NCBI GenBank assembly: GCA_963575745.1
Contig: CAUYUJ010000157.1
Span: forward strand, 62,001-117,449
DNA from: Prorocentrum cordatum
Lineage: Eukaryota
Length of the DNA: 55,449 nucleotides
Direction: 5' to 3'
Shown here: positions 1 through 55,449 of the stretch, one piece after another
Position numbering within the stretch: position 1 is the stretch's first letter
How the letters are laid out: each line of letters starts with the position of its first letter
Notes under the pieces: generated by a model
What the model was told of the DNA's origin: nothing
The model's database searches: none
What the model saw: the letters and a program-made list of their open reading frames with translations, nothing else
Program-made: the position numbers and the translations under genes

Positions 1-99
1 AAATACACACAAATAAAAAAAATATTCCCCTATTTTCCTGTACTTTTGGGGTTTTCGTCCTCCCCCCCACTTCCCATATATGTTCTGGGGAATCGACGA

Positions 100-2340
100 T
101 TAATTGTGTCTTTGTGTTTTTTCCCTTCCTGACAGCAGCCTTGTACAGTAGGGGCGAGAGAGAGAGGCCATGCTCTCACTGTCCGTTGCGATGAGCGCGT
201 CCAGATTGGCCTGAATTCCGGCCTCTCGTGGATCTGTCTCGGGGCAGGCTCTCGGCTGCACGCAAGAGCGACCCTGGGTAAGAGTGACCTTTGGTGCGCG
301 GCTTTTTGTGGGCCGCGTGGGGACCAAACCTGGGCGTGCAAGCCGTTGCTCCTGCTTCGTTTCAGCCATCTGGGGACCCATCTGTGCCCGCACCAAAGGT
401 CACTCCGGTGAAAGGTCACTCTTACGTCTGGTCGAGGCTCGACTGCCTCATCTTCGCGAAGCCGGTGTCGAAGTACCAAGCGAACGGCAGCGCGGTCGAA
501 AGCAGTAGCTCCAGGCAGCCGACGGCAGCGGTGAAGCGGAACAACTGACGAGACATACCGTGGCTGCGCGCGTCGCAATGCCGAATCTCCGCCTGGCCCT
601 GCCGCGACACTGTCTTTACACACTTTCCCCAAAACAATAATAGACGCCGATGGGAGAGCTGAGGCCGACAACGAAATAGGGGCTACCGTGGCGACACCAC
701 TGCGAGCATGATGTTTCCTTACTTCTTCAAAAGACCCAAGCGCGAGAATCAGGAGCCACCATGGTCATGGAGATCCTGAGCTCGTCGATGTCCTGGCGCG
801 CCTCTTGAACGACAACGATCGAGCTCGATATGCCAGACTTGTGGAAGTATGGTGGCTTTCGGTATAGCCATCCACCCGCGAAACTGAAGGGGGACACGAG
901 CATTCCACGCAACGAAAGCGATCGTACCAGGCTTGGGTGGAGGCCCACCTTCGAATTTGTGGCGGAAGAGCCCTTCAAAGACGCTGAAGAGACCACTCTG
1001 GCGCCGCAGTCGGCCCGATGACAAGATTGACGGTCTTGGTCAGGTGCTCCCAAGACCATCCACACTGCACCAGAACTGCCTCGTGCTACACAATAGCGTG
1101 TGGTGTGGCCGCGTCCAGGCCGTGGCTCCAGCCGAAGGATCGGGCTCCGACTTTCTGAGATCCAGCCATTCTGCCTGTCGGAGAAGAACTTGTGGTCGGT
1201 GTGGCGTTCGCGAAGGAGGCGCGTGATCTTCTTGCCAACGACCTCCATGTTCACTTGGCGGGTGCTCCTGTCTGGAACGACGTGGGGTTGCGCAGAGCCA
1301 CCAGGCGCAGCCGGCACGGGGAAGCGGACCCATTGACCTCCCCCAAAGAGACGGAGAGCCGCCAGCGCCTGCTGCACCCTTTTCCCAACAATGCCAGTCG
1401 CACCTGCGAACTGCACCGAAAATATCGTGTCCATGTCCCCGCCACCAACCGCGAAGCCACTCGCCAGCAGTCTTGGGCCACGCCTCGACGGGGGCGGCCA
1501 CGCCCATCCTGCGCACCATCGTCGGGGCCACCACCTTGAGGATCGTACCGTCCACGTCCTGCTTGAAGGGGGTGGGTGGCATCCATACGTGGCGGCGGAG
1601 GAACACGATTGGCCATGACGAGCTCGTTCCGCGTCTCGTCCATGGAAGCGCGCGTGTCGTCGATTTGCCTGGCGTGGTCAGTGCCCCTGATGTCCAGCGA
1701 GCCAGCCCTTGCAGTGACATTGACGATCTGAGCTTGGATATGGCGCTCGGTGGAGCTCGATGTCGGGCCTAATCGATTTCCCAATGTTTTTTCTGCATAA
1801 GCTGGGACTGTTAACGGGGGGCATCCAGTGCTTTGGTCGCAGCATGGGCGGGAGATGCTGCACCGTCAGCAGATATCAGAAACTGCCTTGGCGTGTCCCG
1901 CCATGAGCTCGCCCAGCTCGGCTTTGATTTCCGTGATCTTGGAAGAGAGCCGTGCACCAATGTGTCCTGTAATGTACAGGGTCCCATGAGTTCGGGTCCG
2001 TGCACTCGTCGCTGTCATCGGATGGGGAACGGCCACACCTGGAACAATCATCACCCCGCCCTTGCGAGCCATCTTTTGGGAGACTGCGACTGGGAGCCAT
2101 TGCTGGCCTTGGCTGCCTTCTTCTTGCACCTGGCGAGGGCATCTGGCATGCGGCTGGCGGCAGACAGGGCAGCGGGAACTGGAGATGCCTCAGTCTGCCC
2201 ACTGCCCCGTCCGCCGAGCTGGACGGCAGGCCACGCTCCACCAGGGAGCTCACCCGAGAACCGAGGCCTGGCCGCGGATCGGCGGTGTCCACTGCGCGCC
2301 CCAGGGAACCGGGCACCTCGAGCCAACATGGCTATACGGA
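100..2340 (-). mobile_element. Decayed LINE (element A): SL-capped 5' end, ORF1 and start of APE endonuclease; low-coordinate boundary approximate
   Basis: Frameshifted APE motifs (IAFVAWNARV near 900-925; IVVVQEAR near 800-820). ORF1 segment VVPDRSTRQVNMEVVGKKITRLL resembles the ORF1 end of the element at 33.6-38 kb. Confidence 0.75.
2317..2340 (-). other. DinoSL relic at the 5' end of element A
   Basis: Minus strand reads TCCGTATAGCCATGTTGGCTCGAG versus canonical DCCGTAGCCATTTTGGCTCAAG: one TA insertion and two substitutions. Confidence 0.8.
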
Positions 2341-2458
2341 ACGAGCAGGAGGCAGGATCGGGGGGATCGGAAGGAAGAGGAGAACACCTCCCTCCCCTCC
2401 CCCCCAATCCCGGGCCGCCGCGGGGCGAGCGGCGCGCGGGCCCGCCCCTCCGCGGCTC

Positions 2459-2523
2459 CTGTGCGCCATCATGGTGCTGGCGGCCAGGTCGTACTCGTCG
2501 TAGTGGCTGTGCAAGAACACGGC
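2459..2523 (-). CDS. CHC: Clathrin heavy chain exon, last in window: AVFLHSHYDEYDLAASTMMAH; 3' boundary uncertain by a few nt
   Basis: Matches [21 protein letters not shown]. AG acceptor 2525-2524; probable GA donor at 2458-2457, but the next exon is not visible so the phase cannot be confirmed. Confidence 0.88.
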
Positions 2524-2559
2524 CTCTCGCGCCACCACCGCCGCCACAGCAACGACCAC

Positions 2560-2820
2560 GGTCATCATCACCACCATCACTTCCATCACCCCCACGACCC
2601 CAATCACCCCGTCACCACCGTCAGCCCCATCGTCCCCATCCTCAGCCTCATCATCTCCGACACCCCCATCATCCCCATCACCCCGATCACCCCATCACCC
2701 CCGTCACCCCCATCATCATGACCGCCACCATCATCAGCAGCAGCAGGAGCAACATCATCATCCTCATCCTCATCATCATCCTCATCATCCTCCTCCTCCT
2801 CCTCCTCCTCCTCCTCCTCC

Positions 2821-2899
<79 letters not shown>

Positions 2900-3350
2900 C
2901 ATCCTCATCCTCATCCTCATCCTCATCCTCATCCTCATCCTCATCCTCATCCTCATCCTCATCCTCATCCTCATCACCACCGTCACCGTCATCAGCATCA
3001 GCATCAGCACCAGCATCAGCATCAGCATCATCATCATCATCATCGTTGTCACCATCACCGTCGTCGTCTCGTCTCGTCGTCGTCGTCATCGGCATCGGCA
3101 TCCACATCGTCATCATCATCGGAGCTGTAGTCGTCGCCCAAATAAGAATTATCGCCACCACCATCATCATCATAATCATCATTACCATCATCACCATTAT
3201 CGCCATCATCGCCATCATCCTCATTCTCATGATCATCATCGCCGTCTTCGTCTCGCCGTCGTCATTGTCAGCGTCATCGTCATCGGCATCCACATCGTCA
3301 TCGTAATCGGAGTCGTCGTCGTTGTCGTCGTCATCATCATTATCATCAGC

Positions 3351-3414
<64 letters not shown>

Positions 3415-3814
3415 GTGTCATCATCATCATCATCATAGTCATCTGCATCACCACCATCATCGGCGTAGTCTTCGCCGTCTTCTCGTCGTCATCATAGCCA
3501 TCGGCATCGACATCCACATCGTCATTGGCATTGTCGTCGTCGTCGTCATCATTCTCATTACCCTCACCAATCGTGATAATCATTATCAGCATCACCGTCA
3601 TCACCATCGTCATCATCATACGCATCCTCGTTATGGTCATCGTCATCATCCTCATCAGCATCACCATCATCATTAGCATCATCAAAATAGTCGGCATCTG
3701 TATCATCATCGTCATCATGATCATTATCATCGTCATCCTCATCATCATCGTCATCATCATCACCGTGGTCAACATTATCATCATCATCATCATCAGCATC
3801 AGCATCAGCATCAC

Positions 3815-3846
<32 letters not shown>

Positions 3847-3853
3847 CCACCAC

Positions 3854-3884
<31 letters not shown>

Positions 3885-3913
3885 GTCATCATCAGCATCA
3901 CCATTACCATCAC

Positions 3914-3975
<62 letters not shown>

Positions 3976-4000
3976 GCATCAGCATCAGCATCATCATCAT
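2560..4000. repeat. Long compound (CAT)n/(CCT)n/(CGT)n microsatellite; further (CAT)n tracts at 7325-7400 and 28785-29130, and (GAT)n at 51775-52085
   Basis: Directly visible; it produces the poly-I/M/D/H/S ORFs in the track. Confidence 0.97.
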
Positions 4001-4313
4001 ATTCCTTCCCCATCTGTTCCTTCTCGTTGTTCTTCTCCGCCCCCATCAACCTCCCTCACCTCTTTTCCAGATCACGGGCAGGGAGGGGAGGGCGGGGGAG
4101 GAAGGCGGGGAGCGCGGAAGGAGGAGCCCGACGACCAGCGCGGGGCGACGGACGAGGCGGCGCAGGGAGAAACGGGGGGGGGGGGTGGGGGGGAGGACGA
4201 CGGGGGAGGAGGGAGGACGAGGGACGAGGAGGAAGAGCAGCAGGAGGGCGAGAGCTGGGATGGAGGACTGGGCGGGAGGCGAGCCGAGGGCGATGGGAGG
4301 GCGAGCCGAGGGC

Positions 4314-4373
4314 CTCCTCCCAGAGGTAGTGGCGCTCGCACGCGTTCGTCAGCTTCGGGATGTTGAGCTTCGC
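4314..4373 (-). CDS. CHC: Clathrin heavy chain exon (60 nt): AKLNIPKLTNACERHYLWEE
   Basis: Matches RVNIPKVLRAAEQAHLWAE. AG acceptor 4375-4374; GC donor 4313-4312. Confidence 0.93.
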
Positions 4374-5754
4374 CTCGGGAGCCGGGCGGGCTGCGACGGC
4401 TGCGCCGGCGGCGCCCCCGTGATTGCCCTCGTCGGCTGCCTCCCCTCTCCTCGCGCTGGAATCCCTCCTCATCCTCGTCCTCCTCCTGCTCCTCCTCCTC
4501 CTCCTCCTCATCCTCCTCCTCCTCCTCCTCGTCATCCTCGTCCTCCATGGTCCTTCCAGTCTTCGTCATCCCCACGCTCCTCTCTCTGCTCTTGCGCCTT
4601 CCCCTTCTCCCCGTCCTCCTCCTCTTGCCCCTTCGTACTCCTCCTCCTCATACTCGTCGTGACCCACATCATGGTATCATCCTCCCGCTCTCTCGCCAAC
4701 ATCCACGGTATCCTCCTGATCCCAGTCCGCATCGTCGTCCGCCACCGTGCCTCTGGGCACGGAGTGGGCGTGTCCTCAGATCTTTGCCGAATCCTCTGAG
4801 CCTCAGTCCTCAGTCCTGAGGTTATGCTGCTCCCATCGTACTGAAGGACCACATCCCAGAAATCATTTCGAGCTCCCAGGAAAGTGTCGAAAGGGTGTCG
4901 AAAGCGTGTCGAAAGAGTGTTTCCCAGGGCCCGACACGTGAAAACCCTCGAGCTTTGGGGTGCGCTCGAAATTCTTTCTGGTGACGAGGAGGAGGAGGAG
5001 GAGGAGGAGGAGGAGGTGGAGGAGGAGGAGGAGGAGGAGGAGGAGGAGGAGGAGGGGGAGGAGGAGGAGGAGGAGGAGGAGGAGGAGGAGGAGGAGGAGG
5101 AGGAGGAGGGCGAGGCAGGCTAAAGGTAGGTTGGACCAGAATGATCCCGAGGGACCTCTCGGGGCCCCGGCGCCCAGCTTCTCGGACCTCTCTCTCTCGG
5201 GGCCTCGTCGCGTGCCCCCCGGGGGGGGGCTTGTCGCGGCCTCCGCCGCGCGAGCTCCGTCGTGCCCCGACGAGGGCCCCAAGACTGACCCAGCCTCGAA
5301 CTGATCCCTAGCCTCGAACTCCTCCTCCTCCTCCTCCTCGCCCTCCCTCTCCTCCTCCTCCTCCTCCTCCTCCTCCTCCTCCTCCTCCTCCTCCTCCTCC
5401 TCCTCCTCCTCCTCCTCCTCCTCCTCCTCCTCCTCCTCCCTGAGAGTCCCCCGAGGTCGCCAGTACTAGGGAGCCCACACAGGACGTACGCGCCCAGCTG
5501 TGTACATGAACACGGCCCCTCGATCCGCGAGGCTGGCCGCCTTATATATACGAGCATCTGCGCAATGCGTACTCTCGAAACCGGCGTGGATTCATGCACG
5601 TGTGCGTCCTTCTTTCGCTCCTGAAGATGGGCGAGCACAAAGCGAGGACAATCTTAGGGATAGGCCCTCAGAAACGGATGGGAATCCTTCAGATCGGCAT
5701 CGAGGTGAGGTGATGTCAAACATAGGGATAGGGATATGTTTCAAACTGGTAAAA

Positions 5755-6270
5755 GACGGGCCAAGAGGGCCCCAAGAGGCCCCCAAGACGGACCAAGAGA
5801 AGCCCGAGACGCCGAAAGATCGCCCCGAGACGCCAAATCTGGTCCCAAAACGGCCGAAGAGGCCGCCTAGGCGCCCCAAGAGGCCTGCAAGAGGCATCCC
5901 AGGAGGGCCCCAAGCGGCCAAAATCAGTGATTTCAAATTGTTTTTGAACAGATTCTGGCGTTGTCGCCATTTCGGATTCCCGACGCTCGCAGACGGCCCT
6001 AGTGACTCCCAAGACTGGCCTAAGACGGCCCAAGAGGCCTCCAAGAGAGCCCCAAAACGGCCCAAGAAGGCCCCAAGATAGGCCAATAGACAATAGACGC
6101 CCAAAACTGCCCAAGAGGGCCCCAAGAGGGCCCCCAAAGAAGCCCAGACGAGGGAGCACACACCGAAAAAGCGGGTCTTCCGCCCCAAGAAGGCCCCAGG
6201 AGGCGCCCAGGACGCCCAGGCCCGGAGAGGCCCCCGAGAGGCCCCCCCAAAGCCCCCCAAAAGGCCCCAA
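5755..6270 (+). repeat. Dispersed (GGCCCCAAGA)-like repeat family; reverse-orientation copy at ~25905-26520, others at ~6985-7130, 28310-28450 and 49335-49500
   Basis: Degenerate 10-11-bp CCCAAGA/GGCC units with shared internal blocks. Confidence 0.75.
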
Positions 6271-6290
6271 ATCAATCAAAAGCCATACGC

Positions 6291-6455
6291 TGAGGTCGGG
6301 CGTGTCCCCCTCCAGGCGGACTTCGGACAAAAAAAATGTTAAAAAGCACTCCAAAAAGAATCAAAAATAGCCGAGCATTCATCCACCAATCGTCCCCAGA
6401 CCATTTGTTGACTGTTTTTGCATGTTCCTCCTGGTGAGGGACAGGCCCGACGTAT
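6291..6455 (+). mobile_element. Diverged solo copy of the 160-bp MITE
   Basis: Both TIRs and internal AATCGTCCCCAGAC present; flanks CCATACGC / GCCTACGC resemble a decayed TSD. Confidence 0.75.
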
Positions 6456-7217
6456 GCCTACGCCGGAGCGCGTGGGCGAGAAGAAACGATGCCGGCCTCT
6501 CCCCTCCGCGTTGCGGGAGCAGCGGCACGCCGACCGGTTGTCTGGCGACAGCGCGTGCGGGCGGAGGGGGAGGGGAGCGGAGCGGCGGGGAAGAGCGGGC
6601 AAGGGGGCTGCGCCAGCTCACACAAGCCACAGATCACCCAAACAGTGCGGATCTGCATTTCCAAGTTCTTTTACTCTCTCCATTTTGAAGCGTCGCGCAG
6701 GCACTCCAAGAATTCATCGGGGATCTTCTGACCCGGGTCAATCCAGACCCGGGTCAGCAGAAAACAAAAAACTGCAATGCAGGAAAAAAAACTGCAACGC
6801 AGGTCTTCGCAAACCCGGGGCAGCCAATATGCGCGGCCGCCTCGCGGCCACGAGCGGCTCGCTAACCCGGGTCAGCCAGAGGGGGTCTTCGCAGGATCCT
6901 GCAGGATCCGGTGCCCTGGCTGACCCCCGTTTGCACTGACCCCCGTCTCTTAGGCCCCGAAGTTCCCCTGTTGTGTTGAAACCAGCCAAAGAGGCCCCCA
7001 AGAGACCCAAAGGAGGCCCCAAGAGATCCCCAAACGGCTCCCAATAGGCGTCCAAACTGCCTCCAAGAGGCCCCCGAGAAGCTTCCCACGAGATCCCAAC
7101 GAACATCCAATAAGCTTCATACCCACAACCAGGCACGGTGGCGGGATGGGCCGACGGCCCGTCTCCTCCACTGCCTCTTCCGCCTCATCCTCAAAATCCT
7201 CGTCATTCCCCTCCTCC

Positions 7218-7250
<33 letters not shown>

Positions 7251-7323
7251 TCGTCGTCGTCCTCCTCCTCCCATATTACCTCCTCCTCCTCCTCCTCCTC
7301 CTCTCCTCCTCCTCCTCCTCCTC

Positions 7324-7401
<78 letters not shown>

Positions 7402-8161
7402 CCATCCTGTCGAGCCCGCTGTGCTGCTGGAGGATGAGGGGAGGGAGGGAATGCGGAGGGGGGCAACGGGGTAGGATAACGGGAAGGAGCTGCAAACCAT
7501 GAGTAGCAGCACAGGGCGCAGGATGAACGGGAGGAGCTGGACCAGAGGGGGCAGTAGGGAGGATGGTGAGGAGGAGGAGAGGAGGAGGAGGAGGAGGAGG
7601 AGGAGGAGGAGGAGGAGGAGAGAGAGAGAGAGAGAGAGAGAGCCGGAGGAGAAGGAGGAGGAGGAGGAGAAGGAGGAAGGGAGGATGAAGAAGGGCAGCA
7701 GCAGCAGCAGCAGCAGCAGCCGCGCCAACACCGGAGGAGGAAGAGGGGATGAGAAAGGGGCAGGAAGTGGAGAGGGATGCGCTGGAGGAGGAGCAGCAAG
7801 AAGCAGCAGGGGCAGAGCGAAGGAGGAGGATTGAGAGGAGAAGGTCGAGGCCGAGGAGGAGAGACATAGCATCTCCCACCTCCTCCTCCTCCTCCTCCTC
7901 CTCCCTGGCATGCTCCCTCCCCAGACCCCCTCGCGTGGCGAAAAAATTACGACGCGAGGATTTTCTTCATTTTCGGCCTCCGGGGGCCCTCACCGGGCCT
8001 CGGGGCCGTCGAAAAACGACTCGGGATGAAAAACCGGTCTCGAGGAAGGGGTCCAGACTTCTGGGGGTCGACGTTGTGAAAAGTCACGACGTCGGGGGTC
8101 TGGGTCTTGCCTGATCATTACTGCTACTGTTCCTGATCTGTTCTGCCAGCGGCGACATGGC

Positions 8162-8220
8162 CGTGTTCATCTTGATGAAGTCCATGAGCTTGTCTGGCTT
8201 GTACTTGGCGAACAAGATGC
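8162..8220 (-). CDS. CHC: Clathrin heavy chain exon (59 nt): GC + ILFAKYKPDKLMDFIKMNT
   Basis: Matches ILYSKFKPQKMREHL. AG acceptor 8222-8221; GC donor 8161-8160; phase agrees with both neighbours. Confidence 0.92.
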
Positions 8221-8414
8221 CTGACGCGACGCCGCCAGCCAGTAGAGCGTATGGGGGCGAGACGTCCAGCCACAGGCAGGAAGGGGAGGGGAGAAGACCT
8301 CCTGTCAAAGAGGATCAGCGGGGAGCGAGAGACGGCTGCACTCGAAGGGGGAAGGCGCAGCAGACTCACACGATGGGAAAGCCTGCTACAGGAATTGCCT
8401 AGGGCACAATTGTT

Positions 8415-9085
<671 letters not shown>

Positions 9086-9146
9086 AATGAGAGATCTGGG
9101 CGGGACACCTGCTGGCAGGCCGATCTGTCGAATAGAGCGCCTACTG

Positions 9147-9463
9147 TTGAGTCGGGCACGTCCTCCTACAGGCGGGTCTGAGAGGACAGATTTTGACTAG
9201 TCAAGTCATGCTCGAACGTGGGCAAACATAACCCGAGAATCGTCCCCAGACTATTCTTGGACTATTTTTGAATATTCCTCCCGTAAGATAGAGGGCCTAC
9301 TGGTAAGTCGGGCACGTCCTCCTACAGGCGGGATTGGGAGGACAGACTTTGAATAGTCAAACCATGCTCAAACGTGGGCAAAGGCAACCCGAAAATCGTC
9401 CCCTGACTTTTCTTTGGCTATTTGTTCGAGTTCTCCTCCCGTAGAGGGACACGCCCGACTTGA
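9147..9463 (+). mobile_element. Tandem dimer of the 160-bp MITE; first copy lacks most of its right TIR
   Basis: Two ~156-bp units starting GTCGGGCACGTCCTCCTACAGGCGG near 9151 and 9307. Confidence 0.75.
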
Positions 9464-9665
9464 CCCTGCGTTGCAAAGAGGGGCGCGGGGCGAGGCGGAG
9501 GAGGAGGGGAGGGGAGGGGGGGGGGCATGGCGACCTCCGTCCCCGACTTCTGCGAGCGAGCCTGTCGACCAGACCCAAGAAATGAGTAGCCCAACACAGG
9601 TACAGATGCCATGGGGGGAGAGGGGGGGCATCTTCGACAGGGATGCGACCGACCAGTCCCCTGTG

Positions 9666-9890
9666 TTAGATGCTCGTTCTGGGGACAATCCTTGAGCCAC
9701 TCGCTCCACTCGTGCGTCGAAGCTGCGTCGAACCCAAGTCGAACCTGCGTCGAACCTGAGTCCAACCTGAGTCGAACCTGAGTCGAATCTGAGTCGAACT
9801 TGAGTCGAACTTGAGTCGAACCTGAGTCGAACCTGAGTCCAACAGATCCGTCAGGTGGGCCGCAGGAAGGTCCCCAGAACGAGCATCGAA
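9666..9890. mobile_element. 225-bp MITE with 21-bp TIRs enclosing an 11-bp tandem repeat
   Basis: TTAGATGCTCGTTCTGGGGAC / GTCCCCAGAACGAGCATCGAA (20/21 complementary); flanking direct repeat CCTGTG; internal (GTCGAACCTGA)n at ~9716-9840. Confidence 0.8.
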
Positions 9891-10498
9891 CCTGTGCGTG
9901 CATCCCCGAGTTCCCACTCTCTGCTGAGCGGCCTGATTTTGGTGGGGGGGGAGAACTTGGGGACCAGGGGCGAGAAGCCGCCTGCGAAGGAGAGGAGAGG
10001 AGGGGGGAGGAGCAGCAGTAGCGCATCGCTGCGCAGGCGGATCGCCGAGGGCGGAGGCGGAAGCGGAGGGATGTGCGGACTCCATCGCAGGCACTGCACC
10101 GCAAACGTTCCACCGGCAGCTCTCGTGCACGGGCCAGCAGCTGCAGCATCGCCGCGGGAAGGGCACGACAGAGAGAGAGGAACGGGGTGCCGCGAGGGAG
10201 GAGCAAGACCAGGAGGAGAAGGAGCTGAAGAGGAGGAGGAAGAGGAGGAAGAGGAGGAAGAGGAGGATGAGGACGAGGAGGAAGAGGAGGAAGAGGAGGA
10301 GAAGGAGTTGAAGAGGACGAGGAGGACGAGGAGGAGGAGGAGGATGTGGAGATGGAAGGGGAGGAAAGAAGAAGAGGAGGACGGGGGGAAGCAGAAGAAG
10401 TGGAGCCAATGGACAAAAAAACGCTTCGGGATGCCAGGTCGTTCTTGGCATCGCTGCCGCTGGAAGTGCGCGCGTGGATGCTTGTGTTCCTTGCCAGC

Positions 10499-12465
10499 AA
10501 GTGACTTTGAGTCGGGCGTGTCCCCCCACAAGGGAATTTTGGACGGGAAATGCAGCATGCCCCAGAAATGCTAGAAAACAAAATGCTCAAACAATCATCC
10601 TCAGACTATGTTTTGACTATCTTAAAATATTCCTCCTGCGGAGGGACGTGCCCGCGTCGAAGGTAACGTTAAGTCGTGCCTGTCCCCCTACAGGCCGCTT
10701 TTGAACGAAGAATAAGGAATAGTAAAAACAAATAACTTCAGAATGGCCAAACATGCTCAAACAATCGTCCCCAGACTATGTCTTGACTACCTTGGAATTT
10801 TCCTCCCGCAGAGACACGGGCCCGACTCGAAAGGAACTTTAAGTAGGGCCTGTCCCCCTACAGGTCGGTTTTGAACGAAAAACGAGAAATCGGCAAAAAA
10901 ACACACCAAAATTACCAAAAATGCTCAAACAATCGTCCCCAGACTATGTCTTGACTATCTAAGAATATTCCTCCTGCAGAGGGACGGGCCCGACTCGAAA
11001 GTAACTGTAAGTCGGGCCTGTCCCCCTACAGGCCGATGGACGAAAAATCAGAAATCGGCAAAACATACCCCAACATGGCCAAAAATGCTCAAACAATCGT
11101 CCCCAGACTATGTCTTGACTACCTTGGGAATATTCCTTCTGCAGAGGCACGGGCCCGACTCGAGAGTAACTTCAAGTCGGGCCTGTCCCCCTACATACAG
11201 GACGATTTTTGACGAAAAATACAAAATCGGCAAACATACCCCAAAATAGCCAAAAATGCTCAAACAATCGTCCCCAGACTATCTTCTTACTACCTTGGAA
11301 ATATTCCTCCTGCAGAGGGACTTGCCCGCCTCGAAAGTAACTTTAAGTCGTGCCTGTCCCCCTACAGGCCGATTTTGAACGTTTAAAAAAACCAGACTGG
11401 CCAAAACATGCTCAAACAATCGTCCCCAGACTATGTTCTGACTATCTGGAATATTCCTCCTGCAGAGGGACGGGCCCGACTCGAAGGTAACTTTATGTCG
11501 GGCCTGCCCCCCTACAGGCCGATTTTGGAGGAAAAATAAAACATCGTCAAACAAACTCCAAAATTGCCAAAACATGCTCAAAGAATAGTCCCCAGACTAT
11601 GTTTTGACTATCTTGGGAATACTCCTCCTGTAGAGGGACGGGCCCGCCTCGAAAGTAACTTTAAATCGGGCCTGTCCCCCCACAGGCCGATTTTGGAAGA
11701 AAAATAAATAAAATTGTCAAACAATACCCCAGAATGGCCAAGAATGCTCAAAACATCGTCCCCAGACAATGTCTTGACTATCTTGGGAATTTTCCTCCCG
11801 CAGAGGGACGGGCCCGCCTCGAAAGTACCTTTAAGTCCGGCGTGTCCCCCTACAGGGAGATTTTCGACGAAACATTTTTTAAACAAAAAAAACCAAACTG
11901 CCCCAAAATGGGTAAAAAATACTTTAAAATAGTCCCTGGACTATTTTTTTTTTTTATTTTTGGCTACTCCTCCTGCAGGGGGACGGGCCCGCCTCGAACG
12001 TGCCTCGCCGGCGCAGCCCGGCCTCCGGCCAGCGCGCGTGCCCGCCTGCGGGCGCGCCTCGCGGGCCTGTCCCCCTGCAGGGGGATTTTGGACGAAAATC
12101 CAAAAATACCCCAAAAATACTCAAAAGATGCCTAGTAAAGACAAAATGCAAAATACCACAAAAAATACAAAATACACCCCAAAAGTAATCCCCAGACTAT
12201 GTTTTGACGACTACAGGGGGATTTTGGACGAAAATCACAAAATACCCTAAAAATACTGAAAAGACCCAGACTAAATTTGAGACTCAAAATGCGAAAAAGA
12301 TGCTCAAAAATACTCGAAATACTAATACATACCCAAATGCCAAAATTACAAATACCCCAAAGATATTCAAAATATTAAAAAGATACCCAAATATACAAAA
12401 AGTCCCCAGACTATGTTTGGACTACATTTGAATATTCCCACTGTAGAGGGACGGGCCCGACTGAA
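10499..12465 (+). repeat. Satellite of ~10-11 head-to-tail copies of the 160-bp MITE separated by an 8-bp spacer (consensus AAGTAACT)
   Basis: Units start near 10507, 10669, 10839, 11007, 11172, 11341, 11492, 11661 and 11831; junctions read CCCGACTCGA-AAGTAACT-TTAAGTCGGG; internal motif AATCGTCCCCAGACTATG. Confidence 0.9.
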
Positions 12466-12546
12466 GCCTAGGCGGCGTTTTTCGCTTTCGGTCTGTTTTC
12501 GTTCTCCTCCGTTTCATCTTCAATCCGCAAGTACAGGGCCTCGTTA

Positions 12547-12899
12547 CAGGTCGTTAGCTGCCTCGATACGCAACACGCAACACGTAATCGTATTGATACG
12601 GAGCTCAACACGTGCGCTGGACGCGCAGGTCTGACGCGATACGTTCGCCAAAACGTGGGCCAATACGTGGAGCCAACACGCAGCGTATTGACACGGACGT
12701 TTTGAACACGGCACGTGTTGCGTATCAAAACGGGCGTACCGAGGCAGCTAAGTACAGGGCTGCACCTTAGCGGCGCTGTTCGTTTTCGTTTTCGTTTTCG
12801 CTTTCCTTCGTTTTGTCTTCAAGCCGCCTTCACCGCAAAACGAAGTCGGAACGAAAACGGCCCGCGAAATCGCAAAACAACCGTTCAGGTCCAGCCCTG
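12547..12899. mobile_element. Composite MITE-like insertion, CAGG...CCTG, flanked by 8-bp direct repeat CCTCGTTA
   Basis: CCTCGTTA at 12539-12546 and 12900-12907; two internal inverted-repeat modules (about 12554-12751 and 12754-12899). Confidence 0.6.
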
Positions 12900-12919
12900 C
12901 CTCGTTAGAAAAAGAAATG

Positions 12920-13058
12920 CCACATGGACATAAACTTTTGGCGCTCCGCGCGGATTTCTCGGATCCGCGCCGGATCCCCCTCCCTGGCCCGCCAGGGGGG
13001 GGCCCAGCGCGGATCCAAGAAATCCGCGCGGAGCGCCAAAAATCCATGTTCATGTGGT
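12920..13058. repeat. Long imperfect palindrome; related copies at ~15055-15215 and ~55154-55266
   Basis: TTTTGGCGCTCCGCGCGGATTTCTCGGATCCGCGC...GCGCGGATCCAAGAAATCCGCGCGGAGCGCCAAAA; the shared arm is GCGCGGATTTCTTGGATCGGCGCTG. Confidence 0.75.
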
Positions 13059-14336
13059 TTTTTCTTCTCTGACTCGTGGGCGCCTCGTGTGCTGACTGGC
13101 GTTAGGTCGGGCGTGTCCACCTACAGGCGGAGTTTTGGCGACAAATTGAAAATACTTTTTTAAAAATAGCCCCAACGAGTCAACAAAAATAATCAAAAAA
13201 TCGTCCCTTGACTATTTTTTGCACTTTTTGAATTTGCCTCCTCAAGACCTGGAGGAAGACCTCAAGATCTGCGTGACGATCCGGGAGGAGATCTGGGTGA
13301 AGATCTGCGGGGAGATCAAGGGAAACATCTGGGGGGAAAATCTGGGTGAAGATCTGGAGTTTGGAAGACAATCTGGAAACAAATCTGGGGGAAGATAACC
13401 GTGACCATCTTTTAAGCCAGGTTTTCGAGTATCACTCGCACGATGACGGCAGGGCACCAAAGAAAACAATCAATTCTAAACACATGATCTTAGAGTGGGT
13501 CCGCGAGACTGAGTCCGGGCATGCCGTCCTTATTTTTGAACTCCCCAAGTACAGGAATCCGTATTTTTTGTTCGTTTTTTTCAGTTTTTTATTTTTTGCT
13601 GTTTTGTTTCATGTTTTGTTTGTTTCTTCTTTTTTTCACTGCCCCCCCTCTCGCTGTACTAAAATTGTGGGGTGGGGGGAAATGTGCCATTTTTCGTTCG
13701 TATTAAAATGCAATGCGACATCTCCTTCCCCTGAGGCCCCCCTCATAGAAAAGGAAAATCGATCTGCACTTTTTAGGGGGAAAACGAACCTACCTCGCTT
13801 TTGACCACCCTCGCTTCCAAGAGATACCAAGCGATGCCAAACTACGGCCTGTAGTGGTCAGGTCGCTCGACGAGGAGGCGCGTGGTATGACTTGGTTTTT
13901 CCTGGAAGCGAAAGCGGGGTAGGTAATTCACGCTCTGACTTTTGTAATTTACCTCAGGGGGACACGCCCCACTCGACGCTGCTGGGCTTGCGGGGCGGTG
14001 CCGGCTCGTGGGCTCCCCGTGGGCGCCTCGTGCTGGGGCTGGAGGAGTTGGAGGAGGAGGAGGAGGAGGAGGAGGAGGAGGAGATGGAGGAAAATGGAGG
14101 AGGAGGAGGAGGAGGAGGAGGAGGAGGAGGAGGAGGAGGAGGAGGATGGAGGAGGAGGAGGAGGAGGAGGAGGAGGAGGAGGAGGAGGAGGAGGCCCCCG
14201 AGGCCGCCCCGCGGGGCTGGCGCTCTGCGGGGCTTTCGCCGCCGGGTGCCAGCCCGCGGGCGCCGCGCGGGCGCCCCATCGTGCGCGGGCGGGCCCTGCC
14301 GGAGGCACGCGCAGGCTGCACCGCGCGGTGCGAGCT

Positions 14337-14507
14337 TTGGGTCGGGCACGTCCCCCTATCCAGGGGGATTTTGGGCGAAGGAATTATAAAGATACCCCAG
14401 GCATATCAACAAGTTAGTTGTCAAAAAGGCTGCTAGAAAAAGGGTCCCCAGACTATGCTTGGACCATTTTTGGGTATTCCTCCTGTAGAGGGACACGCCC
14501 GACGTAA
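14337..14507 (+). mobile_element. Diverged solo copy of the 160-bp MITE; another partial copy starts at 13102
   Basis: GTCGGGCACGTCCCCCT...GTCCCCAGACTATG...CCTGTAGAGGGACACGCCCGAC; no clear TSD. Confidence 0.7.
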
Positions 14508-15956
14508 AGGTTGCACCACGTGGCTGCAACCACGCAGACTGCCTGGCAGCCGCGCAGGCTGCACCGCACGGGTGGCAAAAAGCAGGCCGCAGCACGCAGG
14601 CTGGTTGCACATCGAACTGGCTGCGCCACTCACAGTGAGTGAGGTTGCCACGCGCAGTGAGGCTGCACCATGCACAGACTGCCGCAGAAACGTCGCACTC
14701 CTGGAATGCAAGCAGTCCGTGCTCGCGGCCCCGTGTCGGGATCCACACAAAAATGGGGTGACCCTGAGAGGGGGGCATGAGTCCGATCCTTTGGTGCACC
14801 GATCACTGTCGCGAACAGATGCCCTCGCATGCCCCACCTTATCGGCAACTATCGGGAGCTGCCGGCGGCTGGGGGGGCATCTGTTTTGGGCGGTGCGGTG
14901 CAAACACCGATCGAACTCACACACACCCCGGGGCCCCCACCATTTGCGGGATCCCGACCTTGTGGATGCTGATAAGACTTGGGAAAAGCGCGGGCGGCCA
15001 GGGTTCCCAGGTCCCCAGGCTCCCAGTACGCAGGAAGAACAACGGCAAATACAGAAACTTGTTAAGTTCTGCGCGGATTTCTTGAATCGGCGCTGAACCC
15101 CACTTCCTGGCGCGCTCCGCGCGCCAGGGGCGGCGCGCGCCAAAGGCGGCGCTGGAGGCGCCGCCGGTGGGGCCCAGCGCCGAACCAAGAAACCCGCGCG
15201 GAGCTGACCAAGTTTATGTACATGCCGTTGTTCCCCAATCAGTGCTTGCACTTAAGGGGTCCCAGCGGAAGTTGAGAGATTTGGCGAAAGTCTCCCGCCG
15301 ATTTTGGTAGCAGGCTGGGTTCCCGGGTTCCCGATTCCCGGGTTCCCGGTTATTAGTTCCTGGCCGATTAATTCGGTGGGTTCTGGGTTCCCAGGCTCCC
15401 GGGTTCCCGGTCGATCTCCTTAGCGAAAACCATCCAATGATTGGGGTTTTCTCTGGTGTAAGATCTTCTTCAGCAGTAGCTGGGTCTTGCTGAAAGTGCC
15501 CCGCAGATTTCGATGGGCGGCCATGCTCCCTGGTTCCCATCAGCTCTCGGTGCAGGCCCGTGGCGTGGGCCAGACGACGAGGAGGACTAGAACGGGGGGG
15601 GGATGGGGAAGAGGGGGACAAGGGGGATGAGGAGGGGAGGGGGGAAGGGAAACGAGGCGGAGGCGGAGGCGGAGGAGGAGGACAATGACGATAATAATGA
15701 CGATGATGTTGGCGATGATGATGGTGATGGTGGTGACGATGATAGCGAGGAAGCGCCCCCCAGTGTGCTGTTCCCCAGGCGGAGAAGGAGGAAGAGGAGG
15801 AGGGAGGATGGAGTTGGAAGAGGAGGGAGGGGAGAGAGAGGGAGAGAGGTAGGGAGGGGAGGGGAGGAGAGGGGAGAGGAGGACGACGAGGAGGACGAGG
15901 GGTGGGGGGAGGGGAGAGGGCGGGGAGCGGCAGCAGCAGAGCAGCCCGCGGCGCGC

Positions 15957-16065
15957 CGAGCTCGGTGTACATGCCGGCGTGCGCGCGCTCCTGGGACAGG
16001 CCGGCGTCGAGCAGGCTGATCAGCTCCTCGAAGTAGCCGTGCTGCTCGTAGTGCGCGATCAGCTC
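15957..16065 (-). CDS. CHC: Clathrin heavy chain exon (109 nt): [36 protein letters not shown] + G
   Basis: Matches [36 protein letters not shown]. AG acceptor 16067-16066; GC donor 15956-15955. Confidence 0.95.
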
Positions 16066-16669
16066 CTGAGCTGGTGCCAGGCAGCGGGCGGGCCGGGAGC
16101 CCATGGGTGCGGTGCCAGGGGGGGGCAGGGCGCAGACGGATCGGGAGGAGGAGAAGGGGGAGCAAGGAGGGAGGGAGAGAGGGAGGGGGGGGTGGGGGGA
16201 GGGAAGAGGGGGGGGTCAGGAGGAGATGAACGACGACGACGAGGAGGAGGACGACGACGTGGACGAGGACGACGACGGAGGAAGAGTAGGAGGAGGAGGA
16301 GGAGGAGGACGAGTAGGAAGATAAGGAGGAGCGATCGGGGCCCCTGCCGAATGCTGCGCGCCTAGAGGCGCGCCATCGGGGCCAGCGCTGCAACAGAGCG
16401 CCCAGCGCGCCCATCGCAATCGGGGTTAACTCCCCGCTCAGATGACTAGTCGTGCGTTTGCGGGCACCGTCTTCTGCGCTGGAGGCGCACGCGGGCTAGA
16501 ATGCACTAGAATCCTTCTTCGTTTGCTCCTCCTCCTCCTCCTCCTCCTTCTCCTCCTCCTCCTCCTCCTCCTCCTCCTCCTCCTCCTCCTCCTCCATCCC
16601 CTTCTTGCCCCTACTCCTCCTCGTCGTCGTCGTCCGTCCGTCCGTCCGTCCGTCCGTCCGTCAGTCCGT

Positions 16670-16702
<33 letters not shown>

Positions 16703-19700
16703 CTTCTCCTCCTACTCCTCCTCCTCCACCTCCTCCTCCTGCTGAAAGAAGAAAAGGAGAGGACAGAGGCAGGCCAGAAAGCAAAAGCAGGGGGGGAGAA
16801 CCAGTCCTCGCGCCCCTCTGCCGACCACCAAACAGCGCTGCTGGGGGGGGAGGGGAGGAGAGGCGAAGGAAGAGGAGCAGGACGAGAGGGGGCTTCGTCG
16901 CTGGGCCCGCCGACCCTGCCGGGCACGCAGGCCAGCGGCACCTCCTCCTCCTCCTCCTCCTCCTCCTCCTCCTCCTCCTCCTTATCGTCGTGATCCTACT
17001 GCAGTTGCTCCCCGTTCTGCAGTTGTCCATTATTATTATCCTCCTCCTTTTTTGGCAGCAACGCACATGCCCCTGAAATGTTTGACCTGTCCTCATCTGC
17101 CAGAGGCGCACTGGCTGGGCAGGTTGAACTGCCTGTAAACTATAACAATGGGATGACTTCGTCAATGTCAACAGACACACCCTCCTTATCAGGGTGCAGG
17201 CCTCTGCGGAGACGGCGCATGTTCTTCACGCCCGTCTTCGTCGACGGCACGGATTTGCGGCCTAGGCCTAGGACTTGTCCACCATTGCTATAAAACTTGC
17301 ACGACATGCACAAGAACAGGTGGCCACCGTCACTGCAAGGGAAAACAGTGACTCGGTGGCCCAAGTCTCTCCAACGGTCCCTGGTCCAAACGAGACTGTC
17401 CAGGGCACGAGTTTCCAAGAGGCTTGGACAACGCCCTCGACCCACGGAGACGCACGCGGCAGCGCCAGCACGAGCCATGTTGGGGCCAGTCGTGGACGAG
17501 CTCTAAAACAGGAGTCACAGAGGCTGGCAACGGCGGGAAACGCTTCAATCCTCTGAACTCAAGTTCCGGCCAAAGTGGCAAGAGCTCTGCACCCGCAAGC
17601 AAGACCGCTCGCGATACTTTGACCTGATGATTCAAAATTTCGTGCTCTGAAGTCTGAAGGAGGCACATCAGGGCGCATAATTACCAGCTCCCTCTTTAGC
17701 AAACACATCAGCATAACAGTTCCCTTTGCGCAGAAACCTTTCACGCTCCGAGATACCCTCTTCGTGGAGGTCTCTGTGGGCGTCAACCTTGGAGATCGAC
17801 TCAAGGTTGGTCCAAACAAATTCTCGCCTGGATGATCTGTCCTGCGTGCTGTCGCTTGGCGCTGATCCCATCGGCAGGACCTAGATTCATCAAATGAACT
17901 ACACATTAGCACAATCAGAATAACAGTGGGCGGGGCCTTCTGTCTGAACAGAGGTCCAAGCAAAGGCCCAAAACTCAGCTCCTCGGGGGTCTGAGGCCAC
18001 GGAGCCCACAGAGGACCTTTGAACCCCCCGAGGCGCTCGCGCGACCTAGAGACCATCACCGCGGCCCAACCAGCCCGAGATAACTCGCGAACAAAGTGCC
18101 TGCGACACGAGCCGCCCATAGAAAAAGGCGCCCCCAGAGCCCAGTAGAAGGAGGGATGGAAGGGGGCAGCAGCAGGATTGGCAGGGTCGGGAAGGGCGCC
18201 CGCGAACCATTCCAAACTCGCACCACCATCAGCGAGCGTCGGAGGGGCGTAGTCTCCAGCACAGCATCTCTGACATCCTGCGCGCAGGGGCACGCGTACA
18301 GCCTGTGGAACAAGGAGTCGCGGGCCGCGCCCCACAACCCGCACCGGTCGCTAAACTCGTAGCCTGCCGCCGCGACGTCGCTCGCAGTCCAGCGCGCCTT
18401 GGTGGCCCGAGCTCGAACCCAACCTTCCGTTTGTCCCGATGCCTTCCTGGAAGACAGGGGCTGACCACGCCCCAGCAAAGTCTGGAAGCACAGCCGCACT
18501 TGCCCCCCTTTCCAGACCCCTCAAAACCGCTTCCTTGCAGGACAGCTTGACCAGCTTAGGGGGCGAAAGGGCGAGGGAAATCCCACGGCCAAAACCATCG
18601 GTAATAGTGCGCAAATTCGGCATGTTCCAGCCAAGCCTGTAGAGAGACATCCTAAGCGCAGGGATCGGCCCCGAGACAGAGGACCAATAATGTCTATCCG
18701 AGGAAAAAAACGTTTGCCATCCTTCTCTAAGCTCCGCCCAGCTAATGGTCCAAGGGGAAGCCTGGGCGCGCTGGGCCCCAGCCTCTTTGGCCAACCGAAT
18801 GATGGGGGCACAGCTACCGCGCCACGTGGGATCATCCGGGAGCAGACACAAGACACTGAGCGATCTCCACTGGGCTCTAGGCTTCACCGTGGACATGCCC
18901 ATACGCCTGAGGTCTAGCAGCTCTCGGTCCGAGACCCCGTGCAAATCAGAGCCATGGGCGGCCCCAGCAAGGGGCCCAGCGGCGAAAATACGTAAGCACT
19001 TGCGCCCCAGGGCCGCGGCGAGGCCCTCCAGGCGCTTGGTTTTCCACAGAGCCGCCGCAGCTCGAGCCCTCAACTCAGCAGATCGGCATTTGCCTCTCAG
19101 CGGTCTGCCCGAAGTAAAATCCGAGCCAAGGTTGGTCACCCGAGAGCAAGCTGGGCCGACAAGGGGGCCTGGCTCTTGTGTCAAACGCGTTGAAAAATCA
19201 AGAGAATTACAGACCAGGCCAACTTTGTCCACCGCCAGCTTGCACTCGGGCGTGCTCGCGATGACTCGGTGAAGCGCCTTGGCTCCGGCAGTGGGAGTAG
19301 CTGCGACCACCTTGGCTGGTCCAGCGCAGCTAAGGCCAAGGTCCTCCACGCGAGCGTCGAAGTCGGCACTCTTGCCAGGGGCCCTTGGGATAAGGCCTCC
19401 ATCGCAAACGCACGGATCATACTAGTCGCAAGTGAGCATCCACCCAGCCACCAGGCCCTGGGCCACGAAAAAACGGCCCGGGGCGACGCCCCCCAACGCA
19501 AAGAACCCGGCACAAGGGTACGCCAGAATGGCCAAGCGTGCCAGCTGGAGCGGAACACGATGCTTCTGCCACTGGTGCCAGAGAAACCTCAGGTCGATAT
19601 GCTCATAGCACTTCCGAAGATCAAAAAAAATGGCAGCCGAGGTGTCTCCTCGCCTGGTCCCCGCTTCAGCTATGGAGGCTTGCCTCCAAACAACGTCCCC

Positions 19701-22700
19701 CGCCCCCGTGCAGGCCCCCGAGGCCCAGTCTCTGCGGGAGTGATTCAGCTCCCACAGCAGCGCTTAATGCCCACGGGCACGACCCCAAACGCGGCAGAGG
19801 AAGGGGAAAACTCCCATCGGTCGGAATTCCCCCGTCGGATTGGCCAGAAGGGCCATGAGGGCCCAAGACAGCTGACGGGGGAGGGGCCCAGTGGCCCCCC
19901 GCGCAGCGAATCACAACGCAAGAGCCCTCAGAGCCTCATTGGGGAGTAAGCTGAAGTGGCGGCAATGAAAACCATCGACACTGACCGCAGAGCCAGGCCG
20001 ATACTTCTTAGAGACAGCTCGAATCTCAACAGGCCCCAAAACACGGGCATGCGGCAGAAGGTCGTGTCCAACTCCATCCCCCGAGCCCGAGCCCCAAATG
20101 GCAGCGAACTTGTCGCCCTCAGCCCGAAGCAACGAGACGGGGTCGCAAACGGTGGTCCCACAACGAGACAAAGTGGTAGTAGGCTTCCATGGCTCTGGGT
20201 CCCTGATAGCTTTCTGCACGTTGCGACCTCCAGCATAGATGCCCTGTCTCACCCACTCGTGCCACTCTTTCAGCGACTCCGTCGCTGAGGTGGCCTCGGC
20301 AGTGGAGGGCGGGCGCAACTTGAGCGACTCATCCTGCAAGGTCGATTCAGAGAGGTTGCACCTAACAGCTCGCAACCGGTTGCACAACCACTGAACGGCG
20401 CGCAAGGCAGGTTGCTTCTCTCTACCCGCGGGTTTCAGGACAGACTTGTAAACTTGAGGCCGCTTGCCCCTCATCCTCAGAATTTTGAAATCGGATCCCA
20501 GGGCCAGCGCCAAATCCCTCTCCGCAGAATCCGCCCAAACCTTGTAACCAGGATTGAGGCGTCTGCGCGCTTTAATCCCATCCCCGGCTCCCACCACCCC
20601 AAAAGCTTCTTCGGCCAAGCTAGGGGCGGCGTCCCAGGGGCCAGGCCGAGGGGCAGGGCCAGAAGGCGCCAATGCAGGCAACGAATGGGGGCTGGCGGAA
20701 GGCGAGGGCCCTGAGATCTCCGAGGGAGCTACGAAAGCGGATCGACACAGGACGGCGAGGGGCGAGGCTCATGTCATCTTCAACTCCGACAAGTTTCAAG
20801 CAGAGGCTCAAGGCCTCGGAAACGACAAAATAGCCAAATCGATCAGGAGCCCCCTACTAGGGAAGTGCGCGTGCCCCTCAGGAACCACCAGCGAGGCTCT
20901 GAGACGACTGGCAAAGCTAGAGGACTCCACGACCTCAGGGCCCATGTTCCAACCAGCTCCTGCAGTGACCTCGCAGCCTGAAGAATCCCAAAACTCCCCC
21001 ACAACCCGTAAAATCTCGATGTTAGAATCGGAGAGGCCTTCGCTGTGGACGGGGTAGAGGCTGCATATGCACATCGGGACGCAACCTGGCACGTGCACCA
21101 TGGTCGCCACAGCTCTGCCAGCACATAAAGTAACGCGATCCCCCGCTTCAAAAAAGCCGAGGCCATCGCGAACACAAACGCATGCTCCTGAAGAAACACC
21201 TCCTCCTTCCCCAGTTACTCCAAGAGCCCGCGAGGTTTTCCAGCCCAGGAACTTGGATGGTTTCCTGGCTTGGTCAAGTGCCCCAGAATCCGGCAGCCGA
21301 TGCTCCTGCGCGATGGCCACGTGGGCCTGCGAGGTGGCGAGGTAATATTTCAGGGTGTCCCATGACATGGCGTTGACAGTGGTGACCAAATGCCCCTCGT
21401 CAAGCCTGGTCGCGCAGTCAGTGGCCGCGCCCTGGGCAGCCGGGGTTCGAGCTGAGGTCGCTGGCAGACCTTCATGGGAACGCATGCGAGACCGGGCCCT
21501 TGCCGAGCTCGCACCAGAAAAAAAAAGGCATCGGATTGCGGCAAGCGCGCGACTGGCTGCTCCACCATCGGGGTCTCACCAGTCTCCACACCGCGCGGCT
21601 CCCCGACCGCGCCAGGCAGAGGCAAAGAGGAGATGCGAGAGGCTCCTAGGCTATCTGGGGGCGCCCGAATTACACAAGGCAAAAGAAAGGCTTCAAAAGA
21701 AATTCCGACCGCAGCATGGCCGAAGGTACCCTTGAAGCGCCTAAAGAACCGAATCCCTGAGGCCTGAGACCTGGAGCCAATCGCAGACACTCTCGGGGCT
21801 TAAAAAATGAAAAAGTTCCCAGGAGGGCTTCAAGCCTGGATCCACACTCTCAGATACTTGCCCCCTGTCACGCGCACGCGACTGTGGCAGGGGGCGAAGA
21901 TTCCTCGAGAGTCTGGTCAACCCTGGCTCGAATGTCCCCAGAGGCGGCAGCGTCCTCGGCTGCCGAGGCCGACAGCGCAGAAACAGAGGCACCTTCAGAA
22001 GCCGCCCCAGGTTCAGCAGGAGCCGCGCCAGCAACCTCACCTGCACCAGCTCCACCTGCAGCAGCTGCTCCTTCAGCGACCTTACGCTTCTTGGCAGCAA
22101 GCCGAATCCGATGTGCTTCATGCTGGCCTCGAAGTTTTTTGGCATGGTCCGCCACCTGCGCAAACAAGTCCCTCGCCAGCTTCGTGACTCCTGAAGACAG
22201 TTCCTCCCTGCGCCGCTGGAACTGATCCACGTCGCTCGCCTCGATCTCGGCCTCCACTAAAATATCATCCAGTATGTGACTGCAGTCAATGAACTTGGAG
22301 AGGTCCACCGAGCCAGCAACCAGATCCTCAAGCTTGAATGAACCGACCGTGGCCTGAGGTCCCCCCCCCAGACTTGTGCGAGCCCTGCAATGCAGCGAGC
22401 GAGGCCTTGTAGTCAGCGTCCGCCTGGTCGACTTGGTCTCGAACCGTGCGCAGTGTGGGCTCTTCCTGTCCAAGCTGTCCACGTAAGCGCGCCACCTTAC
22501 TGAGAGTCTGTTCCATCTGCTTCTTGAACCGCCGAACGTTAGAATGAGTCTGCTGCATGCGGGCGTGATCCGAAATAACGACAGGCTTTGCGGTCGCCTC
22601 AAGATGACGCGCCATGTTCAGGTACTTGGTAGCCGCTCCATGGTCCCCCGCTTTTTGGAGCGACTCGACCAGAGACTTGGCCTCTGAGGCGGAGATGGAC

Positions 22701-23296
22701 GGCACTGGTCCCACAGGAAGTGGCGGGGCACCTCCCCCAGAAGCATCTCCCCGCTGTGCATCATCATGACGAGCCAGCGCATCCGACATGGAGGGATCTC
22801 CTCCGAAATATCATTTACCTTTGCCTTTGCCGTTGCCAAGAACACCACCTTTGCTGTTGCCACCGAACGAGCCCTTGTTGCCCACGCCCTTGGGGCCGAA
22901 GCCGTTCCCGTACCAGTAGCCAGGAGGACCAGTGAGCGCCCAGCGCCCATGGACAACATGGCCAGCAGCAGGAGGCAAAGACGGTAGGAGCACAGGCACA
23001 GTTCTTGCAGTACTCGGCGCTGGTACTGTTCTTCTTGCAACCGCAGCTGGGGCACACCATGCCCTTTGGCCCACCACGACGACTGCCTTTTGCCTTTTGT
23101 GACCCATGGCTCCTCAGCTCCTTGCGACTTGATCCAAGGCGCGAGCGAGAAAGAATGGGAAGGTGCCATCGCACTGCAAAAGTAAAGCGGTGAAAGAGAG
23201 AGTTCCTTAAACGGGACGTCTTGAGATATGAGCCAGGCGGGCGGACGCCTGGGAAAGCATTGGGGGCCGAAAATCCCCCTTGCCACAATGCCAAGC

Positions 23297-23316
23297 CCTG
23301 AGCGAAACACTACGGA
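23297..23316 (-). other. Second, decayed SL-like copy directly in tandem
   Basis: TCCGTAGTGTTTCGCTCAGG follows the first SL with no spacer; it keeps the TCCGTAG start and a GCTCAxG end. Confidence 0.6.
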
Positions 23317-23338
23317 CTTGAGCCAACATGGCTACGGA
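23317..23338 (-). other. Near-perfect full-length DinoSL at the 5' end of element B
   Basis: Minus strand TCCGTAGCCATGTTGGCTCAAG is a 21/22 match to TCCGTAGCCATTTTGGCTCAAG; preceded by a (GAG)n array. Confidence 0.93.
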
Positions 23339-23689
23339 GTTCTTCTCCTCCTCCTCCTCCTCCTCGTCCTCCTCCTCCTTCTCATCCTCCTCCTCCTCCG
23401 CCTCCTCCTCCTCCTCCTCCCCTGCCCTTCCTCCTTCTCCTCCTCCTCCGCCTCGTCGGCCTCCGCCTCCGCCTCCTCCTCCTCCTTTTCCTCCTCCTCT
23501 TCCACTTCCTCCTCCTCCTCCTCCTCCTCTTCCTCCTCCTCCATTCCCTTACAAAGAAATATTTCCTGTCGCACCCTGAGGCCTGTCGAAAGGGCGGTCC
23601 GGGCGTTTCGCCTGACACTTCCTCACCACCTATGACCCTGAAGCTTAAACATTGGCAACAGTTTCAGACATGGAGGGCAGGTCGTTTTC

Positions 23690-24170
23690 AACATGCGGTT
23701 CTCGACTTAGCACTGCACACATTCTCTTTGAACATTTGTAGAAATTTCACGGATTGAGGGTGGGTGGTTTTCTACATGTAGCTCTCGCCTTAGCGCCGAA
23801 GAGATTCGTTCAAACACTTTGCAAGGGTTTCACGGATTGAGGCCGAGTGGTTTTCTAAATGTGGCTCTCGCCTTAGCGCCGCGCACACTCATTGCAACAT
23901 ATTGCAAGGGTTTCACGGATTGAGGGCGAATGGTATTCAAAATGTGGATCTCGCCTTAGCGCCGAGCGCATTCGTTTCAAACAATTGCCAGTGCTGAGGG
24001 CGGGTGGTTTTCAAAATGTGGCTCTCACCCTAGCGCCGTGCGCATTCGTTTTGAAATTCACATGCGTTTTACGGATTGAGGGCGGTTCGTTTGCGAAATG
24101 TGGCTCTCGCCTTAGCGCCGCGCACATTCGTCTTGAACGCTGCAAGAGTTTCACGGATTCCCAGGGTCAA
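23690..24170. repeat. Minisatellite, ~83-bp unit, about 6 copies
   Basis: Recurrent TTTCACGGATTGAGG...AATGTGGCTCTCGCCTTAGCGCCG near 23786, 23869, 23952, 24030 and 24108. Confidence 0.85.
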
Positions 24171-25619
24171 CGCTCCAGAAATTGTGTTTGGACAGGTTCA
24201 AGATTATGAGGGTGCAACAATTACTAGTTACGCTGTTTCGCAGTGTTGAAATCCCAGGGGTGGCGTTTTAACGCGGTTCAGAATCGTCAAGGCGCAATAA
24301 TCAGGTTGATCCGTGGCGTTGGAGTCCCGAGAATAATGCTTTGGCATGCTTCACGGTCTTCGAACGGCTGTCTTCCAACGAGGCAGTTCCCACAGAGGAA
24401 ATGAACCCTTGCATGGGGGCTTGTGAAGAGGGAGCTTGGAGGGAGGGCTGACGCCAACATCGTTGATGTCTCTTGGGCTTACACTCCTCCTCCTCCTCCT
24501 CCTCCTCCTCCTCCTCGTCATCCTCCAGCGCCACCTCGGTCAGGGCGTGCCTGCGCGCCCGCGAGCCAGCACCAGGAGGCTGCCCTCGGCCTCTACCCCC
24601 CCCCTTCCTCCCGTTCCCTCCTCCGCCGCGGGACGGAGGCACCACCTTGGTGCCTCGTGGCCAGGCGCCCGCAGCGCCCTCGCGGCACGGCCGCCGAGCG
24701 GCGAGCCCAGGCGCAGCGGGCGTGTTGTGCAGCACCTGCTCTCCGGCTCCACCGAGCTGGCGAACCACCTCGGCTAGGCCGGCAGCCGGCCTAGCCGCCT
24801 CGGGGCTGCCCTGCAGGTGGCGCTGGCGCGGCCCCCGCCAATGGCTGCCACGGCCGCTGTTGCAAGCGGCGCTGAAGCCAGTCGCGGCCAGGGTGATGGC
24901 GGCGATCCTGAAGACGGGTATCACCGTCGAGGCGATTCTGAAAGTGATCGCCATGCTGCTGCGGGACCTGTTGCCCCTCCGGGCCCCCGTCGGGAAGCCC
25001 GTCCTGCTGCTGCTCCTACTCCCGCCCCCGCGCGTCTTTGCCAGGGCGCGGGCCAGGGCCAGGGCACGGACACGAGCAGCCAGCGCGCCCTGCAGCCCAA
25101 GATCCCCCGAGGCTCTCGCCGCCTGGCCTTTTGAGGCGGGGCGTCACGCCTCCCGTTGGGCAAGCGCCAGGCGCACGGGCGAGAGCAACGGCACGGGCCA
25201 CGGCAGGAGCTGTGCAGGGCCTGTCCGCTGAGCGGCTGGCGCTGGCCCGCCCCGCCGCCGCTGCCGCGGCCTGCGTGCCGTCAGTCGTCGCTGTCGTGTC
25301 TTCGTCGCGTGGTGCCCTCTTTTGGGGCCTGGCCCCCAAGAAGGGCCTCGCCACGTCTTGCGTCTTGAGCCTTCGTCATCGTCCCCTCCATCACTCCTCC
25401 TACAGTCGAGGCGTTGACCTAAGGAACCCTAAATCAGGAACGAAGCCCCTTGTTCCCATAAGTTAAACTTCGATTTCCCATTGAAGCCCTAAGCAAAACC
25501 CAAGGCGAACTACAAAACAACTAAGGAACACCGAGCCCCTCCCCAACGAAAAGGGTTCCTTCTTCAGTGCCCCGACTGTACCCCGCATCTCACTCCTCCT
25601 GGCCGTTGGCGGCGGGATC

Positions 25620-25706
25620 CTCCAGGTGGTCTGGGTGGACGATGATGTTCATGGCGGCGATCTCGGCGCAACGGAACTGCTCCGCGGAGACGCACGCGAT
25701 GTTGAC
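25620..25706 (-). CDS. CHC: Clathrin heavy chain exon (87 nt): VNIACVSAEQFRCAEIAAMNIIVHPDHLE
   Basis: Matches [29 protein letters not shown]. AG acceptor 25708-25707; non-canonical GA donor 25619-25618. Confidence 0.92.
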
Positions 25707-26589
25707 CTTCCCTCCCAGGCCATCAGGAGTGCGCGGGGTGAGGACAGCCAGGGAAGGAAGGGGGGGGGGTTCTCCGTGTCAAAAGTAGGAGGGGCAAGGA
25801 GGATGACGAAGAGGTAGGTGGAGGAGAAGGAGGAGGAGGAGGAGGAGGAGGAGGAGGAGGAGGAGGAGGGGGAGGAGGAGGAGGAGGAGGAGGAGGAGGA
25901 GGAGGTCCAAGATAGCCCCTAAGGGGCCTAAGGGCCTTTTTTTGGCCCGTCTGGGGGCCCTTTTCGGCAGTCCCGGGTCCCTCTTGGCCTGTCATGGGGG
26001 GCGGAGCCCGTCTTAGGGGCCCTCTTGGGGCCCTCTCCGACCATGATCCTCCCGTGGCCCCCTCGGGGCTCCCTGGGGACACCATTGGGCCGTCTTGGAG
26101 CTCGCCTGTGCTGCTTGAATCTCTCTTCAGGCCGTCTTGGGGCCGTCTTGGGGGCCTCTTGGGCCGTCTGGGACCGACAATGGGCCTTTGGGGCCGTCGT
26201 GGCCGCTGTTAGGATTGAGTGACAGAGCGAATATTCCGAACAATAAGCATTTCCATTGGACATGTTAATGTTTTTTGCCCTTGGGGGCCATCTCGGCGGC
26301 CTCTTGGACCGTCTTGAAGGCCTTTGTGGCCGTCTAAGAGCAGTCTTGGGCTGTCTTGGAGCGCTCGTGGGCCGTCTTGAAGCCATCGAGTGCGCTCTTC
26401 AGCCACAATCCAGGCAACCTGGGCGCTTTGGGAACCTCTTGGGCCAGCTTGGGGGCCTCTGGGGGGGTCCGGGGCCCCTTCTGGGCCCTCTTGTAGCCCT
26501 GAAGGCCTCCCCGGGCCCCCATGCAAACCAAAGGTCGTGGTTCCGGGCCTTCCCCCGGCCTACACCGCTCTCTCTTTTTGTTGTTTCTC

Positions 26590-26940
26590 TCTCTCTCTCT
26601 CTCTGTTTCTCTATACATATATACACATATGCATATGCATATCCATTCATATACACATACACATACACATACACATGCCCATGCACATACACACATTAAT
26701 GCATCTATATATACATATATAACTACAAACATACATACATGCACCCGTACATACATACATACATACATACATACATACATACATACATACTTACATACAT
26801 CCCAAGCTATCTACACACATGCATGTGCATGTACATGTGCATATACAATTACACATACATATACACATATATACACACGCATAACCATAACCATAATCAT
26901 GCACATACATATATACATATACATACACACATACACCTAT
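26590..26940. repeat. (CT)n and (ATAC)n/(AC,AT) microsatellite; second tract at ~27970-28285
   Basis: Directly visible. Confidence 0.95.
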
Positions 26941-28858
26941 TCTCTTTTTCTACGCAACGAATCGACTCCACCCCCTGGGATTTCCGGCAACCCTTTTCGT
27001 ATTGCAACGTACATATGATTCTGCCCCATCGTCCATGCTGAATCTTATCTCATATCATCCCAGCCTAACCGGTATCGGCCCCCCCACCATCCCGTGCAAA
27101 AAAAACTATGCGCGCGCACTCGTTTGACACAAATCAGCATGTTCCAAAGATCCTTGGCGAAAGAATCAAACGAAGTCCACACGCGCACGTCGTCGCGCGC
27201 ATACCGGAATCCTTCAAAAATCTGCGGCTTCGTGGGAATTTCAAAAATCGAGTGTTCCAAAACACCTATAAAAACACCGGATCTCGCAACACGGATGCCA
27301 ACAACCAAGAAAAGCTTGTGCGCGCGCGCTCTTGCGAACTCTTGAACAAAACCTGTGTTTTTTCATCTGTTCCATAAAGTGCTACCAAACAAGCTTCGCG
27401 CGCGCATGTCGAAATCGTTCGAACGCCTTTGCGCGCGTGCTGGGGTGGCACGATCCGCGTCAAATAATACCATGCGGGCCACTCTCGCGCGTCTGCCGCG
27501 CGCGCATGTCGAACTTCTTCCAAAACCTCCATCACCGACGCGATGACGCCGTCATCGTCGTCGGCGTTATCAGCATCGGCACCGTCACTGGCTGCCCCGT
27601 CGTCGTTGTCAACGTCGTCACCAGCATCGCTACTAGCATCATCGTGTCTACCGTTGTCGACGTTGCCATGATACCACGCCCGCCCAAGTCGCCGACTCGC
27701 ACTGAAGTGCCCGCTGGGATGTGCCGAGCGGTCAGCGCCAGCGCGTTCGCGTCGGTCGCGCCAAACTAGCTGGCTGCTGCGCGCGCGAGCATGCGCAGGT
27801 CAGTGCGGCCGCAGAAATGCACCAGCCAACACCCAGCACTCATCGCAATCGTTTCCGCATGGGTTTTGCAAACCAAATTGCGGGTGGGTGGGTCGGATGA
27901 TTGCGCGAGTAGTGGAGTCGACAATTTCAAGTTCGGCAAGGTGAACATACACCTATACACAGGCCGTACACATATAGCATTTCCTGTGTATATATATATG
28001 TATGTCTGTATATATATATATGCCCATCCCCATACATACATACAGACATACACACATACATACATACATACACGTAGACATATGCATAGGCACTCAAACA
28101 CCTATCTATAGGCAAATCATATACATGTACGCATACATACACACATATACACTTATATACACACATATGTGTATATGTGTGTAACTGTATATATACATAA
28201 ATGTATACATACATGTGTGTATGTGTATACGTACATAAATATATGTACGGGTGTGCATGTGTATATGTATATATTCATAGAGATATGAATGTTGGAGCCC
28301 ACCACACGAAGATGGCCCCCGAGACAGCGGCAGGCCCCGAGCGGTGCCTAAGATGTCCGCTGATGCCCTCGAGAAAACCCCAGGAGGCCATCAAGCGACG
28401 TCCAAGACGCCTCCAAGAGGCCTCTCAAGAGACCCCAAGAGACCCGGGCCGCTGAGAGGCCTGGGCCTCTAAGACACCTCTGGTCCACGACCCAGTCACG
28501 GTGGCGGGATGGGCCGAATGCTTCCAAGGAGGTCGGACAATCATCGTCATCATCATCACCATCATCACCACCACCACCATTATCAGCATCACCACATTCG
28601 ACTCCTTGAGAAAATCGTTTCCTGCGAGCGTTGGGCAGGTCTGCGTACACCTGTGGATGATTAGCTGGTGCGCTACAGTTTGGCACCATCAGCTTTGATT
28701 GCAGGTTCGCTGATCCAGGCAGCGATCGTATACAGTCAAAAGTACGTTTCACTTCCGAGTGGTATGTACGGTATGATCAAGAAATCATCATCATCACCAC
28801 CAGCATCATCATCATCACCACCACCACCAGCATCATCATCACCACCGGCATCATCAGG

Positions 28859-28889
<31 letters not shown>

Positions 28890-29041
28890 CCACCACCACC
28901 ACTATCATCACCACCACCACCATCATCATCGTCGTCGTCATCATCATCATCAGCATCAGCATCAGCATCATTATCATCATCAGCATCATCATCAGCATCA
29001 TCATCAGCATCAACATCATTATCATCATCAGCATCATCATT

Positions 29042-29096
<55 letters not shown>

Positions 29097-29986
29097 GCAT
29101 CAGCATCAGCGACAGCACCATCATCATCAGCGGCGGCGGCGGTGGCAGCAACATCAGCAGCAGCAACATCGACGCGCTGCAGTGTCCCGGGTCGGCGCGC
29201 CGAGATCACGGCGCGACTCACGCAGGGGCGGAGGCGGAGGAGGAGGAGGCAGGAGGCAGGAGACAGGAGGCAAGAGGAGGAGGCAAGAGGAGGAGGAGGC
29301 AAGAGGAGGAGGAGGAGGAGGAGGAGGAGGAGGAGGAGGAGGCGAGGAGGAGGAGGAGGCGGGAGGAGGGCAGGAGGAGGAGGCAGGAGGACGAGGCAGG
29401 AGGAGGCGGCAAGAGGAGGAGGAGGAGGCGGAGGGGAGGCAGGAAGAGCAGGCAGGAGGAGGAGGCGGAGGAGGCAGGAGGAGGGGCAGGAGGAGGAGGA
29501 GGCAGGAGGAGGAGGCAGGAGGAGGAGGAGGCAGGAGGAGGAGGCAGGAGGAGGCCGCCTCTTCCTCCCCCCCCCTTCCTCGTTCCGTACCCCCCGCCCC
29601 CCCTCTGTCACCAGCCGCGCCCTCGCAGGCCCTGGCCCTCGCCAGAGCTCGTGTGCCGCAGCTTTCTTCCGCGTCGCGCGGGCCCCCAGAAATCTGGACC
29701 TGCGCCCCAAGACCGGCTTGTGATCTGCGGCGGTTTTCCCGTCGTCGGGCAGTCCACGATCTCCAGTGAAGATGGACCTGTCCCCAAAGCCTGACTCTTC
29801 CACGGCGTCAAAGCTCCGGGGGGCTGCACAGACCCAGAACTCCGACGTCGTGGTTGTTTCGCAGCGGCCCCCCCCCCCCGAGGTCTGGACCTTTTCCCCC
29901 AGATCGGCTTCTCATCCTGAGCCGTTCTTTCACGGCCACGGGGCCTGCCAAAAACCTCCCACCGCGACTTTCTTAATCAGCGAAGC

Positions 29987-30180
29987 TCGGGGGCGGCCAA
30001 GAGGGGGGCGTCCAAGAGGGGGGGGCGCAAATCATGGCTGGCGGCACGTGCGCGGCCCAGGGGGGAGGCCAGGGACGTCATGAAATCAGAAGAGGCGCCA
30101 TGACATCGGAGGAAATATCACGGCCCACGCCATGATATCCTCCCCCCCCAGTCATCGCCCCCCCTCCTGGCCGTCCCTGA
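29987..30180. mobile_element. 194-bp MITE with 22-bp TIRs and 5-bp TSD GAAGC
   Basis: TCGGGGGCGGCCAAGAGGGGGG / CCCCCCTCCTGGCCGTCCCTGA (19/22); GAAGC at 29982-29986 and 30181-30185. Confidence 0.72.
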
Positions 30181-30388
30181 GAAGCTTTAGAGAAGGGAGG
30201 AGGACGCGGACACCACCAAGCAACCATCTCGATGAGGCCAGCGCGCAACCACAGAGGAGACGACGAGAGGAAGTGGGCTCCCTGCGTGGCCGCGGCGTGC
30301 CCTGACGGACGGGTTCTCTCTGCGACAGAGCCTCGGCGGCAGGCTTCTGCTCCTTCTCGGCCTCCACGCAGAGGCCGTCACTGGGCTT

Positions 30389-30710
30389 CGGATGTAACTC
30401 CAGGGAGATTAAATTCTGACTCTGCCCTGGTCCGAAATCCGGCCTAATCCAGCTTATCCCCGTTGAATACCTCTTAATCCCGCTTGATCCGCGCGGATGC
30501 AACTCCTGGGAGGCCAAATTCTGACTTCTTTGCCCTGGTCCGGAATCCGGCCTGACCTGGCTGAATCCCGTTGAATACCTTTTAATGCCGCTTGATCCGC
30601 GCGGATGCAACTCCTGGGAGGTCAAATTCTGACTCTGCCCTGGTCTGGAATCTGGCCCAACCTGGCTTCATCCCGTTGAATGCCGCTCAATCCCGCTTGA
30701 TCCGCGGCCC
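30389..30710. repeat. Tandem repeat, ~106-bp unit, 3 copies
   Basis: GGATGCAACTCCTGGGAGG...AAATTCTGACT...TCCCGTTGAATACC...CCGCTTGATCCGCG near 30390, 30496 and 30603. Confidence 0.85.
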
Positions 30711-31144
30711 AATCCGACCCAGCAGCCCCCCAAGTGGGCTTCATTCTCCCTAGTCCTTCCGACGAAGACCTCCCAGCATTTGGGTGACCCAAAGGGGGTC
30801 CAGCTGAAAGGGCATGGTGCCATAGATTTGGGGCAATTGTATTGCAAATGTTCTGCGCCGGAGAACGGTACTGCACTGTCTTGCAAGCAGTGTAAGGCAC
30901 GCGAAAGTACAGCAAAACATACGTCTGGGCCCCGAAAGGTGTAGCACGCCCCACATGTGTGTTGCTACCCCACAAATCGACTGCACCACCCCCTGGTCGC
31001 TGGACCCCCATGTTGGGTCAACCCGACAGCAGCTGCCTCCTGGCCCTGGCCCTCGCCCGCGCCCCCGTACAATTTTCTAAACAAAAAAAAACTTTAAACA
31101 AAATCTAAAACAAAAATGTACATGCAGGCGGCGGCGGGCCCGGC

Positions 31145-31221
31145 CTCCTTCCAGACTTTCGGGTTGTTGGCCTTCCTCGCCGCCTCGACCGCCTGGGTGT
31201 ACTCCCCGAGCTGCACGAGGC
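31145..31221 (-). CDS. CHC: Clathrin heavy chain exon (77 nt): GC + LVQLGEYTQAVEAARKANNPKVWKE
   Basis: Matches [25 protein letters not shown]. AG acceptor 31223-31222; GC donor 31144-31143. Confidence 0.93.
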
Positions 31222-31485
31222 CTCCGCCGACCGCCGCGGGGGGGGGGGGGCTGCTTGCAACGATGGGCCTGAAGTGATGGGCCTGGAGGGGGGAAGGAGG
31301 TGGAGGACGAGGAGGAGGAGGAGGACGAGGAGGAGGAGGAGGACGAGGAGGAAGAGGAGGAGGACTCCCTCCCCCTCCAGCTTGCGGTGGTGGTGGTGGT
31401 GGAAAACAAGCCCATCATGCAAGAAGCCCAGGGCTCCGACGTCGTGATCTCTTCAAGTCGAGGACCCTTAGAACGCGTGTTAGCG

Positions 31486-31645
31486 TTAAGTCGGGCCTGC
31501 CCTCCTACAGGATGATTTTGGACGAAAAATGAAACATAGTCAAAAAATGCCCCAAATGGTCAACAGAATGCTCCAAACATCGTCCCCGGACTATCTTGTG
31601 ACTATTTTTGAACATTCCCCCTGTAGAGGGACAGACCCGACTTAA
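31486..31645 (+). mobile_element. Solo 160-bp MITE (TIR TTAAGTCGGG...CCCGACTTAA) with perfect 8-bp TSD TGTTAGCG
   Basis: TGTTAGCG at 31478-31485 and 31646-31653; ~26-bp imperfect TIRs. 8-bp TSDs are typical of hAT-type transposases. Confidence 0.88.
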
Positions 31646-32406
31646 TGTTAGCGCCAACGTGTGCTGGTCCATCGAGGCCCTTCAACGCGACGCACGTGGC
31701 GTAACGATGGCCGACACAGGCCGAACGGGGTGAACACACGTTAGGCTACAACACACGCCCTGAGGATCGTCGATCAGAGCGTGGGCAGGATCAGTCAGCA
31801 TCGGATCCGGAAGTCGGATCGCATCGGCGTGTGCCCCGGGTCGGGCCGCAGCGGCACGGCGTCGACATCGAATCCCAGACATGCGACGCCCTGATCTTTG
31901 CGGAAGTCCCGACCCTTTCTCCGGGACCGTTTTTTTCGTCCCGCGTCGTTTTTTGGCGGTCCCGAGGCCCGGCGAGGGCCCCCCCTCGGGGCCGCAAATG
32001 GCCACATTGAACCTCCCGTCCTGATGTTCTCACGACGCGATCGTGTCTGGGATCGGATCGGCGGCGCCAGCATGCACGACAGCCTCCGAGGGCGGCCCAG
32101 GGGCAGGCGCCTGGAGGCTGCGGCGAGCGGGGGGCCACGCGCCGCCCGCACGGGCTTCGGAGGCGGGGCCATGCCACCTCTCGCCCTGGCACGAGTCACA
32201 GATCTTTGACCATTGATTACCTTGTAGAGCTCTTCGGCATCGATGAGCTAGAGGACTTCTGGCGCGGGTTGAAGCTAGTTGGTCGACCCGACGAGAAGAG
32301 ACAATGTGACAACTTTGGGTCGGTTTTCTGAAGATTTGAAAGATATTCGACCATTCATTTTGAGGAACTAGACTGGAGATGTTTGGTAGGCGTCGGCCTC
32401 CCAGGG

Positions 32407-32564
32407 TTGAGTCGCGCCTGTGCCTCTTCAGGGGGGATATTGTTCCAAAGCAGCCCAAAAATGGTCGGGGGACGATGTTCTGAACCACGTTTGATCATTC
32501 TCGAATAGTTTTGACATTTATTTTCGTCAAAAAATCCCCCTGTAGGGGGACAGGCCCGACTGAA
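32407..32564 (-). mobile_element. Solo copy of the same MITE in the opposite orientation, perfect 8-bp TSD TCCCAGGG
   Basis: TCCCAGGG at 32399-32406 and 32565-32572; the internal GGGGACGAT is the reverse complement of the family motif ATCGTCCCC. Confidence 0.85.
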
Positions 32565-32954
32565 TCCCAGGGGCCCTTTGCCTTGAAAAACCGACCCAGA
32601 ATGTGAAGCTAGCTCCAGGGAAGGGGTCCAGACCTCTGGGGCTCACGCTGTGAAAAAAAACGGCGTCGGAGCCCGGAGGAGCTCCGAAAAAAACATAACT
32701 CCGACGTCGCGTTTGTTTTCAAAGCGTGGGCCCCCAAAGGTCTGGACCCTTATCCCAGACTAGCTTTTTGAGATTCGGGGTCACGGGCCCGCCGGGGATG
32801 GTCAGGGCCCCCAAGAAGCTGACAGTGGCCAACATTCTCCCGCCGTGATCTTCCCTGAGATCCGACGTTGCAAACAAAAAATGCAACATCGCAGAAAAAT
32901 CACGCCCGGAGCCCAAAAACCCCAATCTTTCTGTGTCAGTTTTCTTTGGACGCC

Positions 32955-33145
32955 CGAGATGGGTACGGAAAGAATGGGCACAATGCCCACAACAAATTTT
33001 GTCCCAAACCAACAGCGGCCGCTGTTGGGCAGGCGGCCTTCTGTCTCGAATGAACACAGGCCACGGCGGCGTGGCAGGGAGTCCTGTTCAAAATGAACAA
33101 GATCCGCTCTTGGGCATTGTACCCATTCTTTCCGTGCCCATTTCG
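32955..33145. mobile_element. MITE-like element with ~35-bp TIRs
   Basis: CGAGATGGGTACGGAAAGAATGGGCACAATGCCCA / TGGGCATTGTACCCATTCTTTCCGTGCCCATTTCG (3 mismatches); no TSD seen. Confidence 0.65.
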
Positions 33146-33620
33146 TTCGTGCAGATTTTCGAGCTGGATCGATCTGTGAGGGTCCCCGGGCCGGAAAAGT
33201 GAGCGCGAGCGCCCGTGGTGGCAAAAAATGCAGCGCCAGGATCTCAGGGTCGTCACGACGAGGGGAGGTCTGGGGGAACGGCGGGGCCTTTCTCCCTTCC
33301 TCCCCCGGCCTCCTTCGGTGGGCGCGATCCCTCGGACAGAGGAGGAGGGAGAGGAGGAGGAGGAGGAGGAGGGGGAGGAGGAGGAGGAGGAGAAGGAGGA
33401 GGGAAGGAGGAGGAGGAGGAGGAGGAGGAGGAGGAGGAGGAGGGGGAGGAGGAGAGGAGGAGGAGGAGGAGGAGGAGGAGGAGGAGGGGGGAGGAGGAGG
33501 AGGGGGAGGGGGAGGAGGAGAGGAGGGAGGAGGAGGAGGAGGAGGCAGGAGGAGGAGGAGGAGAAGGAGGAGGAGGAGGAGGGCACGAAGCTCGGCGGGC
33601 AGTTCGATCTGCAGCCTCGC

Positions 33621-36600
33621 CTATGCTTGCATGCGATGCAGCGCGGCCAGTCTCACACCAGCCCGCTGGTCAGCTCCCGCGGCCAGGCCCACGTCCACGC
33701 GGTGCTTCTGGATGTGGTAGCACTGGCACCTGAGGCCGACGGCGTAGATGCACTCCGTGATGGGGCGCTTCGCGTGGTACTGCTCGTCGCCGAGGCCGAG
33801 GAGCTCGGGGCCGTTGCCCAGGGAGTCCGCACCCGCCTCGCCCGCGACCATCGCCCTGAGGATCGGGCAGGAGATGTAGTGCTCGAGAGCGTCCTCCTCT
33901 TCACAGCCGAAGAGGCAAGGGCGCGCGTCGATGACGGCGCTCATGCGACGCGAAGTCGTCCAGCCGTTGACTGCGGTGCGCATCCACGACCACATCCAGG
34001 CAGGGCGGACCTCCGTCAGCTTGCTACGCAGCGGAAGCCACCTCTCGCGCAGCACAGGCAACGGGCACTCGACGCCCCACCTGCGCAGCCGTCGGTGGAT
34101 GGTGGCCACCAGGTCCTCGGGGTACAGCGAGCCACGGAGCGACGCGGCGGCCATGGCCTGGCGCTTGGGTTTCCTGGGAGGAGTGGCCGCAGCCGCCGTC
34201 TTCGTCTCCAGGGTCATCGCCGACTTCGCAATCTTGAGGTACCTGCTCGGGATCGGGACCGCGATCACGTCGAGCGTCGGTCTGGGGATGTCCAGCTGGG
34301 CGTAGGTGTCCGAGATCATGGCGTAGTTATGCACGATCGCCCTCCGCGTCCGCCACCACGGTGGAGACCAGTTGCCCTTGATCACGTCAATCAGCGGGAC
34401 ATGCTCCACTGCAGCTTCATGCAGGTGGTGAAGGTGGGCTTCCCATCCGCGCACCGTGTTCTCCGCCGAGCGCATCATCGCCGCGAGCGTGTAGGGGAAG
34501 AGGCCAATCGGCGACGGGGAGCCACGCCACGCGCTCATCGATAGGATGTCAGCCTTGCGCATGGACGAGGGCGGCAGCCGCAGCAGGCGGTGCAGGGAGG
34601 TGAACTCGACCTTCCAGATGGCAGGCACGATGAAGTAGAACTGCGCGAGGTACGAGAGGCACGGCAGCGCGTTGATGTTGCACGCGCGGGCCGCAAGGCT
34701 GGTGGCCATGCCTGTGCGCGCCAGCTCCCAGCAGCGGGTCCACCATTTCCCCGCCGCAGCCTTCCAGATGCCGAAGTCCGCGACGCCTGGGCCCAGGTGA
34801 GTCCCCAGGTACTTGGCCGTGGAGTCGACGCGGAAGCCCAGCCAGCGGGGGACCTCCTCAGCGAGGAAAGACTTGACGTTCAGCAGTGTGTCCTCCGTGA
34901 GCTCCTCCCACAGCGGGACCAGCACGCACTTGTGCAGGGCCAGCTGCAGGTTGAAGGCGAACTCTATAGAGACGAAGGTGTGGTCTATGCTAGGGAGGGC
35001 GACAGCGTTCTTGATCAGCATCCCGAGATCGTCGGCGCAAGCCGTGAGAAATCCATGCTCAGCAATCGCAGCCAGCAGCGCACGGATGGGCGCATCCATG
35101 GCCAGGCGCCAGACCGTGCCAGAGAGCGGGCACCCTTGCATGATGCCGCACAGGAGCGCGAACAGCGGCTCGAGCTCCGCACTAGTGCCCTCGGCGCGGA
35201 AGGAGCTGAAGGCGAGGCAGTTGCTGTAGAGCGCCTCGATCACGTTGCGGAAGCCCAGCGGGACCCCGAAGCGCGGGAGGACCTTCTCGATAACTTCCCT
35301 GAAGAGCGAGGGGAAGGCCTGGCGGAAGTCGAACGACAGGAACATGGGGCGGCGGGTCGCAGCGCCAGGAAGGAGGCCCCCCCTACGGCATTCTGCGTCC
35401 AAGAGCGGGATGTGGTCGACGAAGCGCCGCCCAGCAGTGAAGCCCTTCTGCTCGGGTGAGGTAGATGATGTGGCGATGGGCTGGAGCCCTCGATCTGCGC
35501 AGGCCGCAATCAGCTTGGCGTCGCAGTTCTTCAGGGAAAGGGTGCGCACCGTGGAGGCCGTGCGCGTGCAGGAGTCGGGGACGTCGTCCTCCTCCGTGCC
35601 CTTCGGCACGCAGATGAAGATCGACCAGTTGAGGTCGAGCGGGGCTACGCCGTCGTTGAAGAGGGCTTCCATGAGCCCCTGGAGATGCTGCAAGGCTCCA
35701 GGGCTGCGGCGCCATGCTGCGTACGTGAGCTGATCTGGTCCCGCAGCGCTCGGCGGTGCCCTACTGGCCGCCCGTTCCAGGTCGTGAAGAGCAGGTTGAG
35801 GAAGTTCCACCACAGGGTTCCTTGGTGCGTGCTTGTCCAGGAAGGTGTCCAGTGCCTTGAGCTGTTCGGGATTCGGCACCTTCGCAAAGATCTCACCCCA
35901 GTAGTTCGCCACAGTCGCCTTCATGCCCGCTGGGTCAGAGACCACGTGCTGCGCCACCTGCGAGTCCTTGGCGGCGCACGGTGCGGAATCCACGCGCAAG
36001 CCCGAGAGGATCATGCGGCGCCGCCGCGGGACCCAGAGCTGCGCATGTCTGGCGGCCTTGCGTTCAACCCTCCGCCAGGCTGCGCTGTCGCGCACGTTGG
36101 CCGTCCGAGCTGCTGCCTCCGCCGCCTGCCTTCGCAGGGAGTGCACCCGCTCGGCGATAGCGTCGAAGTTGGTGGCAAAGCTGTGGGGGTCCACGAGGCG
36201 CACGGTGCCATCGGTAATGTGGAGGTGGGCGGCCAGCGCAGGGCAGGAGTCGAGAAGCCTACCTGCCAGGACAGCGTCCTGTCGCCAGACTGCTCGCGCC
36301 GCCGATTTGAAACCCATGCACGAGGTCTCGACCGTGGAGTCCTTGACGTGGAGGGAGAAGTTGGTCCTCAGCTGTTCATCACGTACACGTCGCGCAGCAA
36401 GCTTCATGCACTGCTTCGCTGCTCTCCAACGACCTTCCGCCGTTTCCCCCTCCAGGGCGCAGTGGTCCAGCATGAGCGTGTAGGTCTCGGGGTACTTCCT
36501 GTGGTTGAAGAGGTGCGTCGGGATTGGCTGCTCGTCTCGTGGGACATGGCGTGCGGCGGTGATCTGCAAGACGAGGGGCGCATGGTCACTGATGCCCGCC

Positions 36601-37655
36601 TCGGAGAGCTCCATCGCATCCCTCGCCGTGGTAAGGATCGTTGAGACCGAGAGCATGGCGTGCGCGTCGATGCCCAAGAAGATGCGGTCAATCGTGGACA
36701 GCTGCTTGCAGGACTTGTCGTAGTGGGTCGGCCATTGAGACTCAACCTCCATGGCTGCAGCGAATAGTCGGCGCCGCGCAGGTTGCCGAAGTTGGCAGCG
36801 GTGATCAGGTCGGAGGCGCCACGCCGTAGCGTCAGAGGGTGCTCGTTGACTGACTGGAGGGCGGGTAGCTATGTTGAAGTCACCGACCCCCAGAAAGATG
36901 CGGTGCAACGAGTCTCGGCGCGCCCACGCCAGGCCGCTGGACCAAGTGCGCTGTATAGCAGAGAACTCGTGCGGCTTGAGGTCGCAGTTGTGGATGTTGA
37001 AGATCTGCATGCTGTACTTGCCCGAGCTGTCGGTGATCGTGAGGAGCGCCGCGCGGCCGACCGCCACTATGTCGAAGCGGTAGGGCGGCAGAGCAGGTGT
37101 GGAATTTCGTGAACTTGACCGGGTGTAGTTCGGTAGTGACGTGGAAGTCGTGGGGGGACGTCGTGTACTTGACCAGGTGTCGGAGCGACTTGCTGTCGTC
37201 GGTGAAGAGGAGGTTCGTGTACTTGACCAGGTGTCTTGCGTCGGTAAGGATGCAGCAGGGGGCGAGGCACACTCAGGGGGTCCCACCCGCCGCGCCACGC
37301 CCCCGCATCCCAGAGATTCGGCTCTGGGTCCATCCGCCCTTGGACTTTCATCGACGTGTCGAGGGACAAGAAAGGCGACCCCGCCCACAGCAGCGGAGGG
37401 GCCAGGCGAGAGGAAGCTCAAGTACTTCTGCGGCTGCGACTGGAGGAAGATCCTGAGGGCGTCCTCGGAGCCGTGGACCTCCTGCACGGCGATGATGGCG
37501 TTGACCTTCATGTATGAGGCGAGCAGTGCCAACTTGCGTCTGCGCAGCCTCGCGTCCGAGTGGAGCAGGCCACGGGCATTCCACACGACCAGGTGCAGAC
37601 CGCGGAAGCCATGTCGATCGCCAGGGGGACGCCAAGGCGCCCACAGTGGGGTGCT
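33621..37655 (-). CDS. LINE ORF2: APE endonuclease, reverse transcriptase and C-terminal CCHC-like knuckle (~1340 aa, no stops); start codon undefined
   Basis: APE: VVWNARGLL, AVQEVHG, GVGDFN, WPTHY, TIDRIF, ISDHAPL. RT: SAAGPDQL, ICVPKG, RTLSLKNCDAKL, QKGF, SFDFRQAFPS, GIMQGCPLSG, ACADDLG, KYLGTHLG. C-terminus: CLFGCEEEDALEHYISC. The N-terminal ~380 aa of the track's 1726-aa ORF are repeat and ORF1 read-through. Confidence 0.93.
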   Translation of the reverse strand, partial: STPLWAPWRPPGDRHGFRGLHLVVWNARGLLHSDARLRRRKLALLASYMKVNAIIAVQEVHGSEDALRIFLQSQPQKYLSFLSPGPSAAVGGVAFLVPRHVDESPRADGPRAESLGCGGVARRVGPPECASPPAASLPTQDTWSSTRTSSSPTTASRSDTWSSTRRPPTTSTSLPNYTRSSSRNSTPALPPYRFDIVAVGRAALLTITDSSGKYSMQIFNIHNCDLKPHEFSAIQRTWSSGLAWARRDSLHRIFLGVGDFNIATRPPVSQRAPSDATAWRLRPDHRCQLRQPARRRLFAAAMEVESQWPTHYDKSCKQLSTIDRIFLGIDAHAMLSVSTILTTARDAMELSEAGISDHAPLVLQITAARHVPRDEQPIPTHLFNHRKYPETYTLMLDHCALEGETAEGRWRAAKQCMKLAARRVRDEQLRTNFSLHVKDSTVETSCMGFKSAARAVWRQDAVLAGRLLDSCPALAAHLHITDGTVRLVDPHSFATNFDAIAERVHSLRRQAAEAAARTANVRDSAAWRRVERKAARHAQLWVPRRRRMILSGLRVDSAPCAAKDSQVAQHVVSDPAGMKATVANYWGEIFAKVPNPEQLKALDTFLDKHAPRNPVVELPQPALHDLERAASRAPPSAAGPDQLTYAAWRRSPGALQHLQGLMEALFNDGVAPLDLNWSIFICVPKGTEEDDVPDSCTRTASTVRTLSLKNCDAKLIAACADRGLQPIATSSTSPEQKGFTAGRRFVDHIPLLDAECRRGGLLPGAATRRPMFLSFDFRQAFPSLFREVIEKVLPRFGVPLGFRNVIEALYSNCLAFSSFRAEGTSAELEPLFALLCGIMQGCPLSGTVWRLAMDAPIRALLAAIAEHGFLTACADDLGMLIKNAVALPSIDHTFVSIEFAFNLQLALHKCVLVPLWEELTEDTLLNVKSFLAEEVPRWLGFRVDSTAKYLGTHLGPGVADFGIWKAAAGKWWTRCWELARTGMATSLAARACNINALPCLSYLAQFYFIVPAIWKVEFTSLHRLLRLPPSSMRKADILSMSAWRGSPSPIGLFPYTLAAMMRSAENTVRGWEAHLHHLHEAAVEHVPLIDVIKGNWSPPWWRTRRAIVHNYAMISDTYAQLDIPRPTLDVIAVPIPSRYLKIAKSAMTLETKTAAAATPPRKPKRQAMAAASLRGSLYPEDLVATIHRRLRRWGVECPLPVLRERWLPLRSKLTEVRPAWMWSWMRTAVNGWTTSRRMSAVIDARPCLFGCEEEDALEHYISCPILRAMVAGEAGADSLGNGPELLGLGDEQYHAKRPITECIYAVGLRCQCYHIQKHRVDVGLAAGADQRAGVRLAALHRMQA

Positions 37656-38010
37656 AAATCCACTCGGTGTTGTCCTCCATTGAGAAGGACTTCTTGAACT
37701 GTGTGTTGATGGACTCCCTGTCGATGTGCAGCCTAGCGACCATGTCTGGGTTCCACCTGATGATAGTGTCAGTGTAGCGGGATTCGCCCATCTCGAGCTT
37801 GGCAACCTTGACGCCCTGGGAGGTGACGATGCCACGGGCCCGCTGAGCACTGAAAGACAGATCAGGATGAGCTTCTGCCAACAGGGCCGCGAGCCTCCTT
37901 GACTGGATCTCCATTCGAACTTGCTGCGGTGACTTGTCGGGCGAGATGTACAGCGGGACGGTGCCTCCGCCGACGCTGTGGGCACAGAAGGCCCGCCATC
38001 CGTTCCTGCT
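37654..38010 (-). pseudogene. C-terminal remnant of LINE ORF1 (element C)
   Basis: ...GGTVPLYISPDKSPQQVRMEIQSRRLAALLAEAHPDL...DNTEWI* ends just upstream of the APE motif and resembles ORF1 segments of elements A and D. Confidence 0.75.
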
Positions 38011-38859
38011 AGGAGGAGGAGGAGGAGGAGGAGGAGGAGGAGGAGGAGGAGGAGGAGGAGGAGGAGGAGGAGGGGGGGGGGGGAGGGGGAGAGGGGGAGA
38101 GAGGAGGAGGAGGAGGAGGGGAGGGTCTGGGGCACCTCTCCCCGAGGAGTTCTAGCTTGCGGAGGCGGAGGCGAGAGCCCTGGCCTTGGGAGGGGAATCC
38201 TCCTCCTCCTCCTCCTCCTCCCTCCTCCTACCTCCTCCTCCTCCTCCTCCTCCCTCTCCTCCTCCTCCTCCTCTCCTCCTCCTCCTCCCTCCCCCCTCCC
38301 CCCCTCCTCCTCCTCCCCTCCCCTCCTCCTCCCCTCCTCCTCCTCCTCCTCCTCCTCCTCCTCCTCCTCCCTCCTCCTCCTCCTCCTCCTCCCCTTGCTC
38401 CTCCTTCTCCTCCTCCTCCTCCTCCTCCTCCTCGGGTCACGGGGCTGAATCCCACCCCTGCGGTTCCCAGACTCTTCGGCCTGCTGTTCCTTTTCGTTTT
38501 TTTTGGGGGTGGGTCGTTCGATCTTTTTTTGTGTGGGAGGAGCTCTGTCTGAATCGTTTCCGTTTCCGTTTCCTGTCTTCTCGTGCGTCGGTGGGGCACG
38601 GCCAGGAATGCGCCTGGGGCTTCGGGGGAGGGGGGCCTTGAGAGGGGGGGGGCGCCGTTTGGTCACGCTTTCGATTGTGCGACCCGTCGCACAATCAGAT
38701 TCGTGACCAGGGGGGAGAGTTTGCAACCTGGGGGGGGGGGGGGGGGGGGGGCGAAAAAAAACGTTACAAATCCAACATATGTTCTTGTTGTTTCCCCCCA
38801 CCCCCCTCCCCCTTCCTCATCCCCTCCCCTCTTTCCTCCGGTCCTTAAGCATCACAAAC

Positions 38860-40595
38860 GAACCCCTTTGGAAAGCAAAGTCAAAATACTCTATGCCCTC
38901 GCAACAGGAATCCGCTGGGAATCATGACCAAGGGATTCGTTTGTAAAGCCTCATCATCGGAGCCTTTTGGAAAGCACTGCTGAGGGCTTCTACTGGAAAG
39001 CATCACAAGAGGAATCTTTGGAGAAGCGCCACGAAGAGATTCGATTGAGAGCCTCACATTAGGAATCCTTTGGAAAGCGCCACATCGGGATTCGATGGGA
39101 AAGCCTCGCACTCGGAACTCAATGCGAAATGCTACACAGGGACTCCAGTGATGGCCTCACAACAAGGATTCTTGAGAAAGCGCTACAAACACATTCTGTT
39201 AGATACACTCATAAAGTGGAATCATTTGGAATGCGCTTCAGAATGACTCTGTAGAGAAAATTTGCAACTGGAATCCTGTGGAAAGGAATCGAAAAGACTG
39301 TTTCGGAAGGATTCACAACAGAGGTCCATTGGACACCACAAAACAAGATTGCGCTGGAGCGTCCGCAACAGGAGTCCTTCGGAAATCACCCCACATGGTT
39401 TCTATGGCTTCGCAACAGTAATCCGCTCGGAACCATTACAAGCAAATATTGTATTGGAAAGCGTCGCAAAATAAACCGTTTAGATAGCACTGTTGCGGGC
39501 TTCTATTGGGGAGCATCACACGAGGAAATCTTTATACAGCGCAAAATATTATATTGGAAAGGCTCGGGCTTTAAACACTGTGCGAAGTGCTACACAGGAA
39601 CTTGAGAACAGAGATCATGTGAACAGCGATGTCTAACAACACGCATTCTGAAGTTAGAAACAATGATAATTCGAATCCGTTTGCAAGCGCACTAGACCCA
39701 TTCTGCGTGAACAAACAACTGGAACCCTTTGGCAAGGAACCTAACATGTTTACCAGACGGCCTCGCACTACATATCTTTTGAGCATCGCAAGGCACTGGA
39801 TTATTTCAGAGCGCATCGCAACAGGAATCCGTTGGAAAATACCATACAAGGATTTCTCTGGGAAGCCTCACAAAAAGAAGCCTTTGGAGAGCAGCACGGA
39901 GGGCTCCCACGGGAAAACATCACAAGAGGATTCCTCGGGAAAGCGCTACGACGGGCTCCTTTTGGGAAGTACCACGAAGGGGATCCTTTGGAAAGCACCA
40001 CACAGGGATACGATTGAATTGGAGAGCGCCACTAAGGGGTTCCTACTGGGAAACCGCACACCAAAAAAAGGAACCCATCAGAAAACACCACAGAAGGATA
40101 ATATAGGAAAACCTCACATCAAAACACCGTTTTCAAAGCACCACTGAGGGCTGCTAGTGGGAAGCTGCACAAAAAACGAAACCACCGGAAAGTGCCACAA
40201 AGGGATCGGATCCTTTGGATAGCGCCGCAAAATGATTCGATCGGAAAGCCTCACGACAGGACTCCTCCGGAAAACACCACACAGAGATTCCACAGGAAAG
40301 CCTCGCAACACCGATTTTGTGGAAAGCGCCACAAAGGGATTCTACGGAAAATCCTCACAGTGGAGATCCTTTTGAACGCGCCGCAAAAAACTTCGATTGG
40401 AAAGCATCACAACAGGAATCCGTGGAAAGCACTTGAAGGAGATTCTACTGGGAAGCATCAAAACAGGAATCCGCTGGAAAGCACCACAAAGAAAGTCTAG
40501 TGCAAAGCCTCACATTCGGAATCCATTTGAAAGCACCACGCAGAGATTTTGCTGGAAAGCCTCACGACAGGAATCCTTTGGAAAGCACCGCAACG
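38860..40595. repeat. Degenerate A-rich satellite of ~25-bp subunits
   Basis: Dozens of GGAAAGC(C/A)(T/C)CAC...GGA(A/T)TC subunits, alternating as ~50-bp dimers. Confidence 0.8.
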
Positions 40596-41199
40596 GCATT
40601 GTATAGGAGATTATGGGGAGGGGGGGAGAGGGGGGCATCGATGGAGGGGCGGAGAGGATGCAGGCTGGCAGACCGAAGTCTGTATGGACACACGAGAACG
40701 AGAGCGAAACCATCCACAACCGCCGACGCACTAAAATGTCAAAAACGCAGGGGGGGGATTCGGCCCCGAAACCCTGCGAAGGGGGGCTCCTCCAGGAGGA
40801 GGAGGAGGAGGAGGAGGAGGGGGAGGAGGAGGAGAGGATCGGATCGACTCGGCTGAAGCGAACGTCGAGAACCTCGGCGTTGTCTGGGGGCCCCGCTGTA
40901 GGGGCCACACGGTTGGAGCATGATGCTCAACAAAACAATTTGGCAGTAGTTGTATGCAGCCTTGCCCGGCGGCTGGAAAATCACCTAGGCCCCAACCAAC
41001 AAACCAAGCGGGGGACTCACCAAGTATGAGCCCCCGTGATGACAACTTCATTGTTCAAACGAGACCCTCCCACACCATTTCCCCTCAATCCCCCCCCCCC
41101 CGTCATCCTGTGGGAGGAGGAGGACGAGGAAGAGGAGGAGGAGGACGAGGAAGAGGAGGAGGAGGAAGAGGAGGAGGAGGAGGAGGAGGGAAAAGGGGA

Positions 41200-44100
41200 T
41201 CCTTCCCCTCCTTCACCTCTATCCCCTCATCCCGATGCCACCGTTTTCACCCCAGGGCGTGCCACTCCCCCAAAAGAGACGCCGAAGTGCCCGGGAAGGC
41301 CCCGAGGTACTTGGCGCGCCCCGCGATCGAGAACTCGCGCCAGGAAGAGGCAACCACGGAAAGCAGGAACGGGTTTGGGCGACGTTGGTAGGGTTGACGG
41401 CATCCTAGAGCAAGGCGACCACGCACTTGCGGGGTTTAAGAGCACGGCGAGCTCCTCAGCGGCCGCGAAGGGCTCCGCAACGCGGCCCCGCAACTCGAAC
41501 TTGCTGCGCAGAAGCCCCAGGTCGTCAGCGCACGCGCACGCGTTGCCGAGGGGCGGGTCGGGAGTGCCATCGGCGTTCTCGACGAAGGAGGCGATGTGGC
41601 GCGCCAGAAGACCCGCTGCAATCGAGGACGGGGCGAAGCACGCGGCGCGGAAGAGGTTGAACAGGCCATCAGGGATGCCGAAGTGTTTGGGCGACACGAA
41701 CAGCCGGGCCCCGCCCAGCGACAGGGGCGCGGCGGCGAAGCCGGAACTGATGAAGACCAGGAAGTGGTTGACGCGGTCGAACAGGGGGCCAGCGCGGCGC
41801 ATCTCAGCGTCGAGGCGAACGACGCGCTCGACGAAGTTGCGGCTCACTACGAAGCCCCGCTGCACTACATGAGCCCGTGCTGTTTTTCAGGGGCTGGTTG
41901 GCACCGCCCGCAATGGCGTTGATGTCCGCGTACTTTAGCGAGAGAGGGCGCGCGCGACCTCGGGGGGCCCGTCCGCGGTGAGCCCCCCCGCGAAGATGTC
42001 GCCCTTCGGCGGGGAGGCGAAGCCGGACTCGCTCAGGCCCCGCGGGATCGACAGGCCCGAGCAGAAACAAATAATGTCCTCCAGGATGTCGAGGAAGTGG
42101 CCGCGGGCGACCCGCGCGCTGCGCAGCGGGCGGCTGGGGCCAGGCGCCGACGGATTGGCGCCGGGGAGGAAAGCTTTGATCTGGAGCTTGCCAGGGGCGC
42201 CGACGTCAAATGGGGTCGCCGCGAGGCGCGCGCTGCCCGACGCGCTGCCGCGCCTCGGCGTCGTCGACCACCTTCGCGGCGAAGACGGGTTTCCAGCGCG
42301 CGCGCGGGGCGTTGGCCGCGGCGCGCCCCTCCCCGGCAATCTCCGCGGGGCGGCCCCGGCGGCCCCAGGGCTTGATTCCCTGGGGGGCAAGACGGCGCCT
42401 CCAAGGGGCGGGGCGCGAATGTCTGGGGAGCTCGAATGAATATGCGGAGCTCCCCGAGGGAATGGCGCCGCCCTGCCTCCCGGGGCTTCGCGCGGCGCTC
42501 CGAGCCGGAGGGCGCCAGCGAGCCTCGAAGTCGTGGCGCAGGGAGACCGAGGGGCTGGCGAACAGGGCGGGGCTGTCGATGGCAATGACGCCGTCGGTGG
42601 CGAGCACGAACTGCTCGCCGAGTTCGGCGGCGGACCGGGGGCGCCCGGCGAGGTGGTGTCCCAGCGTCGGACAGCTCTGGAGATCGAGCGCGCGGCGAGG
42701 GCGCGTCGAGGCGGCCAGGGCGGGCGGCGTCGCCCGAAGACAGGCGAGCCCAAGTCGTCGCGAACCATGCGAGCGGCGTCTGCCGCGAGGAACTTGCGGG
42801 GCCGCCAGCGGTTCTCGATGGGGGCGCGGGCGGCGTTGGAGGCGCCAACGAGCAGCTGCAAGTGGCCGACGTAGCGCGGGCCGCGGAAGATCGCGGGCGG
42901 CATGGCCTCCTCGGCGGGCGGCGCGCGCGGCGTGATGCCAGGGGTGAGAGCGACGACGGCGCGGTCGCTGATGCGCTTGTCCGACAGGGCGGCGTCGACC
43001 GGCGAGGTGAGCTCCTGCGCGGCATGATGGGGGCCCAATGAAGGCGCTGTCGATCGCGGGCGCCGCGCGGTCAGACTCGTTGACCCCGGTCGCGGCACAT
43101 CGGCGCCCGCGCGCTCCAGCTGACGAGGGCGGCAAGCGACGAGCCTCCAGGCGCCTGCCATGGCGCCCGCGGGCGGTCGGGGGCCCCGCGCGGCGGCCCC
43201 GGCGTCCGAGGAGAGGGCCTGGAAGGAGGAGAGGACGGCCGCGCGGTCGATGTCGTGGAACTGCTGGAGCTCGAGGGCTTTCTCATTCCACGGGGGCGGC
43301 GGGGCCCGCCTGGCCGCGGGCGCCGGCGGGCGGCGGGCGTGGCCTTGCTGTGGATCTCGACCTTGCTGCGGGTGGCCCTCAACTGCAGGTTGGGGCGTTG
43401 GTGTTGGAGCAACGACTTGGGCTTCTTGCGCTGGATCTAAGTGCGGATTTGCTTCGGGGACTTGTCGCCGTCGAGGTGGATGTCAGCGCGCTGCCCAGCG
43501 GCGCCGGCGGTGACGAATCGCCCTCGTTTCCCCGCGGCATTTCGAAGGCCCCGCTGCAGAGCGAGGGCGCGGGGCGCAGCGACGTCGCGGGCGCCTTCGA
43601 CTTGAGGGGCGAAGCGGCGGGCAGGCTCGCGGCCGCGAAGTTCGATGCGATCAGACTGAAGGCCGGCACCTCCGACCCACTCCTGCGGGCCATTTGGAAA
43701 GATGTCGGGCGAGACGAGGCGCCGGCAGCCAACAGTGAAAATCGCGGGGTCGGGGGCGCGGCCCCATTTGGCGAGGCGAGCGGGGTCCACGACATGGGAA
43801 TCTGAGACCCGGCGAGGGCGAGGGTGTCGCGCATCTGGTCGATCTGCTGTCGCGTGCGCTTCTGCTCGGCGGACATTCGGTCCTGCTCGCGGCGGGCGCG
43901 GGCGACGGCGTCGCGAAGGTTGCCCGCGCGGCGCTCGGTCTGGAGGACTTGCTGCTGGAGGAGGGCGCGGAAACCCTCGCGGGACTGCTCGTGGGAACGG
44001 CCAGACTGGGCGCGGAATGCGTCGGCGGCGATGGTGATCTGCTCCTGCGCGAGGCTCTGGTAGGCGGTGTCCAGCTCTGCAGGGGGGCCAGCTGGACGAG

Positions 44101-44953
44101 CTGCCGGGTCGGGGCCCGGCGCGGGATGCACTTCGCCAGGGAGAGCACGCGCGGCAGGATGGGCGGCCCCTCGGCAATGTTCCTGCGATGGGGAGGCGGG
44201 GGACTTCTCCAGATCAGCCGCCAGCTTCCATGGATCTCGTCCTTGGAGAGCGCCGCGGCGGGGCCGTCGCCCGACGGGCCGGCGGGGGCGGGGCGAGCTG
44301 CAGAGCGTGCCGCGCGGGAGGTTCGCGGCGCAACGCGGCCCGATGAACGGCCAGCAGGGACGACGTCGTCGCGCTGCTGAGCAGCGAGGGGCCCACGGGC
44401 AACTTCGGCGCGGGGGCGGTCTTCGCAGCGATGGGCACGGTCGCGGTGTCCAGCGCGATCGCGATGTCCAGTTTTCGGACGGCGGCGGCGGCGTGAGGCT
44501 TGCGATGGCGGGAGGCGGCGGGATGCGGGGCGCTCGTTGCCGCTGGAGCTGCTGCTGCTGGCCACTGTTGCGATCTGGCCTCGATGGGCGAGCTGCGGCC
44601 GACGTCCGCGATGGGCTGCTGACTGCCGGCGGCCAGGGGCGCAGCGCCGCAAAAAAATGGCGGGGGCGGCGCGTTGGCGAGCGCGGCGGGGATATGGATG
44701 CTCGGAGCGGGGCACAGCGGAGCGATCTGGATGCTTGGAGCGGGGCTCGACGAGACGACGCGGGCGCCCGGGGCGGCGCTCGGCGAGACACAGATATGGA
44801 AGGCGGCCTGCGCCGCCAGAGAAGTAAGCAGGAATGGGCGGCAGTACGTCTCTGGGCGCAGCTGCAAGAATGCGAGGACTGACCGCGGATTAGCGATATT
44901 CATGTCCATAAGGGGGGCCCAAGAAAGAAATCTTGAGCCAAAATGGGCGCGGA
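41200..44953 (-). mobile_element. Heavily decayed, very GC-rich LINE (element D), related to element C, SL-capped; low-coordinate boundary approximate
   Basis: ORF1 remnant DIHLDGDKSPKQIRT*IQRKK; APE end (IDSAFIG, ISDRAVV); RT remnants SAPGP, LSLKYADINAIA, QRGFVVSRNF, ACACADDLG (41532-41521), PGHFGVSFG. Confidence 0.85.
44932..44953 (-). other. DinoSL relic at the 5' end of element D
   Basis: Minus strand TCCGCGCCCATTTTGGCTCAAG: exact 15-nt core CCATTTTGGCTCAAG (44946-44932), 19/22 overall; preceded by a CT-rich tract. Confidence 0.88.
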
Positions 44954-45899
44954 AGGAAGAGGAGAAAGAGGAGGAGACGAGCGTGGGGGGGGCGCGTGTC
45001 CTCCCACCTACTGCGGCGGGGCGCCAGGCGCGTTCTTCGCGCCCAGCGACTGGTCGAGGGGCCCGACAGGCGCAGCAGATGCTATATCGCGCGAGGGGCT
45101 GGCGGCGGCGACGGTGGAGGGGGGCGGGCGGGGGGCAGCAGCGGCGGCATCCGCAGCAGCCATCGGGGGCGACGGACAAGAGGGAGAGAGGTGGAAAAGA
45201 GTACGCGGGGGCAACAAACAGGCGACGCGGTCGGGTCGGGGCAGATCACGTGGAGAGCTAGATACAGGACGAGTGGAGAAAAATCGTCTCGACGGCATCG
45301 CGCGAGCGGGAATAGACGCAATAGGTGGACGTATGGGAGTCAACAGAGAGAGCGGACAGCGATGGGGGAGTGGCTATGGAAGGGGAAAGAAAAGCAGACG
45401 ACAGCTCATGAATCTGACGCACGCAAGGCTCAGACTGGGGCAATCTGAGGGCGCCCCCAACTCCTGATCCGCTCGAACACGAAGTCGGCAGAGAGCACGC
45501 AATTGCTGGTGACGCGGCAACCGCAGAAAACGACCCTGCAGAAGCAACATCACGAGGACAAGATCGGAGGATGGTCTGGCACTGGTTCATGAATTCAATC
45601 GCAATTTCATCGATGGCAGAACGCGGCCGATAACCACAAGAGACATCAGATGCGGGACGCATGGTCAGCCCACATCTCGCTAGACACCATTCTGCTTCAC
45701 CTCTGACAGGGCTCCCAGCAGGTACAGGCCTCGGCGGACCGTCGGGGGCGCAGCACACACTGCGTCCGAGGAGCTGGAGTCTGACGTCGTGCTGGAGTCG
45801 GATGTTGACGAGAGACAGTTGATGCGAGTGGAGCCCATAATCAACCGCGGCGGCTGGATCCCCTCCTGCAACGTCCGCGCTGGTCGCGAAAGACGAAGA

Positions 45900-47393
45900 T
45901 ACCGCGCAGCAGCAGCCGCGCTATGGGGGCAATGGTGCCGCCGCGCTCCCTGGACATGTTAAAAATATGGCAAACAACATACATCTCCTCAGATCTCTCG
46001 GGCTCGCGAGGCCCAGGCGTGCTGGAAGCAAGACAGGCAGGTCTCGACGAAGAGCTCGACCCGTGGCGAGACGTAGCCGCGGGCACACCATGTAGTGCGA
46101 GAGCTGATCAAATCGGCTGCATCCGAAGCGACAACGGAGTTGGCCATCGGGATGTATAATGCGGGCAGACGTCAACCAGCCGTTGTTCCATGTCCCGATC
46201 GCGGCCGTGGCCCAGCTCTGCGGAAGGAGGCGCATAAGCTCGCGAATCTTCTCCCAATGGACACGATGCAAGAAAAGCTCGTGGTCGCACAGAATCCTGC
46301 CCAAGTACCTCTCGATGGCACGGCTCAGCGCGCGCTCAGCAGCGAGAAGGCCCGAAAGAGTGGCGGCAACAGCACGTTGAGGCCGAGGGCGACGGTCAGT
46401 GCAGGACAGCTCGTCAAAAAGAGAGGCCCGAGCGGCCACCATCCAGTCGTCGGAGGATTGATAGAGCACGCCATCGAGGCTCTCAACGAAAGCGGGCGCC
46501 TTCCAGAACCTGGGGTACAGGCGCGTCCGAACGGTGGCGGAGAACGGAATATCATCAAAATGTCCGTCGGCAACTTCCTGCCGCCAGCCGATCGCTTTGG
46601 CCCTCATCAGGTCGAGGTAGGTCGGGAAGTCGCGGAAGGTGATGGCAGCAGCCCGAAGCAGTGCAGCGGAGGCATGAGCCGCCCATGCAGGCAGCCGCGG
46701 CCCGCCCCATCACTAGAGTTCAGGGACAGCTTCATTGCTGAGCATGCCGAGCGGGCACCGCAAGACCTGCGAGACCACGCCTCTCTCGAACGTGAGGAAA
46801 TTGGGCGGCATCAGGACAAACTGGGCAACATAAGTAAAAACAGAGTGAACGCGAGCACGGTACAGAGCGGAGTTGACACTATTCGCCGCACCGGTGCGGC
46901 TGAGCATGCGGTTTCTTGTGCGGACTTTGGCGACGGGGTCACACCAGCACCGACCTACACTGGCGCTTGGTCCGAGCCAGACGCCAAGATAGAGCATACA
47001 TCCTTCAATACCGAGCTCAGCCCATTCAGGAGCATAACGGCCCAGGAGATCACGAACCTCGCCTCGGAGAGCATCAGAGATCGAGCCCACGAGGGGAACC
47101 ACAGTGCACTTACTCATCTTAATAGGAACGCCCATAATCAACTTCATAGTCTGCAGAACCTCAAAGATGATCTGAAAAAAAGCAAACTCGAACAAGGCCA
47201 CCCCCAAATCGTCAGCGCACGCACGTCCCACCCCTTTTCCCGACAACCTCCAAGCTCTCTTCCAGGTCCTGGAGCATCGGGGCTGAGGCCAGAACATCCA
47301 AAGGGGCCCGAGAGCCCACATCCGTGAATAATCCCAGATATCAGCCAGAAAACTTCCACAAAAGCGCCCCCATGAGCAATAACCCATTGGGCA
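45900..47393 (-). mobile_element. 5'-truncated LINE (element E): RT C-terminal half and zinc knuckle, with frameshifts and stops; 3' UTR may extend below 45900
   Basis: ISGIIHGCGLSG, GRACADDLG (47219-47208), KCTVVPL, YLGVWLGP, TYVAQF, TWNNGWLTSAR, CRFGCSRFDQLSHYMVC; collinear with element C. Starts abruptly at a (CTC)n tract. Confidence 0.9.
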
Positions 47394-47753
47394 AGGAGGA
47401 GGAGGACTAACAACAGGAGACAGAGTGGGAGGAGGGACGAAGAGAAGGGGGAGGAGGATTTTATATCAGGTGGAGAGGGAAGATAGACGAGGATGATGAT
47501 AATGATGATGATGAGGAGGAGGAGGAGGAGGAGAGAAGGAGGAGGAGGAGGAGGAGGAGGAGGAGGAGGAGGAGAAGCGAAGGAGGAGAAACATGGCAAT
47601 GCAAGAGAGGACGGCGGCTGGAGACAGGGCAGAAAGGGGGAGGCATAAACCAGCAGCCGCCTGCGAGACAATGATGGCCGCCCCCTGGCCAGCGTGTCGG
47701 CACGAGCCAGCGAGCCCGCGGCGAGGGGGGGGGGGGGCAGCTGGGCGCGCGGC

Positions 47754-47805
47754 AGGACGCGAGCTTCGCGTTGTTGGGGATCGAGTTGTAGAGCAGCTTC
47801 GCGGC
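47754..47805 (-). CDS. CHC: Clathrin heavy chain exon (52 nt): AAKLLYNSIPNNAKLAS + T
   Basis: Matches AAKLLYNNVSNFGRLAS of clathrin. AG acceptor 47807-47806; GC donor 47753-47752; split codon T|GC gives Cys. This frame is not in the ORF track. Confidence 0.9.
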
Positions 47806-48099
47806 CTCTTGTGGGACGGGGGGAGGGCGGCGGCGGCAGCGGCGGCGGCGGCGGCTGCCGGTCTAGCGGGGCCGGGGTGCCGCGGGAAGGAGCGGCAGAG
47901 GCAGGAGCGAGGACTGGCAGGAGCAAGGACCAGCAGGAAAGAGGAGCAAGAGTGAGCAAGGGGCAGGGGCAGGACCAGAATTCGTTGCAGGAGCTTGGGA
48001 TGGCAGGCAGGAGCAGGGGCGGGGGCAGAGCAGCAGCGGGGATCAGGAGCAGCAGGAGCGGGTGGTGGTACTCGTCGAAGTCGTCGCAGTCTTCCACTC

Positions 48100-48101
48100 G
48101 C

Positions 48102-48142
<41 letters not shown>

Positions 48143-48206
48143 GTAGTAGTAGTAGTAGCAGTAGTAGTAGTCGTAGTAGTAGTAGTAGTAGTCGTCGTAG
48201 TAGTAA

Positions 48207-48244
<38 letters not shown>

Positions 48245-48759
48245 CAAGGCCGTAATCGTAGAGTAGTAGTCGTCGTCGTCGTCGTCGTCGTAGTAATAAA
48301 ATCGTAGTAGTCGTAGTCGTCGCCGTAGTAGCTAAGTAGTTCGTCGTAGTAGTAAATTGTAGTAGGCAGCAGCAGTAGTAGTAGTAAAGTAAGTAGTAGT
48401 ATGGGTAGTAGCAACGTGGTACCGCGTAAGGGTGAACAGTAGTAGTAGTAGCAAGTAGTAAGTAGTAGTAGTAGTACTGTAGTAGTAGTAGTAGTAAGTA
48501 GTAGTATAGTAGAAGTAGAGTAATTAGTAGTCGTCCGTAGTAGTAACCAGAAGTAGTAGTAGTATCAGTAGTAATAGTAGTAGTAGTAGTGTAGTACACA
48601 TAGTAATTATGATAAGTAGTAGTAGTAGCAGTAGTACTGGTAGTAGTAGTAGTAGTAGTGGTCGTCGTAGTAGTCGTAACAGTAGTAGAAGTAGTAGTAG
48701 CCGTAGTAGTAGTCGAAGTAGTAATAATAGTAGTAGTCGTCGTAGTAGTAGTAGTAGTC

Positions 48760-48802
<43 letters not shown>

Positions 48803-48853
48803 CAGTAGTAGTAGTAGTAGAAGTAGTAGTAGTAGTAGTAATAGTAGTAGTAG

Positions 48854-48924
<71 letters not shown>

Positions 48925-48925
48925 C
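48100..48925. repeat. (TAG)n microsatellite with GTC/CAG variants
   Basis: Directly visible. Confidence 0.97.
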
Positions 48926-51234
48926 AACTACTATTAATGGGAACGCTAATAGCAGTAGTGGTGGGAAACGGGATCGCAACAATAACAAACATCGCAGTCG
49001 GAGAAGGAAGTGGAACAACAGCGGGCCGTGGCAACGGGGAAAGGCAGTGGACAGAGGGGTAACCCCACCAGCCCTTTAGGGCGTGAGTTGTTCAGAGTGT
49101 TTCCTCGTCCATCTTCCCTCCTCCCCTTGGGGGGAGGGTTTGCGCCTTCCTCGCCTCCCCCTACCCCCCCACCCCTGGGTCTAGACGGGAGGTTCTGCGA
49201 ATTGTCAGATGGTCTGCTTTGGCCTCGGCGACAAAGCCAACATCACTGATGTGTCCACGGGTTTGGCCACATGTTGGCCTCCTGGGGGAGAGGCAACGCT
49301 AATTGAGGAGCCCCCTCCGATAGTCAATCTTCTCCAAGACGGCCCCCGAGGCCCCCAAAGGGTGCCCCAATACTGCCCCAAAAGGTGCACAGGAGGCCCC
49401 AACAGGTCCCCTAAGAGGCCCCCAAGATGCGGCCAAGAGGCGCCCAATAGACCCCCAAGAGCCCCCCGGGAGGGGCTCAATATGCCCCAAGAGGCATTGG
49501 CGACAAGGCCAACAGCATTGATCTTACTATGCTGTTGGCCACAGTTTGGCCTCATGTGGGGTGGGTGGGGGGGGAGGCAACGCGCATTGGAAGCTCCCCC
49601 ATTCTTTGATCGATCCCATTCGAGAAAGATGGCTCCAGGTGGCCCCCGAGGCCCGCAAGGGTGCTCCAGGGGACCCCCAGGTGCCCAGGACGCCCCAAGA
49701 AAATCAAAAGGGGCCCCCCAACATGCCCCCCAAACAACACGAAATTTCGACGGGTTGGCGTGGCCATCTGCCGTTCCAACTCGTTGGAGCCCGCGGCGTG
49801 CGTTTCGGGCTCCATCAGTGGACGGCTCACAGGCGTGCGACAGTCCGTCGCCCGATGTGAATTGCGATCCTTTCGTTTAGCATGCTGGGTAGCGTCTGGC
49901 AGTGCTCTGTGAGTGACTGAGTGTGACGCTGTGGCGACGGGCTGGTACGCTCGACGTTATGAGCACCCGCAGGGCACCGATGCCGGCCTTTGGGCACACA
50001 CCTTGCTGCTGGTGGACGACAGGAGGGTCAGCGCTTTTCGTTCACGCCCATCATGGTGCAGACTAAGTGGTCGCCAAGTCGTCGCCCCGGTGGGTGATCA
50101 CAGGCAAGGCAGCAGCGATGTCATCGCAGGAGCAGCTGCAAAAGCGGTTCGCCTTCCGACGTCGGTTCGGCAGCTAGTTCTGTTGCAGGAGCGGAGGGCC
50201 CGACCTGTGCGGCTCAGGCTTCTCCGTGCCACTTTGGATGCGACGGAGGCGGATGCCGCCCTGGGGCCTGGAGAAAAAACAGGAACGCCTTCCCCCCTCG
50301 TCCTCCTTCTGCTGCTTCGCTCTCCCTCTTCTCATCCTCACACTGTCTGGATGACTCTGGTAGGAAGTGCACGCGTTGCGGCGGATCGGCCTCCAGGGCC
50401 ACTGCCACTGAGTGGCGTAATAGCTCATGTCTTCAGCCCCTTCACCATGACAGGTCAATCCTGTATAACCCCCCCAAGCTAGGCTGCACATAGCGGCGGG
50501 GTAGGTGCATCAGTCTCATGGCATGCAGTATCACACCCGACTTAAGCGTTTGTATCGTCGCGCGTGCGGGTATTCTGCCACCCGTCAAGTGTGCAATTTT
50601 GGTAGGCAGTGTCTTGGCACCTGTCGGATTACCCCCAATCGTGTGGAATATCTTGACAAGATCAGCCGAGGGTTATAGCCCAAGGTGTTGACAACTACCG
50701 AGGAGAGGTGACGAGGCCGTCTCTGATTCATGCAATCATGCCACAATGTGCATGATACGCGTCATGTTGGCATGTGTTGACCCTGTCATTTGGTCACACT
50801 CGTACTTATCCTCATACTCATCCTCATCCTCATCCTCATCCTCATTCTCCTTCTCTTCCTCCTCGACTTTCTCTTTCTCCTCCTCCTCCTCCTCCTCCTC
50901 CTCCTCCTCCTCCTCCTCCTCCTCCTCGTCCTGCCCCCTCCGCCTCAACCAGGGGCCTCCTGCCTTCTCGTGGGGCCTCCCGGGGCCTCCTGCTGCCTCC
51001 TGAGGCCTCCCGGGGCCTCCTGGAGCCTCCTCGCGCCGCTGGTGTGCTCCTCCTCGTCCTCCTCCTCCTCCTCCTCCTCCTCCTCCTACCTCCTCCTCCT
51101 CCTCCTCCTCCTCCCCCTCCCCTCCCTCCCTCCCTCCCTCCTCCCTCCTCCTCCTCATCCTCCTCATCCTCCTCCTCCTCCTCCTCCTCCCTCCTCCTCG
51201 TCCTCCTGCTCACGCTCGAGACGTCCTCAACATG

Positions 51235-51712
51235 CATGCCCCAGGGACCCACAAGTGACGACAGATACAGGTCTGGGGGTGCTCCGCCCGGATGAGTAAC
51301 GGGAGCCAGCGGCCCCATAGGGAGGGGGCGCCTTCTGGGGACCTCTCCTCGCAATTCACGCAGAGACGAGGCTCCCGCCCGAGACGTTCTACAGCTCTCC
51401 AGATTCATGCCCCAGGAGCTCCGGAGAAAGGACACATAAAAATGTTGGATGCCTCGCTGGGATTACTGACTTGACCCGGCGGCCGCATAGGGAGGGGGCT
51501 CCCGCTCGACATTTCCTCGCAAGTCACTCGGAGACGAGGCTCCCGCTCGAGACAGACGTCCTCCTGATTCATGCCTCGGGGGCCCCGAAGTGACAAATAC
51601 AGGTTTGGGATGGCCCTTTAACATCAGCCGGCGGCAGCATAGCGAGGGGGCAACCGCTCGAGACGCCCTCGCAGTTCACTCAGAGACCAGGCTACCGCTC
51701 GAGACTTCGTCA
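51235..51712. repeat. Diverged tandem repeat, ~160-175-bp unit, 3 copies
   Basis: CATAGGGAGGGGGC...CCTCGCAAxTCACxCxGAGACGAGGCTCCCGCxCGAGAC near 51316, 51486 and 51638. Confidence 0.75.
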
Positions 51713-52022
51713 AGATGAATATGTGAATGCTTGAATGAGGTTGTGGGTGCACGCGAGTGGGTGGGTCCGTTAGTGCGATGATGATGATGAATCATGATGA
51801 TGATTGTGATGATGACAACCGGTGATCGTGATGGGATTGTTGTGAGACGGATGGTGGTACGATCATGGTGATGATGATGACGATGATGATGATTATCATT
51901 ATTATGATGATGCTAATGATGGTGATGGTGGTGGTGATGATGGTGATGGTGATGGTGGGTGTGAAAACATGGCGTGGTGATGATGACGACCGATGGTCAT
52001 GATGAGATGGTGATGGTGATGG

Positions 52023-52083
<61 letters not shown>

Positions 52084-53246
52084 AACGGTGTGTTATTGAT
52101 GCTGAGTGTGAAATGAGGAGGGGAAGAAAGGGAAATCTGTTGTCCTGCGAGGGGGTGTCCAGAGAAAACAAGAACCCAAGTTGGGATGTGGGGGGGTGAT
52201 CAGGAAAGTAGCGGGTGGGCGACAACCGGGGAGCAAGCGCATCTACACAATCGAATGCTGCTTCTGCGTCCGAGCGGCTCGGCCCTGGCCTCCGACTCGG
52301 GAAAGGCTTACCGTGCTCCCACGTCCCCATCGCCCCGTCCCTCCTGCTCGCCCCCGCTTCCCTCCCCCCCTGTCCCACGAATACCCGGACAGCACATCCT
52401 CGCCACGGCGATGCCCCGCCGCGCCCAGGGCGGACATGCAACCTCGAAGGTTACCCCGCCGTGCTCACGGGCGCGGCCGAGCACACCTGCTGCCTTGGAT
52501 CGGAGGGACAACAGGTTCAACATAGATTCGAGCCTTTACACATTCGAAGGGGATTCTGGATCGCCCCCGCGCCCCCGACATCGATGTTGATCGCAGTAAA
52601 GGCGGTGCTTTGGGGCTCGGATGTTTCAGTCCACTCGCGCCCCCCCCCGTCGCCACGCCATCAATGTTGATTTCGGGGGGTCTGGTGGGCATCTTGGGCC
52701 ACAGGGTTCGAATATAATGTCCATGCACGGGAGGCCGGTTGAGACAGCGGCGACCTGGTCAGAATCGGCCCCCCGAGCACTCCCGGGGTGCAAGCTGATC
52801 AGTTTGTCTAGCTGCGTTCGGCTGCGACTTGAGCAGGGACCCACCGCCCCAGCATTCCTATAGTCCTGCCACGAAATGTTCTTAGAACCCAACATGTTCC
52901 AATAACAATAACAATGTTCTTCGAACGGTAGCCCGATGTCTTAAACCAAGACAGCCTCACGACAGGTTCTTCGAACATTCTTCGGTGGGCCTATGGGCGA
53001 GCCAGGGCGCTTCGCCGCTGCTTGAGCGACGGCGTGGAGGCCTCCCGAAGGCCGAGAGCGAGGACTCGATGAGGGCCGCCGATGTCTCAACTGGCCCTCC
53101 TCCGACTGGGCGCGCCGCCCCGGCGGGCCCGCTCCCGAGGAGCGGCACGCCCGCGCCAGGCGCGCGCGGAGGACGCGGCGCCCGTGGCTGGCGGCGCCCA
53201 GAGCAGCGAGCGGCGGGGAGCGCGAGGGACTGACCCCTTGCGCTCA

Positions 53247-53641
53247 TCGGGGGCAGCCATGAGGGGGGCGCCCAAGAGGGGGGGTGCAAATCACGGCCGG
53301 CGGCATGTGCGCCAGGCCTCGGAAAAAAAAAACAGCGAACACTCACGCCACGTTCATCCGTCAACGCCTCCCCCTCCCCCCACTGTTCAAAGTTGGCGGT
53401 GGGTCTGATGAGCTGCACCTCGACCGCGGTCTCCCCCGCGCGTGCCAACCTTGAGCTCGGGGGGTATGGGGGGGGTGTTCCACAATTGTCTCCCTCCACC
53501 GCCGGCCCACGCGGGGGGGGGGGGGCAGGGACGCAATCAAACAAGAGGAGGCGCCACGAAATCTGAAGAAATATCATGGCCCACGCCATGAGATCCCCCC
53601 CCACCCCCCCATAGTCATCACCCCCCTCTTGGCCGCCCCCA
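53247..53641. mobile_element. Longer relative of the 29987-30180 MITE
   Basis: Same termini and subterminal blocks (CAAATCAxGGCxGGCGGCAxGTGCGC; AATATCAxGGCCCACGCCATGA) with a larger interior; no clear TSD. Confidence 0.65.
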
Positions 53642-54338
53642 GTAGCTTGGCGTGCCGCGGCGGCGGCCCGAGCGAGACGCCCCGTGCCCTGCAAACTTCT
53701 ACGTAGAGTGCCGCTCTGCTCCTCAAAAAATAAGACTCGAGGCGCGGGCGCTCGGGAGCCGGGACCTGGCTCGCGCGTCGCACCGAAGCGCGGTGGGCCC
53801 CCGCCCGAAGGACACAGGAGCCGCCGAACGCGCTCCGGTATCCCCCCCCCAGATGTTGCCGCCCTGCGCGCAACAGACAGAGTGCCCCGCGCTGCCGCCT
53901 AGCGCGCAACGCGGGAGCCGGCGGCGCGACACTCGGAGCCAAAGTCCGGGACCGCAGAGGCGGGGTAGGGCCGGCGGTGGGGTCGGAAGGCGGCCCCTCG
54001 CGGAACGGCCCGCGGCGGGGGGGGGGGCGCGAGCACCCAGCAGGGCCCGCTCCGCGAAGCCGCCTCGGGACGGCCCCCCTCCGGCCAGCCCACGGCCCAG
54101 GTGCCCTGGATCTGGCCGGCGCCGGCGCGGCCGCTCCCCACCGCGCCGGCCGCAGCATCCCCGACGTGGCGAGAGCCGGCCGATGCACTCGCGCGCGGTG
54201 CCCACGCGCGAGCGGAGCAGGCAGGGCACCTCCCGTCGGCAGCAGCGGGCTCCCCTCTGCGGCTCGAGCGAGGCGGGTGCAGCCGCGGAGGGGCCGTGCG
54301 GGGGCAGGGGCAGCGAGGCGGGCCGCGGCAGCTCGTGC

Positions 54339-54413
54339 CTTGAAGTGCTTCTCCTCGTACAGGCGGTCGCCCACGGCCAGGCAGTTCGCCGTGTTGGTGC
54401 CGCTGATGAACTC
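54339..54413 (-). CDS. CHC: Clathrin heavy chain, first internal exon in window (75 nt): EFISGTNTANCLAVGDRLYEEKHFK
   Basis: Resembles the clathrin heavy chain leg segment (recalled human [24 protein letters not shown]). AG acceptor at 54415-54414, GC donor at 54338-54337; joins the next exon in frame. Confidence 0.92.
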
Positions 54414-55449
54414 CTCGGGGGGGGAGGAGGAGGAGGCGTGGGGGGCGGAGGCAGGGCGCGGAGGGAGGAGCGGCGGCATCGACGTGCACCAGCTTTCGGG
54501 AGGTCCGCGCGGGCTTCCAGGATCCGGTGCGGGAGCCCCTCCCTGGAGCGCGAGGCGCGCCGGGGGCTGCGCCGCAGGCGCCGCCAGCGGGGGGATCCAG
54601 CACCGACTCAGGAGGTCCGCGCGAAGATCCGAGAGTTCATACAACAAGTATTTGTGAAGCGCTCTTCTTCTTCATTGCTCGTGTCATTCACACTCCGATT
54701 CGTCTCAGTCGAAGGTGAGGTCCCGACGCGGGTCGCCCGACTCCACGCCCCGCGCTGCGCGGGCAGCGCGCATCTTCCCGCCTTCGCGCCGCCTTCTGCA
54801 GGAGATCAGTTGTCCGACTCAGACCGCGACGCGAGATCGACTTCGCGCACTCTGCGGCTGGTCTGGGCGACACGCAGCACTGACCACCCGCGCGCACACC
54901 ACCGCCGCCATCGAAGCCGACTGGGGAAGAAACCCAACAGGCGAACGACCTCAGGAAGTCCTGCAGCGATTATGAGGGCTGGTCATTGTGCTTAGAGCCA
55001 CCTTGCTTCTTGCTATCCTTCCCTCCTCCCTCCTGGGGGGCAGAGTTGAAATCGAGGGGAAGCTGCCAGTGTGCTGTGGGGGGAACCTTCTAGGAAGGCA
55101 GGAGGCCTCTCGGAAGGGATGTAGAAGAACCAGCAATCGACAGAAATCCTCGGAGGTCCGCGCGGATTTCTTGGATCGGCGCTGGACCCACCTCCCTGGT
55201 GCGCGGAGCGCCTCAGGGGTGGCGCCGGCGGCGCCGTCAGCTGGGGCCCAGCGCCGATCCAAGAAAATACGAGCCGACTTCCGAAAGTGTCGATGCTCAC
55301 GCAGATTTCTGTTGTTCGATTCCTTGGGGTGTGGATCGGAGCCCTCCCCGGGATGCTCCCTCGAGGACGGGGGGGTGCTTTGGAGAGGCGGCGTCGGGGA
55401 GGCCCGCCTTCTTGAAGGCCGCCCCCCTCGGAGGAGGGGGACAAGAAGG

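Follow-up and report, generated by a model that had tools for sequence, protein, structure and literature searches.

Dinoflagellate mRNAs carry a short 22-nt leader that is joined to them by host trans-splicing, and Slamovits and Keeling reportedly described in 2008 relics of this leader (DinoSL) in retroposed host genes, under the name 'mRNA recycling'. NeSL-1 is a nematode LINE that inserts into spliced-leader (SL) RNA genes, and the clade of SL-gene-specific LINEs has a restriction-enzyme-like endonuclease C-terminal to the reverse transcriptase (RT). R2 has a self-cleaving ribozyme at its 5' end. SLACS and CZAR insert between nucleotides 11 and 12 of the mini-exon, while L1Tc/ingi elements combine the Pr77 internal promoter with an HDV-like ribozyme and make RNA that lacks the leader, according to the pertinent sections of one article (PMC5814959). 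The SymbioLINE-Dnmt elements (de Mendoza 2018, PMC5890265) belong to dinoflagellates and are LINEs that lack a poly-A tail and have conserved UTRs at both ends, 5' and 3'; the spliced leader is mentioned 0 times in that article. The positive-strand ssRNA virus dinoRNAV bears DinoSL at its 5' end, which has been read as mimicry (Levin 2017 as cited in PMC9651163). Song 2017 (PMC5585692) and Stephens 2020 (PMC7245778) deal with the leader relics that retroposed host genes carry. Gene models with leader-bearing transcripts are tabulated in PMC10666404 (Table S23), and the model that has the largest number of such transcripts is of 'unknown function'. The passages of Song 2017 that concern gene function report the GO term 'RNA-dependent DNA replication' as enriched among leader-tagged genes, and in those passages a reading as leader-capped LINEs is not drawn. 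We found no description of leader capping as a LINE strategy in the literature searched.

The window analyzed here, a stretch of 55,449 nucleotides of Prorocentrum cordatum DNA, contains the LINEs A to E (Table 1). With a probability of roughly 0.7, we read A, B and D as full-length insertions of APE-type non-LTR elements, belonging to at least two lineages, that were copied from an RNA template with the host's 22-nt leader at its 5' end. The arrangement resembles mRNA recycling in that a retro-copied transcript is headed by a DNA-encoded leader; here the copied transcript would be the retrotransposon's own mRNA, and a lineage of mobile elements would thereby inherit the leader as its 5' terminus. 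It resembles SLACS, CZAR, CRE and NeSL-1 in that a LINE is physically joined to SL sequence in a trans-splicing host, and dinoRNAV in that a selfish replicon begins with the host leader, although dinoRNAV is an RNA virus and the LINEs here are retroelements.

Table 1. Positions of the LINEs, leader relics and simple-repeat flanks in the window.
Feature	Position	Strand	Description
A body, ends at window edge	1..2316	-	5'UTR, ORF1-like, endonuclease start; frameshifted
A relic	2317..2340	-	24 nt; 2-nt insertion and 2 substitutions; T>G variant CCATGTTGG; sequence (2340-2317) TCCGTATAGCCATGTTGGCTCGAG
A 5' flank	2341..2420	-	G/A-rich, then C/T-rich low-complexity DNA
B body	18519..23297	-	ORF1-like coiled coil, endonuclease, RT; many frameshifts
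B second, decayed DinoSL relic	23298..23316	-	directly abuts terminal relic; 6 edits; exact TCCGTAG start; sequence TCCGTAGTGTTTCGCTCAG
B terminal relic	23317..23338	-	22 nt, 1 substitution (T>G); sequence (23338-23317) TCCGTAGCCATGTTGGCTCAAG
B 5' flank	23339..23542	-	(GAG)n microsatellite
C 3' tail or flank	33339..33582	-	(TCC)n from 40 nt past ORF2 stop
C, 5'-truncated LINE	33621..38009	-	starts in ORF1 C-terminal region; intact EN-RT ORF2; 'TACADDLG'; leaderless
C 5' flank	38010..38125	-	(CTC)n
D 3' (TCC)n	41113..41189	-	simple repeat
D body	41190..44931	-	5'UTR, ORF1-like coiled coil, decayed ORF2 (profile positions 231-850), 'CACADDLG'
D relic	44932..44953	-	22 nt, 3 substitutions; sequence (44953-44932) TCCGCGCCCATTTTGGCTCAAG
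E, LINE 5'-truncated inside RT	45954..47395	-	C-family profile positions 750-1149; leaderless
E 5' flank	47396..47590	-	(CTC)n-rich low-complexity DNA

We searched both strands of the window for the leader with a dynamic-programming edit-distance scan and found exactly three DinoSL relics, all on the minus strand, at 1 (B), 3 (D) and 4 (A) edits from the canonical sequence. Up to 5 edits, the minus strand has these 3 sites and the plus strand has 0. As the null we used 40 block-shuffled windows, in which the mean per strand was 0.575 sites at up to 5 edits, 0.0625 at up to 4 and 0.0125 at up to 3; a separate mismatch scan gave 0 matches at up to 3 mismatches in 100 shuffles. An earlier note on this DNA had placed a near-full leader at the head of A, B and D, which these distances bear out, and had raised the possibility that leader-like sequence is as frequent at random intronic positions. 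Relative to shuffled sequence the relics are in excess: 3 sites were found, against 0.0625 per strand expected at up to 4 edits. Chance matches are excluded by the edit-distance and mismatch shuffles.

All 3 relics lie in sense orientation at the exact junction between a simple-repeat flank and a LINE, and there are none elsewhere on either strand. One might suppose that such relics stem from ordinary host retrogenes or from chance, with the LINEs merely adjacent, given that leader relics are found in more than 20% of Symbiodiniaceae genes in the figures of Song 2017 (PMC5585692) and that most relics in the metagenome sample described below are not beside a recognizable LINE. We consider such a coincidence very improbable, because chance has been excluded by the shuffles, because 3 of 3 relics in 55 kb sit on LINE 5' junctions, and because there is no space for a host gene: the distance from the leader is about 270 nt to the ORF1-like frame in A and 148 nt to the endonuclease-RT ORF in a metagenome element, L192. 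For L192, that distance contradicts a host retrogene beside a LINE, and this candidate was rejected. Pfam scans of the window ORFs identified no host gene.

The assignment to APE-type LINEs draws on several searches. RT was recognized by Pfam, tblastn or profile in B, C, D and E and by Pfam in L192, and the endonuclease is N-terminal to it, as judged by Pfam in L192, by way of L192 in B, and by aligned motifs (a 'WNARG/WNARV' start in C and A; 'SDHAP' in C). Pfam itself called no endonuclease in the window copies, and it is insensitive to these LINEs; on the window ORFs (sets of 29, 70 and 80) it found RVT_1 only in C (9e-11) and, weakly, in one fragment of B (5e-4), and DNA_methylase in none of those scanned. 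These sets held six plus-strand ORFs and, with 24 exceptions that are mostly frames overlapping the long ORF of C, the 174 minus-strand ORFs of at least 90 aa; three ORFs at or beside 28130-28175 were left out. Truncated copies (C and E) and 3' tails of (TCC)n (C and D) complete the picture, and no LTR-like long direct repeats were found flanking the window elements. Target-site duplications are unreadable in microsatellite targets, and none is definable for B.

B comprises an ORF1-like coiled coil (about 22810-22330), an endonuclease (21494-20692) and an RT (20150-18519), the last two matching the intact L192 by tblastn (E 3e-6 and 5e-21, respectively); its 3' end is placed only broadly, between about 17000 and 14040. 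D has a coiled coil at about 44050-43780 and a match to the C-family ORF2 profile at 43011-41256, and its ORF2 is without the C-terminal third. Coiled-coil ORF1-like frames also occupy about 2070-1150 in A, followed by an endonuclease start at about 920 ('FVAWNARV'); ORF1-like frames thus stand downstream of the leader in A, B and D, in line with the earlier reading. The RT of A lies outside the window; the part of A inside it matches C (tblastx, E 3e-11). Paralogs of C in sequences named Prorocentrum cordatum are 82-92% identical. The same note had divided the leader-headed elements into two lineages, one of them bearing RNase H. At least two lineages can be told apart, one B/L192-like and one A/C/D-like, while the RNase H label of B is left unconfirmed: Pfam and PDB sequence searches gave no RNase H match in B, nor did the PDB sequence search in L192.

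The contrast between complete and truncated copies bears on whether the leader is the end of the element. Low-complexity DNA upstream of all three leaders, as the earlier note had it, was read directly from the simple-repeat flanks. In A the flank reads ...ctcctcttccttcc...cctgctcgt up to the leader, and in D ...ctcctctttctcctcttcct. A (CTC)n-type flank adjoins the leader in full-length A and D, whereas in C and E it adjoins internal sequence, with the truncation points inside ORF1 (about 38009) and inside the RT (about 47395), respectively, each directly after (CTC)n. As that note had proposed, these two 5'-truncated copies are leaderless: the edit-distance scan found no relic at up to 6 edits near their 5' ends. 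Its broader claim, that every retroelement with an intact 5' end begins at a leader, refers to 3 full-length copies in one window.

We scanned metagenome contigs for the exact 22-mer leader and obtained 120 leader loci. Three of these are well-supported further leader-headed LINEs (L192, L180 and L186). In L192 the exact leader is followed after 148 nt by one intact ORF of 2348 aa with endonuclease and RT (Pfam Exo_endo_phos 1.6e-5, RVT_1 1.7e-4). L180 matches L192 (phmmer, 3e-20), and in L186 an endonuclease-like region (E 3e-5) contains VETK, GDFN and IDY motifs. The four weaker cases are L133, L127, L171 and L178. ORFs of L133 and L127 are similar to ORF1-like regions in C and A, that of L133 matching A at 730-1677 (phmmer, E 3e-3). 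In L178 the leader lies 2.5 kb upstream of a DNMT ORF (DNA_methylase 2.7e-36), a likeness to SymbioLINE-Dnmt; the window elements differ from that family in having coiled-coil ORF1-like frames and no DNMT. Separately, L067 and L047 resemble dinoRNAV genomes with the leader.

LINE-adjoining loci are 3 of the 120 by firm evidence and 7 with the weak cases included; among the 14 loci whose downstream sequence reaches 2.5 kb or more, 3 adjoin a LINE, or 4 with L178. A Pfam-only comparison was not significant, with RT or endonuclease in 2 loci (97 downstream-sense ORFs) versus 1 locus (147 control ORFs). A relaxed Pfam search on 24 'dark' ORFs behind leaders found nothing, a purpose-built endonuclease profile added no loci, and in a leader scan of genome contigs 0 of 8 loci had a recognizable LINE. 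In IMG/VR, the 21-mer leader hit 119 stretches, almost all on AT-rich giant-virus contigs; no relatives of the LINE proteins were found there. The data support the view that the same leader-first pattern recurs in independent environmental dinoflagellate LINEs. Since these loci were found by the exact leader, a perfect terminal leader in them is partly forced.

The pair L192 and L180 offers a view of the boundary itself. Their leaders agree at 22 of 22 positions and their upstream flanks are unrelated, while their 5'UTRs are collinearly homologous from 8-23 nt past the leader, with a best local score above all 200 shuffles. Homology extending upstream of the leader, which the earlier note had named as evidence against its reading, is therefore not seen in this pair; it starts at the leader. 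Together with the (CTC)n-type flanks of A and D versus C and E, this supports the leader as the likely true 5' terminus of full-length LINE copies.

LINEs that insert site-specifically into SL RNA genes exist in other trans-splicing lineages (SLACS, CZAR and CRE in trypanosomatids, NeSL-1 in nematodes), and in such an insertion the leader would simply be target DNA. In SLACS and CZAR it is a split target site within SL gene arrays. Here the complete 22-nt exon lies on the 5' side only, with no SL sequence on the 3' sides, and the upstream flanks are microsatellite or unique DNA that differs between copies. Nor did the LINE-linked leaders have flanks in common with other loci, a feature expected of SL RNA genes, in a comparison of 109 upstream and 129 downstream flanks, and the endonuclease is APE-type (Exo_endo_phos in L192) and N-terminal to the RT. 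We rejected insertion into SL genes, which is contradicted by these flanks and has next to no probability.

The leader might alternatively be added during DNA copying, if the RT, on finishing the LINE RNA, jumped to a new template, either free SL RNA or a different leader-capped mRNA. LINE RTs are able to switch templates, as in U6/L1 chimeras, and locus L156, in which a leader and a CBM_20 gene are followed by a LINE 5.6 kb further on, could be a chimera of this kind. Against such jumps, the junction invariably falls precisely where the 22-nt exon ends, on its 3' side, with no SL-intron sequence, the leader is found on full-length elements only and never on truncated C or E, and the junction occupies the same UTR position in the diverged L192 and L180. 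We regard template switching as improbable. Copying from an RNA already headed by the leader is the preferred reading, and the evidence as a whole suggests leader-capped messages as the source of full-length LINEs.

Behind a well-kept terminal leader, B, L192, L180 and L186 each carry a decayed second relic (edits in the terminal versus the second relic: 1 vs 6 in B, 0 vs 4 in L192, 0 vs 5 in L180 and 0 vs 5 in L186), where about 0.003 relics at up to 5 edits are expected per 250 nt from the window shuffle rate. In L127 and L171 the leader is immediately followed by truncated relics, and no second relic was found in A or D. A DNA-encoded sense leader at the 5' end, as in mRNA recycling, is thus present in A, B, D, L192, L180 and L186, and the tandem or multiple relics that repeated rounds leave there have counterparts in B, L127, L171, L192, L180 and L186. 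Unlike mRNA recycling, most LINE copies keep a single leader, without the usual build-up of 15-nt truncated relics. The decay of a second relic behind a well-kept terminal one argues for repeated re-capping, and the second relics support repeated leader addition as a probable feature of these LINE lineages.

These relics also bear on whether the leader was captured once, by an ancestral LINE, and has since been inherited as a selected part of the 5'UTR, with an internal promoter starting at its first base and no trans-splicing per cycle; its role might then be that of an initiator or core promoter (TTTT box) or of a translation signal. A T>G change is common to the A relic, the B terminal relic and the B second relic, which could mean an inherited, element-borne leader rather than fresh host leaders. 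This variant occurs once more in L136, is absent from IMG/VR, and corresponds to a non-canonical DinoSL that PMC7245778 reports once for Polarella. A single capture would also agree with the conserved place of the leader relative to the UTR in L192 and L180, and with the proposal, made in the promoter-related part of Song 2017 (PMC5585692), of a relic-derived TTT(T/G) motif as a retrogene promoter. However, the TTTT run is gone from the relics of A and B. Leaders head two deeply different lineages (B/L192-like and A/C/D-like), so that several captures would be needed anyway. The internal relics decay while the terminal ones are intact, for which selection on the terminal copy alone must be assumed, and tandem or nearby relics indicate leaders added more than once to transcripts that start upstream of the older leader. 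A single capture is unlikely on this evidence.

Under repeated capping, we infer that the leader would be trans-spliced anew in each cycle, defining and regenerating the 5' end. A genomic copy would be transcribed from upstream by host read-through; the upstream flanks differ between copies, which is consistent with an element lacking its own promoter at a fixed distance. The leader would then be trans-spliced onto an AG acceptor at the 5' boundary of the element, for which the simplest candidate is the AG that ends the DNA-encoded relic; the old leader would then be replaced exactly. The capped mRNA would be translated, and the element's own endonuclease and RT would copy the RNA by target-primed reverse transcription into simple repeats, as the (CTC)n or (GAG)n flanks and the (TCC)n at 3' ends suggest; the (GAG)n flank of B is a departure from (CTC)n. 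Reverse transcription that reached the 5' end would give a leader-headed copy and an early stop a truncated, leaderless one, the pattern seen in A, B and D versus C and E. Occasional use of an acceptor further upstream would leave the older relic in the 5'UTR, to decay there, as in B, L192, L180 and L186. The cycle resembles L1Tc/ingi and R2 in that a precise 5' end is cut from a host co-transcript under polycistronic or read-through transcription. L1Tc/ingi and R2 rely on self-cleavage plus an internal promoter, whereas here both the end and the cap would come from host trans-splicing.

The choice of target may connect these LINEs with the retroposition of host genes. A microsatellite lies directly upstream of 20 of 111 leader loci, compared with 10 of 1117 control positions in metagenome and genome contigs, an enrichment of about 20-fold that concerns ordinary leader-tagged retrocopies as well as LINEs. 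The RT behind dinoflagellate mRNA recycling is called unknown, with Ty1/copia favored, in the section of a 2018 review (PMC6050394) that deals with it. LINEs that share the leader tag of retrogenes, show 5' truncation and occupy simple-repeat sites, together with the microsatellite enrichment of retrocopies, would, if the reading is right, point to target-primed reverse transcription by LINEs. Going by sequence evidence, it is conceivable, at somewhat less than even odds, that LINEs without an internal promoter ride on host read-through and that trans-splicing excises, caps and re-creates their 5' end in each generation, with the relic as the AG acceptor and the pyrimidine-rich microsatellite providing the polypyrimidine tract. 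The long-sought driver of large-scale gene retroposition in dinoflagellates would then be this machinery, targeted at simple repeats.

If this is true, it would be a third known way, beside internal promoters and self-cleaving ribozymes, in which a LINE defines its 5' end under read-through or polycistronic transcription. Counts of 'retrogenes' from leader relics will then include LINE copies, and the leader would be a handy means of spotting full-length LINE insertions and gauging their age. The question of which RT drives mRNA recycling would become testable genome-wide.

The spliced-leader relics at the starts of LINEs A, B and D are real. An edit-distance scan of both strands of the window found exactly three sites within five edits of the spliced leader of dinoflagellates (DinoSL, 22 nt), all on the minus strand (see the table); in shuffled windows the average was 0.06 sites per strand at up to four edits. 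With the 21-nt core of the leader, two sites were found at up to three mismatches, versus no matches in 100 shuffles. These rates rule out chance, and re-reading the window returned the same letters at A, B and D as the earlier note had given; its observation is confirmed.

Leader relics and LINE matches in the window, and second leader relics in metagenome LINEs
Feature	Position	Strand	Remarks
D leader relic	44953-44932	-	3 edits
B leader relic	23338-23317	-	1 edit
A leader relic	2340-2317	-	4 edits, a 2-nt insertion among them
D ORF2 match	43011-41256	-	C-family profile
E match	47240-46065	-	C-family profile
L192 second relic	starts about 183 nt past terminal leader end		4 edits; terminal leader perfect
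L180 second relic	starts about 144 nt past terminal leader end		5 edits; terminal leader perfect
L186 second relic	starts about 29 nt past terminal leader end		5 edits; terminal leader perfect

Among 29 long ORFs of the window, Pfam assigned RVT_1 solely to a 1731-aa frame of element C (9e-11), and among 70 shorter minus-strand ORFs to one fragment of B (5e-4). C, whose endonuclease-RT ORF2 is intact, has paralogs that are 82-92% identical and named Prorocentrum cordatum, which makes this species, or one close to it, the very probable source of the window. A profile of this family also matched D and E, and the 'CADD' RT motif is present in C and D. A resembles C by tblastx (E 3e-11) and runs from its leader through about 270 nt, coiled-coil ORF1-like frames and the start of an endonuclease to the window end. 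B, with a coiled-coil ORF1-like frame downstream of its leader, matched the intact metagenome LINE L192 in both endonuclease (E 3e-6) and RT (E 5e-21); judged by these protein matches, it is of a lineage other than the C family. The claim that leader-headed LINEs span two lineages, one of CADD type and one bearing RNase H, stood in its first part, but no RNase H was found in B by Pfam on the window ORFs or by a PDB sequence search. Comparison of A to E with one another found no similarity at the DNA level. All five lie on the minus strand, and no host gene was recognised on either strand (Pfam on window ORFs; six plus-strand ORFs scanned).

Trinucleotide arrays are abundant in the window yet occupy a small share of its length, and each of the five LINEs adjoins one at its 5' junction. 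A C/T-rich run of the (CTC)n kind adjoins the leader itself in A and D, and the upstream flank of B is (GAG)n, in agreement with the low-complexity DNA described earlier. C and E, taken to be truncated and leaderless, do begin with internal sequence: C at about 38009 within the ORF1-like region, right behind a (CTC)n run, and E at about 47395 within the RT, behind (CTC)n-rich DNA. A further array, (TCC)n of 240 nt, begins 40 nt past the C stop codon. In an equal target context, therefore, it is the leader that opens a full-length copy and internal sequence that opens a truncated one, as expected if leader-capped RNA was reverse-transcribed completely in the one case and incompletely in the other.

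To scan a metagenome collection we used the exact 22-mer that has T as its first base, which matched at least 121 stretches and gave 120 loci (GC 0.38-0.69, with two or three duplicates), mostly short, 14 of them with at least 2.5 kb downstream. Pfam was run on 97 downstream-sense ORFs of at least 130 aa behind the listed leaders, and among these the L192 ORF contained endonuclease and RT. In this locus an exact leader is followed by 148 nt, an uninterrupted ORF of 2348 aa and, after a short 3'UTR, a run of A9. L180 holds a LINE similar to L192 (phmmer 3e-20), and L186 one with endonuclease similarity (E 3e-5) and the expected motifs. Sequence comparison gave weaker candidates in L171, L133 and L127, and the ORFs of the last two resemble ORF1-like parts of C and A. 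In L178 (Ga0194131_10010946), a cytosine-5 DNA methylase ORF (PF00145, 2.7e-36) lies 2.5 kb past an exact leader; in this it is like the published SymbioLINE-Dnmt, which has a DNA methylase, and L178 is a candidate for such an element with a leader. A second relic (4 edits) lies 240 nt upstream of its exact leader, and the contig stops before any RT.

Among the matches listed, 3 of 120 relics head a firm LINE, or 7 with the weak cases included; for listed loci with enough downstream sequence the figure is 3/14, or 4/14 with L178. Genome contigs gave a recognisable LINE at none of eight leader loci. In control ORFs (147 of 150 antisense-downstream and sense-upstream ORFs, a set without the 46 upstream-antisense ones), RVT_1 appeared solely in L164, where the leader has a LINE 5 kb upstream, and enrichment of LINEs behind the listed metagenome leaders was not significant on Pfam hits alone. 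Leader-capped LINEs, to judge from these comparisons, are thus real outside the window and of at least two lineages, yet they account for the smaller part of leader relics; most of the listed metagenome relics have no recognisable LINE next to them. The 9.4-kb L156 (Ga0126342_10025619) has an exact leader with a CBM_20 starch-binding ORF immediately after it, then long frames, nearly gapless for 5 kb, and then RNase_H, Exo_endo_phos and RVT_1, a LINE 5.6 kb behind the CBM_20 gene; it may represent a chimeric retrocopy, or else a LINE whose 5' coding part is unusual. Upstream of the leader in L135 (MPMD02399860.1), and in sense, there is a Helitron-like ORF with hits to Helitron_like_N (1e-25) and PIF1 (8e-41).

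L192 and L180, whose endonucleases share 36% amino-acid identity, have leaders identical at 22/22 positions and unrelated upstream flanks. Their 5'UTRs align in three collinear blocks starting 8-23 nt past the leader, the best of which (80% over 46 nt, E 9e-6) scored above all 200 shuffles. As expected of full-length copies, shared sequence begins at the leader and the flanks differ, in two copies only. Switching of the RT from its template onto SL RNA would leave this conserved junction unexplained, as well as the exact exon end and the restriction of leaders to full-length copies, and we consider it highly improbable. Insertion into SL RNA genes was rejected: unlike SLACS, CZAR and NeSL, which insert there, the window LINEs have the complete exon on the 5' side alone, their flanks consist of microsatellite or unique sequence, the endonuclease is APE-type, and 109 upstream and 129 downstream flanks contained no shared SL-gene-like sequence.

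Second relics occur behind the terminal leaders of B, L192, L180 and L186, where the window shuffle rate gives a chance expectation of about 0.003 per 250 nt for relics of up to five edits. That of B (6 edits, opening with an exact TCCGTAG) directly follows the terminal leader, those of L192 and L180 occupy homologous places in the 5'UTR, and truncated relics adjoin the leader in L127 and L171. Because adjacent leaders in one copy have had equal time to decay since insertion, the older leader must have decayed earlier, within a transmitted 5'UTR, and the terminal leader must have been fresh at insertion. On this reasoning the lineages received leaders on more than one occasion, on transcripts starting upstream of the older leader; the metagenome LINEs were chosen for a perfect leader, and the unbiased contrast comes from B only (1 versus 6 edits), weak by itself. 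Such additions fit read-through transcription combined with trans-splicing better than they fit an internal promoter that fires at base 1. The usual 15-nt truncated relics do not pile up in most LINE copies, which have a single leader; this suggests that the acceptor would normally be the AG closing the encoded leader. Had a leader been captured once and then kept by selection, a T>G change (CCATGTTGG) common to A (2317-2340) and to B and its second relic (23298-23338) would be accounted for, but this change may be a minor variant of the host leader or SL RNA. It is reported once, in the accessible text of PMC7245778, as a non-canonical DinoSL of a Polarella transcript, and occurs once more in a metagenome relic (L136, about 1227) among the matches listed; IMG/VR gave no match. 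We regard a single capture as unlikely, and repeated capping as the better reading.

Nearly all contigs matched in the scan of IMG/VR for leaders were AT-rich giant-virus ones. Many exact DinoSL copies lie in giant-virus MAG contigs of 15-26% GC (L001-L119; for example IMGVR_UViG_GVMAG-M-3300023179-82, -3300023174-52 and -3300023179-2), with AT-rich 12-mers recurring a short way upstream (16 occurrences of ATATAAATTTTA and 13 of TTTACTAAACCA). For 122 unique sites, the median distance to the first ATG downstream is 48 nt, and this ATG opens an ORF of at least 100 aa in 83% of cases, versus 7% at control positions. Orphans predominate among these ORFs; DUF4116 repeat proteins, CCCH and RING fingers and NADAR also occur. 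It looks as if the host leader is genome-encoded ahead of viral genes, for which no paper was found among the matches listed. Three IMG/VR contigs of 3.8-5.3 kb are GC-rich: L067 and L047, with two ORFs each (about 770 and 360 aa), recall the layout of dinoflagellate +ssRNA viruses reported with DinoSL, and L049 has one 1091-aa ORF just past the leader. The L067 leader is at the very contig end, and the L047 and L049 ORFs had no Pfam hit. An exact 22-nt DinoSL also lies inside a 5.3-Mb record labelled as a bacterial chromosome (MAG of Ekhidna sp., L241), with no Pfam family in the ORFs beside it; it may reflect mis-assembly, contamination or transfer. In the window, a tandem array of about 170-bp units (7.8 copies) occupies 10580-11872, and related single units lie on both strands at 9132-9443, 31486-31645 and 32407-32564. 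Palindromic units related to one another (ccgcgcggatttcttgg...; 130-200 bp) stand at 12907-13068, 15037-15233 and 55150-55284. Each is a self-inverted repeat, of MITE-like or hairpin type, and one falls in a 3' stretch that is possibly part of B.

A leader at LINE 5' ends was not found described in the accessible parts of the genome literature (Polarella, 15-genome and P. cordatum papers), the retrogene papers (2017, 2018, 2025), a 2024 review, or the SymbioLINE-Dnmt and viral-HGT literature; as far as these texts extend, the view that it is not a described strategy stands. In the portions available, Song 2017 (PMC5585692) reports leader-tagged genes enriched in reverse-transcription genes, taken as activity of the retroposition machinery, a 2018 review (PMC6050394) treats the RT behind retroposition as unknown, with Ty1/copia as its favoured candidate, and the SymbioLINE-Dnmt paper (PMC5890265) describes a conserved 5'UTR with no mention of the leader.

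A microsatellite lies within 3 nt upstream of the leader at 20 of 111 loci, versus 10 of 1117 control positions (metagenome loci, among the matches listed, and genome contigs). Examples from L120-L247 are (CA)n, (TCA)n, (TA)n, (TAC)n, (CT)n and (GACA)n, and a palindromic satellite, ggaccccggggtcctttaaaa, precedes the leaders of L120, L133, L136 and L203, with unrelated sequences after them. Such microsatellites and the common satellite suggest retroposition aimed at simple repeats, a hint that LINEs with this preference drive the mRNA recycling of dinoflagellates, in which leader-tagged transcripts are retroposed. The sequence evidence supports the view that full-length LINE copies derive from RNA capped with the leader, in at least two lineages and also beyond this genome; that the leader is re-created in each cycle, standing in for a promoter, is plausible but unproven. 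On this interpretation, the mRNA-recycling phenomenon of dinoflagellates extends to the retroelements themselves.
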